From the IMG/VR virus record IMGVR_UViG_3300028571_000009: a stretch of 64,000 bases of DNA, one strand, 5' to 3'. The notes under the pieces are model-generated. The model ran no database searches, was not told where the DNA came from, and worked only from the letters and a program-made list of their open reading frames with translations. Positions 1 through 64,000 of this stretch are shown piece by piece (position 1 is the first letter of the stretch; each line of letters begins with the position of its first letter). The stretch is from a virus. The translations under genes were made by a program, and so were the position numbers.

Positions 1-1
1 T

Positions 2-214
2 CAGCGATTAATATCGGCAGCTGGTAAGGCTGACACGGTAGGGAACGATTTCACATTATCAGAAGCAGAAAAAGCTGATTTGATGCGTGATGTTAAAGCA
101 TTAGATGCAGGTGACCAATTTGTGGAGAAAACCATACATAATATTCAGAATGAAGCACTAGCTCTTAATGGAATAAATGAATCTTTAGACGAACAAACCG
201 ATGTCGCTGTTTAA
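2..214 (+). CDS. Partial hypothetical protein (3' end; runs off the window start)
   Basis: Open frame QRLISAAGKADTVGNDF...EQTDVAV ending TAA at 212-214, overlapping the next start at 201. Confidence 0.6.
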   Translation, partial: QRLISAAGKADTVGNDFTLSEAEKADLMRDVKALDAGDQFVEKTIHNIQNEALALNGINESLDEQTDVAV

Positions 215-1358
215 AATACGAGGTGAGAATGTACAAATTATACCTGCAAAGGTTAAGGAGGTTTATTACAAAGATGATAAACCTGAAAGTACATTTTACA
301 TTACGGCATTAATACTCGATGGCGCATCGTCAGAACGTCAAGTTAATGCTCGACCATTATTCGTAAATAATAAACAGTTACCGTTAGAAGGTGAAACGGT
401 GTTACTAATTGGTACAGTAAGCAGTTATTCATCAGGTTTAGGAGCAAATGAAGATTTGTATTATATCGGTATAATTAATCTTCAAGGTAATGTACATCAT
501 AATTCATTACCTAATGCTAATGAAATAGAGACTCAAACACAGGCCGGTGGTGATTCTGCAAATTACCAAACCGGTAACGCTGGTAGCACTACCAAAAAAG
601 AAAAAGCAAAGGTTGATAAGAATTTTCCTGAATCTAAAACCGTAAAGTCACTACAACCATATATTGGTGACGTGCTATACGAAGGCCGGTTTGGGAATAG
701 TATTAGATTAACTAGTACATTAAAGAGTTATAACGGCTATACAAAACAACCTAATTGGAATAAAGCTAACGGTGCCGAAGGTGACCCGTTAATGATAATT
801 CGAGTTAGTAAACCTACTCAAAATACAAATAAGAGTAACGACTTCATTACTGAGGATTTTAAGAAAGATGACTCGTTTATTTTATTACAATCATCACAGG
901 GCATTGACTTTGAACCGGCATCAACCGTTACCGATTCTATCAAGAATCAAAAATTAGATTCATGGAACACGGGAAAGAAGTTTTCAGGTAAGCAAATACT
1001 AATATCATCAGGAAGAATTATATTCAATTCAACTCAGAACGAGATAATAGCATTTGCTAAAAAAGGAATTGGTTTATCGTCAGCAGATTCTATTTCATTA
1101 GATGCTCAAAAGAATATTGAGTTGAATGGTAATAAAATAATGTTGGGTAAAGATGCTGACGAACCGTTAATTTTAGGTAAGAAATTTAAAGATTGGATGG
1201 ATGACTTTATAGATGCGTTAGGTAAAATGACCGCAATAACTGCTATGGGTCCATCATCACCATTTCAATCATCTCCACAGTGGCCACAGATACAGGCACT
1301 CAAACAACAGTTTGAAAATAATCTAAGTCAATTAGCATACACGAAAAAATCTAAGTAA
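201..1358 (+). CDS. Putative baseplate hub/spike-associated protein (gp5-like region)
   Basis: 385 aa ORF two genes upstream of gp25/gp6; EGRFGNSIRL and beta-rich SGKQILISSGRIIFNS segments; function inferred mainly from context. Confidence 0.4.
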   Translation: MSLFKIRGENVQIIPAKVKEVYYKDDKPESTFYITALILDGASSERQVNARPLFVNNKQLPLEGETVLLIGTVSSYSSGLGANEDLYYIGIINLQGNVHHNSLPNANEIETQTQAGGDSANYQTGNAGSTTKKEKAKVDKNFPESKTVKSLQPYIGDVLYEGRFGNSIRLTSTLKSYNGYTKQPNWNKANGAEGDPLMIIRVSKPTQNTNKSNDFITEDFKKDDSFILLQSSQGIDFEPASTVTDSIKNQKLDSWNTGKKFSGKQILISSGRIIFNSTQNEIIAFAKKGIGLSSADSISLDAQKNIELNGNKIMLGKDADEPLILGKKFKDWMDDFIDALGKMTAITAMGPSSPFQSSPQWPQIQALKQQFENNLSQLAYTKKSK

Positions 1359-1398
1359 AACTTTTTGAAATCATAATTATATAAAAGACTTATTAATT

Positions 1399-1863
1399 AT
1401 GGATTCAAAAACATTTCTTGCAGCTCTTCGAACAATTATTCGTGAAGAAGTAACGAAAGCCGTACGTAACGAGGTTGGTAGAGTATTAACTGAGGGCGCC
1501 TCACATCCTACACCTGTAGAACGCGCAGTGCAAATACGCCGTTCTGTAGAACATGCAGTACAAACACGCCGCCCGATAGCACAAAAACCAAAATTTAAAA
1601 ACCCGATGCTTAACCAGCTATTAGAAGGTGTGGCGCCTGCCCCGTCTGATGAAGCGAAAGTTGGATTTGAAGAGTGGCCGACAATGCAATATGCAGGAAA
1701 TCCGACACGTGGTATCTCGAATTCATATAAAAAAGGTCCAATCAATGCCGCACCTGAGGGTGTGAATATAGCCGCGATTGAACGTCAAGCTCCGGAAGTA
1801 GCTGCAGCATTAACAAGAGATTATCGTTCGTTAGTAAAAGCGATGTTAAAACCTAAAGCTTAA
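1399..1863 (+). CDS. Hypothetical protein with LIREEV-type leader
   Basis: N-terminus MDSKTFLAALRTIIREEVTKAVRNEVGRVLTE resembles the repeated leader family. Confidence 0.7.
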   Translation: MDSKTFLAALRTIIREEVTKAVRNEVGRVLTEGASHPTPVERAVQIRRSVEHAVQTRRPIAQKPKFKNPMLNQLLEGVAPAPSDEAKVGFEEWPTMQYAGNPTRGISNSYKKGPINAAPEGVNIAAIERQAPEVAAALTRDYRSLVKAMLKPKA

Positions 1864-1865
1864 TA

Positions 1866-2327
1866 ATGGCAACTCGTCGTCGGGAGGAAATATCATATAA
1901 TCTAATAGATTTACAGCCGAATATAGCTGTCGGAATTAAACTACCGTTTAGTACACGAACCGGTGGATTATTCGCATTATCATATTCAACCGAAGAACAA
2001 GGTATATCGAATTTAAAAAATCTATTGTTAACTCGTACTGGTGAACGATATATGTTACCAAATTTTGGGACGGACATTTATGATACTGTATTTGAAAACA
2101 ACGTAGATGATTTACCGATAATCCTACGGGATAGTATATCATCAGCAATCGCTTTTTGGTTACCGTACATAATTATTAACGACCTTACAGTAACACGAAC
2201 TTCTAAGTATGAATCAGACCCTATAGGTCACGCAATTCAAATTAGCTTAACCGTTCAAGTGGGCTCTAGAGGCGCAAATGTACCAATAACAATTATCGTA
2301 ACACCGTCGTCAATAACAATAACATAA
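1866..2327 (+). CDS. gp25: Baseplate wedge protein, gp25-like
   Basis: NLKNLLLTRTGERYMLPNFGTDIYDTVFE is the GPW/gp25 signature; directly upstream of gp6. Confidence 0.85.
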   Translation: MATRRREEISYNLIDLQPNIAVGIKLPFSTRTGGLFALSYSTEEQGISNLKNLLLTRTGERYMLPNFGTDIYDTVFENNVDDLPIILRDSISSAIAFWLPYIIINDLTVTRTSKYESDPIGHAIQISLTVQVGSRGANVPITIIVTPSSITIT

Positions 2328-4210
2328 TGGCAGAAACACATGATATAAAGTATTTAGGTAAAGATTTCAATCAGTTACGCACTAACTTGATTGAATTCGC
2401 ACGTAATTACTTTCCGAATACATATAATGATTTTAATGAATCATCCCCGGGCATGATGTTTTTAGAAATGTCGGCATACGTAGGCGATGTATTAAGTTTT
2501 TACACTGATAAACAATTAAAAGAATCATTTTTAATTTCTGCGGAGGAAAAAACTAATTTGTATTCGTTAGCACAATCGTTAGGTTATAAAGTAAAAAATA
2601 AAATAGCCAGCTCAGTTGATTTAGATGTATTTCAGCTACTACCGTCTACAACATCGGGCAGCGCCATTGTACCGGATTGGTCATATGCATTAAACATACC
2701 AGCTGGTATGACAGTTAAATCCAAATCAACTGGTGCGGAATTTAGAACTTTAGACACTGTAAGTTTTTCACAGCTAAGTAATATGCCGGGCTCAAATGTA
2801 TCAGTATATCAAATTAATGAAGTTACTAATCAAGCGGAGTATTACTTATTAAAACATTCTGTGAAGGCGATTGCCGGAAACGTTAATACCACTACGTATA
2901 GTTTTGGTAACGCTAAACGGTTTGATAAAATATCATTAAGCGATACAAATATAATCGACATTGTTGATATTGTAGACTCTGATAATAATGTGTGGACAGA
3001 AGTCCCTAATTTAGCACAAGACACTGTATTTGAAACAGTATCTAACGTATCACAGAATGACCCGAGCTTATCACAATTTAATTTAACCGTACCGTATTTA
3101 TTAAAGTTAAAGAAAACCGCCCGTCGGTTTATAACACGATTTAGAACGGATGGTACCTTGGATATACAATTCGGAGCAGGTATTTCAGCTGATTTAGATG
3201 AGGAAATAATTCCGAACCCGGATAATGTAGGCTCAGGACTACCGAATCTACAGTTGCAATATGACCAACCGTTAGACCCGTCGAACTTCATGTATACTAG
3301 AAGCTATGGTCTAGCTCCATCAAATACAACGTTAACGGTAAGATATACAACGGGTGGTGGCCTACAATCAAACGTCCCGGCATTCGACCTAACAGATATA
3401 GTAGGATTGACATTCGATATTAATGAGACCGGACTTAATGCTGGATTGCAGGGCCAAATAAAAGCGTCAGTTGCATGTACTAACCCTAAGCCAGGAACTG
3501 GCGGTAAGGACGAAGAGAGTTTAGATGATGTTAGAAATAACGCAATGTCATACTTTGCCGCACAGAATAGAGCAGTAACCGACCAAGATTATATTATTCG
3601 TGCATATTCAATGCCACCTAGATTCGGTGCAGTAGCTAAGGCATTCATTATTCAAGATTCGCAAATCGACCCAGTAACCAATTTGGGTATTTCGAACCCC
3701 TTAGCACTCAATCTATACTGTGTAGGGTATGACACTAATGGGAATCTTACTCAATTAAACTCCGCTGTAAAAGAGAACCTAAAGACCTATATAGGGCAAT
3801 ATCGTATGCTAACCGATGCTATAAACATTCGAGACGCGTATATTATTAATATCGGTATAGAATTTGAAGTGATTTGTTTACCGGACGCAAATTCGAATGA
3901 AGTTTTACTTAAATGTATTAATGCATTAAAGTCGTATTTCGATATTCGAAAATGGCAAATTAATCAGCCAATAATATTGTCAAAATTGAACACGTTATTG
4001 GACCAAGTAGCCGGTGTACAGACGGTAGTAAAAGTTGAATTAAGTAATTTATATAATGCAGACCTAGGATACTCTGGAAACGTGTATACTATTTCAAGCA
4101 GTGAAGGTGGGTCAACTCGTAATGGGGTTGTATACCCTAGTTTAGACCCATCTATATTTGAAGTTCGATTCCCCAGTAATGATATTAAAGGCCGCGTAGT
4201 AAGTTTATGA
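2327..4210 (+). CDS. gp6: Baseplate wedge protein, gp6-like
   Basis: DFNQLRTNLIEF...YNDFNESSPGMMFLEMSAYVGDVLSFY, GGKDEESLDDVR and QNRAVTDQDY motifs of T4 gp6/baseplate J. Confidence 0.9.
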   Translation: MAETHDIKYLGKDFNQLRTNLIEFARNYFPNTYNDFNESSPGMMFLEMSAYVGDVLSFYTDKQLKESFLISAEEKTNLYSLAQSLGYKVKNKIASSVDLDVFQLLPSTTSGSAIVPDWSYALNIPAGMTVKSKSTGAEFRTLDTVSFSQLSNMPGSNVSVYQINEVTNQAEYYLLKHSVKAIAGNVNTTTYSFGNAKRFDKISLSDTNIIDIVDIVDSDNNVWTEVPNLAQDTVFETVSNVSQNDPSLSQFNLTVPYLLKLKKTARRFITRFRTDGTLDIQFGAGISADLDEEIIPNPDNVGSGLPNLQLQYDQPLDPSNFMYTRSYGLAPSNTTLTVRYTTGGGLQSNVPAFDLTDIVGLTFDINETGLNAGLQGQIKASVACTNPKPGTGGKDEESLDDVRNNAMSYFAAQNRAVTDQDYIIRAYSMPPRFGAVAKAFIIQDSQIDPVTNLGISNPLALNLYCVGYDTNGNLTQLNSAVKENLKTYIGQYRMLTDAINIRDAYIINIGIEFEVICLPDANSNEVLLKCINALKSYFDIRKWQINQPIILSKLNTLLDQVAGVQTVVKVELSNLYNADLGYSGNVYTISSSEGGSTRNGVVYPSLDPSIFEVRFPSNDIKGRVVSL

Positions 4211-5289
4211 TAGTAGCAATAAAACCTAATCGAAGTGCAACAATGTATGAAGACATGCCCATAAAAAATACGGGTTTGGATGAAATACTTGAAATTACTA
4301 AAATAGCTTCTGCGAGTTTATACTCAGAGTCCAGACCCGTGCTATATTTTAATACAACTGATATAACGCAAGTGTTATCAGATTATGGTGTTTCAATATC
4401 TAATGTAACGTGTTCATTAATTATGAATACTGTTCAAATGTCCGAGGTGCCGATTAATTACACCATAGCAGTCAATGCTATCAGCGGTTCTTGGACAAAT
4501 GGTACCGGACGTTTTGCAGATACCGAATTATCAGGCGGTATATCATGGACATATAAGGCCGGCGAAACATCGTCACCGTGGATGACATCTAGTTTTGCCA
4601 CCGGGTCGACCGGTACATATAATGTAACACCTGGCGGTGGTACCTGGTATACAGCGAGTGCGGCCACACAGTCGTTTTCATTTAAACAGGATAATGACTT
4701 AAGCGTTAATATATCCGGTATCGTGAGAGCATGGCTGACCGGTTCAATATCTAATGATGGCGTTATTGTTAGATTATCAAATGTGGCGGTGACTGATTAT
4801 CTATTACCGACAAATATTCAATTTTATAGTGCGAATACGCACACAGTATACGGCCCTAGTTTACGCCTAGAATGGAACAGTGTTACCGAATTTATAACCG
4901 GTAGTTTAGTATCTATTGATATAGAAGATAATCCAATTATTTATCTATCTGGATTCAAGGGCGAATATAAACCAAATGTTAAGATTAGAGCATTTGTTCG
5001 TAGCAGACCAATGTATCCTAGACATACATTCGCACAAAATTCCGATTATACAACTGTAAAGTATTTACCGTCCACATCTTATTATAAGATTGTAGATGCC
5101 GCTACTTTAGAAACAGTAGTAGATTATAGCGAAGGTACAAAGCTGTCATGTAATACTAATGGAAATTATTTTGATTTCTCATCTACAGTATTATATCCTG
5201 AGAGATTTTATAAATTTGAATTCAAAGTTGTTTATAGTGGTACGACTGAATATTTTGCCGATAATTACATGTTTAAAATAGTCAATTAA
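4207..5289 (+). CDS. Putative virion/baseplate structural protein
   Basis: 360 aa, beta-rich and S/T-rich, ATGA overlap with gp6. Confidence 0.6.
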   Translation: MIVAIKPNRSATMYEDMPIKNTGLDEILEITKIASASLYSESRPVLYFNTTDITQVLSDYGVSISNVTCSLIMNTVQMSEVPINYTIAVNAISGSWTNGTGRFADTELSGGISWTYKAGETSSPWMTSSFATGSTGTYNVTPGGGTWYTASAATQSFSFKQDNDLSVNISGIVRAWLTGSISNDGVIVRLSNVAVTDYLLPTNIQFYSANTHTVYGPSLRLEWNSVTEFITGSLVSIDIEDNPIIYLSGFKGEYKPNVKIRAFVRSRPMYPRHTFAQNSDYTTVKYLPSTSYYKIVDAATLETVVDYSEGTKLSCNTNGNYFDFSSTVLYPERFYKFEFKVVYSGTTEYFADNYMFKIVN

Positions 5290-6311
5290 TGTACGATTCA
5301 TATAAGTTAATAACAAACCCCACCGTTACAATCACCGATACGAATATTAATCGTAATAGCCTAGGCTATATGGTTTTAGATAATCAACAATCGGTAGGAA
5401 TTCCGATAGTAACAAAGTTATATGATTATCAAAAGTATGTTGAAATAATTGATACTATATTCACAGAGTTATTCCCTAACGATGTACAACCATTAAGTAC
5501 AGTTGACCTAGAGTCGCAATTAGCAATATTACAATCACAGTTAAGTGGTAGTAATCAAGAAAACTCGACGTTACAATCGATAATAGATGGATTGTTACAA
5601 CCAGGCGGTGAACCTGAAATGTGGCGAACTAGAAAGACATTTAAACGCGTTGTGGATTCGAATAAGGGTACGTATACTCTAGGATTTCCGATAATAAATA
5701 CTTGGAGCGACACGAAATGGGGACAACACGCGGGTGCAGTAATGCAGGTTCTAGGACCAACAGTTAGTGATGCGGAACAGGTATTAATTAATGAATTCTA
5801 CAGTATGGTGCAAGGATTCACAACATATCTAAATAATAATCCAAATGATATTACCAACTTAGAAGTTGCTACATTCTTAAACGAAAGCGAAATCCCGGGA
5901 TATGTAATTAATATCCCAGGAAGTGGCGCCCCATATGCCCCATCAGCTATTACCAATCCAATTATATTTAGGTTACAAAATTCACCGGCAGTACCGAATG
6001 TTTTAGAACAGGAGATTAACATATTGTCAATGTCTGATTTACCGTATTGTTACAGAACAATCAACCCGGATACGCAGTTACCATGGATTCAGAATATACA
6101 ACAATTTAGAGCATTATGTAAGAAAATCGTATATTGGGTTAGGGTACTATCCAGTAACAACGTTGTAACAAATAATATCAATCTGAGATTGCATCCCCCT
6201 TCATCGCCGGCAGTCGATATTACGACCCAGTTTAGTACTATCAGCGAATATGAAAATAATCCTGTATATAATATCACTAACAAAGAGACTTATTATCTAG
6301 ATATTCCTTAG
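5289..6311 (+). CDS. Hypothetical protein (baseplate cluster)
   Basis: 340 aa ORF coupled to the previous gene; short coiled coil near the N-terminus. Confidence 0.6.
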   Translation: MYDSYKLITNPTVTITDTNINRNSLGYMVLDNQQSVGIPIVTKLYDYQKYVEIIDTIFTELFPNDVQPLSTVDLESQLAILQSQLSGSNQENSTLQSIIDGLLQPGGEPEMWRTRKTFKRVVDSNKGTYTLGFPIINTWSDTKWGQHAGAVMQVLGPTVSDAEQVLINEFYSMVQGFTTYLNNNPNDITNLEVATFLNESEIPGYVINIPGSGAPYAPSAITNPIIFRLQNSPAVPNVLEQEINILSMSDLPYCYRTINPDTQLPWIQNIQQFRALCKKIVYWVRVLSSNNVVTNNINLRLHPPSSPAVDITTQFSTISEYENNPVYNITNKETYYLDIP

Positions 6312-6329
6312 GATAATATTTATTACTAT

Positions 6330-6956
6330 ATGACTACATTTTTTTATAAAGATAATACCGGTAATTACAAATTTACCCCGGAAGGTGATTTGGTTGTAAA
6401 GATACTACGCGAAAGAGATAACGCGTGGATTATGAATCAAGATTATGTTTTGGGATGGTTCAAGGGTATGAATATAGAGCCAGGTCCTGAGAATGTGATA
6501 GAATTCGCAGACGAATTACAAGAATATGTAACCATAAATAATAAGAAAAGCATATGGGGCGGGACAATTAATACCGGCGAATACGTTAAATGGAATTATT
6601 ACGCGCAGGAATCTAGACCCAATGGGAAGAATATAGTAGATGACCAATTTATCCAAACTAGAGTTCTTAAATTAAAAGACCCGCAATCAGGCCACACTGA
6701 ATATGTTGGTAGAGTCTTAGCGTTTAATTATGTTACATTATATCAAAATACAGCAGCAATTGCCACATTATTTGGAAGCTTTGATGGCACGTCACCGGAA
6801 GCTAGCTCCCACGTGTTAGCCTGGTTTAAGGGTGTGAATTTAGCGCCCACACTAGCATTGGTCGAGATATATTCAAACTACATCAAAGCGTATTTGGAAG
6901 ACCCTAGAAAAGAGCTAGACACTAATATCGATATTGGTATATTCTTAGTTAAATAA
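6330..6956 (+). CDS. Hypothetical protein with internal duplication
   Basis: VLGWFKGMN and VLAWFKGVN repeats; TATTTATT at 6317. Confidence 0.65.
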   Translation: MTTFFYKDNTGNYKFTPEGDLVVKILRERDNAWIMNQDYVLGWFKGMNIEPGPENVIEFADELQEYVTINNKKSIWGGTINTGEYVKWNYYAQESRPNGKNIVDDQFIQTRVLKLKDPQSGHTEYVGRVLAFNYVTLYQNTAAIATLFGSFDGTSPEASSHVLAWFKGVNLAPTLALVEIYSNYIKAYLEDPRKELDTNIDIGIFLVK

Positions 6957-6962
6957 TATTGA

Positions 6963-9900
6963 ATGTTACCATACACAAATGATGATACTTTAGTAGCAAT
7001 ACAAAACTTACCCGCAAATGGTACGTATTACGATAGTAACGCCGAATTTTTAATACCGGCAAGTTACTACGATGTAATGGATATTCCGACGTGTAATTTA
7101 GAGTTACATGTATACGACTTAGTAGGGAATTATTTAACGGGGACTTCTGCTGTCGACCCAAATAATTGGTACATATCACCAAATTCGAATTCAAATCAAA
7201 CGAATGTTCTAACAATTAACTTAGAAAAGGCGTGTAATGATTTAGGATTATTACGTGGACAGTATGTTACCGTTATAAATTTACATAAGCGGGAAGTAGG
7301 CGATATACAATCACCTAGTTACTTCATAAAGACTTTATCAACTTCACGTACTGAGTTACGTCTTGCTCCGGTCGAGGCATCAACACCAATTGGTTTAGAC
7401 TTTCAACAGTTCGCATCTGATTATATTCAGCATAAGGACTTTGCGATAAACAAACTAAATAGAGTATTTCCGGTATATGATTCAGGTGATGTATCATACG
7501 GACAAACAAACAGTGGTGTATCAATACCGATATTTTATTTTACTGATAACGCAATTCGATTCGCATTCGATAAATTCGTTACCAATCAGGCTACAAACCC
7601 TGCAATATATAATGGTAGCACATTTATTGCGATAAATGATTATCAGACGTACACAAATTATTTAGCTGCGACAGTGTCGCAGGTAGCAGCTACCGTAGCT
7701 TGGTTTATCGGAGCAAATATTAAGATTACACCGGCATCTATAGAAAAATTTGCACTTGAGCTGATTAACTATAGTAATTCGTTGGCTGTATTAGAATATA
7801 CAGCGATACAAGACCTAGCTAATTTACTAAAGATTCAAGACTTTTGGAGACGAAATACAGACGGTACATATAAACATATTGGCCAGCCGTATTTTAATGA
7901 TACCACTTTAATAAACGCGGGATATTCAATATTACCGTATTTATACCCGGCTGACTATATTCTAAATTTTGGTAATAACAATATTGCTAAGGTAGTTAAT
8001 TTTGCATTTGAATCTACCGGAACGATGTTAGTAAAGTTGGCGAATCCGTTGGATATTCAATTCAATGAATTGGACCGATTATGTATTGCGTCTGAATTAA
8101 TTAGACCGCTTGTAGAAAAGATTCTACTGGTTAATATACTACAGGCTATATCCGGTAATACATTACGTGGGCCGAACTTTGATATTGATGTAGAAGAAGC
8201 GCAAAGTATCGCAACGAGTCTTAAATCATGGAACGATTTATTATCGGCAAACGTAAATACTAATCAGCAGATTATTGATAAATACTTTAGCGGTAGCTTA
8301 AACGGTATTGATTTGAATATCAATTACAGCGAGTTTAGTAACTTTGTGCATTTTAGTTCTGCAGAAGAACGTGTAGCTAATTTCAAGTATAAGTTACAGC
8401 TGATAGAATACTACACCGATAGACTAAATACTCTAGCCGTAGCGACCGGGTCAATTGACACCAATTCAATTGAAGCAGTCAATAAACGTAATAATATTAT
8501 AAGCGGTTTTGACGACTTTGAAAAGTACTTATTCTACGAACCAACCGGTAGTCAATTATACACGCATCAATCATGCTCAATACAACCGTGGCCAAAACAA
8601 AATATTAGCTCGGGTAGTATCACATACATAAATCAGGTGAGTACAACAGGAAGTGTTACTCAGACGTATTATGATGACGTTATTCAACAGGCGCAGACAT
8701 TCGACAGATTTAATATACATTCACTACGTAATGCAGTACCGGTACATATTAATGTAGATGAATTTAATGCGGAGTATGTACTGTTTGTTGATATGATAGG
8801 ACATTACTATGATATTATCTGGTCATACATACATTATTTGACACAAGTTAATGGTCGCCAAGAACATCCGGCAGATGGTATGAGTCAAGATTTAGTATTT
8901 AGTGTCGCCAAATCATTGGGGTTAACGATGTATAGCGGCAAGAGTGCTAAAGATTTGTGGACGTATGCATTAGGCTTAAATGATACTGGTGAGTATATAA
9001 CGACTGGCAGTCTACAATCATTATCAGGTGAGGAATCGACTAAAGAAGTATGGCGCCGGCTAATCAATAACTTACCATACCTATATAAAACCAAGGGTAC
9101 TGCGCGTAGTATTAAAGCGTTGTTAACGTGCTATGGAATTCCGACTACAATATTAAACATTAAAGAGTATGGCGGAGTCAATGCGGAACAAAACGATTTA
9201 CAGCCATTGTATATACATGATGTATATTCATATGCAAAAGCTTTTGCACCTCGTGACTCGAAGGATGTAGTAGGTACACCATGGCAGCCTCTCATTAGAA
9301 ATCAATATAATCTATCCGGAAGTACCGTACAATACCCCGACGCTATAGAGTTTAGAGTACGAACTGATGACAACTATTCATATTCAATTGGCACGCATTA
9401 TTCATTACTGCGTACGCATAATTATTTTAGTGCTAGTCCGATATGGAATCAAATACAAGACCAATGGGACCAACCTAATTCATCTACTGGTTCTGGTATA
9501 GCGCCTAGATTGCTTGACCCGTTGATTGAAGTTACATTTAAACCAATAAACGCCCACTCTGGGAGTATTCATCTGTTTATATCAGGAAGTGATGGGTACA
9601 AATCAGCGTCAATTGATGATGTGTGGATGTTTGATAATAATTGGTTAAACGTTTTAGTACAACGCGGTGTATCGACAGACGCGACGGCATCAAATCAACA
9701 GTATACTTTAAAATACCAAAAAGGGCTTTATGGTAAAATTGTCGCATCGGGTAGTTCGACAATCGATTTATCAACCACATCAAGTAGCGGGTCGTATACC
9801 ACATCATGGTCAACGGGCAGTGTAATCACGTGGGGTATGGGCGGGACGAATACAGCGACCAGTATATCCGGTAATGAAACGGAAGATTTTAATGGGTTGC

Positions 9901-11075
9901 TTCAAGAAATTCGGTATTGGTATGATACACTAACTGATGATACTATATCTACCCATACACTATCACCTAGTTCATATAACGGAAATCAACATTATTCAGC
10001 GTATTATGACCTAGCATATAGAGCGTCATTAACTAGAAAACCAACTGAAACCGGGTCATTCTATTTAGCACAAACATATTCGCAACATCCTAATCAATCT
10101 ATAAACAGTGGTTTATCAGTAATATATGCTAGGTATTCTAGCTCAGCGGCGGTACCGTTTGAGGGTGTCGAAGAAACATACTATACTCGGTATGCAGATT
10201 TAACCGCTCATAACATATACTCTGATAAAGTTCGCATAGAGTCGCAATCATTAAGTGCACCACTAAGTTCTGATAGACGTGTTACAGTTAGTTCTTTTGA
10301 TAGAAATTCAACAGACTCAAATAAGTTAGGAATTTATTTTTCGCCACAAAACGGAATTAATGATGATATAGTAGCACATACTGGGTATCTATCATTAGAC
10401 GATTATATTGGCGACCCTAGAGACCAGTACAAACCACAATACACGCACCTAAGTCAATTACAGGATGAATATTGGAAAAAGTATCAGAATAAAAATGACT
10501 TTGCCGCGTATTTCCGTGCATTATCTTTATACGATTTATCTGTATTTAAGCAGATTAAGAAATTCGTACCGGCTCGAGCAAATTTAATTTCCGGTATACT
10601 AGTAGAGCCTAATCTTTTAGAAAGATATAAAGCTCGTACAATAAAATTACCTGAGGTAGAAAATTTACTGCAGAATGCATCTATTGATGCGTCGGAACAT
10701 ATCAATGCGGAGGGTATATATGACCCTAGTATTAGCATTTTGTTAGCTATGCCATCATCTATGTCCGGGTCTAGTGTAATCGGAGTTTTAGGTAATATCA
10801 TTACCACATATACAATTGATACAACGCCGTATACTATCGGTTCGTACGACCCGAATACTAACATTACATCACAGCCGAACGTCGTAATGAATAATCTCGA
10901 TGACTACAGTTTATCTGACGGTTGGATAATAGGTGCACAGAGTACTAGTGCGAATTGGAATTCACCTAGTCCGGACACATATGATAATGGGCCGGTAGTA
11001 GTCACCACCACAGCTAATCCCAATTACATAATAACTCAACCACCCGCTTGGGATGGGACTCTGCAAATGCTATAA
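6963..11075 (+). CDS. Large baseplate wedge protein (gp7/P2 gpI-like domain)
   Basis: 1370 aa; WRRLINNLPYLYKTKGTARSIKALLTCYG resembles the KGT motif of baseplate wedge proteins; baseplate context. Confidence 0.6.
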   Translation: MLPYTNDDTLVAIQNLPANGTYYDSNAEFLIPASYYDVMDIPTCNLELHVYDLVGNYLTGTSAVDPNNWYISPNSNSNQTNVLTINLEKACNDLGLLRGQYVTVINLHKREVGDIQSPSYFIKTLSTSRTELRLAPVEASTPIGLDFQQFASDYIQHKDFAINKLNRVFPVYDSGDVSYGQTNSGVSIPIFYFTDNAIRFAFDKFVTNQATNPAIYNGSTFIAINDYQTYTNYLAATVSQVAATVAWFIGANIKITPASIEKFALELINYSNSLAVLEYTAIQDLANLLKIQDFWRRNTDGTYKHIGQPYFNDTTLINAGYSILPYLYPADYILNFGNNNIAKVVNFAFESTGTMLVKLANPLDIQFNELDRLCIASELIRPLVEKILLVNILQAISGNTLRGPNFDIDVEEAQSIATSLKSWNDLLSANVNTNQQIIDKYFSGSLNGIDLNINYSEFSNFVHFSSAEERVANFKYKLQLIEYYTDRLNTLAVATGSIDTNSIEAVNKRNNIISGFDDFEKYLFYEPTGSQLYTHQSCSIQPWPKQNISSGSITYINQVSTTGSVTQTYYDDVIQQAQTFDRFNIHSLRNAVPVHINVDEFNAEYVLFVDMIGHYYDIIWSYIHYLTQVNGRQEHPADGMSQDLVFSVAKSLGLTMYSGKSAKDLWTYALGLNDTGEYITTGSLQSLSGEESTKEVWRRLINNLPYLYKTKGTARSIKALLTCYGIPTTILNIKEYGGVNAEQNDLQPLYIHDVYSYAKAFAPRDSKDVVGTPWQPLIRNQYNLSGSTVQYPDAIEFRVRTDDNYSYSIGTHYSLLRTHNYFSASPIWNQIQDQWDQPNSSTGSGIAPRLLDPLIEVTFKPINAHSGSIHLFISGSDGYKSASIDDVWMFDNNWLNVLVQRGVSTDATASNQQYTLKYQKGLYGKIVASGSSTIDLSTTSSSGSYTTSWSTGSVITWGMGGTNTATSISGNETEDFNGLLQEIRYWYDTLTDDTISTHTLSPSSYNGNQHYSAYYDLAYRASLTRKPTETGSFYLAQTYSQHPNQSINSGLSVIYARYSSSAAVPFEGVEETYYTRYADLTAHNIYSDKVRIESQSLSAPLSSDRRVTVSSFDRNSTDSNKLGIYFSPQNGINDDIVAHTGYLSLDDYIGDPRDQYKPQYTHLSQLQDEYWKKYQNKNDFAAYFRALSLYDLSVFKQIKKFVPARANLISGILVEPNLLERYKARTIKLPEVENLLQNASIDASEHINAEGIYDPSISILLAMPSSMSGSSVIGVLGNIITTYTIDTTPYTIGSYDPNTNITSQPNVVMNNLDDYSLSDGWIIGAQSTSANWNSPSPDTYDNGPVVVTTTANPNYIITQPPAWDGTLQML

Positions 11076-11119
11076 ATTCAACTAGTACTATATTTATTTA
11101 AAATAAAACAATTACAATA

Positions 11120-11803
11120 ATGGGCTATTTAGATAACACCAGCGTAACCGTTGATGCAATATTAACCAAAAAAGGCCGTGAGCTCTTAGCAGCTGGCTCT
11201 GTAGATTTTCAAATTACACAATTTGCAGTAGGTGACGATGAAGTAGATTATACTTTATGGAATCCGAACCACCCTAATGGTACTGATTATTACGGTACCG
11301 TAATTCAAAACATGCCATTGTTAGAAGCATTTCCGGACGAAACACAAGTACTTAGATATAAGTTAATCACTTTACCTAAGAACACTACTAAAATACCGGC
11401 AATATCTGTAACAAATACATCATATACGTATACATATGTATTAAGTACGCCGGACATAATAACCCCGTCGACTATTAACATTACTAACGGTAACCTAACC
11501 TTAGGATATACAGCAATTTTATCTGATAGTACATGGTTTGATTTGCAGGTCGGAGCAGCTGTTTCGAACGCACCACAGGCACCGTCATTTATTGGTGATG
11601 TGCAGTCTAATCAGACAGTAACTAAGTCAGGTTTATCATTTACTATTAAACCAAAACAAATTCCAAACATCGGACAAGGATTTGGTGACCAAACCGCGAC
11701 TCTTACTATAATAGGTAATGAAACCGGTGGACAAATAACAATTAATTTGAAGGTTAAGGCTGGCTATACAGTAACAGGACCACCGGTATTACCAACATTC
11801 TAG
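11120..11803 (+). CDS. Baseplate/tail-collar-like structural protein
   Basis: AILTKKGRELLA...ITQFAVGDD resembles the N-terminal half of the P2 gpH tail-collar domain. Confidence 0.5.
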   Translation: MGYLDNTSVTVDAILTKKGRELLAAGSVDFQITQFAVGDDEVDYTLWNPNHPNGTDYYGTVIQNMPLLEAFPDETQVLRYKLITLPKNTTKIPAISVTNTSYTYTYVLSTPDIITPSTINITNGNLTLGYTAILSDSTWFDLQVGAAVSNAPQAPSFIGDVQSNQTVTKSGLSFTIKPKQIPNIGQGFGDQTATLTIIGNETGGQITINLKVKAGYTVTGPPVLPTF

Positions 11804-11849
11804 AAATTATATAAACTCAACCATTAACTCAATATCGTATACATAATCT

Positions 11850-13079
11850 ATGGCAACTCTACAGACCGGAACACCATTCAACCCAAATAATTCAAACACC
11901 GGTACCGGACTAACTCCGAGTACTACTAACTTTAATCAATATAACCAAGGGTACCAAGATGGATTAAACGCGGCAATTGCTAGTTTGAATACTGCAAATA
12001 ATGGAAAGACATTTTCGCAGCTTAACGTAGCCACCGATGTCAAGGAAAAACAAATCAAGATTATATCTCGAGGAATTTGGACCAACGATTCATCTGCACT
12101 AACCACATTTTGGACGGGTTCGCAGACAAGTACCCAGCAGGCATATTTTTATTCGGTATGGGATGGCAATCCATTTACGTCTGGGTCACTAAGTCAATTT
12201 GCCGTATCATACGGACATCGTGCAGGTAGTGGTAGTGCAACTACCGCTGCATCAACAGAGAGACCGACAAAAGCGATATATTCGCAGATGAAATTAGTTG
12301 CATTGTCGCCCGGTGATTCGGTGTTCACATTCAATAGCGGTAGTACAACGCAGAATTCTAACTCTATATATGCATTGACTATTAATAGAGCTAGAATTAA
12401 GGACTCATTAGACCCAGGTAATTGGGAAATGTATTTAGCTACGTTAAGCGGCTCAGCTGTGCCTAACAACGTACATACCGGTTCGAATGTTAGAGTAAAG
12501 GGTGACGGTTCTACAATTAGCGTCATTGATGATAGTAGTATAACTACTTCCGTAGATATGACAAATGCCGGAGCAAGATATAATATTATAAGCGGCTCAA
12601 TAAACGGTGGTGCATATGTTAATGCCTCAGGTAGATATGATTATTACGGACTAGCATATCCGGCACTAGGATTACTTATATACAACGGAACTACATTAGA
12701 TGAGCAATTAGGATTTAATACCGTGTCCGGTAGCACGTCCGGAGATAATGCATACAAACTATATACGTCGATATCAGGTGCGGCCGCTATTAGTTCAACC
12801 AAAGCGTTTACTGCTAGAAACAATGAAAAAACTGTTTCAAGTCATTATTTTGTTAGATTAAAAAATGGCGATTTTAACTACAGTAACAATACCACATTTG
12901 TAACGGGTAGCGATGGTGCATTATCCAATATAGATTTCGTAGCAGACCCGCAAGTGTTTATTACTACAATCGGTTTATATAATAGTAAGTATGAATTATT
13001 AGCCGTAGCTAAATTATCTAGACCACTTCTTAAGAATTTTGAAACCGAGCAATTAGTTAAGGTTAAGTTAAATTTTTAA
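11850..13079 (+). CDS. Baseplate/tail-collar-like structural protein
   Basis: C-terminal FITTIGLYNSKYELLAVAKL motif, shared with the next gene. Confidence 0.55.
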   Translation: MATLQTGTPFNPNNSNTGTGLTPSTTNFNQYNQGYQDGLNAAIASLNTANNGKTFSQLNVATDVKEKQIKIISRGIWTNDSSALTTFWTGSQTSTQQAYFYSVWDGNPFTSGSLSQFAVSYGHRAGSGSATTAASTERPTKAIYSQMKLVALSPGDSVFTFNSGSTTQNSNSIYALTINRARIKDSLDPGNWEMYLATLSGSAVPNNVHTGSNVRVKGDGSTISVIDDSSITTSVDMTNAGARYNIISGSINGGAYVNASGRYDYYGLAYPALGLLIYNGTTLDEQLGFNTVSGSTSGDNAYKLYTSISGAAAISSTKAFTARNNEKTVSSHYFVRLKNGDFNYSNNTTFVTGSDGALSNIDFVADPQVFITTIGLYNSKYELLAVAKLSRPLLKNFETEQLVKVKLNF

Positions 13080-13092
13080 ACAATAGTTTTGT

Positions 13093-14901
13093 ATGCCCAA
13101 TTATGGAGTTTTTAAACGGATACCACCATATGATATTTCACGTACGAAGTTTAATACGTACAAGAATTGGTCATTAACTAAACTAAACTTCCTATCCGCC
13201 AGTGTAGCGGACGATTCACACGTAACATACCTTTCTGCCGTTCAACCAAACCCAGCCAATTACTATGGCGGGGTCGTAACGTACGGTTCATCGCAATCAG
13301 CGAATGATAATAAGAATGTGTCGGTTACAAATAATTACCTAGATTCAGAATATTACGCATCCGCAGTTTGGTATAGCTTAAATCATCTATATTATAACGA
13401 CCCGTATTCATATAATTCATACGGGAATCTGACACATGGCCAAGCAAGCAAAAACCTATACTGTACGGCATCTGTAATATCAATACCGCAGAAGTTGTTT
13501 GGCGATACAGTAAAACCGGGTAGTGTATCTTTAAATATTCAAGGACTATTTACGTCAGCATCATTTTCCGCATCATTTCAAGACGACGGCTTTGGTAATT
13601 TAATTGATACTAGTTTATCAGCTTCTGTCGGACAAGTCAATAATAAATTATATCTAGGTTTTAATGAATTTAAGTATAATGCCCCCACAGAGTATAACAT
13701 ACCATTTTCTGATTTCTCGATTACAACCCGAGAGGTAACATATACTGACTCGGATATAGTACATATGTGGTCTGATAGTGGGAGTCTAATACAAATACAA
13801 TCAGGTTCTATAGGATTATGTGCAACATTCGTAAGTTCTAGTTATATACAAATTAGGGAGAATGGTCCGACACCTTTTACTTCGAAAGTATTAAGCCCTG
13901 AGATAAATGAAAATTTTGCTTTATCATTTTGGATATTCGTTGATACGAATCTAGCCTCGGTATCAGGCGCAAGCTACAATACCGTTATTTCTAAACGTCG
14001 CGAAGGCTTATGGTATGTCAATACTAATGGGATAGTACAATATACTGAAATAGATTATGATACAAATAAGTTTCCGTATGAGATACGAATAACGGCAACC
14101 GGTAGTGCATTCCAACCAAATTTTAATGCATTCGAATTACAAGGTGTGCGGTCAGACGGGACGAACTCGACAACGATTACTCATAACATATACGCAGGTG
14201 TATCGGGTTCGATATATCGCGATAACAAGCCGCGAAATGCGTATCACATTGTATATCAGAAATCAGGGTCAATGATGGAATTGTATGCTGACGGTGTACT
14301 GTCTAGTACGACAGCCGATACCGCTGTATTTAACTTTAACAATAATTGTGATTTATTTTTAGGTAATCTAGGTAAGAATCACGGTGGTTTCGCCGGTACG
14401 TTGGACGAGATTAATTTCTTTAATAGAGCTCTAACGGCAGCAGAGATATTACAATTATCCGGGCACACTAATTCAATCAATAATAACGTGGTTGGTAACG
14501 TATTTTATGAACACGGTATAGTCGTTATTTCAGACCCTAGACCAAAATATAACGCGATATCAAAATATGCAAGTAGCTGGAACGGATTGACACCCGGTGG
14601 ACCTGGCGCGTATAATAAATTTGACGTTACATATAAATCAAAGTTACCTATAGAAGAAGTAGAGATACTATGTAGACTACGAGAAGATGAATTCACATTT
14701 TCAAATAATCCTACAATATTAAAGGACTATCGATATCCAGATGTAATAAGTGATGTAACCGGGTCATATTGGACACCATATGTAACCACTATCGGATTAT
14801 ATAACGACAAAGCTGAGTTACTAGCCGTTGCAAAATTAGGTAACCCAGTACCAAAGCTTACAACCGCAGACCTGAATTTTTTAATTAGGTTTGATATCTA
14901 A
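13093..14901 (+). CDS. Baseplate/tail protein with LamG-like lectin domain
   Basis: FALSFWI...YHIV...MELYADG...FAGTLDEINFFNRALTAAEI (LamG/concanavalin pattern) plus C-terminal YVTTIGLYNDKAELLAVAKL. Confidence 0.65.
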   Translation: MPNYGVFKRIPPYDISRTKFNTYKNWSLTKLNFLSASVADDSHVTYLSAVQPNPANYYGGVVTYGSSQSANDNKNVSVTNNYLDSEYYASAVWYSLNHLYYNDPYSYNSYGNLTHGQASKNLYCTASVISIPQKLFGDTVKPGSVSLNIQGLFTSASFSASFQDDGFGNLIDTSLSASVGQVNNKLYLGFNEFKYNAPTEYNIPFSDFSITTREVTYTDSDIVHMWSDSGSLIQIQSGSIGLCATFVSSSYIQIRENGPTPFTSKVLSPEINENFALSFWIFVDTNLASVSGASYNTVISKRREGLWYVNTNGIVQYTEIDYDTNKFPYEIRITATGSAFQPNFNAFELQGVRSDGTNSTTITHNIYAGVSGSIYRDNKPRNAYHIVYQKSGSMMELYADGVLSSTTADTAVFNFNNNCDLFLGNLGKNHGGFAGTLDEINFFNRALTAAEILQLSGHTNSINNNVVGNVFYEHGIVVISDPRPKYNAISKYASSWNGLTPGGPGAYNKFDVTYKSKLPIEEVEILCRLREDEFTFSNNPTILKDYRYPDVISDVTGSYWTPYVTTIGLYNDKAELLAVAKLGNPVPKLTTADLNFLIRFDI

Positions 14902-14910
14902 ATTTACAGT

Positions 14911-15315
14911 ATGGCGAAAAAAAGAAACATGTCCAAGAGATGGGTTGCAAAGAAACATGGATTTCGTTCGGGTACTGAGATGGAAGTATCGCAAAACCTA
15001 AAAGACCGGAAGATTAAATTTGAATATGAAACTCTAAAAATAGAGTATGAAGTACCGCCTAGAAAAGCAAAATACACGCCGGATTTTATATTAGATAACG
15101 GTATTATATTGGAAGTGAAGGGACGTTTCTTCGCAGCGGATAGAAAGAAGATGTTATTGGTAAAGATGCAGAACCCGAAATTAGATATTCGATTCTTATT
15201 TACTAATTCTAAAATGAAGATTACGAAAAGCAGTAAAACAACATATGGTGATTGGTGCGATAAAAATGGATTTCAATACGCAGACACCACTGTCCCAAAC
15301 TCATGGGTACGTTAG
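14911..15315 (+). CDS. T7 endonuclease I-like Holliday junction resolvase
   Basis: FRSGTE...FEYE...YTPDFILDNGIILEVKGRF...DIRFLF...TTYGDWCDKNGF matches the T7 gp3 pattern. Confidence 0.85.
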   Translation: MAKKRNMSKRWVAKKHGFRSGTEMEVSQNLKDRKIKFEYETLKIEYEVPPRKAKYTPDFILDNGIILEVKGRFFAADRKKMLLVKMQNPKLDIRFLFTNSKMKITKSSKTTYGDWCDKNGFQYADTTVPNSWVR

Positions 15316-15351
15316 GAATTATGAAATATAATTCTTATATTTTATGGTATA

Positions 15352-16287
15352 ATGGAGAGACTAATTGAATTACTAGAAAATATACTGGGCCAAGGTAAAA
15401 CCACGAATCGTGGCAATCACGCATTCCGGTGTCCATTCTGCAATTCCAATGAAAAAAAATTAGAAGTACAAATTACTAGTTCTATAGAAGGGGAGAATCA
15501 TTTCCACTGTTGGAAATGCAACGCTTCCGGTAAAAAGTTAATTAATCTTCTTAAACGACTACAGCAGCCACGTGAAATAATATCCGAACTACTGGCGATT
15601 CTAAACATATCGTCGAAGTATAATGATAAAGATACCAGCGAGTATGCTGCTCGAATCGTTAGATTACCGGATGAATATCACCCACTGTGGAAGAACACTA
15701 ACAGCGTTGAACAAAAGAACGCGTTAAAATATTTGATTCATGATAGAAAGATTTCAATATCGGAGATAATTAAGTACAATATCGGGTTTTGCGAACGCGG
15801 GCAATATGGGAAAATGATTGTCGTGCCTAGTTATAACGATAACGGTGTCTTAAATTATTTTGTTGGTAGGTCATATTATCAGACGGATGGGTTTAGACAT
15901 AAGAACCCTAACATAAGTAAGGATATTATAGGATTCGAATTATTCGTTAATTGGAATTATCCAATCGTATTAGTTGAAGGTGTATTTGATGCGATGGCAA
16001 TCAGAAGAAATGCTATACCATTATTTGGGAAGACTATATCAGAAGAATTACGAAAGAAAATCATAGATAATAAGGTAACCGAAATATACATCTGCTTGGA
16101 TAAAGATGCTCAGAAGCAAGCTCTAGAACATGCAGAAGAATTTATGGATAATGGTATAAACGTATTTTTCGTTGACCTACAACAGAAGGACCCTGCGGAA
16201 ATTGGTTTTGAAAAGATGACACAAATTATTAAAGATACACAGCCGCTAACATTTAATAGGTTAGTTGAGTATAAATTAGAATTATGA
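15352..16287 (+). CDS. DNA primase (zinc-binding domain + TOPRIM)
   Basis: CPFC...HCWKC zinc site; LVEGVFDA and CLDKDA TOPRIM motifs. Confidence 0.85.
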   Translation: MERLIELLENILGQGKTTNRGNHAFRCPFCNSNEKKLEVQITSSIEGENHFHCWKCNASGKKLINLLKRLQQPREIISELLAILNISSKYNDKDTSEYAARIVRLPDEYHPLWKNTNSVEQKNALKYLIHDRKISISEIIKYNIGFCERGQYGKMIVVPSYNDNGVLNYFVGRSYYQTDGFRHKNPNISKDIIGFELFVNWNYPIVLVEGVFDAMAIRRNAIPLFGKTISEELRKKIIDNKVTEIYICLDKDAQKQALEHAEEFMDNGINVFFVDLQQKDPAEIGFEKMTQIIKDTQPLTFNRLVEYKLEL

Positions 16288-19200
16288 TAAAAGTAAAAAA
16301 GATTGACACCGCACTCACTGAAATCGACAAAATATTTCACATCTCAGATGTACATATCCGAAACCTTAAACGGCATATAGAATATTCCGAGGTTTTCGAA
16401 CGTATTTATACATACATTCGGAAAAATCGTACCGAGAATAGTGTGATATTTTTAGGCGGCGATATTGTCCATGCTAAAACGGATATGACACCGGAATTAG
16501 TAGATATGACCCAGAAGTTTTTAAAGTCATGTGCCGATTTATGTTACACAATATTGATTACCGGAAATCATGATTTGAATCTAAATAATAAAAATCGATT
16601 AGATGCATTAAGTCCAATCGTAAAGGCAATCAATCATGATAAACTAATCTATCTTAAAGATGGCGGCGTATATCACATTGCTGATATTCACTTCACGGTA
16701 ATGGGTGTGACACAACGACCTGACGAGTTTATTAGAGCCAGTCAATTCGATGCACCGTATAAAATCGCTTTGCACCATGGAGCAGTTGATACTAGTGTAA
16801 CCGATACCGGCCACGTGCTATCAAATAAACACGTTACTACGGCAATGTTCGCAGGGTATGATTTAACATTACTTGGTGATATACACGTACCGGCTCAATA
16901 TCTAAATAAGGAGAAGACCATTGCATATCCAGGGTCCACCATTCAACAAAATTATGCTGAAGCGAAGGACCATGGTCTACTAGTATGGGACGTGAAATCT
17001 AAAACTTCAAATTTTGTAGTAATACCGAATGATTATTGTTACTATACGTTAGATGTTGAAAACGGTCAATATATACTACCCGATACTTTGCCTAAGAATT
17101 TACGGCTTCGGTTACGAGTGATAAACACTTCTGCAGCGGATATTAAACCTATTCTAGCAGATGCAAAATCTAAATACAACGTATTAGAAACCCCAGTACA
17201 AAAGGTTGCTAATTTTTCACCTACCGGGGTATTATCATCTAAAATTAGTTTAGGTGATGTACGAGACATAGAATTCCAAAATCAATTGATATCAGAGTAT
17301 CTAAAAAGTACACTTAATACCACCGATGATATCATCGACGGTGTTAAACATGTTAATAGAACATGTAACACGCTTCTACAAAAATTAGAAGTTAGTAGGA
17401 ATACTGTATGGATTCCTAAAATGTTCACATTTTCAAATATGTTTAGTTACGGTGAGAATAACGTTATTGACTTCACTAAATTAAAAGGGTTGTATGGATT
17501 ATTCGCGCCTAACGCCGCAGGTAAATCGACTTTATTTGAAGCGTTATCGTTTTGTATATTCGATAAATGTAACAGAACGTCTAGGGCTGAACACGTATTA
17601 AATAACCGTAGCACTGAATTTTTTGGTAAATTCGAATTTGATATTGGTGATAAATCGTACGTTATCGAACGGACTGGGCAGCAACGAAAGGACCACGTTA
17701 GAGTTATCGTAAATTTCTATACGATATCAGAATCAGGGGAGATGCAATCTTTAAACGGTAAAGAGCGTAGCGATACAAATAAAATAATTCGGACATATCT
17801 AGGCACATATGAAGATTTCGTTTTAACATCATACTCCGTGCAAAATAATAACACGGGATTCATTGATATGGGACAACGAGAGCGTAAGGAATTATTAGCT
17901 CAGTTTCTAGACTCGGATATTTTTGAACATCTATATAAGGTTGCTAATGAGGAGAGTAAAGAATTAGCATCAGTTATTAAAGACCTTAATAAACAAAACC
18001 TAGACACTAAATTAGCCGACACGTTAAAATTACTTGGTAAGTCTAGTTTACAATTAGAAACGGCTAAGCAACAGAAAGAATCTAAGGAGTCCGAAATTCA
18101 CTCGATATTTGAACTTATAAGCTTATTATCAGGGGAGTTAGTTCCATTAAGTATAAACAACAGTGACCTTGATGAATTGACGGTACAACGAACAAATATT
18201 GAATATGCTATACGGAAGGATGTCGACAGTCGTACTAGTGTTGAGAATAAATTATTATTACTACAGAAGGGGTTAGTTACCAACCGGACACAATTATCTA
18301 GTATTAATTTGGAAGAAATTACGGCTGGTGTAGCGCATAAACATACTGTTCAAGTTAAGTTAGATAATTTACATTCAGCGTTACGTCACCTAGTTATCGA
18401 TATACAACACAAAGAGCAGAAATTAGCAAAGCTGGATAAACTAGAATACGATGAAAATTGTTCATATTGTATGAATAATATTTTTGTGAAAGATGCTATC
18501 GAGACAAAACAGTCGTTGAAGGTCGACGTTAATAACAAGTTAACTTTACAACAGGGGATACTAGTTTTAGAAACTGAACTAGATATGTTCCCTGATTATG
18601 ATAGCAAAAAATTACTATACGCTTCGATTGATTCCCATATTAAAACTACCGAATCTGAGATTCTTCGTGTCGAAAATGAAAAGCTTCGATTGGATAGCAA
18701 TATTGATACCAGATTAGCAAATCTTCAAAAGATTAATGATGATATTAGGTTTTGTGAGGAACATTCCGATGCAATTAAGAAAAACGGCGATACAAATAAA
18801 TTGATTACCCATAATCGCTCTTTAATTAACGACCTTAAAGCAGAGTTACAAAATATAGAAACGCTCTTAAATGAGTGCTTATACGGTCATACATTAAATG
18901 TTAGTAAACGCGACCATATGGTGCAGGAAATGGCGCGTTTAGCACAATTACAAAAGGAGTTTAATTACTACCAGCTGTATATGACAGCGTTTTCTAGAGA
19001 TGGTATTCCATATCAATTGATAACGAAAGCGTTGCCGAAAATTGAAACGGAAGTGAATAACATTTTAAGTCAGGTCGTTGATTATCAAATACATTTTAAT
19101 TCAGATGGTAAAAATATCAATGCATACATCGTATATGATACTGAAAAGTTTTGGCCATTAGAATTATCGTCAGGTATGGAAAAATTTGTCGCATCATTAG

Positions 19201-19442
19201 CGATTCGAACTGCTTTGATTAATATTTCTAGTTTACCTAGACCGCCATTCTTAGTAATAGATGAGGGTATGGGTAATTTAGATGCTGAAAATCTAAATAA
19301 TATGTACGTATTATTTGATTACCTTAAAACACAGTTTGAATACATGGTTGTAGTGTCACATATAGATACTATACGCGACATGGTAGATTCTCTTATTGAA
19401 ATCGTTAAAGTTAATGAAAAATCATCAATAATTTACGATTGA
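16284..19442 (+). CDS. Fused recombination nuclease-ATPase (SbcD/Mre11/gp47 + SbcC/Rad50/gp46)
   Basis: HISDVH, GGDIVH, TGNHD, LGDIH metallophosphoesterase motifs, then Walker A APNAAGKST, coiled coil with CSYC hook, LSSGME signature and Walker B VIDEG. Confidence 0.9.
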   Translation: MIKVKKIDTALTEIDKIFHISDVHIRNLKRHIEYSEVFERIYTYIRKNRTENSVIFLGGDIVHAKTDMTPELVDMTQKFLKSCADLCYTILITGNHDLNLNNKNRLDALSPIVKAINHDKLIYLKDGGVYHIADIHFTVMGVTQRPDEFIRASQFDAPYKIALHHGAVDTSVTDTGHVLSNKHVTTAMFAGYDLTLLGDIHVPAQYLNKEKTIAYPGSTIQQNYAEAKDHGLLVWDVKSKTSNFVVIPNDYCYYTLDVENGQYILPDTLPKNLRLRLRVINTSAADIKPILADAKSKYNVLETPVQKVANFSPTGVLSSKISLGDVRDIEFQNQLISEYLKSTLNTTDDIIDGVKHVNRTCNTLLQKLEVSRNTVWIPKMFTFSNMFSYGENNVIDFTKLKGLYGLFAPNAAGKSTLFEALSFCIFDKCNRTSRAEHVLNNRSTEFFGKFEFDIGDKSYVIERTGQQRKDHVRVIVNFYTISESGEMQSLNGKERSDTNKIIRTYLGTYEDFVLTSYSVQNNNTGFIDMGQRERKELLAQFLDSDIFEHLYKVANEESKELASVIKDLNKQNLDTKLADTLKLLGKSSLQLETAKQQKESKESEIHSIFELISLLSGELVPLSINNSDLDELTVQRTNIEYAIRKDVDSRTSVENKLLLLQKGLVTNRTQLSSINLEEITAGVAHKHTVQVKLDNLHSALRHLVIDIQHKEQKLAKLDKLEYDENCSYCMNNIFVKDAIETKQSLKVDVNNKLTLQQGILVLETELDMFPDYDSKKLLYASIDSHIKTTESEILRVENEKLRLDSNIDTRLANLQKINDDIRFCEEHSDAIKKNGDTNKLITHNRSLINDLKAELQNIETLLNECLYGHTLNVSKRDHMVQEMARLAQLQKEFNYYQLYMTAFSRDGIPYQLITKALPKIETEVNNILSQVVDYQIHFNSDGKNINAYIVYDTEKFWPLELSSGMEKFVASLAIRTALINISSLPRPPFLVIDEGMGNLDAENLNNMYVLFDYLKTQFEYMVVVSHIDTIRDMVDSLIEIVKVNEKSSIIYD

Positions 19443-19457
19443 AATAATTATTGATAT

Positions 19458-21782
19458 ATGATTAGAAAAACAGCCGCTCGTAAATATTTAGAAACCGGTA
19501 ATGTGTTAATAGAGGACACGTCACCGATGTCTAACAATTATTTTAAGATTGTCACTCTTTCTGATACGTTGCATGGTGGAAAAAACATTATAAGGCTTCA
19601 GGGCTCTACAAATTTAGAGATAAACAAACAAATTTTTATTGAAGTATTAGATGCTAACAATAATACGGTGTACCATGAAGTTACTACTGTATTGGAAGAT
19701 GACGGTTCACGTGTAGTATCAATATGGGTATATCCGGAAACAGGTCCGGGCCCGGGAACTATTACATTAGTCGGTACCGCACTTAACGACTTAACCGGTA
19801 ACCAAATTCCTGAACGACTTCGTACCACTCCGAACCTTCGATGGCGTAAACAAGTAACGATTAATCCGTTGAATAAAAATTCATCTGGGATAGTTTATAA
19901 CACAGCACCGACTGTGTCTATTACTGAGATACAAAAACCACTTATTACTCGTAGTTATCAGGGCTCAGGTGACCGGTTTAGTACTTATTCGTTTTATACG
20001 TCGTCTAGTTTTACATACACAAATTATAATAATTCACCGACGTTAACCTTAGATAATCCAACAATTGGTGTTAAGACGTTCCTAGGAAGTATGCTATCTG
20101 GGACAGTATATGTCTCCGCATCATTCTTTACAAGTACAACTCCGGAAACTACCTCAAACGTACGAACACCGAATGTGTATAGTTCTAGTATAGATAAAGT
20201 ATTGAATTCATATATTGTTCGATTAGCGACTCCTTTTGAATCACCGCGCACAGATATACGAGGCACGCAAACCATCAGAACCGGAAACATAGTCGGTGAT
20301 ATTGCGGTACGGTATGAACAGGATGCTTCAACAACTGATGTGACACGCTCAGACGGGGCAGCGTTAACGGGCTCAGTAGCATTATTAACTATTTCCAATT
20401 TGTCACCTGAAACAGGCGACGTGAACAGAGTACATGTATACCTTAAAAAAAATAGCACCGCTGGGTTGATTAAATCGTTTAAGGGATATGAATCACCCGG
20501 AGCATATGTAAAAGTAGCTGATACCGCTGTACAAGCGAGAGAAGTTTTACTGAATGATACAGTATCAACAGTAGATACACCTATAGGTAGAGTGGATACG
20601 GCTGCTGCATTTAATAAATGGACGCAGGGGTTATCATCAACACTAGCAGTCAGCGGCTCAGTGTTTACCAGCAGAAGTGCATATCCATTAGTAAATGCTA
20701 TAGGATTCAATAGTGCATCCGGTACACCTACATTATTTGGTGAATATGATTATTTTACATTAAAAACTAGTGGGTCATATGAATTTAATGCGGGTACTAC
20801 ATATAACCTAAACTTTGATGCGATTGTTCAAAGTAATACAAACTTTAATGCAGCCGCGGGTTACTATTCCTTAGATATAGTATTATCAGGTAGTGCATGT
20901 GTTGATACGTACTTAGACTTGTCTCATACTAAGTATATCGGTGGTATCACTAAATCTGACGGGTATATGTTCGAAGATAATTCTTTTGATTTCACCGTAC
21001 CAGCAACAGGTACCGCACAATTAGTGTTTATACTACGTGCGGGAATGTGGTCATTTTCTGATATTAGTATTCGACCAATACAGGAATCAGGATTCACACC
21101 TAATAAATTAGAGCTAGTATTTCCTATAGAAGATTATATTGGTGAAACGTATGATGTAAAAGTAGAATATTGCGATTATATGGGTAACCGGTCCGATACG
21201 ATATCCGAGATTAAGGATTTTAAATTTACACCGACTACATTCCGAGCAACATCTATTACTGCCGGTTCGGTATACGCTGATAATATCAGTGCATCCGGGT
21301 CAATATCACTAAACAATCACAAATTGTTCAATTACGGACAATTTATCAGTAATGTTGAACAGTCTTGTTCAGCCAATACGCGTACGGTGATAACTTACGA
21401 AACACAATCATTTATTGATAGTATTAACCTTATCTCTGGGTCACAATTACAGTTCGTGAACTCGGGCAAGTATCTACTGGCGGCCAGCGTTCAATATTAT
21501 AACACGGCTAACACCGACATTATTTTTGATACTTGGGCAGCGCTTAATGGTACGGATATACCTTCATCCACTAGCAGATTCGAACTACATAAAATAGGTG
21601 GTTCGAACGGATACATAGCATCTACATATACACTTATGTGTACCGTAAGCGCTAGTCAGTATGTACAATTATATTGGGCATGCAATGCAAATACGGGCCG
21701 TCTATTACCATTTCCGGTAGGTACGGTACCTACACACCCATCTGCACCATCTGTAAGATTAGAAATTTCGCAAGTTGCGTAA
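19458..21782 (+). CDS. Putative tail/virion protein with C-terminal C1q-like beta domain
   Basis: 774 aa, S/T-rich; C-terminal FVNSGKYLLAASVQY...YVQLYW pattern. Confidence 0.45.
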   Translation: MIRKTAARKYLETGNVLIEDTSPMSNNYFKIVTLSDTLHGGKNIIRLQGSTNLEINKQIFIEVLDANNNTVYHEVTTVLEDDGSRVVSIWVYPETGPGPGTITLVGTALNDLTGNQIPERLRTTPNLRWRKQVTINPLNKNSSGIVYNTAPTVSITEIQKPLITRSYQGSGDRFSTYSFYTSSSFTYTNYNNSPTLTLDNPTIGVKTFLGSMLSGTVYVSASFFTSTTPETTSNVRTPNVYSSSIDKVLNSYIVRLATPFESPRTDIRGTQTIRTGNIVGDIAVRYEQDASTTDVTRSDGAALTGSVALLTISNLSPETGDVNRVHVYLKKNSTAGLIKSFKGYESPGAYVKVADTAVQAREVLLNDTVSTVDTPIGRVDTAAAFNKWTQGLSSTLAVSGSVFTSRSAYPLVNAIGFNSASGTPTLFGEYDYFTLKTSGSYEFNAGTTYNLNFDAIVQSNTNFNAAAGYYSLDIVLSGSACVDTYLDLSHTKYIGGITKSDGYMFEDNSFDFTVPATGTAQLVFILRAGMWSFSDISIRPIQESGFTPNKLELVFPIEDYIGETYDVKVEYCDYMGNRSDTISEIKDFKFTPTTFRATSITAGSVYADNISASGSISLNNHKLFNYGQFISNVEQSCSANTRTVITYETQSFIDSINLISGSQLQFVNSGKYLLAASVQYYNTANTDIIFDTWAALNGTDIPSSTSRFELHKIGGSNGYIASTYTLMCTVSASQYVQLYWACNANTGRLLPFPVGTVPTHPSAPSVRLEISQVA

Positions 21783-21811
21783 CTTACCAATATCCTTAAT
21801 ATTTATTGTAT

Positions 21812-24088
21812 ATGATTAAGAAAGTAATAGCTATATTCCCGGGGAGATTTCAACCATTTTGTAAGCACCACGCTGCAACTTTTATGTGGTTACAAAAGCA
21901 GTTTGGTACCAATAATACATTCATAGTAACTTCTGATAAAGTCGTACGACCGAAATCACCATTAAACTTTAAGGAAAAGGAAGCTATTATTGATATGTAT
22001 AAGTTAGGTAGCAAGGTTATTAAAGTAACAAATCCGTATAAGCCGGTCGAGTTACTTAATAAGTTCGACCCTAAAACTACCGCAGTCGTATTTATGGTAG
22101 GTAAGAAAGATATGGAAGAAGACCCTAGATTTTCTATGAAACCGAAGGCAGACGGTAGCCCGTCATATTTTCAACCATATGAAAAGAACAAATCGAATCT
22201 AGAAGGTTTTGATAAACATGGATACCTAATTATTGCACCGCATATCTCATTAAATGTACCGGGATACGGTGAAATGTCAGGCACTCAGGTTAGAAAAGCA
22301 TTGGGGGATAAAATGCGCACTGCGACACAAAAGAAAGCGATATTTCAATCTATATTTGGTTGGTATTCTCCTACGTTAGCTAATTATGTTATCAATAAAT
22401 TTTCGAATTTAGAAGAAGATAAAATACCAGGTGGTTTAGCTGCAAACAAAACATTACAAGATGTCGCAAAGCATCATGATTGTGATATCGAAATGCTATC
22501 AATGCAATTAACTAAAGGTATTAATATAGAGCTTGAACACACTACTGACCAAGATATCGCTCAAGAAATAGCTTTGGACCATCTTTGGGAAGACCCACAA
22601 TATTATACGAAATTAGTACATGTAGAAGAAGCTGTTTTAACGAAACCATGGTGGGACGCTGTATTGACTGAAAGTTTAGTTGACCACGCACAGAATGAAT
22701 TAGAATTAGCGGGTTTATTTGATAAAGATGCTGACTACGGTGGTATGATAGGAAAGGCCGTCCTGGACCTGATGAAAACATTCGCTGACCAAGGACACTC
22801 AGGTATGTCTGCAATGTGGGTACGAGATTTATTTAATAAGTTAGGTAACTACGAAAATTTAACTCCGATAACATCAGACCCTAAGGAATGGGAGGATGTT
22901 ACTGCTGCAGGTATAGGAACCAGTAATGGTACGTTATGGCAAAACAGAAGAAACCCAGCTATATTTTCTATAGATAAAGGTAACAGCTGGTACAATGTAA
23001 ATGATACTCAGCTGAAAGATGGCCTATTAATAGTCCTTAATAAAATGAAATACTTACATTATATTACGGAAGGCGGTGCAGCCGGTCATATGGCGCACAT
23101 ATTCGATATAGAGTGGGTAAAGACAGGGGATGATATTATCACGGCATTTAATAAATGTGTTGATTACTTAGAAAAGGGTACCGGCGCACTAAAAATTGAT
23201 GGGGTAAATGCCTCTGTCAGATTAGTAACTGTAGACGGTAAGAAACAGTTTGTATTAGATAGAGGTTCTAATAAAGAATTAGATGTCAAGGGTGTTACTA
23301 AAGCCGATTTATTAAATCGATTTGGTGATGGTCACGGTATGATAATAATCGGAACAAAAGTTCTAGATGTATTTAATCAAGCAATACCAAAGATTCAAAC
23401 AGAACTAAAATCATTAGGACTATGGGATAATCCAAACATAATGTTTAATGTAGAGTATGTATCAGGACAAACAAACGTTCTGCAGTATGAAAAGAACTTT
23501 ATTGCTATTCACGGCCTATTAGAGCTAGTACAAGCGACACCTACGCGTAGGGTAACTAAAGAAATTTCATATTCTAAGAAAACTTTAGCAACATTGGTGC
23601 AGAAAATGGCACCAGTAGCCGACATCAATAAATTTAAGATATACGGCGTTATCCCAACTACGCTGGAACATAAGGCAAATTTTACCGAGGCGTTAAATAA
23701 GAAATACACGATTAACTTGACTGTAGATAAGGCTGTCACCCGGTCGTTACAAAAACTACTATCTAATTTAGACATACCTAAAAATCAAGTTATTGATTGG
23801 AACGGTAAAAAGGTTAGCCCGGTTAGTAAGGAGGTATTTACCAGTATACTTAAAGGTGTACCAATAATGGATAATACTAAACAGGTTAAATTAGCGGTTG
23901 CCGGGTTTGTTACATACCTAGCTACCATGGAATTAGGTGATGCAGTATTAAAATCATTGACATCACCGTTAGGTCAGGTTGAGAATCAAGAAGGTGTAGT
24001 AATTAGAGATAAGAGCATTTCCGGCAAACCTGTTAAAATCACCGGCAAGTTTATACTAAAAGGTTTGGCGTCTAGTTTCCAAAAATAG
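21812..24088 (+). CDS. Multidomain protein with N-terminal cytidylyltransferase-like (HIGH-type) domain
   Basis: IFPGRFQPFCKHH N-terminus; EHT...EIALDHLWEDPQYYTKL module; EGGAAGHM module. ATG at 21812 preferred over TTG at 21806. Confidence 0.65.
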   Translation: MIKKVIAIFPGRFQPFCKHHAATFMWLQKQFGTNNTFIVTSDKVVRPKSPLNFKEKEAIIDMYKLGSKVIKVTNPYKPVELLNKFDPKTTAVVFMVGKKDMEEDPRFSMKPKADGSPSYFQPYEKNKSNLEGFDKHGYLIIAPHISLNVPGYGEMSGTQVRKALGDKMRTATQKKAIFQSIFGWYSPTLANYVINKFSNLEEDKIPGGLAANKTLQDVAKHHDCDIEMLSMQLTKGINIELEHTTDQDIAQEIALDHLWEDPQYYTKLVHVEEAVLTKPWWDAVLTESLVDHAQNELELAGLFDKDADYGGMIGKAVLDLMKTFADQGHSGMSAMWVRDLFNKLGNYENLTPITSDPKEWEDVTAAGIGTSNGTLWQNRRNPAIFSIDKGNSWYNVNDTQLKDGLLIVLNKMKYLHYITEGGAAGHMAHIFDIEWVKTGDDIITAFNKCVDYLEKGTGALKIDGVNASVRLVTVDGKKQFVLDRGSNKELDVKGVTKADLLNRFGDGHGMIIIGTKVLDVFNQAIPKIQTELKSLGLWDNPNIMFNVEYVSGQTNVLQYEKNFIAIHGLLELVQATPTRRVTKEISYSKKTLATLVQKMAPVADINKFKIYGVIPTTLEHKANFTEALNKKYTINLTVDKAVTRSLQKLLSNLDIPKNQVIDWNGKKVSPVSKEVFTSILKGVPIMDNTKQVKLAVAGFVTYLATMELGDAVLKSLTSPLGQVENQEGVVIRDKSISGKPVKITGKFILKGLASSFQK

Positions 24089-24133
24089 TGTTAACTATAC
24101 TTATTCTATATATTTATATAAAAATTAAAAGTT

Positions 24134-24775
24134 ATGGCAAAATCAAACGCAGATTCAAAGTTACGTAATATTGATGCGATTAAAAAGATGCTTTCGGGCA
24201 CGCATCAATTCCAAACAAAGACGAGTGTATCGTTTCAAGATATAACAGCACCTGCACCTGATAGACAGGTGGGTGATGTGTGGACTGATAAGGACGGTAT
24301 AGAGTGGGAGCAAAGAAAAGGTTACAAGATGAATAAAGGTAAGTTTGATGATTTACGTGCGGAACTTAATTCGTTTCCAAAATGTAGAAAAGAAACGTGT
24401 ACTTGTATTAAACCTGAGAGATTAGACTATAAGATGCGCGGTCTACACGGTATGTGTTTTGACTGCGTAGTAGATATGGAACATGATTTAAAGATAACCG
24501 GGAAGTATGCTGAGTATGAGCGGAATAAAATGAAGAAGAATGCAATGGGGTGGTTAAAGGATAGTGAACAAGAAGTTATTGCATTAAAAGTAGCAGTAAC
24601 AAAGGCCCCGGAGTTCGTAACGGTAGATGGTCAGGTAAATAAATGGGAAATGCAATATGACCCGGAAAAAATGGCCGCATCAATCGACGCACAATTTAAT
24701 GAGATGAAATCAAATATTTTTAAAAATTACGGCGTTACAGAGGAAGAATTTATAGAATTTAAACAATCACAATAG
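24134..24775 (+). CDS. Hypothetical protein (Cys-rich central motif)
   Basis: 213 aa; CRKETCTC...GMCFDC; TATTTATA at 24111. Confidence 0.7.
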   Translation: MAKSNADSKLRNIDAIKKMLSGTHQFQTKTSVSFQDITAPAPDRQVGDVWTDKDGIEWEQRKGYKMNKGKFDDLRAELNSFPKCRKETCTCIKPERLDYKMRGLHGMCFDCVVDMEHDLKITGKYAEYERNKMKKNAMGWLKDSEQEVIALKVAVTKAPEFVTVDGQVNKWEMQYDPEKMAASIDAQFNEMKSNIFKNYGVTEEEFIEFKQSQ

Positions 24776-25357
24776 ATGTTGCATACGATGGTACAATCAG
24801 TAATGACTTTGGCTATAAGTTTAATAACTATTATAGGAAGTCTGTTCGCATTTGTAAAGTGGGCTTGGCCACCAATAGTGAATTATTTGGAGCGATATGT
24901 GTATTATCATAAAACAGGTGTACACGTAATTAGAGATATCGAAGCGAATTTTGGTAGAGAAGCCGGTAGAGCTATTCGAGACATTCTAATGACACGTGGC
25001 TCAGAGCTAATTTTAGATGAGGCTAGGTTAGATATTATTGAAAACGCTGTAGGCCTCGGTATTTACATATGCGACCCCGCAGGAAGGTGTACGTATGCAA
25101 ATAAGACATTAGCAAAGATGTTCGGTATGCAGCAGCACGATATGTTAGGATACGGTTGGTTTCACCCGATAGTAGACAAACCCAAAGCTTTCACTAATTG
25201 GAATTTCTCAATTGATAATAACGTACCATATATGGATGTATATGATATCATTGTACAAGGGGAAACAAAACGAATCAGTACTGAAGCGGAATACAGTGAA
25301 GCTGGTTCGGTAATTATAGGATTTGTAGGTATCGCAAAAGAAATAAAACAAAAATAA
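24776..25357 (+). CDS. Membrane-anchored PAS-domain protein
   Basis: Hydrophobic N-terminal helix LAISLITIIGSLFAFVKWAW; GIYICDPAGRCTYANKTLAKMFGMQQHDMLGYGW PAS pattern; exact start uncertain. Confidence 0.7.
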   Translation: MLHTMVQSVMTLAISLITIIGSLFAFVKWAWPPIVNYLERYVYYHKTGVHVIRDIEANFGREAGRAIRDILMTRGSELILDEARLDIIENAVGLGIYICDPAGRCTYANKTLAKMFGMQQHDMLGYGWFHPIVDKPKAFTNWNFSIDNNVPYMDVYDIIVQGETKRISTEAEYSEAGSVIIGFVGIAKEIKQK

Positions 25358-25360
25358 AAA

Positions 25361-25714
25361 ATGGCAGATTTAGTATCACAGCAGCTAGAAAAGGCATCAG
25401 AAGATTTGCGTCAAGCAATGCAAGTTCATGCCAAAATTAATATTCAACTACAAACCTTAAAATCTAAGTTTGTCGGTGCCTCTAATCCATTAACTAAGGA
25501 AAAGATGAAACCGTTATTAATCGCGGCGACTCGCAAGGAAAAATTAGCTAAAGCTGCATTGGCCCGCGCGGAGAGTATATTTCAAGATACACTAAAAACT
25601 GAACCGGAGGAAATGGTTGACCTATTAGACCATAAACTTAAAGAACATTATCTACGTCTATTAATTCGTGGTAAGCTTAAAGAACATAAGAATGAATCCC
25701 AAAGTAAAAGATAA
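25361..25714 (+). CDS. Hypothetical coiled-coil protein
   Basis: 117 aa helical ORF. Confidence 0.65.
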   Translation: MADLVSQQLEKASEDLRQAMQVHAKINIQLQTLKSKFVGASNPLTKEKMKPLLIAATRKEKLAKAALARAESIFQDTLKTEPEEMVDLLDHKLKEHYLRLLIRGKLKEHKNESQSKR

Positions 25715-25964
25715 CACCATTCACGTTGATGAAGCTTCATGGCCTGAGTTTGAAAAAATAGCAAACGGTAATCATGTATTATACGACGCGACGATTTCAA
25801 AGCAATTCAAGGGCCATACACAGGTAGAGTTTTATTCAAAAAATGATTACATTAAAGTAAAGACGTTACTCAATAAACGTAATATACCGTATAAAGATAG
25901 ATTCTCAGAATCTATCAGAACTCTAATACAAACTGTGATACGGGAATATCTCGCAGATAAATAG
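25692..25964 (+). CDS. Hypothetical protein
   Basis: MNPKVKD... start at 25692 preferred; C-terminal SIRTLIQTVIRE. Confidence 0.55.
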   Translation: MNPKVKDNTIHVDEASWPEFEKIANGNHVLYDATISKQFKGHTQVEFYSKNDYIKVKTLLNKRNIPYKDRFSESIRTLIQTVIREYLADK

Positions 25965-26002
25965 GATATCTTAAGATTTCTATATTTATAGTAAAGTGAT
26001 AT

Positions 26003-26242
26003 ATGGCATTAGCCCCACCTGTTCTACAACAACAAATTCAAGCGGCCTTTTTAAAGGCATTTAATAACAAGACAGCTACACCGGAAGCGTGTGCAGCCCA
26101 AGTCGCTGCTGACCTTACGATTGCAATCGATGCATACATAAAAACCGCACAAGTTCAACCCGGACAATTGGTAGTCGGCTCAGGTGGCGCCATCCCCGGT
26201 CCAATGGCCGGAGCTACTACAACCCCAGGTACATTATTCTAA
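26003..26242 (+). CDS. Small hypothetical protein
   Basis: 79 aa; TATTTATA at 25983. Confidence 0.65.
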   Translation: MALAPPVLQQQIQAAFLKAFNNKTATPEACAAQVAADLTIAIDAYIKTAQVQPGQLVVGSGGAIPGPMAGATTTPGTLF

Positions 26243-26243
26243 T

Positions 26244-27080
26244 ATGGCTACACAAGTAAACTATAAGGAAATAATCAAACAGGAATACAAGAAGTGTCTA
26301 CAAGACCCTGTGTATTTCATGAAGCGGTATTGTATTATTCAACATCCGCAACGCGGTAAGATACCGTTCAACCTATTCCCATTTCAGGAGAAAACATTAA
26401 GTGACTTCTATAATTTTGACTATAACATCATATTAAAGTCGAGACAGCTAGGGATATCAACTCTATGTGCTGGATACGCTCTATGGCTTATGATTTTCTT
26501 CTCGGATAAAAACGTAATGGTAATAGCTACAAAGCAAGATACGGCAAAGAATCTGGTAACTAAAGTGCGTGTTATGTGGCAGAATTTACCATCATGGTTA
26601 AAGGGCACTGAACCGGACGAGCATAATAAATTATCTATGCGATTTAAGAATGGTTCGCAAATCAAAGCTGTAACCACATCATCAGATACCGGTCGTTCAG
26701 AAGCACTATCATTACTTATTGTGGATGAGGCAGCCTTTATTGATAACATTAGAGAAATTTGGGGAGGTTCACAACAAACCTTAGCAACCGGTGGTAAAGC
26801 GATTATATTATCAACACCTAACGGTACCGGTAACTTTTTCCATGAAACGTGGGAAGATGCTGAGTTAAATCCTAAAACTAGATTTCACCCAATCAAATTA
26901 CACTGGACTGTTCATCCGGAACGAAACCAAGCTTGGCGCGATAAACAGGATGAAATTCTAGGGCCTAGATTAGCCGCTCAAGAGTGTGTTTCCGGTAATT
27001 CGTCTATATTTATAGTAGATAATGAAACCGGAATGGAAGAACAATTAACGATTAAACAACTATATGACCGACTTAGCTAA
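26244..27080 (+). CDS. terL: Terminase large subunit, ATPase half, fused to the split-intein N-fragment
   Basis: Walker A LKSRQLGIST, Walker B LLIVDEAAFI, motif III LSTPNG; ends AAQE-CVSGNSSIF...LYDRLS. ATG at 26244 preferred over 26184. Confidence 0.92.
   Translation: MATQVNYKEIIKQEYKKCLQDPVYFMKRYCIIQHPQRGKIPFNLFPFQEKTLSDFYNFDYNIILKSRQLGISTLCAGYALWLMIFFSDKNVMVIATKQDTAKNLVTKVRVMWQNLPSWLKGTEPDEHNKLSMRFKNGSQIKAVTTSSDTGRSEALSLLIVDEAAFIDNIREIWGGSQQTLATGGKAIILSTPNGTGNFFHETWEDAELNPKTRFHPIKLHWTVHPERNQAWRDKQDEILGPRLAAQECVSGNSSIFIVDNETGMEEQLTIKQLYDRLS
26985..27077 (+). mobile_element. Split intein N-fragment (31 aa)
   Basis: CVSGNSSIFIVDNETGMEEQLTIKQLYDRLS: block A Cys1 and I..LY pattern, then a stop codon. 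Confidence 0.88.
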
Positions 27081-28044
27081 TGTCCGCATGTTATGTTGTA
27101 AAGTGTGTGGGTATCAAAATAAACAGTTATTTCAACATATCCGGTCAGTTCACAAAATGTCAACGGCTGATTATCGAAAGATGTATGGTTGTGATGAAAT
27201 TATGCAAATAGGATTTGCTCCGCCAAAACAGTCTACTGTTAATAAACATAACTCCGCAACCGTTAAATTATCGTATATTAATATTCAAAAACAGTTAGCG
27301 AATATTAGTGCACTATCAGCGAATGATACTCGAGATTTGCTCATACATAACAATTATTATCTAAAATTTTTAGGTAAATCAAAACAAAAATCACTTCGTG
27401 TTGAAAATATACAGTTATATAAATCGGTATATGAGAATACAAGAATATTAGATAATTTAGTTAATATACACCCAACTCGAGGATTCACGTATCGAATAAA
27501 GTTTATTGTCGAATATAATTATAACATTGATAAAATACGATGTATATGCGGTAAGTACACATTCTCAACAATGTGTCGTGGTTGCGTGTCAAAAACATCT
27601 ACCATAGACTGGTATAAGCGTAAATACCCTGATAGTTATATGACAAAGTATGAACACCGATTAATATCTGACAAGTTATTAGGCTATTCATATTCTAAGG
27701 TTAGTCAAAAATTATTTAATTCAATATATTATAAATTACGTACTACCATCAATGATGTGATGTACTACGGAGAGTTAAACTCTGAGTGGAAAATATTTCT
27801 CACTGACGATGAACGACAAATAGCTAACCAATCTATGTATTGTTTAGATTTTAAATATAAAGATAAAAATATTGAATTTGATAGTGACTTCGGGAGGTTT
27901 CCTAAAGACTCTAGATATGTAGCAGTTCGTGATAGTATATTGAAAGCTCGTGGTATGAGCATTTTACGAGTTGACGAGCGTGAATATGTTAATAATCATG
28001 ATGAAACATTAAATAAATGCATTAACTTTATAAATGATAATTAA
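27064..28044 (+). CDS. Free-standing putative homing endonuclease (C2H2 zinc finger + Vsr-like C-terminus) between the intein halves
   Basis: CKVCG...HIRSVH finger; C-terminal YSKVSQKLF...LDF...IEFD...RDSILKARGMSILRVDE; overlaps both terL fragments. Confidence 0.7.
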   Translation: MTDLANVRMLCCKVCGYQNKQLFQHIRSVHKMSTADYRKMYGCDEIMQIGFAPPKQSTVNKHNSATVKLSYINIQKQLANISALSANDTRDLLIHNNYYLKFLGKSKQKSLRVENIQLYKSVYENTRILDNLVNIHPTRGFTYRIKFIVEYNYNIDKIRCICGKYTFSTMCRGCVSKTSTIDWYKRKYPDSYMTKYEHRLISDKLLGYSYSKVSQKLFNSIYYKLRTTINDVMYYGELNSEWKIFLTDDERQIANQSMYCLDFKYKDKNIEFDSDFGRFPKDSRYVAVRDSILKARGMSILRVDEREYVNNHDETLNKCINFINDN

Positions 28045-28360
28045 GAACACCAAGTATAGCGTATTAACACCATCCGGATATAAGTCATTTGATGGTATAA
28101 AATCCACGAATGTTACCAGTTCATTAACGTTTATGTATGAAAATGGTACATCAATTTCATGCTCTGAAAATCATAGATTTATAGTAAACTCGACTGAGGT
28201 GTATGCTAGTGATTTACGAACCGGCGATGTCGTTGTGAGTACGTCCGGTGATTTAGAAATTATCGACATTACAAAAAATAGTGACAGCTGTGAATTATTT
28301 GATATTGTGGGAGTTACCGACGGGAATATATTTTTTGTAAACGATATATTAAGTCATAAT
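28034..28360 (+). mobile_element. Split intein C-fragment (109 aa)
   Basis: VLTPSGYKSFDG, block B CSENHRF, block F LFDIVGV, terminal SHN followed by Cys+1 at 28361. Confidence 0.88.
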
Positions 28361-29209
28361 TGTGATACCGACTTCGTGTCATCCGGAGCGACATTGATAG
28401 AGGGTGACTTATTGAAATGGTATTCGGATACAACAGTTAAAGACCCGGTTGAAATGCGCGGGTTCGATAAAAATATATGGATTTGGGAGTACGCTGACTA
28501 TACAAAACAGTATGTGGTATCAGCCGACGTTGCTCGAGGAGATGGGAAGGATTATTCAGCATTTCACGTACTTGATGTTGAAACATTGACGCAGGTTGCT
28601 GAATACAAAGGACAAATAGGTACAACCGAATTCGGGCATATGTTAATAGCAATTGCATCTGAATATAATAATGCATTATTGGTTGTAGAAAATGCTAACG
28701 TTGGTTGGGCGACAATTCAGCCGATAATCGATAACAATTATGAAAATCTATTCTATTCAGCAAATGATTTAACTGTAGTCGACGTGCACGCACAATTGGC
28801 TAAGGGATACGATTTAAAAGATAAAAATTCAATGAAACCCGGGTTTAGTACAACTACTCGTACGAGGCCACTATTGATTTCTAAGTTAGAAACGGTGATG
28901 CGCGAACGCGTACTTACAATTCGCAGTAAACGGTTAATGTCCGAATTAAATGTATTCATATGGAAAGGTGAACGTGCGGAGGCACAGGCAGGTAAAAATG
29001 ATGATTTAGTTATGAGTATGGCAATCGGCTTATGGGTTCGTGACACGACGTTTAAACTACGCCAGCAGGGTTTAGATTTAACTCGTATGACACTAGATAG
29101 AATCGGTAAATCTCAGCCCATGATAATTAGCACCGGTGCAGCAAAACAAACCGGTTGGTCTATGAACACAGGCAACGGTCAACAGGAAGATTTATCATGG
29201 TTACTGTAG
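28034..29209 (+). CDS. terL: Split-intein C-fragment fused to the terminase large subunit nuclease half
   Basis: 109 aa intein ending ILSHN-C, then VSADVARGDGKDYSAF and NDDLVMS RNase H-like nuclease motifs. Confidence 0.92.
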   Translation: MIIKNTKYSVLTPSGYKSFDGIKSTNVTSSLTFMYENGTSISCSENHRFIVNSTEVYASDLRTGDVVVSTSGDLEIIDITKNSDSCELFDIVGVTDGNIFFVNDILSHNCDTDFVSSGATLIEGDLLKWYSDTTVKDPVEMRGFDKNIWIWEYADYTKQYVVSADVARGDGKDYSAFHVLDVETLTQVAEYKGQIGTTEFGHMLIAIASEYNNALLVVENANVGWATIQPIIDNNYENLFYSANDLTVVDVHAQLAKGYDLKDKNSMKPGFSTTTRTRPLLISKLETVMRERVLTIRSKRLMSELNVFIWKGERAEAQAGKNDDLVMSMAIGLWVRDTTFKLRQQGLDLTRMTLDRIGKSQPMIISTGAAKQTGWSMNTGNGQQEDLSWLL

Positions 29210-29277
29210 TTTCATAATTATGGTAGTACAATAAAATTCTATATTTATTATTGTATTCGATATATTAAATAAAACTC

Positions 29278-32200
29278 ATGGCAGAAAAATCATTATATAG
29301 TAGATTAAAAAGAATCTTTAGCAATAACGTTATTGTTCGTAGAATTGGAAAGAACGAATTACGAGTTGTTGATAATGATGCGTTACAGTCATCAGGTAAT
29401 CTAAATGTAAGTCGATATATTGACAGATTCACACGGCTACACGGAGTTAAGGCCGGTACGTCTACATATAACAATAACTATAATTACTACAGTGCTAAGA
29501 CCGAGTTATATACCGATTACGAGGTAATGGATATGGACTCTATTATTAATAGTGCATTAGACATTTATGCAGATGAATGCTTATCGGGTGATACTAGGAT
29601 ACCGTTATTGGATGGTAGCACATCGACCATTAAAGAGTTATATGATAACAATACCACAGATATATGGTTATACGGATTAGATTCTGACGGAACCATGAAA
29701 CCGACTCGTGCTTCACATGTAGCATGTAATGGTGTTAAGCCCGTGTATAAATTAACTTTAGAAGATGGTACAGAAATAAAATGTACAGATAATCATATAT
29801 GGGTTAATTCGTTTAATAATTTAATAGAAACTAAAGATATTCAAGTCGGGGACGGTATCTACGCGCTACAAACAAAATTAAGCGATTCACCCAAAATGTC
29901 AGGCTATTTGATGATAGAAAATGGGGATGGGTATGAATACGTACATAGAATTGTTGCTCAAAAAGACCCGATATTATTAGAGCAAAGAAAAACTAAAAAC
30001 GATTCACCGGTAATACACCATTCATCATTTAATAAACTTAATAATCGACCAGATAAGCTACAATGGTTAAATTGGGTAGAACATAATAAAGTGCATGCCG
30101 ATTTTAATAGACAAATTTGGTCTGATAAGAGTATTATTCATGAATATAAGGATAAAATACGAGCCGGCCACGCTAAATATTGGACGCAGCAACGTCGAAA
30201 AGATGTGTCAATACGTCAAAGTGCGTATATGCATAAATTGATGTCGTCATTATCAAAAGAAGATAGAATAGACATATATAGTCATCCCGGCGCGAAAAAC
30301 GGAATGTATAAAAACGGCGATAAAGTCTCAGGTAACAAAAATGGTCGATATTTACATACTGCGTTTAGAGCAGACCAACTTAGTATACCCGATTTTCTTC
30401 GGTTTGTATTTGATGAGAAAAATGTTAAAAGTATCGGTGGTAAAACTGCGAATTGTCGCTTGGTAGATTTGTTGTCAGAATACACGAATTTACCCGTACT
30501 TGATACTGAGTGTGCGATTGTAAGTACTAACATATGTACATATCTAAAATGTGATACAATCAAAAAAGCTGGAACGTACTATTTTATACAAAAGAATTCG
30601 AGAGCGTTGTCAGATATTCGAGAGAGATTACTAGTTTCTGATACTAGAAGATTTTCTGCTATATGCTCCCAGTTATCATTAGATAAACATAAAGTATATT
30701 CAGCAATTATAGGATTGGGATATAAAAATTTAGATGCATTTATCAACACGTCAAATCATAAAGTTATTGGTATTGAATACGTCGGCGAAGAGCTAGTATA
30801 TGATATTGTAAATGCTGGGGATAACCATTTATTTGCAATTGAATGTAATGATGGGTCAAAATTGTTTACGCATAATTGCGTTATGAAAGATGAATTCGGT
30901 CAGGTATTAACGATAAAATCTGACGATGAACGTATTAGAAAAATTCTAGATAACTTATTCTTTGATATTCTAAATGTCGACTTTAATTTATGGCCATGGG
31001 TTAGAAATATGTGTAAATACGGTGATTTCTACCTTAAATTAGATATACAAGAAACCATTGGTATAGTTAACGTCGTACCAATGTCTTCATATGAAATGGT
31101 TCGCGAAGAAGGTTCCGACCCGAATAACCCATATCATGTACAGTTCTCTAATATGAACTATAAGAATATTAAATGGGAAAATTTCGAGGTAGCCCATTTT
31201 AGAATGTTATCGGATTCAAACTTTTTACCATATGGCAAATCAATGCTAGAGGGTGCTAGAAAAGTATGGAAACAATTAACTCTTATGGAGGATGCGATGC
31301 TTATCCATCGTATAATGAGAGCGCCTGAAAGACGTGTATTCAATATTGATATCGGTAATATACCGCCTAATGAAGTTGATGGGTATATGCAAAAGGTAAT
31401 TAATCAAATGAAAAAAGTACCTTTCGTTGATGAGAGAACCGGTGATTACAATTTAAAGTTTAACCTACAAAACATGTTGGAAGATTACTATCTTCCTAAA
31501 CGTGGACAAGCTTCTGGTACATCGATTGAATCATTACCGGGTATGGAATTTACTGGTATTACCGATATCGAATATCTTCGTAATAGAATGATGGCCGGAC
31601 TTAAAGTACCAAAATCGTTCCTAGGATATGAAGAAGGTGTATCAGGTAAAGCTACATTAGCTGCACAGGATGTTAGATTTGCGAGAACAATTGAAAGAAT
31701 TCAACGGATTATTATTTCCGAATTAACCAAGATAGCAATTGTGCATTTATATTCACAAGGATTCGAAGGAATTGATATGGTGAATTTTGAAATCACTATG
31801 ACGTCACCATCTGCTATATACGAACAGGAAAAGATTGCTCTATGGACGTCTAAGACTGATTTAGCTAAATCTATAGCTGATGGCAAATTAATGCCGAAAG
31901 AGTGGGTGTACGAAAATATATGGGATTTCACAGATGAACAAATCGAGAAAATTCAAGCTGGTAATATTGAAGATGCTAAACAAGCATTTAGAATGACTTC
32001 AATTGAAGAGAATGGCGAAGACCCGGCTAATCCTGTTGGAGCCGGTGCCGAAGATGATGCCGCAGCAGAAGATGGTGGCGATGAAGCCGCACCTGCCGCG
32101 GATGATAAGGAATCACCAGCTGTTGACAATCCATTTAAAGAAGAAGGTGTTGAAGTACCAAAAGGTGGTTGGCCTGGAGCAGGTCGTCCGAAGGAACCAA

Positions 32201-32424
32201 AAAAATATGGTACCAACCGTTCTATTAATGATAGAGACCCGTTAGGTCGTGAAGCGTGGCATAATGCGTCTAAAGAAAACAGACGCGATAAGTCTCGTGT
32301 AGAAGGTATTATGAAATCGTATAATCTTAAGCCACGCAAGAAAATCACAACACCATTAATCACTGAAACGATTAAGTCCGGTTCATTAATGGATGAAAAT
32401 TCCTTGTTAGATAGTGAAATGTAG
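29278..32424 (+). CDS. gp20: Portal protein (gp20-like) containing an intein
   Basis: ALDIYADE, YGDFY, YGKSMLE, MEDAMLIHRIMRAPERRVFNIDIGN, MLEDYYLPKRG, FARTIERIQ. Confidence 0.92.
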   Translation: MAEKSLYSRLKRIFSNNVIVRRIGKNELRVVDNDALQSSGNLNVSRYIDRFTRLHGVKAGTSTYNNNYNYYSAKTELYTDYEVMDMDSIINSALDIYADECLSGDTRIPLLDGSTSTIKELYDNNTTDIWLYGLDSDGTMKPTRASHVACNGVKPVYKLTLEDGTEIKCTDNHIWVNSFNNLIETKDIQVGDGIYALQTKLSDSPKMSGYLMIENGDGYEYVHRIVAQKDPILLEQRKTKNDSPVIHHSSFNKLNNRPDKLQWLNWVEHNKVHADFNRQIWSDKSIIHEYKDKIRAGHAKYWTQQRRKDVSIRQSAYMHKLMSSLSKEDRIDIYSHPGAKNGMYKNGDKVSGNKNGRYLHTAFRADQLSIPDFLRFVFDEKNVKSIGGKTANCRLVDLLSEYTNLPVLDTECAIVSTNICTYLKCDTIKKAGTYYFIQKNSRALSDIRERLLVSDTRRFSAICSQLSLDKHKVYSAIIGLGYKNLDAFINTSNHKVIGIEYVGEELVYDIVNAGDNHLFAIECNDGSKLFTHNCVMKDEFGQVLTIKSDDERIRKILDNLFFDILNVDFNLWPWVRNMCKYGDFYLKLDIQETIGIVNVVPMSSYEMVREEGSDPNNPYHVQFSNMNYKNIKWENFEVAHFRMLSDSNFLPYGKSMLEGARKVWKQLTLMEDAMLIHRIMRAPERRVFNIDIGNIPPNEVDGYMQKVINQMKKVPFVDERTGDYNLKFNLQNMLEDYYLPKRGQASGTSIESLPGMEFTGITDIEYLRNRMMAGLKVPKSFLGYEEGVSGKATLAAQDVRFARTIERIQRIIISELTKIAIVHLYSQGFEGIDMVNFEITMTSPSAIYEQEKIALWTSKTDLAKSIADGKLMPKEWVYENIWDFTDEQIEKIQAGNIEDAKQAFRMTSIEENGEDPANPVGAGAEDDAAAEDGGDEAAPAADDKESPAVDNPFKEEGVEVPKGGWPGAGRPKEPKKYGTNRSINDRDPLGREAWHNASKENRRDKSRVEGIMKSYNLKPRKKITTPLITETIKSGSLMDENSLLDSEM
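29578..30876 (+). mobile_element. Contiguous intein (433 aa) with HNH endonuclease
   Basis: CLSGDTRIPL start, CTDNHIW block B, VHRIVA...VIHH...NN...L...EH HNH pattern, VYDIV...LFTHN-C end. Confidence 0.92.
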
Positions 32425-32471
32425 AAATTGTATATATTTATATTAAATCATACTAACCGAAAGGTAAACTC

Positions 32472-33311
32472 ATGAAAAAACTCCGACATTCTAAATTTAA
32501 GAATACCGGTATTTTGTTTGAAATGTTAGTCAGACAAATTGCCGCAGATACACTTAACAATAAAAGTTCAAAGTCTATCGACCTTATAAAGAAGTACTTT
32601 AAACAAGGTACTGAGCTATCAAAAGAATTGGAGCTATATCAAACTCTAGTTAAAGAAAAATTCAACTCTGAATCGAAAGCTACACAATTATTAGAAGCAG
32701 TAGTTGCTTCACAAAGGCATTTGAATCAGTCAAACCTGAATAAGCAGAAATATAACTTAATTAGAGAAATACAAAAGAATTATATTATAGAAGATTTCTT
32801 CAAAGCAACCGTTTCTAATTATAAGGAATTAGCGTCTATATATAAAGTGTTCGAATATAATATGGCAGATAATCCGGCCGACATAACTAGAACTAGACAC
32901 ACAATCATTGAACATATTTCAGCTGTAGGTAAAAAGCCAGAAGTTGCACAATTATCTGAGTTCAGTAAACAAGATAAAGATATTAGATTATTAACATACA
33001 AACTATTAGTTGATAAGTTTAATACCAAATATTCAAACCTAGATACCGCTCAGAAGAATACTCTCCGTGAATACATAAATAATGTGAATAACACAGTAAC
33101 ATTAAAATCATTTGTATCCGCGCAGGTACCTAAAATGCAAGCTTTGATTAAAAAGTATTCAGCCAACGTTACCGATAAAGTAACTAAAATTAAACTAGCT
33201 GAAACGATTTCGTTATTAGAAAAACTAAAAACGGTTAAGGTTGTAAAAGATAATCACATCTTATCGATGTTACGTTATTACGAATTAATTAAAGAACTTA
33301 AAAAGGTATAA
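32472..33311 (+). CDS. Hypothetical head-module protein
   Basis: 279 aa helical ORF between portal and protease; TATTTATA at 32435. Confidence 0.7.
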   Translation: MKKLRHSKFKNTGILFEMLVRQIAADTLNNKSSKSIDLIKKYFKQGTELSKELELYQTLVKEKFNSESKATQLLEAVVASQRHLNQSNLNKQKYNLIREIQKNYIIEDFFKATVSNYKELASIYKVFEYNMADNPADITRTRHTIIEHISAVGKKPEVAQLSEFSKQDKDIRLLTYKLLVDKFNTKYSNLDTAQKNTLREYINNVNNTVTLKSFVSAQVPKMQALIKKYSANVTDKVTKIKLAETISLLEKLKTVKVVKDNHILSMLRYYELIKELKKV

Positions 33312-33608
33312 ATGGCAACAATAGATTCAGGGGACGGATATTCAAATGCATCAGCTAATAAGCGTGATGCTATCAACCGTAGAAACAATAGTACCGCAAT
33401 TCTTGTAACAACAGCTAATTCACCGTATACTGTATCAGGCAGCGTACCGACTAATATTGCATTGACATGTAATACAGGTACTGCGGGTACCGGTTCATTA
33501 TCAAGTGGTGGCACGATTAGCTTAGGGTCGCTGCAGGTAGGGGCTATTTATCCATTATCATTATCGAATGTTATAGTAACAGCAGGTTCGGTAAATCTAT
33601 TATACTAA
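33312..33608 (+). CDS. Small hypothetical protein
   Basis: 98 aa, S/T/G-rich. Confidence 0.6.
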   Translation: MATIDSGDGYSNASANKRDAINRRNNSTAILVTTANSPYTVSGSVPTNIALTCNTGTAGTGSLSSGGTISLGSLQVGAIYPLSLSNVIVTAGSVNLLY

Positions 33609-33610
33609 TT

Positions 33611-34201
33611 ATGGCGAAGTATTTAAACGAAATGATATCTAGAATTCGCTTAGACGAGAAAGAGCAACTACCCAAAGATATTTTAGCATCACAGGGGGTT
33701 GAAATAGATGATGAAGACCTTCAAGAAATGTCTGATTCATCAGGGGCGGGACCATATAGTACACCATTCGCCTTCGGTAAAGCATCAGATAAATCAATTG
33801 AATCGTTAGGATATAAGAAGGTTAAAAAGAAACCAGGTGTAAATGTAGTTAAAGAAGATTCTGAATTCATGAAAGTGTCTAAACAAATGCACTTGACTGA
33901 GGTATCTTATAAAGATTACAAGAATGACCCAACCAGCTCTTCTAAATTTAAGTTGAATAACGCAATTAAGGAAATTAATAGCAGATTATTTCAAGTAGAG
34001 CGATATCTTAAGCAGAATCGTAAACTAAAAGAGGAGGAAAATTTAGGAACGGATGAATATTGGAAATCAACTGCACATAAATTAGTTAAAATGAACGAGC
34101 GAGTTCGCAATTTATATAAAGAAATTAAGAATTTTGGACTAGAAGAAGTTATGAAACAAATTCAAGAAGCTGAGCAATTAGCTCAAGAATCTAAAAGATA
34201 A
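33611..34201 (+). CDS. Hypothetical head-module protein (possible prohead core component)
   Basis: 196 aa with several (L/V)xE sites; immediately upstream of the protease. Confidence 0.6.
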   Translation: MAKYLNEMISRIRLDEKEQLPKDILASQGVEIDDEDLQEMSDSSGAGPYSTPFAFGKASDKSIESLGYKKVKKKPGVNVVKEDSEFMKVSKQMHLTEVSYKDYKNDPTSSSKFKLNNAIKEINSRLFQVERYLKQNRKLKEEENLGTDEYWKSTAHKLVKMNERVRNLYKEIKNFGLEEVMKQIQEAEQLAQESKR

Positions 34202-34205
34202 AATT

Positions 34206-34811
34206 ATGAAGCAATTACTCGTAGATTATTTACCATTTCAAATAAGCCCGCAACAGATTAATGAAGCGATGGCCCAAAACGGTGGCCGGTTACTCGTAAA
34301 AGGTATTTTACAACGTGCGGACGCGGAAAACCAAAATGGTAGAAGATATCCTAGACCGATATTGCAACGTGAAGCGGTAAAATATACCGAGTCAATTAAG
34401 CAACGCCGTGCATTAGGGGAATTAGACCACCCAGATTCTGCGGTGGTCAATCTTAATAATGTATCACACAATATTATTGAGATGCATTGGGACGGTAATG
34501 ATTTATTAGGAACTGTAGAAGTATTGACTACACCTGCAGGAAACATATTACGTGAGCTATTCAAGGCGGGAATTACCTTAGGTATTTCTTCAAGAGGAAT
34601 GGGCTCCGTTAAGGAATTAGGTGAGGGAAAGGTTGAAGTTCAAGAAGATTTTGATTTGATAGCGTTTGATTTTGTATCGAACCCATCAACTCAAGGTGCG
34701 TTCTTAAGACCGATTCACGAATCAGTAAGTAAGGGTGGAATAATTACACCGGCAGCAAATAAGTATGGAGTAATTAACCGATTAATCACGGATATTTTAT
34801 CAGACTTCTAA
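34206..34811 (+). CDS. gp21: Prohead core protease (gp21-like)
   Basis: NQNGRRYP, ALGELDHP, GISSRGMGS and DFVSNPS motifs. Confidence 0.93.
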   Translation: MKQLLVDYLPFQISPQQINEAMAQNGGRLLVKGILQRADAENQNGRRYPRPILQREAVKYTESIKQRRALGELDHPDSAVVNLNNVSHNIIEMHWDGNDLLGTVEVLTTPAGNILRELFKAGITLGISSRGMGSVKELGEGKVEVQEDFDLIAFDFVSNPSTQGAFLRPIHESVSKGGIITPAANKYGVINRLITDILSDF

Positions 34812-35263
34812 TGAAAGTAACTCAATTCAGACAATTAATACGAGAAGAAATTAAAAAAGTTCTCAACGAATCAAACCACGTTATAACGGAAGGAGAATCA
34901 GCCGAACTAGAGAAGCTCTTCGCGAAGTTGGTACCGCCATCGGGCCCTGCTAAAACGGAAGAAGGCGAATTAGTTAGAGCTATTATGCGAATATGGTATC
35001 GTTACACAAACGATGGCGATTATTGGTTTAAAGGATACGGTAGAGAAACCGCAGGCCCGACACGTAAATGGTTAGCGAGTGAATCACCATTAGCAAGCGA
35101 AATGCGCAGCATACTTAAGGTGGTATCGTTACCACGCGGTTCCGCAGAATACGGTAGCAATGACCCGTATATGAAATCAATCAAACAGGCCGCAGCTGTT
35201 ATTGTTAAGTATGTGAATTCAAAAGGAAAAAATTTAACACCTAATACGGGTGACAGTAGATAA
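34811..35263 (+). CDS. Hypothetical protein with LIREE leader
   Basis: MKVTQFRQLIREEIKKVLNE N-terminus. Confidence 0.7.
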   Translation: MKVTQFRQLIREEIKKVLNESNHVITEGESAELEKLFAKLVPPSGPAKTEEGELVRAIMRIWYRYTNDGDYWFKGYGRETAGPTRKWLASESPLASEMRSILKVVSLPRGSAEYGSNDPYMKSIKQAAAVIVKYVNSKGKNLTPNTGDSR

Positions 35264-35275
35264 AAAATAAATAAT

Positions 35276-35707
35276 ATGCCAGCAGTATCAAAATCACAAC
35301 AAGCACTATTCGGACTTGTAAAAGCCGTTAAAGCAGGTAAAGTAACCCCAGGTAAAGTATCTAAGAATGTTAGAGACATTGCCAAGGATATGTCATCAAA
35401 AGAAATAAATAAATTTGCTAAAACCAAAACAAAAGAACTTCCCGATAAAACGAAAGAAGTTAAAAAGGAATCATCTGGTAAGCTGGGTGATATGGCTAAG
35501 GAAATTACGGGTAAGAAGTCGGTTAAGGACGCAGACACATCAATACCGAAAGCAAATATTCATCCGTGGGTAGCAAATGCTATGGAAGAACTAAATAATA
35601 CTCTAGAATTATACTTATCACCGAAAGCTAATACAAAAGTTGATTGGCAATTATTGAAGAGTCATATGAATGACTTAACGAAACAAATAAACAAATTTCA
35701 TAAATAA
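35276..35707 (+). CDS. Basic hypothetical protein
   Basis: MPAVSKSQQ...MSSKEINKFAKTK Lys-rich N-terminal module. Confidence 0.7.
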   Translation: MPAVSKSQQALFGLVKAVKAGKVTPGKVSKNVRDIAKDMSSKEINKFAKTKTKELPDKTKEVKKESSGKLGDMAKEITGKKSVKDADTSIPKANIHPWVANAMEELNNTLELYLSPKANTKVDWQLLKSHMNDLTKQINKFHK

Positions 35708-35708
35708 T

Positions 35709-36236
35709 ATGAAAAAGAAACCAATAAAAGAATCGAAAGGTGTTTGGGGTATTGTCACACCTAAAGCATTAAATAATCCAAAACGGATTAGCTTATCAGA
35801 ATTAGCTAAGGAAACTTGGGAACCAAAACAGGAAGCTCCGCAATTATCTCCAGAAGATAAGAAAGCGTTCATGGAAGCTATCAATAATTTCGGCGGATTA
35901 AGTTCTGCTATATATAGAGAACAGACCCTTCAAGAAATTACTGAGAAAATCAAATCAATTGTAGAGCAAGCCGCACATGTAACTGTAACCGAAACAGAAG
36001 ATTGGTTCGATAGAGTTACTGTACAACGCCATATGAAACAATTGGGTGAATCATATAAAACCTTTGAAAAGACAGCTAAACAATTATCAGAATTACAACA
36101 ACGCTTAGAAGCATGTTATGAAGACATTGGTAGTACGTTAGGTAGATACTATAAGATAAATGAATTTGAACAAAAACCGGAAGATACTAATATGTCTGAT
36201 ATGGTTAAAGAAAACAAAGTAAAAAAACGTAGATAA
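35709..36236 (+). CDS. Hypothetical coiled-coil protein
   Basis: 175 aa helical ORF before a terminator. Confidence 0.7.
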   Translation: MKKKPIKESKGVWGIVTPKALNNPKRISLSELAKETWEPKQEAPQLSPEDKKAFMEAINNFGGLSSAIYREQTLQEITEKIKSIVEQAAHVTVTETEDWFDRVTVQRHMKQLGESYKTFEKTAKQLSELQQRLEACYEDIGSTLGRYYKINEFEQKPEDTNMSDMVKENKVKKRR

Positions 36237-36256
36237 CCGATATTCACTAGATTTAT

Positions 36257-36286
36257 AAAAGCAACTCTTAACCGGGTTGCTTTTTT
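36257..36286 (+). terminator. Intrinsic terminator
   Basis: AAAAGCAACTC-TTAACC-GGGTTGCTTTTTT hairpin with U-tract after the gene ending at 36236. Confidence 0.8.
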
Positions 36287-36340
36287 CATGCACGAAATAA
36301 AAAAGTTTACCGAAAGGTCCATCCACGCGATTTTCATCTA

Positions 36341-36416
36341 TATTTATTTCTGTAATACCTTACGAAAGACACTCTCTCCAAATGTAAGGTTAACAAACTA
36401 TTATTATCTATTTATA
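36341..36416 (+). promoter_or_regulatory. Tandem putative late-promoter motifs upstream of scaffold/capsid
   Basis: TATTTATT at 36341 and TATTTATA at 36409. Confidence 0.6.
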
Positions 36417-36458
36417 GTTTCTGAATAACTATATTTCCAAAAAAAAATTTAAGGAAAA

Positions 36459-37403
36459 ATGAAAGACTTATTAAAAGAGGCAATTGCCGATGCCAAAGCT
36501 GTACGTGAGACCGCTTTGCAAAATGCGAAAATCGCATTAGAAGAAGCATTCACTCCTAGATTGCAGTCAATCATCTCAAGCCAGCTTCAGAAAGAAGAAG
36601 AAGGCGCTGATGACGAAATGCAAGACGAAGATGATGTTGATTCAACCGAAGAAGCACCCGTTGAGGATGCTCCGGTAGAAGATGAAGTAGCAACCGACGA
36701 CGAATCATCAGAAGAATATTCTGAAGATGAAACCGGAGAAGGTGAAGCTCAAGAAGAAGAAGATGTTGATTTAGAAGAAATCATCCGCGAATTAGAAGGA
36801 AGCGATGACGAGAATGTTGATGACTTAGAAGAACTTGATTCTTCAGCCGTTGGTAGTGCTCCGAATAAAGCCCCGTCAAAAGACGCTAGTGATTCATCAG
36901 AAGATGGTGAAGATATTGATTTATTCGAAGATGACATGGAAGGTACCGAAGATGTAGCAGATGATGAGGAAGTTGATTTAGATGAAGTTATTCGTTCTCT
37001 TCGTGAAGAAGATGAAGTAGCTCCGGAAGAAGATACAAAAGAAGAAGAATTAGAAGAAGCATATAATGTTATTCGTTTCTTGAAAGATAAAATCAATGAA
37101 GTGAATTTACTTAATGCAAAACTTCTTTATTCAAACAAATTGTTTAAATCGTATGATTTGAACGAGGGACAAAAAATGAAGGTTATCGAAAATTTCGACA
37201 GAGCTCATTCAATGCGTGAAGTGAAATTAGTTTATACAACATTAGCTGAATCGTTCCGTGGACCTGCAGGTAGCAAAAGAATCGTAAAAGAATCATTTGC
37301 AAGTAAACCAGTAGCATCTACTAAACCAAATAGTAAAAATGTATTGACTGAAGGAGCAACGCAAGCATTGAGATTCCAGAAATTAGCCGGTCTTATTAAA
37401 TAA
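36459..37403 (+). CDS. Prohead scaffolding protein (gp22-like)
   Basis: Very acidic centre, C-terminal coiled coil, position between protease and capsid genes. Confidence 0.8.
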   Translation: MKDLLKEAIADAKAVRETALQNAKIALEEAFTPRLQSIISSQLQKEEEGADDEMQDEDDVDSTEEAPVEDAPVEDEVATDDESSEEYSEDETGEGEAQEEEDVDLEEIIRELEGSDDENVDDLEELDSSAVGSAPNKAPSKDASDSSEDGEDIDLFEDDMEGTEDVADDEEVDLDEVIRSLREEDEVAPEEDTKEEELEEAYNVIRFLKDKINEVNLLNAKLLYSNKLFKSYDLNEGQKMKVIENFDRAHSMREVKLVYTTLAESFRGPAGSKRIVKESFASKPVASTKPNSKNVLTEGATQALRFQKLAGLIK

Positions 37404-37435
37404 TTTTTTAAAAAACAAAAAACAATTTTTTCAAT

Positions 37436-39097
37436 ATGAAAAACGTTAAATCACTCTTAACCAACACTGACTCGACATACCGTCAGCAATTGAGCGAGAC
37501 CAAAGGTCTTGTTACAAAATGGGAAGATACCGGTCTATTAGAAGGCTTGACAGCTGAATATGACCGTCATGGTATGGCAATTATGCTTGAGAACCAAGCT
37601 AAACAATTAGTTCAAGAAGCGAATGCAACAGGAACTGGTGGAAACTCTGAACAATGGGCTGGCGTAGCTCTTCCATTGGTAAGACGTATCTTTGCTGAAA
37701 TTTCTGCAAAAGAGTTCGTTAGTGTACAACCGATGAATTTACCTTCCGGCCTTGTATTCTACCTTGACTTTAAATTTGGAACAGCAGTAGCCGGTTTTAA
37801 TACAACCAATACTAGCAATGACCCTACTAAAGCTGGTTACCAAAACAACTCTATCTTTGGTGTTACTCAAGACGCTAACGTAGACGCCTCTAAAGGTCTT
37901 TACGGAGCAGGTCGTTTCGGGTATTCATCTAACGATACAGTAGCTATCGATATCGGTGTATCCGGTTCATACACACCATCGTCCGCTGTATTCGCAAACG
38001 TGACTGCCGCGAACCAAACAACAGATATTAACTTTGATTCTAAATTCTCTGCCTCGTTTACCGCGGGACACATTCAGAAAATCACTGTTTCTACCGCGTC
38101 ATTCACTAATCCAGACCTTAAAGGTGTTCGTGCATTTGTAATCAGCGGCTCAGGTATTGTTACTACGTTCCCTCAGTTTACCAGTTATAACTCGACAGCG
38201 GAAACAATTTCGTTTATCGTATCCGGTTCTGCATCGACTGCAGCATTGTATACCGCAGGCGTTACTTACTTCAAGCAACCGACTGCAACTGGCCGTGGTG
38301 ATTTTGAAGACCAAAGCTCTGGTACTAGTACTACAGACTTAGTGATTCCTGAAATCAACGTAGAATTGAGAAGTGATACAATCACTGCTAAGACTAAAAA
38401 GTTAAAAGCTATCTGGACACCAGAGTTTGCTCAAGACTTGAACGCTTATCACTCAATTGACGCTGAAGCGGAGTTGACTTCGATGTTATCTGAGTATGTA
38501 TCTATGGAAATCGACCTTGAAATCCTTGATATGTTGATTCAAAACGCTGTAACAACAGAATATTGGTCAACACAAGTAGGTGAGTACTGGAACGGTTCCG
38601 GATTTACTTCGGATTCAGCAACCAATGCAGCATCTGCATACAACCAAGGACAATGGTTCCAAACATTAGGAACTAAAATCCAAAAGGTTTCTAACAAAAT
38701 TCACCAAAAGACAATGCGTGGTGGTGCGAACTTCTTAGTATGTTCTCCAGACGTAGCTACTATCCTTGAATCTATTCCAGGATATGCAGCAGACACTAAT
38801 GGTGATAAATCACAATTTGCAATGGGTGTACAAAAGACCGGTTTGTTAAATAGCCGTTTCACTGTATACAAGAACCCATACATGTTGGAAAACACAATCC
38901 TATTGGGATACCGTGGTGCTCAGTTCCTTGAAACAGGTGCTGTATACGCCCCATATATTCCGTTGATTATGACTCCGCTTGTTTATGACCCGACTAACTT
39001 TACCCCTCGTAAGGGAGTTATGACGCGTTATGCGAAAAAGGTTGTGAGACCAGAATTTTATGGTAGAATCTACGTTAAGGGTTTGACAGCACTTTAA
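37436..39097 (+). CDS. gp23: Major capsid protein (gp23-like)
   Basis: LPLVRR, VQPMNLPSGLVF, KTKKLKAIWTPEFAQDLNAYHSIDAEAEL, YAPYIPL, PRKGVMTRYA. Confidence 0.95.
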   Translation: MKNVKSLLTNTDSTYRQQLSETKGLVTKWEDTGLLEGLTAEYDRHGMAIMLENQAKQLVQEANATGTGGNSEQWAGVALPLVRRIFAEISAKEFVSVQPMNLPSGLVFYLDFKFGTAVAGFNTTNTSNDPTKAGYQNNSIFGVTQDANVDASKGLYGAGRFGYSSNDTVAIDIGVSGSYTPSSAVFANVTAANQTTDINFDSKFSASFTAGHIQKITVSTASFTNPDLKGVRAFVISGSGIVTTFPQFTSYNSTAETISFIVSGSASTAALYTAGVTYFKQPTATGRGDFEDQSSGTSTTDLVIPEINVELRSDTITAKTKKLKAIWTPEFAQDLNAYHSIDAEAELTSMLSEYVSMEIDLEILDMLIQNAVTTEYWSTQVGEYWNGSGFTSDSATNAASAYNQGQWFQTLGTKIQKVSNKIHQKTMRGGANFLVCSPDVATILESIPGYAADTNGDKSQFAMGVQKTGLLNSRFTVYKNPYMLENTILLGYRGAQFLETGAVYAPYIPLIMTPLVYDPTNFTPRKGVMTRYAKKVVRPEFYGRIYVKGLTAL

Positions 39098-39126
39098 TTA
39101 GTGTAGTAAATCTTTAAGATACAAAT

Positions 39127-39153
39127 GAAAGGCCCTCAAAAGGGGCCTTTCTT
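39127..39153 (+). terminator. Intrinsic terminator after the capsid gene
   Basis: GAAAGGCCCT-CAAAA-GGGGCCTTTC followed by TT. Confidence 0.75.
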
Positions 39154-39207
39154 CATGTACGGTCTCTAGAAATTAATTCCTAGTAACTATAGATATTATG
39201 AATAAAA

Positions 39208-39231
39208 TTTCATATATTTATTAATATGAAA
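39208..39231 (+). promoter_or_regulatory. Short hairpin covering the AUG, with the promoter-like motif at the loop
   Basis: TTTCATAT(39208-15) pairs with ATATGAAA(39224-31); TATTTATT at 39215; stem is AU-rich and weak. Confidence 0.4.
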
Positions 39232-40977
39232 GAATATTTAAAGAAATGTAGTTACTGCAATTACAAATGGAATGGTGGACACGATAGAAATAAACATTTA
39301 AAATCTGCCCATAATAAAGCGTTTTCGGATTACATTATAGAATTTGTATATAATGGTATACAACCGAAATGCAAGTGCGGCTGTGGTCATGATATGAAAT
39401 TTAAGAATTTCGCAGAAGGTCCATGGTTTAACGAATACACCAAGAATCACTTCCCACATCAGAAACATACTTTAGCCACTAGAGCAAAAATACGAACGGG
39501 TGTAGTAACGACCTTTCAGAAAAAGTATGGGGTAGATAATGTATTTATTTTAAAATCTGTTCAACAGAAATCAGCAGCGACTAAATTAGAAAGGTATGGT
39601 AATTCAAATTATAATAATCAATCTAAACATTCGCAGACATTACTGGATACCTACGGGGTATCGAATAGTCGGTATTTAGTTAAAAATGTTAAGACATCAA
39701 AAATTGAAAATATCGTAATAGATGCATTATCAAGATTACACCCGGAGCTGGAATCTAGACCCATAATTAATAGTAAACAATTTGATTTTAAGATTGGTAA
39801 TGAAATTTTTGAGATAGATGGTAGATATTATCACCCCAGTTCTATAACGAATTGTACAATCACGCAGCTGAATAATATTATTAATGATGCCGCAAAAGTT
39901 GCGATAATTAAATTATTACCGGAATTCAAATTACATAAAATTCGCGCGGAGCAAATAGACAAAAATAATATTAGTATCGATTCGATATTATCAAAAGAAT
40001 ATATGCCCGACCATTCGTTTGATTTTTATACTAAGATAGTTGCCGCGGCTTATTTTTCAAATTATATATCAACAAAAGGTATAGCTAAGCTTAAACGATA
40101 TATACCGTTGTTTCTCAAGTTCATTAGAACGTTCCAACCGACCCTACCAGATACTACCACCGATGAAACTTTAGATTATTGTTTAGATATTGCAAAAAAT
40201 ACAAAATTACAAATTGATGGTAATACAATATTTCATAATAAACATTCACATATAGGTAATGGTTATCTAAAAAGCCAATTCAAATCATATTGGAAAAGCT
40301 CCTATGGTAAGAATAAATCTCCATACGACGCATGGCTTGATGATGAATTAATGAGTAAGATTATTGAATACAGAATTGGATGCAATGATTCTAATGAAGT
40401 ATTTGATTTTTCAATGCACCAAATGATGCGAGGTATATCCGCTCGAAGAATATCCGTTTCGTTTTTTAAGCCGACGTTAGCTGCCGGCATATATGAACAT
40501 TTCTTAGGTAATATTGATTCACCGACAGTATTAGACCCGTGTGCGGGCTTTGGTGGTAGAATGCTGGGCTTTTATAGCAAGTATCCTGCCGGGGTGTATA
40601 TTGGTATAGAACCAAATACGGCGACGTTTAATGAGCTTGTAGAGCTTAATAAGAGCTTGGGTAAAAAGAGCATTTTAATTAATGATTTATACGAAAATGT
40701 GGATATTTCAAAATATGATTATGATTTAGCATTTACATCGATTCCGTATTGGGATACCGAAATATATTCAGAAGACCATACAAAGTATTATGCTGATTAT
40801 ACTGATTGGGTGAATAAATTTTTAAGTAGAATTAAAAATACACCTAGAATGTTAGTTAATATACCGGATGCGATTAAGCCTGAATTTCTTGATTGTAATG
40901 ACTTATATTCTATTCAGATGAATACGTCACATTTCAGTTCCGTTAATTCTAAACAAGAATGGCTCGTTAAGTTATAA
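39226..40977 (+). CDS. Zinc-finger/Vsr-like endonuclease fused to a DNA methyltransferase domain
   Basis: CSYC...H...H and CKCGCG; FDFKIGNEIFEIDGRYYH nuclease motif; VLDPCAGFGGR (motif I) and AFTSIPY (motif IV-like). Confidence 0.75.
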   Translation: MKEYLKKCSYCNYKWNGGHDRNKHLKSAHNKAFSDYIIEFVYNGIQPKCKCGCGHDMKFKNFAEGPWFNEYTKNHFPHQKHTLATRAKIRTGVVTTFQKKYGVDNVFILKSVQQKSAATKLERYGNSNYNNQSKHSQTLLDTYGVSNSRYLVKNVKTSKIENIVIDALSRLHPELESRPIINSKQFDFKIGNEIFEIDGRYYHPSSITNCTITQLNNIINDAAKVAIIKLLPEFKLHKIRAEQIDKNNISIDSILSKEYMPDHSFDFYTKIVAAAYFSNYISTKGIAKLKRYIPLFLKFIRTFQPTLPDTTTDETLDYCLDIAKNTKLQIDGNTIFHNKHSHIGNGYLKSQFKSYWKSSYGKNKSPYDAWLDDELMSKIIEYRIGCNDSNEVFDFSMHQMMRGISARRISVSFFKPTLAAGIYEHFLGNIDSPTVLDPCAGFGGRMLGFYSKYPAGVYIGIEPNTATFNELVELNKSLGKKSILINDLYENVDISKYDYDLAFTSIPYWDTEIYSEDHTKYYADYTDWVNKFLSRIKNTPRMLVNIPDAIKPEFLDCNDLYSIQMNTSHFSSVNSKQEWLVKL

Positions 40978-41012
40978 TTGGTAGATATTTATTAAGAAAT
41001 AATACACTAATC

Positions 41013-41291
41013 ATGAAAGTATCAGCATTCAAGAAACTAATAAGAGAAGAAGTTAAAAAAGTGGTTACAGAATTTGATGGAAAGGCCCATGACGCTTCCG
41101 TAAGTAAAGAAACTATATTCGCGGAGTATGATATGTTAGTTAACAAGTTCGGTGATTTGTTAAGTGATGCCTTTGAATTTAATCAAAATATTAAAGGTAA
41201 AGTACTTCCGGCTGAATATAATAAAGTCGCATTAGCTTTAAAGAAAATTCGAGACGGTGTTTATGTATTACAAGATGCTCTACCTAGTTAA
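41013..41291 (+). CDS. Small protein with LIREE leader
   Basis: MKVSAFKKLIREEVKKVVTE. Confidence 0.7.
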   Translation: MKVSAFKKLIREEVKKVVTEFDGKAHDASVSKETIFAEYDMLVNKFGDLLSDAFEFNQNIKGKVLPAEYNKVALALKKIRDGVYVLQDALPS

Positions 41292-41351
41292 TAATCGCCG
41301 CTCTTAGCACTCATTTTACACATAATTTCACGTTCTTAAAATACTGTTACA

Positions 41352-42029
41352 ATGGACCACAACGAAGGTAATACCGGTAATCTAAAAAGAAAACCGAAGG
41401 GAGATATTAGATTCCACGTCACTCTCAATGATGAGCAAAAGGAAGCAAAACAAATTATTATAGATAATGCGGTAACCGTATTAAAAGGGCAGGCCGGGTC
41501 GGGAAAGACCTTAATAGCTTGTCAGGTTGCCTTAGATTCATTATTTAAGAAAGACGTCGAACGAATTGTTATTTGTCGACCGGCGATATCTAAAGAAGAA
41601 ATTGGATTCTTGCCCGGTTCTGCAAACGATAAGCTTCAACCGTATATGCAACCGGTTCTAGACAACTTCTATAAGCTGTATAATAAAGAAAAAGTCGACG
41701 CTCTTATTTTAGATAGAAAGATTGAGATTATACCATTTGCATTTATGCGTGGGCATACATTTACAAATACTTTTATAATAGCAGATGAGGCTCAGAATTT
41801 ATCTTTTGACTTCATGGAGCTAATATTAGGTAGATTAGGTTTAGGTAGTAAATTAGTAATTTGCGGGGATGCTTCACAGATTGACTTAAAGAACAAGAAA
41901 GATTCTGGTATTCATTACGTTACAGCATTAGAGGCGAGAGTTCCCGGATTCAAGATATTTACTTTAAAGAAGAATCACAGACATCCAATTGTACAATTAC
42001 TGTTGGACGTGATTACCGAATTGAAATGA
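41352..42029 (+). CDS. phoH: PhoH-like ATPase
   Basis: GQAGSGKT, IGFLPG, MRGHTF, ADEAQN, GDASQID, RHPIV. Confidence 0.93.
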   Translation: MDHNEGNTGNLKRKPKGDIRFHVTLNDEQKEAKQIIIDNAVTVLKGQAGSGKTLIACQVALDSLFKKDVERIVICRPAISKEEIGFLPGSANDKLQPYMQPVLDNFYKLYNKEKVDALILDRKIEIIPFAFMRGHTFTNTFIIADEAQNLSFDFMELILGRLGLGSKLVICGDASQIDLKNKKDSGIHYVTALEARVPGFKIFTLKKNHRHPIVQLLLDVITELK

Positions 42030-42364
42030 TAAAGTTAAAAAAGATATTGGTTCAGGAAACCAAACAGGAAGAGGAATTTGCAGAAACCAGAATGGGCGGT
42101 GCAAAAACAATTACTGACAATGCCAAAGAAAAAGGTGGGTTAGCAATGCTTACTTATCATCATTTCAAAGTTAAATTACCGTATTATAAAAAAGCCGCGG
42201 CAGGGACGCTTGATATGGATAAAGCATCTACCCAATATAAAAAACTTTTGGAAGAATTATATTCTACGACTAAAGATAATATGGGTATTGAACAGATAGC
42301 TTTTCAGGAATTAGTAGGTAAATTAGAAGTGTTAGGAGAGTTGCTTATAAAACATAAACAGTGA
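42026..42364 (+). CDS. Hypothetical protein with MIKL-type leader
   Basis: MIKLKKILVQE N-terminus. Confidence 0.65.
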   Translation: MIKLKKILVQETKQEEEFAETRMGGAKTITDNAKEKGGLAMLTYHHFKVKLPYYKKAAAGTLDMDKASTQYKKLLEELYSTTKDNMGIEQIAFQELVGKLEVLGELLIKHKQ

Positions 42365-42990
42365 AATTATCTTTATTAGATAATAAATTAAACAATAATC
42401 CGTATTGGTCGAATACTATAACAGACACGCCTACTATAAATGATGTAGCATTGTTCGACACAAACGGTTATGATTTATCCGGTTTAGAACAAAAGTATGC
42501 ACTGGTAAATCTATCAGCTTCGTCACATAGATATAAAATGGCATTGAAATATGATTGGTTTACTGATATTGATAACTCATATCAAAATGCCCATATAAAT
42601 CACGCGTTATTGTTTGAAAGAAAAGGCTATGATAACGAAGCTAAAGAGCAGTTAATAAAATTTTCTGAGCAATTGCCACTATGTCATAAGCTTTTAAAAA
42701 TTCATCCGAAATGGGGAATTGATTTTGCGGTTGATTATTGCGATACATACGGAAATGTTTTTGAAGTATTTCATTATGAATGGGATTCATTTCATTATGA
42801 AGAAGTAGAAAATGTAAAATACAATATGGAGAAATTCATAGTAAGTATGGATTGGGACAATGCAGCGTCGCACTTATTAAAAAGAAAACATGAGTGGGAC
42901 AGTTTATCATTTTTTGAACAAAGTAATTGGAAATGTAATTATTTTGGTGTAGAACCTGAACAATTCAAAATAGTAATTTGGAATACATGA
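42361..42990 (+). CDS. Hypothetical protein
   Basis: 209 aa, GTG start overlapping the previous stop. Confidence 0.65.
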   Translation: MKLSLLDNKLNNNPYWSNTITDTPTINDVALFDTNGYDLSGLEQKYALVNLSASSHRYKMALKYDWFTDIDNSYQNAHINHALLFERKGYDNEAKEQLIKFSEQLPLCHKLLKIHPKWGIDFAVDYCDTYGNVFEVFHYEWDSFHYEEVENVKYNMEKFIVSMDWDNAASHLLKRKHEWDSLSFFEQSNWKCNYFGVEPEQFKIVIWNT

Positions 42991-43003
42991 GATATTTATT
43001 AGT

Positions 43004-43450
43004 ATGAAACTACAAAACGTATTGTTAGAAGATTGCTGGGATGGATATACCCAAATCGGTATGAAAGAAAAAGACGGGAAAAAAGTACCTAATTGTGTAC
43101 CCGTTAAGGAGAGTATTATGTGTAATGAATGCGCACTTATAATGCTTAAATCATTACGTGAATCTACACTAACAGAAGCTGATTACCAAGGTCGCACAGT
43201 AACATTGAATAAACCCACTCGTGGCGATGTCGCTAAATATAAAGTATATGTTACTAATGATAAAGGTAATGTCGTTAAGGTAAATTTCGGGGATAAAAAT
43301 ATGTCCATAAAGAGAGATAATCCTGTTAGGAAAAAATCTTTTAGAGCGCGACATAAATGTGACCAAAAGAAAGACAAAACGACTGCGGGTTATTGGAGTT
43401 GTAAAATGTGGTCGTCCACACCGGTTAGTCAAATTTTAAAAGGTAAGTGA
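43004..43450 (+). CDS. Modular hypothetical protein
   Basis: MKLQNVLLE leader; CWDGY...VPNCVP module; RKKSFRARHKC...GYWSC module. Confidence 0.7.
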   Translation: MKLQNVLLEDCWDGYTQIGMKEKDGKKVPNCVPVKESIMCNECALIMLKSLRESTLTEADYQGRTVTLNKPTRGDVAKYKVYVTNDKGNVVKVNFGDKNMSIKRDNPVRKKSFRARHKCDQKKDKTTAGYWSCKMWSSTPVSQILKGK

Positions 43451-43986
43451 TGATAAAGTTAAAATATCTACTTAAAGAATACTCATATAAAGCTTCGAAA
43501 ATTTTTGATTTTGACGATACTTTAGCCACAACTGATACTAATGTAAGAGTTATTCATACTGATGGTACCGAATCAATAATAACACCGGCTGAATATGCTA
43601 TATATGATGCGAAACCGGGTGATAAGTTTGATTATAAGGAATTCAATCAATTATTAAAGTCCCCGAAACCCATAGATAAAATATGGAAGCTGTTAGTTAA
43701 AGCGGCAAAGAATCCTAGCAATAAAGTAACTATTCTAACCGCACGACAATTAGCATTTCCTATTAGATATTGGTTAAAGAAAGCCGGGTTAGACATTTAT
43801 GTCGTGGCGGTTGGTAGCAGTGACCCTAAGGTTAAAGCTGATTGGATTGAAAATGAAATTAAACGTGGGGCCACAGATATTACATTTATAGATGACTCAG
43901 AAAAGAATGTAAAGGCTGTTAGTAAATTAGCAGATAAGTATCCCGCAATTAAACTACAATCACTAACACCAAATCAAGTAAGATGA
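43447..43986 (+). CDS. HAD-superfamily phosphatase
   Basis: IFDFDDTL (DxD), ILTAR and FIDDS motifs. Confidence 0.8.
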   Translation: MMIKLKYLLKEYSYKASKIFDFDDTLATTDTNVRVIHTDGTESIITPAEYAIYDAKPGDKFDYKEFNQLLKSPKPIDKIWKLLVKAAKNPSNKVTILTARQLAFPIRYWLKKAGLDIYVVAVGSSDPKVKADWIENEIKRGATDITFIDDSEKNVKAVSKLADKYPAIKLQSLTPNQVR

Positions 43987-44261
43987 AGTTAAAAGAATTA
44001 ATAACTACCATTACCGAGAGTTTCGGTGGTCCTGGTAAAATGATACTACCCGCAAATCATAAAGCCGGATTAAAGGTAACTAAGGGTGGTAGTTGTTGTG
44101 CAAATTGTAAATACTGGGATACTGAAAATGAAGTATGTACAAGTAAATATTATCAAAAATGGGCAAAGACAGATAAAATACCTTATGCCCCTAATGAATA
44201 TTGTACAAATTGGTGGGAACCGAACATAATAAAGGTTAAACCAAAAACAGAAAACGAGTAA
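43983..44261 (+). CDS. Small Cys-cluster protein
   Basis: CCANCKYW...C...YCTNWW. Confidence 0.6.
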   Translation: MKLKELITTITESFGGPGKMILPANHKAGLKVTKGGSCCANCKYWDTENEVCTSKYYQKWAKTDKIPYAPNEYCTNWWEPNIIKVKPKTENE

Positions 44262-44262
44262 C

Positions 44263-44859
44263 ATGGATATCAATAAGTTAAAAGGTAGTATACCTGATTC
44301 GGTGCTAGCACAAATACCGACGATTGTAACTAAATTCGGAATTAATACACCACTTCGATTAGCACATTTCCTTTCACAGTGCGCACATGAGTCTGGCGAC
44401 TTTAGAGTAACGACAGAAAATCTAAACTACTCCGCAGATGGGTTAAAGAAAACATTCTCAAAATATTTCCCGGGCACATTAAATGAAACGTATGCTAGAA
44501 ATCAACCAGCAATAGCGAACAGAGTATATGCTAATAGAATGGGTAATGGTGATGAAAAGAGTGGTGATGGATATAAATTTCGTGGTCGCTCATATTTACA
44601 AATAACCGGCCGAAACAACTATGCAGAATTTTCATCTGCTATCGGAGAAAATTGTCTAACGAACCCAGATTTATTATCCGCAAAATATGCATTAGCCGCA
44701 GCGGCATGGTATTGGGATTATAGAAAAATAAATACTGCGGCTGATACCGGGCCCGGCACCGAATCAATTAAAGCTGTTACTAAACTAATTAACGGTGGTT
44801 ACATAGGATTATTAGACCGAATAGAAAAATTTAATAAGTATTTCGCTCTATTATCATAA
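44263..44859 (+). CDS. Glycoside hydrolase family 19 endolysin
   Basis: HFLSQCAHES, GDGYKFRGRSYLQITGRNNY, TKLINGG. Confidence 0.92.
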   Translation: MDINKLKGSIPDSVLAQIPTIVTKFGINTPLRLAHFLSQCAHESGDFRVTTENLNYSADGLKKTFSKYFPGTLNETYARNQPAIANRVYANRMGNGDEKSGDGYKFRGRSYLQITGRNNYAEFSSAIGENCLTNPDLLSAKYALAAAAWYWDYRKINTAADTGPGTESIKAVTKLINGGYIGLLDRIEKFNKYFALLS

Positions 44860-44906
44860 GAATACGTTTATTATTCAAATAGCGATAATTATTAAAAAGA
44901 GATAAT

Positions 44907-46058
44907 ATGTCGCAAACAATAATTCCGATATGGCCGGGCAGTTCATCGTTTACCACAGGGTCGACACCTTTCGGGTTTTATGATGCTGATAATGATTTTA
45001 CATCATCAATTGATAAGGTGACATTATGGTGTGCTCGTAGATTAGGATATCCAATCGTAAATATAGAACTTCAAGATATTAATTTTTACGCTGCATTCGA
45101 AGAAGCTATTACAGAGTATTCCAATCAAGTAAATCAATTCAATATTCGTGATAATATGCTCACACTTACAGGTGCGAGCACATCTACAAATTTATCACAA
45201 CGTGTAATTTCTAATAATTTCGATAGAATAATTACATTATCATCAGAATATGGTACTGAATCAGGATATGGTGGTACTGTTACATACAAGTCCGCTTCGC
45301 TTCAATTGGTAACCGGTGTACAGAATTACAATTTATCTAGTTCATTAGTATTGGAAGGTACTGATGCGTGGGGCGATATTGAAATTAAGAAAATTCATCA
45401 CTACGCACCACCCGCAATTACTCGGTATTTCGACCCATTCGTTGGAACGGGTATGGGCAGCCAGCAAATGTTAGAACAGTTTGGCTGGGGCGCGTATTCA
45501 CCGGGCGTATCATTTATGATGATGCCAATGTATGCTGATTTGCTTAGATTACAAGCTATCGAGTTCAACGACCAGATAAGACGTTCTGGCTATGGGTTTG
45601 AATTACATAACAATAGATTAAAAATATTTCCAGTACCTACAACCGGTCTTAAGGTTTGGGTTGAATATATCGTTAAGTCAGAACGTGCGAATCCGTTAAA
45701 ACAATCAACAGGATTAGTATCTGATTTCAGTAATGCACCGTATAATCGGATAACATATTCAAATGTAAACCACCCCGGACGTCAATGGATTCTAATGTAT
45801 ACGTTAGCATTATGTAAAGAAACGTTAGGCTATATACGTAACAAGTACTCAGCTATACCATTCCCTAATGCCGAGATAACATTAACGGGCGGTGATTTAA
45901 TCGCTCAAGGAAAAGAGGAAAAAACTGAGTTAGTGGCACAGTTACGAGAGAACCTAGAGGCAACTAGTAGAAGCGTGCAGTTGACGAAGAAACAAGAAGA
46001 GTCAGAAGCATTACAAAATCAATTAACTAAGATGCCAATTGGTATCTGGATAGGATAA
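44907..46058 (+). CDS. gp13: Neck protein, gp13-like
   Basis: RRLGYPIVNIEL...FEEAI and YTLALCKETLG...KY...GGDLIAQGKEE patterns. Confidence 0.8.
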   Translation: MSQTIIPIWPGSSSFTTGSTPFGFYDADNDFTSSIDKVTLWCARRLGYPIVNIELQDINFYAAFEEAITEYSNQVNQFNIRDNMLTLTGASTSTNLSQRVISNNFDRIITLSSEYGTESGYGGTVTYKSASLQLVTGVQNYNLSSSLVLEGTDAWGDIEIKKIHHYAPPAITRYFDPFVGTGMGSQQMLEQFGWGAYSPGVSFMMMPMYADLLRLQAIEFNDQIRRSGYGFELHNNRLKIFPVPTTGLKVWVEYIVKSERANPLKQSTGLVSDFSNAPYNRITYSNVNHPGRQWILMYTLALCKETLGYIRNKYSAIPFPNAEITLTGGDLIAQGKEEKTELVAQLRENLEATSRSVQLTKKQEESEALQNQLTKMPIGIWIG

Positions 46059-46075
46059 AAATTAGTATAGAAATC

Positions 46076-46870
46076 ATGATAAATTGGAAACAACTATATT
46101 ATCGGTTATTATTAGAAGGTGAGGTATCTATCGATACCACCGGCGAGTATCATCATTCCGTTCCTAGGCATTCTGACGGTGTCGATAGTCGCTTAGTTAA
46201 ATTATCTCATAGAAATCATACATTAGCTCATTATATTAGATTTAGGTGGTTGGGGCATCCGGGTGATAAAGTGGCATATCAAATGATGTCTGGACAGTTA
46301 TTAAATCCTATGCATGACCCGTTTATTCGTGCTAAGGTAATTACTTATAATCAATCTGCAGCCGGCAGACAAAAATCGAGTGATACATTTACAAGATATT
46401 ATGCGAATCCTGAAAACCTAGCTCGGCATTCCGAACAACGAAAACAGTTTATAGCTAACATGCCAGATAAGCGTGTAATGACTGCTCATATGAATGACCC
46501 GCAAAAGATATCGGACTATATTGAAAAACGGGTGGCTACATATAAACAAACTGCAAAAAATAACCCAGAACGATTTGCAAATAATTCAAAGTTGCGTGGT
46601 GATATATTGCGTCGCAACAATCTTTTACGTTCTGATATAGAATTAGCCGATATATACGGCCGCGGTACCGGTGCTAACAATCCTAAGTGGCGCGGCTACG
46701 TTATTGTTGAACTCGGTAATAACAAACAAATATTTGATAGTTTTCAAGATGCATATCAAAAAATAGGCCTAACATATGGACTGGCTAATAAGTATAAAAA
46801 TACGAATATACCGGTTAAAGCTGGTAGATTAAAGGGTAGTATTATTTCATTAACTAAATTTATTTCATAA
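46076..46870 (+). CDS. Free-standing HNH homing endonuclease
   Basis: YHHSVPRH...LVKLSHRNHTLAH; inserted between neck genes. Confidence 0.75.
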   Translation: MINWKQLYYRLLLEGEVSIDTTGEYHHSVPRHSDGVDSRLVKLSHRNHTLAHYIRFRWLGHPGDKVAYQMMSGQLLNPMHDPFIRAKVITYNQSAAGRQKSSDTFTRYYANPENLARHSEQRKQFIANMPDKRVMTAHMNDPQKISDYIEKRVATYKQTAKNNPERFANNSKLRGDILRRNNLLRSDIELADIYGRGTGANNPKWRGYVIVELGNNKQIFDSFQDAYQKIGLTYGLANKYKNTNIPVKAGRLKGSIISLTKFIS

Positions 46871-47394
46871 TGTGCGCTCTATTCGCCGGAGAGAGGGATA
46901 TGTCGTTATTCTATCATCTTAATAAAGAGATGATAACTAGAGTAATGGACGTACAGGTCTTATTATATAAGATTAATCTTAATGGTACGGATGTAAATAT
47001 ATATGGTGAGTCAAGTAAAAAATCATACGATGCTCCGATACTAGTTCACACTGTAATTAATCTAACACCGTCAGATTCGACAGGTGAAGACTTTGGTGTC
47101 GAACAAGTACAACAATGTGAGTTTGCTTTCCTACGAGATTTATTAGTTGAAGCCGATATAGTCCCAGAAATTGGTGACCTTATTGAATATGATAGTGCGT
47201 TCTGGGAAATTGACAATACAAACGAATGGCAATATTACGCAGGTAAAAATCCTGATAGTTGGCTCGGTGGTACTAATTTCGGGCATTCTATATCTATAGT
47301 ATGTAACACGCATAGAACCCGCCAATCGCAGTTACAAATTATTCCGGTTAGAACGGGGACTCAACCTAGAAAAGCATTGCCTAAAAATATATGA
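46870..47394 (+). CDS. Neck/head-closure protein, gp14-like
   Basis: NIYGES..K.Y..PI and PEIGDLIEY motifs; follows gp13. Confidence 0.7.
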   Translation: MCALFAGERDMSLFYHLNKEMITRVMDVQVLLYKINLNGTDVNIYGESSKKSYDAPILVHTVINLTPSDSTGEDFGVEQVQQCEFAFLRDLLVEADIVPEIGDLIEYDSAFWEIDNTNEWQYYAGKNPDSWLGGTNFGHSISIVCNTHRTRQSQLQIIPVRTGTQPRKALPKNI

Positions 47395-48584
47395 AGCCAA
47401 TAATACCAAATAAAACAGAAAATACGTTTGGGGCAAATAGTCCATTACGGCGCGAAACACAAACGCGTAGGGATAATGATAAGCAAAAGAATATTAGCGT
47501 ATCATTATATGATATAGACTACAATGTGAAGTGGCATATTGATAATGTTATCGTACCGCAATTAATTGATAACGGGCAGATAATCAGAATACCTATTCTA
47601 TTTAGTACTCCGGAGAAATGGGCGTCTATTAGAGAACAGGGATATTTACGAGATAATAAACAAAAAGTATTAGCTCCGATAGTATTAATCAAACGAAATT
47701 CTGTCACACCACGCGAAGATATTAATACCAGTGCTATATTTAGAGATATTAAGAGCAAGGATAGTAATAACTCGATAATGTTCGAGAAGAAATATACCAA
47801 CGAAAATAGATACGACCAATTTTCGTTATTGAACGGACGCCCACCACTGCGGGAATTTTATGCAATTGAAATTCCTACATATGTAGAAGTACAATATGAT
47901 GTAATGATATGGACTGATACAGTGGTTCAACTTAATGAAGTTCTGGAGCAGTTTCTATTTTACGATGGAAAGGCATTTGGTGATACGTATAAGTTTATGA
48001 CTTATATTGATAGTCCAACATTTGAACATGTTAATGCTACGACCGAAGACCGTTTAGTTAGATGTAATCTATCGTTAAGAACAAAAGGATACTTAGTGCA
48101 GGAACATATAAACAATGCTCCGAATATGCGTAAGTTCTTTAATATGAATAAGGTACAATTTGATATTGAAGTAGCCGGCGCATCTGAAATATTAGCTGCC
48201 GGACCGAAAACAGGCGCGCGGGTATCATTCACTAGACCGGTAGCTCCAGCATCCGGGGCATCTGTATCAACCGAAGTTATAACATTCCTTAATACAAACG
48301 TAACGGTTAATGCTGATACTATAACGGCTTTATATGCTGACTTCAATAATGTTCAGATATTAAGTTCACCATCAGCAACTATTCCAGCACCAGACAAATA
48401 CAGTTTTGCTTATTTTATTAATGGTCAATATGTAACACCTGCAGTGATATCGAGTATAGTGAATCAAACTTCATCGACGGTACGTGTAACATTTGATACT
48501 AGTATTTTAGGTTACACACTAGAAAGCACAGATGTGATTACAGTTTCCGGTAAATTCTCAGGTAATAGCGATACAACAATATGA
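47391..48584 (+). CDS. Tail terminator/sheath stabiliser, gp15-like, with C-terminal extension
   Basis: IPILFSTPEKW and YVEVQYDVMIW...QLNEVLEQF patterns; gene order gp13-gp14-gp15. Confidence 0.65.
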   Translation: MKPIIPNKTENTFGANSPLRRETQTRRDNDKQKNISVSLYDIDYNVKWHIDNVIVPQLIDNGQIIRIPILFSTPEKWASIREQGYLRDNKQKVLAPIVLIKRNSVTPREDINTSAIFRDIKSKDSNNSIMFEKKYTNENRYDQFSLLNGRPPLREFYAIEIPTYVEVQYDVMIWTDTVVQLNEVLEQFLFYDGKAFGDTYKFMTYIDSPTFEHVNATTEDRLVRCNLSLRTKGYLVQEHINNAPNMRKFFNMNKVQFDIEVAGASEILAAGPKTGARVSFTRPVAPASGASVSTEVITFLNTNVTVNADTITALYADFNNVQILSSPSATIPAPDKYSFAYFINGQYVTPAVISSIVNQTSSTVRVTFDTSILGYTLESTDVITVSGKFSGNSDTTI

Positions 48585-49147
48585 TTTTAATACATAACAA
48601 ACAATTATTATATCCATTATCAGGAAGCTTCACAGGAAGCTTTACCGGCAGTTTTACGGGCAACGGGGCAGGATTAACTAATCTACCAATATCACCGACA
48701 TCTAGTTACGCGGTGTACGCTGAGTCAGCAACCAGTGCTTCATATGCAACCAGTGCATTAAGTTCTTCATACGCAACGCGCGCATTAAGTTCTTCATACT
48801 CAAGTACCGCGTCATATTATGATGTCAGCAATTTGGTTACTACCAGTTCATTTAATGCATTCACATCTAGCTATAACGAAGCCAGCTCTTCATTTGTAAC
48901 AAACATATATGGATTAACGAGTGCCACATCTAGCTACGTATTAAATGCACAGACCAGTTCAATGAGTGTGTTGAGTAGTTCATATGCGGGGACCGCATCA
49001 TTTGTAGAGAACGCTATCAGTTCGTCGTATTCTGATAATAGTGTAAGCTCATCGTATGCCATCAGTGCATCATATGCCCCGTTTCCGGCAATACCCGCTT
49101 CAACACCACCAGCATTAAATGTATTTACCTGGATGAATTTCTATTAA
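48581..49147 (+). CDS. Low-complexity Ser-rich repeat protein
   Basis: SFTG repeats and repeated S[SA]SYA units. Confidence 0.65.
   Translation: MILIHNKQLLYPLSGSFTGSFTGSFTGNGAGLTNLPISPTSSYAVYAESATSASYATSALSSSYATRALSSSYSSTASYYDVSNLVTTSSFNAFTSSYNEASSSFVTNIYGLTSATSSYVLNAQTSSMSVLSSSYAGTASFVENAISSSYSDNSVSSSYAISASYAPFPAIPASTPPALNVFTWMNFY
48620..48800 (+). repeat. Short coding tandem repeats
   Basis: Degenerate 12-nt ACAGGAAGCTTY units; GCATTAAGTTCTTCATAC occurs twice. Confidence 0.6.
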
Positions 49148-49180
49148 ATTCGATATTTATTAGTAAATAATCACATAATT

Positions 49181-49603
49181 ATGGCACAGAATACGTCACC
49201 GATTTTTATCCTAACCCCGGACACTACGACTGTTGTAGTAGATGCCTCCAGCTCATTACGTGATGGCTCGGGTTCATTATTTACATTATTCGCAGCGGGT
49301 CCGAGTGGTTCCCGTGTAGATTCTGTAACATGGACATCAGCACAATCGTCATCATATGCCGCTTCATCAGCAATGGTTGGTCGCGTATTCATAACAGATA
49401 CGGCCGGTTTAAATCCTAGATTATTACAAGAAGTGGCGATTGCTACTGTGACACCATCTGCTACCGTAATAGGCGCACAAGCGATTATTAACTTTACAAA
49501 CGGACTTCTAATGAACTCAGGTTCATTATTAAGGGTAAATCAATCAGTATATGCAGGCGTACAAGACCGTATGGCAGTAGTGGCGCGCGGTGGTGATTAT
49601 TAA
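49181..49603 (+). CDS. Putative tail-fibre-associated protein
   Basis: 140 aa beta-rich ORF upstream of the three paralogs. Confidence 0.55.
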   Translation: MAQNTSPIFILTPDTTTVVVDASSSLRDGSGSLFTLFAAGPSGSRVDSVTWTSAQSSSYAASSAMVGRVFITDTAGLNPRLLQEVAIATVTPSATVIGAQAIINFTNGLLMNSGSLLRVNQSVYAGVQDRMAVVARGGDY

Positions 49604-49617
49604 AAGTAATTACCGAC

Positions 49618-50826
49618 ATGGTACAACAATTAGGTTACAATAATCCATCAAATATTGGTGTTTTAGGTATAATGAATTCACAAGGAAATTATACTTACTA
49701 TGCTGACTATACATCTGCTTTAAAAAATGCTAAAGCTGGTGATACAATTGTACAATTTGCGAACATTGTAGAGCAGAATCAAGTTACACTCATACTTAAA
49801 AATGGTGTTAACTTAAATCTAAATGGTTTTATTTATGAGTTTAAGCGCGGATTTTATTTTTATGATAATAACGTTGCTGTTGCGTGTTCAATAATGAATG
49901 GAAAAATCTATTCGGGTGTTGCAAGTAATACAACATCTTTATTTATAATACTAAATGCATCATCTGTAATTACAACAAATTGTACAATTGAAGCGACAAT
50001 GGGTAGCAGTTCATCAGCGGTTCAATGTAATGGAACTTGGATAGGTGGTATTTTTAGAGTATCAACAGGATATGCTATTACGACAGGTATATATTCAGCA
50101 GGTGGTGGTAGTGGCGTTTTAATAAATGCTAATGTATATGGAGGAGTATATACAGGCGGTGCTTTTGGTGGTGGTGGTACACTTAGAAATTGTGTTGTAG
50201 TGGGCGGTGTATTCACAATAGGAATAGTATCAATGCAAAATTGTGTTGTAATAGGAACCACATCATGTTCGAGTAATACATTAACAACATATAATTGCAT
50301 ATTTTATAACTCAAGTGGTTTTGGATTATATTATTCTAATAATACTTATAGTGGTGTACATACAAATTTGGTTGTAATATCACTAACGGGCTCTGGTGGT
50401 GCTGTGTTATGTGGTGGTGCAACATTTTATAATTGTTTTTTTTATTCTGGTGTTGCTCCTATATTTAAGGATAATGGAAGTGTATATGGTATATCACAAA
50501 TTAGCCAATTTAATAAATTTTACAATTGTACGTTAGTCGCAGCTGCGTCAATTCTTACAAATTCATTTAATGATACATATGTTAATTCAACATTAAATTG
50601 TCTATGGAACAATGCTGGGGGACATTCAACTTGGTATCCATTATCTATTATTAAATGTTATTTAAAAGTAGCAAATGTAAATGCAAAATGTGTTTACGCA
50701 CCAATAGCGACTACAGCAACATTTGTTAAAAATACATATCAAGGAGCTGTTGTACCAGTTGATGGGAATGTAGTACAATCACAACAAAATACAAGAGATT
50801 TGTATGGAAATATAACAATAGGATGA
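49618..50826 (+). CDS. Putative beta-helix adhesin/fibre paralog 1
   Basis: Shared N-terminus GNYTYYADYTSA...VQFANIVE; N/C/G-rich repeats. Confidence 0.6.
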   Translation: MVQQLGYNNPSNIGVLGIMNSQGNYTYYADYTSALKNAKAGDTIVQFANIVEQNQVTLILKNGVNLNLNGFIYEFKRGFYFYDNNVAVACSIMNGKIYSGVASNTTSLFIILNASSVITTNCTIEATMGSSSSAVQCNGTWIGGIFRVSTGYAITTGIYSAGGGSGVLINANVYGGVYTGGAFGGGGTLRNCVVVGGVFTIGIVSMQNCVVIGTTSCSSNTLTTYNCIFYNSSGFGLYYSNNTYSGVHTNLVVISLTGSGGAVLCGGATFYNCFFYSGVAPIFKDNGSVYGISQISQFNKFYNCTLVAAASILTNSFNDTYVNSTLNCLWNNAGGHSTWYPLSIIKCYLKVANVNAKCVYAPIATTATFVKNTYQGAVVPVDGNVVQSQQNTRDLYGNITIG

Positions 50827-52091
50827 TACAACAATTAGGATATAATAACCCAGGAAATAATGGACCTTTAGGAATCGCAGATTCGCAAGGGAACTATACA
50901 TATTATGCTGACTATACTTCGGCTTTAAAAAATGCCAAAGCTGGTGACACGATTGTACAATTTGCAAATATTGTAGAAACAAAACCAGTTGTTCTTACTT
51001 TAAAAAATGGTGTGAACATCAATATGAATGGGTTTACTTATACATCATTATTATTTCCTACTGGAGCTAATAATGCTACACCCGTATTTTTATGGGATGG
51101 TAATATTGCTGTAACTTGTACTATAAGTAATGGTTCTTTTAAATCGTCTCATACATCTGCTACAGGTGTGATGGTTTATATACAAAATGCATCATCAAAT
51201 ATTACAACTAATTGTTATTTTGAAAGCGTTTCTACAAGCTTTAGTAATTTTGTATTACTTCGTAATGTAGGCATATGGACAGGTGGTAAGTTTTATCACT
51301 CTGGTTCTCCTGCTGAATATTCTTATGTAAACAGTGGTAGATTAAATAACGCTTATTTAGAATCAGGTTTATATGGTGTAAACAATGGTGGCTATGTAAA
51401 TAATTGTATTATATCTGGCGGCCAGGTGGGTGTTGGAGGGGGAGGTTATGTAAATAATTGTATTATGTTAGGTGTATATGGTATATATAGTAATAATAGT
51501 AGTGGTAAATATAGTAATTGTGTTTCAATATCAACAACAGGTTCTGCTGGATATTTATATGCTGGTTCAGCAGGTATATGTGTAAATTGTGTTTTCATAT
51601 CAACAGCAAGTCACGCATTATCTGCTGGGGTAACTACTGTACATAATTCGTTTCTATACTCAACAGCTGCTCCGTGTATAGGTGGTGGAATGGTCGGTGG
51701 TTCAGGGGTAGCTAATAGAACTAATACATTTTGGAATAGCACATTAATATCAACTACAAATTCGGTCTCAGGTTATTGGAGTAATCAAGCTATTAATACT
51801 AATTCAGGTGCAAGTAATTTTATTAATTGTACTCTAGATTGTCAATGGAATAATCCAGCAGGTCACTGTTTCGTTTCTGATAATAGGTATGGTGCTACCG
51901 CTGGTAACATAGTTTCAAATTGTTATTTAAAAGTATCAAATGTAAATGCAAAATGTTTACACGCAACACTTCCTTCTCCACTATACTTTGTTAATAATAT
52001 TTTTCAAGGAACACAAAAACCTGTTAGCGATAACATATCCCAACAACAAATTAATACAAGAGATTTATATAATAATATTTTAATAGGATGA
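50823..52091 (+). CDS. Putative beta-helix adhesin/fibre paralog 2
   Basis: Same terminal motifs; GGYVNNCI repeats; ATGA overlap. Confidence 0.6.
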   Translation: MIQQLGYNNPGNNGPLGIADSQGNYTYYADYTSALKNAKAGDTIVQFANIVETKPVVLTLKNGVNINMNGFTYTSLLFPTGANNATPVFLWDGNIAVTCTISNGSFKSSHTSATGVMVYIQNASSNITTNCYFESVSTSFSNFVLLRNVGIWTGGKFYHSGSPAEYSYVNSGRLNNAYLESGLYGVNNGGYVNNCIISGGQVGVGGGGYVNNCIMLGVYGIYSNNSSGKYSNCVSISTTGSAGYLYAGSAGICVNCVFISTASHALSAGVTTVHNSFLYSTAAPCIGGGMVGGSGVANRTNTFWNSTLISTTNSVSGYWSNQAINTNSGASNFINCTLDCQWNNPAGHCFVSDNRYGATAGNIVSNCYLKVSNVNAKCLHATLPSPLYFVNNIFQGTQKPVSDNISQQQINTRDLYNNILIG

Positions 52092-53305
52092 TACAACAAT
52101 TAGGATACGGAGTTAGTGGTAATATAGGAGTACTAGGAATAGTAAATGAGAATGGTAACTATACTTACTATGCTGATTATACATCAGCCATGATTGCTGC
52201 TAAATCTGGTGATGTAGTTGTACAATTCGCAAATATTGTTGAGAGAAAGCCTATAACTGTCACTTTAAAAAATGGCGTGAACATCAACTTAAACGGTTTT
52301 ACATATACTGTAACCACAACTGGTATTTATAATTTTTCAACAACAGCTGCTATTGTATGTTCAATAACTAATGGCACAATAACTGGAGGGATTTTCATTA
52401 ATAATGCAAGTGCAAACATTACAACTAACTGTACAATTAATGGGGGGGTATTAATATATAATGGAAATTGGAATGGTGGAGTTATTAATGGTACATTAAC
52501 GGGCATACTAGGTAATATTACAATAAACAATGTGTGTGTGAATGGTTATGGTTCATTTGGCCCTAACGGTACAACAATTACAATAAATAATTGTATATTT
52601 TCTGCAACAGCAACATATGCTGGTGACTTCGGTACTCAAAATGGAGCACGTTTACAATTTAATAGTTGTACATTTATATCATCAGCAGGGTATGCTTTAG
52701 TTGGTGCTAATGGAAGTTTTTTTAGAACATATAATTGTGTGTGTATTTCAAGAGCCAGCGTTTCTCTTGCAGTAGGAACCTCAGCGCCCGCTGGTGAACA
52801 TACAAATTTAGTAGCAATATCAACAGCATCATATGCATTACTTAGTATTAATGCTACATATTATAATGTATTCGCATATACAACAGGTAATAGTGCATTG
52901 GGTGGTAATGGTAGTAATATAATATTTACAGGTAATATTTTTTCTGTTCGCGGTAATGTATTTTATGGTGGGACACTTATTTCAACAGTTGCTGCATTGA
53001 TACCAAATACGAACCCAAATGGTGAAACTGCTAGAAACAATTCTTTTATAGGAACAACACTTGATTGTCAGTGGAATAATCGAGCTGGTTATTGTGTTGT
53101 AAATTCAAATATAGTTATAAATTGTTTTTTAAAAACAATTCATAGGAAGGCAAATGCCATCACATCAACACCAAATACAGAAAACCCAGTTTCTTGTTAT
53201 GCGTTTGGCAATACATTTTTAGGAATGGAAAAACCAATAGCTGATAATGTAATTTTAGCACAAAATAATGTCCCAGATTTATATGATAATATATTATTAG
53301 GTTAA
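52088..53305 (+). CDS. Putative beta-helix adhesin/fibre paralog 3
   Basis: Same terminal motifs (TLDCQWNN, DLYDNILLG); ATGA overlap. Confidence 0.6.
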   Translation: MIQQLGYGVSGNIGVLGIVNENGNYTYYADYTSAMIAAKSGDVVVQFANIVERKPITVTLKNGVNINLNGFTYTVTTTGIYNFSTTAAIVCSITNGTITGGIFINNASANITTNCTINGGVLIYNGNWNGGVINGTLTGILGNITINNVCVNGYGSFGPNGTTITINNCIFSATATYAGDFGTQNGARLQFNSCTFISSAGYALVGANGSFFRTYNCVCISRASVSLAVGTSAPAGEHTNLVAISTASYALLSINATYYNVFAYTTGNSALGGNGSNIIFTGNIFSVRGNVFYGGTLISTVAALIPNTNPNGETARNNSFIGTTLDCQWNNRAGYCVVNSNIVINCFLKTIHRKANAITSTPNTENPVSCYAFGNTFLGMEKPIADNVILAQNNVPDLYDNILLG

Positions 53306-53356
53306 AATTTTACAGACAAAATAAAAAAAGCTAATATTTATATATAAATATAATTT

Positions 53357-53629
53357 ATGTCAGAAAATATTCAACAAATTGTAGTACAAATTACTTCAGC
53401 TCCGTTCGTTAGAGCACTTGCTCAATATGGTAATGCGTTACTTCCAAGCTCACAACAAGAAATACCTTATGATACATTAACAGATGAAGAAAAGGCTATT
53501 TGGGATGCTTTTATAGTAATGATAGAAAACAGATACAACGCTAATGATGTTATTTCTACAGAATTTGCAGCAGTAACAAAACGTTTAGAGGAATTACAAG
53601 CAATGATTGGTCAAAATCAACCAGTATAA
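53357..53629 (+). CDS. Small hypothetical protein
   Basis: 90 aa with C-terminal coiled coil. Confidence 0.6.
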   Translation: MSENIQQIVVQITSAPFVRALAQYGNALLPSSQQEIPYDTLTDEEKAIWDAFIVMIENRYNANDVISTEFAAVTKRLEELQAMIGQNQPV

Positions 53630-53640
53630 ATTAATTAAAA

Positions 53641-53979
53641 ATGCCAACATTAGGATTCGGCACGCCACCAAACATTCAAAGCCCGGTAGATAGTGATAAT
53701 ATCAATTATTACGCCAAAACTGGTACATTGTCCGTGTTACAAGTTCTTGATTTTCCATCAACATCGGCACAGAATTCCAGCGATATCACGGTACCCGTAA
53801 CCGGTGCGGTATTAAATGATATTGTTTTATTAGGTGTACCTAATGGTTCTACATTAAGTAATAGTTGTTTTACCGCTTGGGTGAGTGCAAGTAATGTAGT
53901 AACAATTAGATTTAATAATTACTCATCAGGTCCTCTAGACCCAGCATCCGGAACATTTAAAGTGCGTGTATTAAAATAA
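53641..53979 (+). CDS. Small beta-rich structural-type protein
   Basis: VPVTGAVLNDIV...AWVSASNVVTIRFNN. Confidence 0.6.
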   Translation: MPTLGFGTPPNIQSPVDSDNINYYAKTGTLSVLQVLDFPSTSAQNSSDITVPVTGAVLNDIVLLGVPNGSTLSNSCFTAWVSASNVVTIRFNNYSSGPLDPASGTFKVRVLK

Positions 53980-54017
53980 TATTTCCTATATTTATATAAA
54001 ATAAAAACGTTACAATT

Positions 54018-54290
54018 ATGTCAGCAGTTACGAAAATCAAACCAGAAGAATTAACTACTCTCCAATCATTACAACAAGCCTACTCAGATATCACTGCTAA
54101 GTTCGGACAGATTAAGGTGGAGCGTTTAATGATTCAGACTCAAGACGAAAGACTTGTTGCTTTAGAAGATTCTTTAGAAACACAATTTAAAGATAATCAA
54201 GCAAAGGAATCTGAATTCTTAAAATCTTTAGAATCTACATACGGTAAGGTATCGGTGAATATTGAAACCGGAGAAATTACGACTCTATAA
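54018..54290 (+). CDS. Small coiled-coil protein
   Basis: 90 aa; TATTTATA at 53989. Confidence 0.65.
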   Translation: MSAVTKIKPEELTTLQSLQQAYSDITAKFGQIKVERLMIQTQDERLVALEDSLETQFKDNQAKESEFLKSLESTYGKVSVNIETGEITTL

Positions 54291-54369
54291 TATTTTCAAT
54301 ATTTTATGCCATATTTATATGTAAGATATTCTCATACATAATTATATCTAACAATATAAAATCTAAACA

Positions 54370-56868
54370 ATGGCAGAAAAAACAGTATCCGCTGGGGTAT
54401 TTACCAATGAAAAGGACCTTTCATTCTTACCACAGGGAGTAGCACAAATAGGTGCTGCAGTAATTGGTCCTACAATTAAAGGACCCGCTTTTATCCCAAC
54501 TATCGTCGAATCGTATAACGATTTCGTACAAAAATTCGGCGATACGACTCCGGATTCATACGTACCGTATACCATTAAAGACTATTTAAAGAACTCAGGT
54601 AGAGTTACGGTAGTACGTACTTTATTCGAAAACGGGTACAAAATGGATGCCCCGGTAGGTATAGTATTGTCTGGTTCGTATGGTAAGAAATTAATGGCCG
54701 TATTGCATCCTACGCAGATGATTACAAATGAGGCAGCGTATTCATATACCACACCGACATTATCGGTGTTTGAGAAATCAACCGTAACAACCAATTGGAA
54801 CCTAGGAGTTTCCGGGTCATTAACGGGGTCATTAGGGAACTTTGTACTGTCTATATCAGGTAGTGCACAGGCAGAAAAAAATACGACTGCAAATGTATAC
54901 TCCGCCAGTTTAGTGTCAACGAATGCTAGCTACTTATCTAAAATATTACCACTTAATCCTAAATCATACACGGCGCCTGCATACTTATATAATTTATATG
55001 GTAATGCAATTGCATCGGCATTAGCCGCTGATTCGGGTTCTGTAGTATCAGTGATATCAGGTTCATCAAATAGCTGGGACTTTGCTCAAGATGCTTCGTA
55101 TGCAACTACTCCGTGGATTACATCACAAAAGACGAACGGGAACATCAAGAAAGAACTAGTACGATTCAGTACATTATCAGATGGTACAGCGGTAAATTAT
55201 GAGGTAAAAGTTGCGATTGCTGATATCAAAGCAGCGGGCACAGTTCCTGGTTCAACCTATGGTTCATTTACAGTAATTGTAAGAGCTGTCGACCAAAGTG
55301 CTATTCAAGGAAGTCCATTCACGACAGGTGATGATTCCGATAGCAGACCTAATATATTAGAATTGTTTGATAATGTTAACCTAGACCCGACGTCGACAAA
55401 TTATATAGCTCGTAGAATTGGTGATAGATATGTTACAATTGATGCTAACGGAAAAATAACTTATTCCGGTGATTATCCGAATAACTCTAAATATATTAGA
55501 GTAGTAGCTGACGACGATGTGATAAACGCAGTGAACTCAGCAACTCTAGTACCGTTTGGATTTAGAGCTCTAGTAGCGCCGGTACCGGTAGGATTTGTAA
55601 GTGGAAGTGATGGAGTAGTTACTATACCAGCAGCATCATATGTAACTGACCAAATAGTAGCGAACTCGTACAGCAAACGTAAGTATTATGGGTTTGATTT
55701 TAGCTTATCAACTACAGATAACTTAAATTATCTAGCACCACTTCCAGTTACCGAAGTACAGACAACAGGTTCTAACGCGGATTTCTATTTAGGAGATTAT
55801 TCACAGAATGCTAGTGCGGGCACGTACACAGGGTCGATAGACCTTAGCACAAGTACAGTACTTGATACCCGTAAGTTTATAGTTCCGTTCCAAGGAGGTT
55901 TTGATGGTACATATCCGAACATACGAAAACTAAACGGTTCTAGTATTGAAGCGGCGAATATGCAAGGATTTAATTTATCCGCAGCAACATCAGCCGGTTA
56001 TTTGGCATATAAAAAATGTGTTGATGCAGTAAGTAACCCGGATGAATTTGATATCAATATGCTTGTATTACCGGGAACTAACTATAATGAACATCCGTTG
56101 ATTTTGAACTATGCGATGGACTTAGCTCTTGATAGAGGTGATACATTTATTGTTCTAGACGCGGTTGGCCTACCAGGAACGGGTGCGGTAGCTGCGACTG
56201 TGTTATCAGAAGCAGTAAATGCTGTTAATCCAATTGATAATAACTACGCGGCGACTTATTGGCCATGGGTTAAGATACTAGATGCCGGAATTAATAGACC
56301 AGTATGGGTACCAACCGCAGCGGTGTTGCCAGGTGTGATAGCATTTAGTGATAAGGTAGCAGCTGAATGGTATGCACCAGCCGGATTAAATAGAGGCGGT
56401 ATTACATCAGTAATTGATGCATGGACTCGTCTAACTCAAGATGAGAGAGATACTTTATATCAAGCCAGAATTAATCCGATTGCAACATTCCCGGGACAAG
56501 GCGTATGTGTATGGGGTCAGAAAACTCTTCAAGCTAAGCCTAGTGCATTAGATAGAGTAAATGTTCGTAGATTGTTGATAGCCGTTAAGAAATATATCGC
56601 ATCAGCAACCAAATATTTGGTATTCGAAAATAATACTGCCGCAACACGTAACCGATTCTTAAATATTGTGAATCCGTATATGAGCTCAGTACAACAACGT
56701 CAAGGTTTGTATTCGTTTAAAGTTGTAATGGATGAGTCAAACAATACACCGGACGTAATTGACCGTAATATTATGTATGGACAGATATTCTTGCAACCAG
56801 CAAAGGCTGCCGAGTTTATCATTATAGACTTTAATATTCAACCCACAGGTGCTTCCTTCACCCAGTAA
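54370..56868 (+). CDS. gp18: Tail sheath protein (gp18-like)
   Basis: VSAGVFTNEKD, GPTIKGPAF, WYAPAGLNRG, WGQKTL, RVNVRRL, QPAKAAEFI. Confidence 0.95.
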   Translation: MAEKTVSAGVFTNEKDLSFLPQGVAQIGAAVIGPTIKGPAFIPTIVESYNDFVQKFGDTTPDSYVPYTIKDYLKNSGRVTVVRTLFENGYKMDAPVGIVLSGSYGKKLMAVLHPTQMITNEAAYSYTTPTLSVFEKSTVTTNWNLGVSGSLTGSLGNFVLSISGSAQAEKNTTANVYSASLVSTNASYLSKILPLNPKSYTAPAYLYNLYGNAIASALAADSGSVVSVISGSSNSWDFAQDASYATTPWITSQKTNGNIKKELVRFSTLSDGTAVNYEVKVAIADIKAAGTVPGSTYGSFTVIVRAVDQSAIQGSPFTTGDDSDSRPNILELFDNVNLDPTSTNYIARRIGDRYVTIDANGKITYSGDYPNNSKYIRVVADDDVINAVNSATLVPFGFRALVAPVPVGFVSGSDGVVTIPAASYVTDQIVANSYSKRKYYGFDFSLSTTDNLNYLAPLPVTEVQTTGSNADFYLGDYSQNASAGTYTGSIDLSTSTVLDTRKFIVPFQGGFDGTYPNIRKLNGSSIEAANMQGFNLSAATSAGYLAYKKCVDAVSNPDEFDINMLVLPGTNYNEHPLILNYAMDLALDRGDTFIVLDAVGLPGTGAVAATVLSEAVNAVNPIDNNYAATYWPWVKILDAGINRPVWVPTAAVLPGVIAFSDKVAAEWYAPAGLNRGGITSVIDAWTRLTQDERDTLYQARINPIATFPGQGVCVWGQKTLQAKPSALDRVNVRRLLIAVKKYIASATKYLVFENNTAATRNRFLNIVNPYMSSVQQRQGLYSFKVVMDESNNTPDVIDRNIMYGQIFLQPAKAAEFIIIDFNIQPTGASFTQ

Positions 56869-56893
56869 AACGTAACTTAAAATCATTTAAGAT

Positions 56894-56929
56894 AAAAGTC
56901 CTCTATATTTATAGTATAGGGGATTTTTT
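56894..56929 (+). promoter_or_regulatory. 14-bp hairpin (terminator-like) enclosing the promoter motif and covering the SD-like GGGGA of the endonuclease gene
   Basis: 56894-56907 pairs with 56915-56928 (two G-U pairs); loop TTTATAG; TATTTATA at 56906; ATG at 56930. Confidence 0.75.
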
Positions 56930-57787
56930 ATGAAAGAAACGTCAAATTGTGTGAATTGTCTATCCGAATTTACTTGGTATAAGTACGACCATAAACCGGA
57001 TAAAAAGTATTGTAGTATCGGCTGTTATATGTCCCATAAGAAATTACTTAATCTAGAACACAACCGGATAACAAAGGTGTGTAAATTTTGTGCGGCTGAA
57101 TTTAGTGTTGCTGATAGTGTTAATTGTAATAAACGTGAATTTTGTAGTAAGCAATGCATGTATGATAACCGTAAACATTCGAGTCATCATATTATACCAT
57201 GTAATAATTGCGGCGAACCTATTAGTGATTATAAAATTAAAACTACAAGAATGTTCTGTTCACCAGAATGTCAACGTTCTAGCATTTGGAGAAGCGAATT
57301 AAGTCGTGACCAAATGTTGTACAATAATCCAATGAATGACCCAGCAAAAATTCAAAAAATCAAGGACACCAAAATGGCTAAGTATGGTAATCCGAGCTAC
57401 AATAATCCGGAAAAAAATGTCGAAACCATGATTGCTAAATACGGTGTTAAGTATGCGTTTGATTTACATCCTAGCAATGGTCATAGGATATCTAAGCCGC
57501 AAAGACTTCAATTTAAAAAGGTATTGGAGCGATATCCCGACGCTATTCTTGAACACTATCTACCAGACGTGCATATTTCGGTTGATATTTACATACCGTC
57601 TCTTAAGAAAATAGTCGAGGTGTATGGTGATTATTGGCATTGTAACCCGAATATATTTTCAAAAGATATGTATCATAATCAATTGCATATGACAGCGAAC
57701 ACCAAATGGGAAATTGATTCGATAAGAAAAAAAAAATTAGAATCTGCAGGATACACTGTAGATGTGGTTTGGGAGTCAGAAATTTAA
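56930..57787 (+). CDS. Putative homing endonuclease (triple zinc finger + Vsr-like domain)
   Basis: Three CxxC...[YF]CSxxC units; VDIYIPSLKKIVEVYGDYWH. Confidence 0.8.
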   Translation: MKETSNCVNCLSEFTWYKYDHKPDKKYCSIGCYMSHKKLLNLEHNRITKVCKFCAAEFSVADSVNCNKREFCSKQCMYDNRKHSSHHIIPCNNCGEPISDYKIKTTRMFCSPECQRSSIWRSELSRDQMLYNNPMNDPAKIQKIKDTKMAKYGNPSYNNPEKNVETMIAKYGVKYAFDLHPSNGHRISKPQRLQFKKVLERYPDAILEHYLPDVHISVDIYIPSLKKIVEVYGDYWHCNPNIFSKDMYHNQLHMTANTKWEIDSIRKKKLESAGYTVDVVWESEI

Positions 57788-57794
57788 TCAAAAA

Positions 57795-57820
57795 GAGAAT
57801 AGGGCTTCGGCCCTATTTTC
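57795..57820 (+). terminator. Intrinsic terminator with UUCG tetraloop
   Basis: GAGAATAGGGC-TTCG-GCCCTATTTTC. Confidence 0.85.
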
Positions 57821-57913
57821 ATGTGCGGTAATAGCACTCATTTAAGAGCATATAATACATTTGTATAATTTGATATACATAATTTATATTTATTAGTATA
57901 ACGCTTTCTAAGA

Positions 57914-58372
57914 ATGAAACTAACTATAATCTTGATGGTAATTAGTGCAATGCTAGTAATTATTGCTGGTATGTGTAAGGCATTTGGTGATACAATTCAA
58001 TTCCATTTTCCATTCTCTAAACTAAGTCAGTTAGGTGATTGGTGGAATCCACGCGAAAGCTGGAAATTAAAATATAGTAAAGCGATGACCCTAACGAAAA
58101 AAGCGTGGTGGTATATTGGATTACATACACCGACCTATGATGAGATGTTTCCATTTAGTACCACTATATTAGTTGCATTAACAGACGCGTGGCATTTCTG
58201 GGGCATGATTCATAACTCCACATTACTAGGCTCAGGTATAGCATTTGGCGCGGCTCTACCATACTTACTTAATTTAAGTAATCTATATTTATTACTAGTA
58301 ATACCATTGTATATGGTGTTCGCATTAACATTTCACGTATTTTTTCATAACATATTACCGAACAAAAAATGA
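57914..58372 (+). CDS. Multi-pass membrane protein
   Basis: Several hydrophobic segments; TDAWHFW. Confidence 0.7.
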   Translation: MKLTIILMVISAMLVIIAGMCKAFGDTIQFHFPFSKLSQLGDWWNPRESWKLKYSKAMTLTKKAWWYIGLHTPTYDEMFPFSTTILVALTDAWHFWGMIHNSTLLGSGIAFGAALPYLLNLSNLYLLLVIPLYMVFALTFHVFFHNILPNKK

Positions 58373-58656
58373 GCAAAGTTAAAGATTGGTATGACAGTTT
58401 GCAACCATCCACACAAGTAAAACTATTACAATGGGTGGGTTATCCACTATTATTTTTAATATTTATAATTCCAGGATTAATTTACTGGACTACACCTTCT
58501 CTTTATAATGATGGGAGACATGAGTGGATGATGTGGTGGACAATAGTTACAGCTTCTACATTTGTCGCTGTAGGTATAGGCTATTTTGTAATTTATAGGA
58601 ATGTTAAAGAAGCAATTGAATTAAAAAAATGGAGAAAAGAACATCCAGCACCATGA
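58369..58656 (+). CDS. Two-TM membrane protein
   Basis: Two hydrophobic helices and a basic C-terminus; ATGA overlap. Confidence 0.7.
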   Translation: MSKVKDWYDSLQPSTQVKLLQWVGYPLLFLIFIIPGLIYWTTPSLYNDGRHEWMMWWTIVTASTFVAVGIGYFVIYRNVKEAIELKKWRKEHPAP

Positions 58657-58686
58657 AATTAGACATCAAGATTTTAAATATATTAT

Positions 58687-58995
58687 ATGCATAAGTTTAC
58701 ATTTACCTATTACGGTTGGATTCCATCATACAGAGATTTTGACCAAGACGATTATGAGTGTTCTGCAAAGACAATGCAAGACGCTTGGGCAGATTTTAAT
58801 AAGCACGTTAAATTCGTTAAAAGTGCCGCTCTTACTCATATTGATGGAAAAGCCGTTAAGAAAGACAATTTACCGGTACCAACTCAAGAAGGGAAATTAT
58901 CGTTGGATATTAAGAAGCTCGTTCGGGAAGAAGTTAAGAAGGCTATCAATGAGGATGCTACTTCATTTGTAAAAACATTCAAACAACCTAATTAA
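58687..58995 (+). CDS. Hypothetical protein with a C-terminal copy of the LIREE motif
   Basis: DIKKLVREEVKKAINE near the C-terminus. Confidence 0.6.
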   Translation: MHKFTFTYYGWIPSYRDFDQDDYECSAKTMQDAWADFNKHVKFVKSAALTHIDGKAVKKDNLPVPTQEGKLSLDIKKLVREEVKKAINEDATSFVKTFKQPN

Positions 58996-59001
58996 CACAA
59001 T

Positions 59002-59388
59002 ATGAAAATATCACAATTCAAGAAACTTATAAACGAAGAAATCAGAACCGTTCTAAAAGAACAAGAAGCTTCTGATGCAATGGCCGCGATAGAACATATT
59101 AAGGCCGCAGTGAAAGATTTATCAGGCTCTACAATCGCACAAGAAGATGCCGTGCTTCAACATTTAATGGCTAAATATACAGGTCTATTAGGTAAGATTA
59201 CTTCTTACATAAAGACGAAGTATAAAGTAGAAGATGAGCCGGTTGATGATACACAACAAGATGTGAGCCCGGAAGCTTCGGGTCAACGTCAAGTACCTAA
59301 AACTCAACCATCTAAGCAACACGCTCCGGTTAAGAAAGCGCCTAGTACACCAACATCAGGGGCGCCTGACTACTCTAAATCAGTATAG
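59002..59388 (+). CDS. Hypothetical protein with LIREE-type leader
   Basis: MKISQFKKLINEEIRTVLKE. Confidence 0.7.
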   Translation: MKISQFKKLINEEIRTVLKEQEASDAMAAIEHIKAAVKDLSGSTIAQEDAVLQHLMAKYTGLLGKITSYIKTKYKVEDEPVDDTQQDVSPEASGQRQVPKTQPSKQHAPVKKAPSTPTSGAPDYSKSV

Positions 59389-59394
59389 TTTATT

Positions 59395-60174
59395 ATGGCG
59401 TCGAAAGATTACTATAAAAAAGTTTTAGAGTCGTTCAAACTAAATGTTAACGAAGACGTTGTCGATGACGTGTTCGGTAAGGTAGCATTCGGTGGTGTAC
59501 CAAACCGTAGCAAGTCAGGTAAAATTCTTAAATTACAGGGCCTTAGTCCAGTAAATACAAACCGAGAAGCTGATACGGAACGCGAAACTACTTTATTTGA
59601 TGCATTAAATGATTGGACCGGTAGCTCTAGCCGTGAGGTTGTATCCGTATTATATAAATTTAAAGATTTAATTCGTGCAGCTCAGAAGAAATTCCCAGGC
59701 CTGTTCAATCCCAGCACATCTAATGGTACTATATTATATAGAGGCTTGGACGAAGTTAGCAGTAAATTAGCTGCTAAGCTCGGTAGTACTACTAGAGAAG
59801 ATTGGCAACAGCTAAAATCAAGTCACGGTGTATACTGGGTATGTATGAAACCAGTAACGTATACTCCTAGAAAAAAGTGTCAAAGTTGGACAGATTCATT
59901 TAGAATTGCATCAAACGGATTTCTCGGAGAAGGATTGTTGGTGACTAAACAATCTGATGAATTCATGATTAACCAAGATTTACTGCAGATTATATTTAGC
60001 GGTAGGAGCGAACGCGAAGTAATCCATTTCGGGACGGAATTTAAGAATAAAGTATATGTCGCAGTATCTGATGACGTGTTTCATGATGAGATATTGAAGC
60101 GTATGCTCCGTCTACAGAAGGGAATGTCTAAATTAGACAAATTGCAGAATATTGCTAAAGTAGTCAAACTATAA
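59395..60174 (+). CDS. Putative ADP-ribosyltransferase (R-S-E type)
   Basis: ILYRG, QSWT and SEREV motifs in the canonical order. Confidence 0.6.
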   Translation: MASKDYYKKVLESFKLNVNEDVVDDVFGKVAFGGVPNRSKSGKILKLQGLSPVNTNREADTERETTLFDALNDWTGSSSREVVSVLYKFKDLIRAAQKKFPGLFNPSTSNGTILYRGLDEVSSKLAAKLGSTTREDWQQLKSSHGVYWVCMKPVTYTPRKKCQSWTDSFRIASNGFLGEGLLVTKQSDEFMINQDLLQIIFSGRSEREVIHFGTEFKNKVYVAVSDDVFHDEILKRMLRLQKGMSKLDKLQNIAKVVKL

Positions 60175-60224
60175 CATGTTTTATAAAACAATCGATATTT
60201 ATATTAAATTAAAACACAAATAAC

Positions 60225-60713
60225 ATGGCAGAATTATTAGACCCGTCAGAGATAATGTATACCAGCTTTGAACCCAAAGTTGCGAACAGATTTATTATGT
60301 ATATCGAGGGTATTCCAGCATATTTAATTAAAGCAGCAAACCGTCCCGGAATTACATTCGGAGATGTAGTATTAGACCACATTAACGTAGAGCGTAAGCT
60401 TAAAGGCAAAGGCCGTTGGAATGATGTATCAATTACATTATATGACCCGGTAGTGCCAAGTGCAGCACAAGCTGTTATGGAATGGATAAGACTTTCACAT
60501 GAATCAGTAACTGGTCGTGATGGTTATTCTGATTTCTATAAGAAAGATATTACATTTAATGCTTTAGGACCTGTAGGCGATAAGGTAGAAGAATGGACTT
60601 TGAAAGGGGCGTATATTGGTGACGCTAATTTTGGTGACTTTGACTGGAGTACGGAAGATGCGGTTAATATTCAATTAACTTTGAAATATGACTACGCGAT
60701 TTGCCAATTTTAA
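60225..60713 (+). CDS. gp19: Tail tube protein (gp19-like)
   Basis: FEPKVANRF...KLKGKGRWNDVSITLYD...VMEW...YKKDI...WTLKGAY...LTLKYD. Confidence 0.9.
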   Translation: MAELLDPSEIMYTSFEPKVANRFIMYIEGIPAYLIKAANRPGITFGDVVLDHINVERKLKGKGRWNDVSITLYDPVVPSAAQAVMEWIRLSHESVTGRDGYSDFYKKDITFNALGPVGDKVEEWTLKGAYIGDANFGDFDWSTEDAVNIQLTLKYDYAICQF

Positions 60714-60760
60714 TTTTCATTGATAATCCATAGAAAATAGGATAATCGAATTTGATAGTT

Positions 60761-60804
60761 AGAAGTATTTTCCTTATATTTATTAGTATAAAGAAAGTAC
60801 TTTT
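60761..60804 (+). promoter_or_regulatory. 18-bp hairpin enclosing the promoter motif just upstream of the endonuclease gene
   Basis: 60761-78 pairs with 60787-804 (two G-U pairs, one mismatch); loop TTTATTAG; ATG at 60808. Confidence 0.7.
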
Positions 60805-60807
60805 AAC

Positions 60808-61650
60808 ATGAATAACACTTCTGATTTAAAATTTACCTGCCCAATTTGTAGTAACAAATATAAAAGTTACGTCGGTGTGAGCTCGCACCTATCACGTGAA
60901 CATCACATTGGTACCCCCGCGGCACGATATATGGCGTTTCATAATATCACAGAAATACCAAAATGTAAATGTGGTTGCGGAAACGACGTTAAATTCTTCC
61001 CAGGAAAAGGCGGCTGGTTTGGAGAATATTTGGTTGGTCACGTATCTAGAACAAATGGTGGATTTCAAACTAAAGAAGGATTAGAAAAATCAGCAAATAC
61101 TAGACGCGAACGATTTGCTTCTGGTGAAATTGTGCAATGGAATAAGGGAACACATTACACGGCTGCACAAATGGTGCTTATTAATGAACGGGCTAAACGT
61201 CCAGATAGACGCGCTAAAATTTCAAAAGCGCTTAAAGGTAGACCGAAGACCGAAGAACATAAAAAGATTATGTTAGTGCAACTAGCAAAAAATAGAAAAG
61301 AATTACTTAAAGGAAATCCATCAAAATTAGAATATACATTCGCGGAAATACTGACAGGATTAGGTATAGAACATATACATCAATATAACGTAGATGGCTT
61401 TGAATATGATTTCTATATTCCTGAAAAGAATTTATTGCTTGAAGTAGATGGTGATTATTGGCACGGTAATCCTAATGTATATGATGAATTACAACTCAAC
61501 GGTATGCAACGTAAAAACAGAGGATTAGACACGTTAAAAGATATACACGCCAAGAAACATGGATATAATCTAGTCAGAATTTGGGAAAAAGATATTCGAA
61601 GCAATAGATTAACTGTAGTCCAGAAACTAATTGATATCATTAGAGCATAA
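60808..61650 (+). CDS. Putative homing endonuclease (zinc finger, NUMOD3-like repeat, Vsr-like domain)
   Basis: CPIC...H...H, CKCGCG, KGRPKTEEHK, YDFYIPEKNLLLEVDGDYWH. Confidence 0.8.
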   Translation: MNNTSDLKFTCPICSNKYKSYVGVSSHLSREHHIGTPAARYMAFHNITEIPKCKCGCGNDVKFFPGKGGWFGEYLVGHVSRTNGGFQTKEGLEKSANTRRERFASGEIVQWNKGTHYTAAQMVLINERAKRPDRRAKISKALKGRPKTEEHKKIMLVQLAKNRKELLKGNPSKLEYTFAEILTGLGIEHIHQYNVDGFEYDFYIPEKNLLLEVDGDYWHGNPNVYDELQLNGMQRKNRGLDTLKDIHAKKHGYNLVRIWEKDIRSNRLTVVQKLIDIIRA

Positions 61651-61680
61651 GGATTTTTCTTTTCAATATTTATTAGTGAT

Positions 61681-62232
61681 ATGATTAAACTATCCGATAT
61701 ACTTAAAGAAGCAGGTCGCACCGGCATTATGCGTGGTACCGCAGAGAAAGAGATGAATACAGGTATTCGTAAGGATTTCAAACGCACGAATATAAATTAT
61801 GGTGGTTGCGGTGTATTTGCTCAATTAATGTATTACGCAATAAAGAAAGAGTTTGGTGTGTCACCTATAATTCTAACTCTATTAAGACATAACGCGAGTA
61901 ATAGGAATCGGTATAAGAACGATGCTAACATCAATAACTTTAAATCATTAGGTGACTTTAGTGATGTCGGGTATATGTTATCACATATTATAATAGAAAT
62001 ACCGAATTCTAATTACTGCATTGATAGTGACGGTATTCATTCGAAAAAATGGTTTGATATTGAGTATACGCCGGACAGGTATAATGATAAGATGACTATT
62101 CAGACATTAACTAGATGGGCTAGAAATAAGGAATCGTGGAACGATATGTTTGACCGCGCGGAGATTCCTAATATAGTGAAGAAGATAGATGCTATTATGG
62201 CTAATGTGCATAAAGTAATTAATGGTAAATAA
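61681..62232 (+). CDS. Hypothetical protein, possible Cys-His-Asp enzyme
   Basis: MIKLSDILKE leader; GGCGVFA...SHIIIE...CIDSDG. Confidence 0.6.
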   Translation: MIKLSDILKEAGRTGIMRGTAEKEMNTGIRKDFKRTNINYGGCGVFAQLMYYAIKKEFGVSPIILTLLRHNASNRNRYKNDANINNFKSLGDFSDVGYMLSHIIIEIPNSNYCIDSDGIHSKKWFDIEYTPDRYNDKMTIQTLTRWARNKESWNDMFDRAEIPNIVKKIDAIMANVHKVINGK

Positions 62233-62249
62233 TTACATATTTATTAGAT

Positions 62250-62642
62250 ATGATTAAGTTACCAATAAGTATAGGCGACACAATTCTGACGGGAAAGTTC
62301 CGTAATAAGAAAACGGTCGTAAAACATATAGGTAAAAATGAATTAGGACTACCTACAGTAAACGGTAAAGTTATAGTAAATTATCGGTATTATACAGAAC
62401 CGGAGCCAGAACAAGTTAAAGAACATAAAACAATTATGAAAGTATCACAATTCAAGAATCTCATAAGAGAAGAAGTCAAGTCCGTTATCAAGGAAGACCG
62501 TACGCGTCTTGCGCCACTAAATAGTGCACAGGAAAACCTCTTAAAAGCATTGTATCTCGTTACAAAGAAACACTATGGTTCATTATCTGACCAAGAAATT
62601 ATTAATACACTATCACATTTAACGACCCTATATACTGGATAA
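62250..62642 (+). CDS. Two-module hypothetical protein
   Basis: SH3/KOW-like N-terminal module, then internal MKVSQFKNLIREEVKSVIKE at 62436. Confidence 0.65.
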   Translation: MIKLPISIGDTILTGKFRNKKTVVKHIGKNELGLPTVNGKVIVNYRYYTEPEPEQVKEHKTIMKVSQFKNLIREEVKSVIKEDRTRLAPLNSAQENLLKALYLVTKKHYGSLSDQEIINTLSHLTTLYTG

Positions 62643-62643
62643 T

Positions 62644-62928
62644 ATGAAACTATCACAATTCAAACAATTAATTCGGGAAGAAGTTAAAAAAGCTATAGCT
62701 GAAAAAAGGCTAGTTGAAAATATTCTTAATCCGAAAGCATTTACTAAACTGTTTATTCAGAATGCAAAGAATGGCCTAGTAGAAAAGCCAGTAACATTTA
62801 AAGACCTTAAACAGTCATTAGATTATGTTACCAGATTATCCGGAATTCCGGACCTTAAGAAAACTCATAAAAAAGAATATGAGGAAATCATAGGACATTT
62901 ATCATCATTCTACAATATCGAGAAATAA
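62644..62928 (+). CDS. Small protein with LIREE leader
   Basis: MKLSQFKQLIREEVKKAIAE. Confidence 0.7.
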   Translation: MKLSQFKQLIREEVKKAIAEKRLVENILNPKAFTKLFIQNAKNGLVEKPVTFKDLKQSLDYVTRLSGIPDLKKTHKKEYEEIIGHLSSFYNIEK

Positions 62929-62930
62929 TT

Positions 62931-64000
62931 ATGAAATTATCATCAGTCAAGAAAATCATTAGAGAAGAAGTTAAGAGAGTTCTTCATGAAGACGCTACTA
63001 ACCAAACAGTTGTAGATATTGTAGCAAAAACTACATTAGATAATTTCGGTCCAAAAGTTAAGGCTCGTGTCCTACATTTTAAGGATAACATGTATACTGT
63101 AGGTCTTAGAAAAGGTATTAACGGTTTATATGACCCGCGATACTATAGTATGTTAGCTGATGATTTAAGAAATAATTTACCGAAAGAATGGTTAGAGCAA
63201 TCATCTGTTGACGCGGTAAAAATTGGTACCGGCGGAGCAACCGAAGGTTCTATAATACTGCGGTTATCTCCAGTCGGTATTAAAGCTGTTGGTAAGTTAG
63301 CGAGATTCGGAGAATCAATTATTAAAGAAGCATACCCTAGAAGCACTCCGAACACGAAATTAACCTTATCCCTTATAAAAAATCAAAATAAAATGAGAAA
63401 ACCAAAATTATTAAAGGAGTCGATGATGTCTGAGATTGACCTGTTAGCTCAAGAAAGCGACGACGTTAAAACGTTCCTAAGTAAACTTAAACCATTCCTG
63501 CAGAAATTTGCGGCAGATGATAAAGCGTATGCTGACCCTAAAGTACTTAAAGGTATTGTGGCTATGTATTTTGACCCGAAAGGAGTTAAAGTAGCAATGG
63601 ATGAAAGCGTATCTAAATTAACCGAAATGATTCGTGCTGAGATTAAGAAAGTTCTTAAAGAAGATTCGAGACAAGCGACATCTGCGGAATTCCAAAAAGC
63701 TAGTAAATTTGCGGCCACGAAAGGAATGAAATTATCTAGTATCGGTGTTGATAAAAAGACCGGAAAAGTAAAAATTCAAGCTTCTAAGAGTGAAACATCA
63801 CCGGAAGAAGAATTTGAATTAGATGAATCTGTACCGACTCTGAGAAAATTAAAAGTTGGTAGTTTTGTAACGCCAAAAATAGGACCGCATAAAGGTCAGA
63901 AGCATGAAATAATTCATGACTTCGGTAATGGTAAATACAATATCAAACCAGTCGGATTAACGGGCGCACAAATTAAATACAAATTGGGCGCAGCCGGCGC
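62931..64000 (+). CDS. Partial modular protein with LIREE leader (runs off the window end; absent from the ORF track)
   Basis: My translation is open from ATG 62931 to the window end: MKLSSVKKIIREEVKRVLHE...KLLKE...MIRAEIKKVLKE... Confidence 0.75.
   Translation, partial: MKLSSVKKIIREEVKRVLHEDATNQTVVDIVAKTTLDNFGPKVKARVLHFKDNMYTVGLRKGINGLYDPRYYSMLADDLRNNLPKEWLEQSSVDAVKIGTGGATEGSIILRLSPVGIKAVGKLARFGESIIKEAYPRSTPNTKLTLSLIKNQNKMRKPKLLKESMMSEIDLLAQESDDVKTFLSKLKPFLQKFAADDKAYADPKVLKGIVAMYFDPKGVKVAMDESVSKLTEMIRAEIKKVLKEDSRQATSAEFQKASKFAATKGMKLSSIGVDKKTGKVKIQASKSETSPEEEFELDESVPTLRKLKVGSFVTPKIGPHKGQKHEIIHDFGNGKYNIKPVGLTGAQIKYKLGAAG

Follow-up and report, generated by a model that had tools for sequence, protein, structure and literature searches.

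The viral DNA analyzed here, one strand of 64,000 nucleotides from IMG/VR virus record IMGVR_UViG_3300028571_000009 (hereafter, the window), raises a simple question: why do genes with unrelated products begin with the same short peptide? A first-pass annotation had recognized two such N-terminal leaders, types A and B, and suggested that they are address tags that load a varied set of proteins into the phage head for injection. Its source is an uncultured lake phage related to T4, in which roughly a dozen unrelated small proteins begin with one or the other leader. The window genes given below with start and end coordinates all lie on the plus strand.

The type A leader has 20 residues and the consensus MKxSQFKxLIREEVKKxLxE. 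A profile search of the window recovered it at all positions where it had been noticed. With a profile built from the leaders themselves, full 20-residue copies start at 34811, 41013, 59002, 62436, 62644 and 62931; this window profile gives the six copies 38-46 bits, and a broader profile gives them 31-46 bits. The background of the profile scan in the window was below 5 bits, and beyond the full and weaker copies no six-frame segment of the window exceeded 4.4 bits.

The genes headed by full copies are otherwise dissimilar. Gene 34811..35263 (leader 34811-34870, 45 bits) encodes a 130-residue orphan body and begins at the stop codon of the protease gene. In loci L006-L010 and L020, a DUF3008 gene directly follows the protease gene, with no 34811-type gene between them; since the nearest relatives lack gene 34811, it looks like an insertion. 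Gene 41013..41291 (leader 41013-41072, 40-44 bits) has a 72-residue body, and gene 62644..62928 (leader 62644-62703, 43-46 bits) one of 74 residues. Gene 59002..59388 (leader 59002-59061, 36-43 bits) is located between the tail sheath and tail tube genes, as is its counterpart in a relative (L087:6273). The copy at 62931 had been considered divergent and proved to be a full leader (62931-62990, 31-38 bits); it heads a multi-module protein that is cut by the window end (62931..64000) and has 375 residues in its full form. A related protein, P0008, is 84% identical to it over the first ~150 residues only and then completely different.

Leader copies that had been reported inside longer proteins were also found. 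The full copy at 62436 (nt 62436-62495, 40-44 bits) is in frame within ORF 62250..62642, at residue 63, such that a single reading frame encodes a small beta-rich domain (residues 1-62, designated domain X), a type A leader and a 48-residue body. P0036 and P0120 have the identical architecture, and in P0262 domain X is placed behind a type B leader and ahead of a HAD body. An AF2 model of ORF 62250, of low confidence (pLDDT 57), contains beta strands, a disordered linker and a helix at residues 65-86. ORF 58687..58995 carries a copy without Met near its C-terminus (residues 70-89, nt 58894-58953, 22 bits), which reads G-KLSLDIKKLVREEVKKAINE and is followed by just 13 residues; the ORF represents a fused module or else a scar of recombination. 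A weak leader-like copy lies inside ORF 62931 (63618-63662, 9-11 bits). The other segment described as divergent, in the 154-residue protein encoded at 1399..1863, is a weak match only (10-16 bits; residues 10-25, nt 1426-1473), displaced by 9 residues relative to the protein start. This ORF is just upstream of the baseplate wedge subunit genes 1866 and 2327, and its membership in the type A set is doubtful.

The type B leader is only 10 residues long (MIKLKxLLKE-like), with hydrophobic residues at positions 4, 7 and 8 and Glu at position 10, and heads five genes in the window. The starts at 42026, 43004, 43983 and 61681 agree with those first assigned, and the fifth, placed at 43447, was one codon off: 43447 is a GTG one codon 5' of an ATG at 43450, which is the start used by homologues. 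Four of these genes form a cluster (42026..44261), whose N-termini read MIKLKKILVQE (42026), MKLQNVLLE (43004), MIKLKYLLKE (43450, with a HAD-like DUF2608 body) and MKLKELITTITE (43983); ORF 42361, within the cluster, has no leader. The fifth gene, 61681..62232, downstream of the tail tube gene, combines the leader MIKLSDILKE with a 173-residue orphan body, for which a search of near-length proteins found one other cluster only (88% identity). In the window together with 85 fetched loci, mostly related contigs, the type B pattern occurred at 53 of 1115 ORF starts vs 5 of 6981 internal Met residues.

Type A is widespread, matching 432 protein clusters among 1.84 billion proteins. In the top 150 of these 432 clusters, the leader is at residue 1 in 140, residue 18 is L/I/V in 147/148, residue 20 is Glu in 146/148, and residue 21 is mostly D/A/S/N/G, beyond which conservation is gone. 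IMG/VR matches agree with this picture: 211/227 begin with Met, and residue 20 is Glu in 190/210. The corresponding DNA pattern occurred in 103 IMG/VR stretches vs 3 in 596 Gb of prokaryote genomes. No type A leader was found in cultured phages, and our literature search found no paper with this sequence. Even if the capsid reading developed below is wrong, this leader is a portable module, among the most sharply bounded in phage dark matter.

The proteins behind the leaders were said to be unrelated, and the data bear this out. Within the window, the bodies have no significant mutual similarity (best BLASTP E-value, 0.028), and the 133 bodies of at least 40 residues from the top 150 of the 432 type A clusters make up 95 BLAST groups. 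The shortest body has 19 residues and the longest 340. The bodies have no charge bias of the kind seen in the basic T4 internal proteins, and in amphipathic moment the leaders do not significantly exceed shuffled sequences; both observations count against the capsid reading. The same body may also carry different leaders. The HAD-like body of gene 43450 occurs mostly behind MIKLKDILKE, but also leaderless, behind MLKE or behind an unrelated pro-piece of ~40 residues, and most leader-bearing forms have [LIV]-x-E a few residues ahead of the first strand. The body of the gene that follows the protease gene is conserved (46% identity, 5e-38), whereas its leader is A-like in some cases and B-like in others; x-E is invariant across this exchange. 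Judging from these arrangements, the leaders are portable and interchangeable on one body.

The last residues of both leaders are [LIV]-x-E, after which comes a small or acidic residue; the predicted maturation site of the capsid protein in the same genome has this [LIV]-x-E motif. The window encodes a T4-type head module consisting of a gp20 portal (Pfam Portal_T4, 1.6e-71), an S77 protease, an acidic scaffold-like protein and a gp23 capsid protein. The gp21 homologue reported at 34206 is indeed a prohead protease (34206..34811): it matches Peptidase_S77 (PF03420) at 5.4e-30, with 104.8 bits vs a cut-off of 27, and the T4 gp21 structure 5JBL at 2.3e-17. It has His and Ser at the catalytic positions, opposite two Ala of the 5JBL chain (residues 104 and 159), which we take to be H85A and S140A of an inactive mutant. 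Its own N-terminus contains I-N-E/A at residues 18-20 (here and below, a slash follows the Glu of the motif). The capsid protein (37436..39097; Pfam Gp23, 3.4e-77) has a putative maturation site at V59-Q60-E61/A62 (nt 37610-37618), in an N-terminal column where [LIV]-x-E/A is invariant in 21 distinct relatives; its placement presumably resembles that of the T4 gp23 site.

The same motif is concentrated in the products of neighboring genes. Four head-module proteins have 4.3-5.7 [LIV]-x-E sites per 100 residues, 3-4 times the window mean of 1.3. One is the scaffold-like acidic core protein (36459..37403), which starts MKDLLKE/A and has 16 sites in 314 residues (5.1 per 100); its gene is directly upstream of the capsid protein gene, the position of T4 gp22. 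Another (35709..36236), a candidate core protein that starts MKKKPIKE/S, has the highest density in the window (5.7 per 100). The others are encoded by two of the three genes between portal and protease (32472..34201), none of which matched a Pfam or PHROG family; the products of 32472 (4.3 per 100) and 33611 (4.6 per 100) are candidate prohead core proteins. Near the N-terminus, [LIV]-x-E has only about a twofold enrichment when all ORFs of the window are considered, a point against the capsid reading. The three complete leader-carrying genomes (3/3) also encode S77 and gp23, a co-occurrence that is not specific because S77 is present in all T4-like phages.

By analogy with T4, the reading that we favor, and hold to be modestly probable, is that both leaders are capsid-targeting propeptides removed by the S77 prohead protease. 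Tagged proteins would be made along with virion proteins, and the N-terminal leader (20 residues in type A, about 10 in type B) would bind the prohead scaffold core, so that the protein is built into the head. The activated protease (34206) would then degrade the core, trim the capsid protein at V-Q-E61/A62 and cut the leaders after the Glu of [LIV]-x-E (residue 20 of type A, about residue 10 of type B); type A might also be cut after I-R-E12. Once freed, the bodies would remain alongside the packaged DNA and accompany it into the host, and internal leader copies would mark the places where fused modules are separated by cleavage. The original address-tag proposal is partly supported: its analogy with the T4 capsid-targeting sequence fits every sequence test that was run (the T4-type head module, the [LIV]-x-E end, the match to the capsid site, portability and type B spacing), with packaging, cleavage and injection being inferences. 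Two findings go against a simple reading: type A genes are mainly clustered beside sheath and tube genes, and some are in replication-type neighborhoods.

These locations bear on the alternatives. Some type A copies adjoin polymerase, clamp or GroES/EL genes or lie among small genes of unassigned role, and the presence of leader genes among replication and chaperonin genes would suit a leader that acts in the infected cell rather than in the virion, as a shared interaction or regulatory helix that brings numerous accessory proteins to a single phage or host partner or sets their stability, or as no more than a coding start favorable to translation in a host lacking Shine-Dalgarno sites; its terminal Glu would then simply belong to a charged helix. 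Most bodies are orphans without virion-like features, the leaders are AT-rich, and the window starts that were read have no evident Shine-Dalgarno sequence. Moreover, the sole recognizable domain among 128 tagged proteins, a Tad2-like one, represents a sponge-type protein usually made inside the cell. We nevertheless consider this explanation unlikely. Selection is on the peptide, because Arg codons differ between copies and an internal copy without Met exists; conservation stops exactly at [LIV]-x-E, the motif also present at the capsid protein site; one body takes several unrelated pro-pieces with only [LIV]-x-E in common; and head-core proteins and the gene after the protease have the same kind of leader.

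A second alternative, which we regard as distinctly improbable, is that the leader addresses proteins to the tail or its assembly, for example as lumen passengers or assembly helpers, in the way of cargo leaders in phage-tail-like injection machines, with no capsid loading. Its attraction lies in gene order. Among 102 IMG/VR loci chosen by the leader pattern alone, the tail tube gene was present in 35, the sheath gene in 34 and the capsid protein gene in only 3, and about a third of the loci have a variable slot of the form sheath - [0-5 type A genes] - tube - [1-4 type A genes]; the sheath-tube position of gene 59002 is also kept in a relative. However, the sheath-tube region may merely be a strongly expressed, insertion-tolerant late region, and in a phage the tape measure protein normally occupies the tail lumen. 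Among the window's tail proteins whose role is known, none has a leader. Several lineages have the leader on the gene that follows the protease, and genome G022 has it on genes between protease and capsid protein. The [LIV]-x-E end also indicates a protease whose activity in T4 is confined to the prohead interior (PMC9026906).

The nucleotide sequences of the leaders address a third explanation. Type A copies are alike at the DNA level, as had been noted (60-nt leaders are 68-80% identical), but exact runs common to them are only 8-16 nt, and most of the identity is present because the peptide is conserved. The suggestion that DNA similarity lets cargo genes shuffle is therefore weakly supported, although mosaic and fused proteins with joints at leaders are found. 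An upstream, strand-specific motif, ATATTTATTA, is common to four leader gene units, including gene 41013 (motif at 40985), and the portal gene, a point in favor of capsid targeting. Identical residues use the same codon between copies in 126/174 cases vs 85 expected. This excess, the tandem arrays (62436, 62644 and 62931 in the window, up to 13 genes in L053) and the leader variants that each genome has of its own are as expected from local duplication, and the leader could then lack any separate tag function, being the N-terminal helix retained by fast-evolving paralogues. We consider this view highly unlikely, given that the same leader occurs on a HAD-fold enzyme that also exists leaderless and behind the unrelated domain X, that leaders differ on orthologous bodies, and that bodies are so diverse in length and BLAST group. 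Conservation of 20 residues in 432 clusters, with the remainder totally diverged, implies selection on the leader itself. Finally, recognition by a modifying enzyme, as in RiPP-like systems, would share the general pattern of one leader on many bodies and is very improbable indeed, since the bodies are large, diverse proteins rather than short core peptides, no radical-SAM or other maturase was found among the window genes scanned, and window-gene homologues near the leader in the 102 loci are mainly sheath and tube.

If capsid targeting is correct, a broader proposal may be considered, which we advance tentatively and rate as somewhat short of probable: environmental T4-type phages may run a general plug-in capsid cargo system, in which two interchangeable clip-off leaders (10 and 20 residues) serve hundreds of unrelated proteins, including enzymes and at least one Tad2-like anti-defense domain, with fused modules cut at leader-like joints and a repertoire that turns over in sheath/tube hot spots and in islands of a dozen tagged genes. 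T4 proteins that travel with the DNA are first-strike counter-defense factors, and to our knowledge only a handful of such proteins are known, all from coliphages. Three of the T4 internal proteins act against GmrSD restriction enzymes, each blocking another one (PMC12373910). Under the plug-in proposal, the leader would offer a handle by which phage-injected proteins could be found from sequence; if LIREEV-type and MIKLK-type leaders act as the T4 capsid-targeting sequence (CTS) does, one short motif would reveal hundreds of candidate injected proteins of lake and marine phages, mostly of no known family. The T4 CTS already serves to bring foreign proteins into phage heads (PMC9026906), and leaders that act in this way would add new tags of greater length for that purpose.

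Among known systems, extracellular contractile injection systems (PVC, Afp) also load varied cargo by an N-terminal tag, and the leader genes described here resemble them in being near sheath and tube genes. Their cargo tags, however, are disordered stretches of about 50 residues that are not known to be cleaved off at a Glu motif, and these machines have no capsid. In the giant phages SPN3US (gp245), phiKZ (gp175) and 201phi2-1, many packaged proteins are reportedly processed by the head protease at a short Glu-ending motif, some at several places (PMC5694885, PMC7411985, PMC10052503). These phages have a different head lineage and larger proteins, whereas the phage studied here is a true T4-type with an S77 protease. 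We know of no single shared short leader described for giant-phage ejection proteins.

The closest parallel is the T4 CTS of IPI, IPII, IPIII and Alt, which is removed by gp21: in both cases, short N-terminal propeptides head unrelated small proteins in a phage with a gp20/gp21/gp22/gp23 head (PMC9026906; PMC3012670; PMC12373910). T4 propeptides have 10-19 residues, compared with 10 and 20 here, and use residues 4 and 7 for targeting and 8 and 10 for processing; IPII and IPIII start MKTYQEFIAE/A (PMC9026906). The leaders here, like the T4 propeptides, end in hydrophobic-x-Glu with a small residue next. In sequence, leader and T4 CTS each begin with MK, and the spacing of type B is that of the T4 CTS (hydrophobic residues at 4/7/8 and Glu at 10; PMC9026906), a likeness over ten residues that is too short for statistics on homology. 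The tagged gene set varies between related phages in the T4 group as it does here. Targeting, cleavage and injection are experimental facts in T4, whereas the present leaders are known from sequence alone. Type A differs from the T4 CTS in having a 20-residue sequence of its own, in which I-R-E12 and [LIV]-x-E20 are both candidate sites, and many leader genes occupy the slot around tail sheath and tube genes. Unlike in T4, leader copies are also found inside longer proteins, two leader classes coexist and swap on one body in related contigs, and type A heads hundreds of body families, compared with about ten for the T4 CTS.

The type A leader, a 20-residue N-terminal segment (MKxSQFKxLIREEVKKxLxE), is present in six full copies that start at 34811, 41013, 59002, 62436, 62644 and 62931, and all type A positions proposed in the first-pass annotation hold. 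Residues M1, K2, I10, E12, E13 and E20 are invariant over these copies. A profile built from the leader scored the six at 38-46 bits; a Met-less copy near the end of ORF 58687 (58894-58953) had 22 bits, a shifted, divergent copy in ORF 1399 had 10-16 bits, a faint copy inside ORF 62931 had 9-11 bits, and every other six-frame segment of the window had at most 4.4 bits. The 62436 copy lies in frame within ORF 62250, at residue 63. The remainders of the proteins (bodies) had been described as unrelated, and we found no significant mutual similarity behind the window leaders. Pfam and PHROGs contained no family for the type A bodies.

A second, shorter leader (type B) had also been proposed, and genes 42026, 43004, 43450, 43983 and 61681 do begin with MIKLK..LL.E-like peptides of 9-12 residues; the start of 43450 is one codon downstream of a GTG at 43447. 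Since this motif is short, its frequency was tested in the window and 85 fetched loci, mostly related contigs, where it heads 53 of 1115 ORFs and comes after only 5 of 6981 internal Met residues. Type A is twice the size of type B; I-R-E12 is its first candidate site, and the second half, EVRKVLKE, is similar to type B. The MIKL start of ORF 62250 was rejected as a type B leader, as it belongs to the small domain of that ORF itself. For gene 61681, which has almost no homologues, the protein atlas returned viral hypotheticals only.

Outside the window, the type A profile matched 432 protein clusters in a search of 1.84 billion representative proteins (E <= 0.001). In 140 of the best 150 clusters, the leader is at residue 1. 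Position 18 holds Leu, Ile or Val in 147 of 148 cases and position 20 holds Glu in 146 of the 148; position 21 is in most cases D, A, S, N or G, beyond which no conservation is left. Bodies with 40 or more residues number 133 in this same set and fall into 95 BLAST groups. Pfam recognized a domain in only one of 128 type A-tagged proteins, a member of alignment A2 with a Tad2-like (Thoeris anti-defence 2) domain (E = 5e-8). Of 227 profile matches in IMG/VR loci, 211 start with Met and 198 lack an in-frame Met further upstream; the median protein length is 113 residues. A degenerate DNA pattern of the leader was found in 103 IMG/VR stretches, often with 2-4 matches per few hundred bases, and in three stretches only of 596 Gb of prokaryote genomes. 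Two of these three (L192 and L194) lie on short contigs that were assigned to Actinomycetota MAGs; these contigs are probably pieces of phage genomes, and their binning is at most a weak hint of the host. When the consensus leader and one tagged protein were compared by tblastn with 50,697 cultured phage records, no type A leader was found; an internal match in S-SSM7 (E = 0.6) was treated as noise. Microcystis phage Mel-JY01 lacks a good type A copy; both it and Flavobacterium phage immuto have diverged N-termini of a leader-like type beside the protease gene. A literature text search found no leader strings in paper texts.

The leaders end in [LIV]-x-E, a putative cut site of the Peptidase_S77 prohead protease encoded by gene 34206, a homologue of T4 gp21. 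In 21 distinct relatives, [LIV]-x-E|A is found at one column of the capsid protein N-terminal alignment, with a variable middle residue. In the window capsid protein it is V59-Q60-E61|A62, about 10 residues ahead of the Gp23 domain; the T4 gp23 maturation site shares this motif and is similarly placed. The protease itself carries I-N-E|A at residues 18-20, and the scaffold-like protein 36459 begins with MKDLLKE|A. The density of the motif in proteins near the protease is 3-4 times that of the whole window (5.7 per 100 residues in 35709, 5.1 in 36459, 4.6 in 33611 and 4.3 in 32472; window mean 1.3), as would be expected of degraded core proteins. Near the N-terminus, enrichment of the motif across all ORFs of the window is only about twofold.

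Further information came from bodies that occur with different N-termini. Gene 43450 has a HAD-like body with more than 900 homologues, of which some begin at the first strand (MRKLRIFDFDDT), some add MLKE ahead of it, most have MIKLKDILKE, and others carry an unrelated ~40-residue pro-piece. In one homologue, a type B leader is followed by domain X (a small module also found in ORF 62250), V-I-K-E and then the body. Most leader-bearing HAD-like forms have [LIV]-x-E a few residues ahead of the first strand. Similarly, the gene directly 3' of the protease keeps its body across several lineages (46% identity, 5e-38), while its leader is A-like in some and B-like or degenerate in others; the x-E column is invariant. 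Gene 34811, which occupies this place in the window, is missing from the nearest relatives and therefore looks like an inserted accessory gene.

The best available reading, to which we give somewhat better than even odds on these sequence patterns, is that the leaders would be capsid-targeting propeptides. Body charge and pI have no bias, and the hydrophobic moment of the leader does not exceed that of shuffled sequences, so neither body charge nor amphipathicity lends the capsid-targeting reading support. An unlikely alternative is that the leader helix acts in the cytoplasm. It agrees with the orphan bodies and with copies outside head and tail modules: in leader-bearing genomes, one copy lies between clamp-like and GroES/GroEL genes and one among small unknown genes. 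However, a cytoplasmic role leaves unexplained both the sharp [LIV]-x-E boundary and the unrelated pro-pieces that have only this motif in common.

The window is part of a contig of 182,403 bases, has a G+C content of about 36%, and carries every long ORF on the + strand. It encodes baseplate wedge proteins (1866 and 2327), a gp20-type portal that contains an intein (29278-32424; Intein_splicing at residues 108-511, followed by the Portal_T4 domain at 537-893), the S77 protease (34206), a gp23-type capsid protein (37436), a sheath gene that matches those of relatives (54370), a gp19-type tail tube (60225), PhoH and a GH19-like lysozyme. The closest cultured phages, Mel-JY01 and Flavobacterium phage immuto, are distant, with about 70% identity in head genes only. 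The head module also has a conserved DUF3008 protein (35276-35707), whose gene directly follows that of the protease in the nearest relatives; the corresponding neighborhood of Mel-JY01 contains a gene for ribosomal protein S21. Zinc-finger-like N-termini were seen in genes directly after the sheath and tube genes (56930-57787 and 60808-61650, the latter with a Vsr/DUF559-like endonuclease domain), and perhaps after the capsid protein gene (39226-40977) and within the terminase gene (27064-28044); these genes look like homing endonucleases. Three tandem paralogues of 402-422 residues at 49618-53305 have a common N-terminus (M.QQLGY...G.LGI...GNYTYYADYTSA) and may be receptor-binding or fibre proteins.

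Among 102 IMG/VR loci selected solely by the leader pattern, 35 have a tail tube gene, 34 a sheath gene and 3 a capsid protein gene. The order is sheath, 0-5 type A genes, tube and 1-4 type A genes, with counts and sizes that vary among relatives. The window fits this order, with 58687 and 59002 before the tube gene and 61681, 62250, 62644 and 62931 after it. S77 and gp23 are encoded in each of the three complete genomes that carry the leader, and most leader copies in these genomes have head or tail genes no more than about 30 kb away; this association with S77 is not specific because, to our knowledge, all T4-type phages have S77. One exception to this placement is a locus (L195, G012:160000-178000) that has an island of about 11 consecutive tagged genes of types A and B, which adjoins two large proteins with signal-peptide-like N-termini. 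In two distant genomes (L086:10395-14212 and L197:6683-8398), a protein of 570-650 residues comes after the type A genes; it has a common N-terminal motif, L.EWSYR...G.P...N..H...L..IL.E.G, and no counterpart in the window. The sheath-tube slot agrees with the idea that the leader is a tail address. We consider this quite improbable, as it does not fit a leader on the gene directly 3' of the protease, and the T4 protease works only inside the prohead (PMC9026906).

Four leader gene units of the window and the portal gene have a common upstream motif, ATATTTATTA. All 11 occurrences are on the + strand, with 10 of the 11 at 2-27 nt before a start codon; positions on the + strand include 6316, 29241, 39214, 40985, 42992, 49153, 57886, 60776, 61666 and 62237. 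This phage group probably uses the motif as a promoter or gene-start element, and in some cases the motif is too near the ATG for a classical -10 box. Its sharing would fit, and does not prove, joint expression of the leader genes and the portal gene.

Leaders are also found within proteins. Two to four copies per protein occur in P0001, P0051, P0112, P0150 and P0083, proteins from outside the window, and the internal copies often keep Met. Domain X is a beta-rich module of about 60 residues (IK.PI.IGDT...G.FKNK...NE.G.P..NG) seen at 62250-62435, in P0036, P0120 and P0262, and at L195:9794-9991; the AF2 model of ORF 62250 is of low confidence (pLDDT 57). It stands alone, ahead of leader A and a body (also in P0036 and P0120), or with a type B leader before it and the HAD enzyme after it. 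P0008 is 84% identical to the 62931 protein over about 150 residues, and beyond these the two are unrelated. A third, degenerate leader at this divergence point (residues 144-163 of the 62931 protein) was rejected, having no profile support and a BLAST E of 0.077. These mosaics therefore indicate that modules were exchanged, with some joints at leaders. Plain paralogy of the tagged genes conflicts with what the HAD-like body and domain X show and is very improbable. It had further been suggested that DNA similarity of the leaders may let cargo genes shuffle. The similarity was borne out, as the six window leaders are 68-80% identical in DNA, with longest exact shared runs of 8-16 nt. The same codon is used at 126 of 174 identical residues versus 85 expected. 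Because of these figures, the similarity mostly follows from the conserved peptide, and DNA recombination at leaders is possible but weakly supported. That the segment is a leader recognized by a maturase is hardly credible, since no candidate partner gene was found among the window genes scanned or among homologues of window genes in the 102 loci.

The capsid-targeting reading has its closest parallel in the internal proteins of T4, for which the leader is the sole thing in common (PMC12373910, PMC3012670). In the T4 record, IPII and IPIII begin with MKTYQEFIAE|A and IPI with MKTFKEFTSTTTPVSTITE|A. Replacement of Glu by Asp at residue 10 blocks processing in T4. The T4 propeptides are 10-19 residues long and confer core affinity; in IPIII, targeting involves residues 4 and 7 and processing involves residues 8 and 10, and this capsid-targeting sequence may be a general loading route for varied proteins in T4-like phages (PMC9026906). 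Type B has the same spacing as the T4 sequence, with hydrophobic residues at 4, 7 and 8 and Glu at 10.
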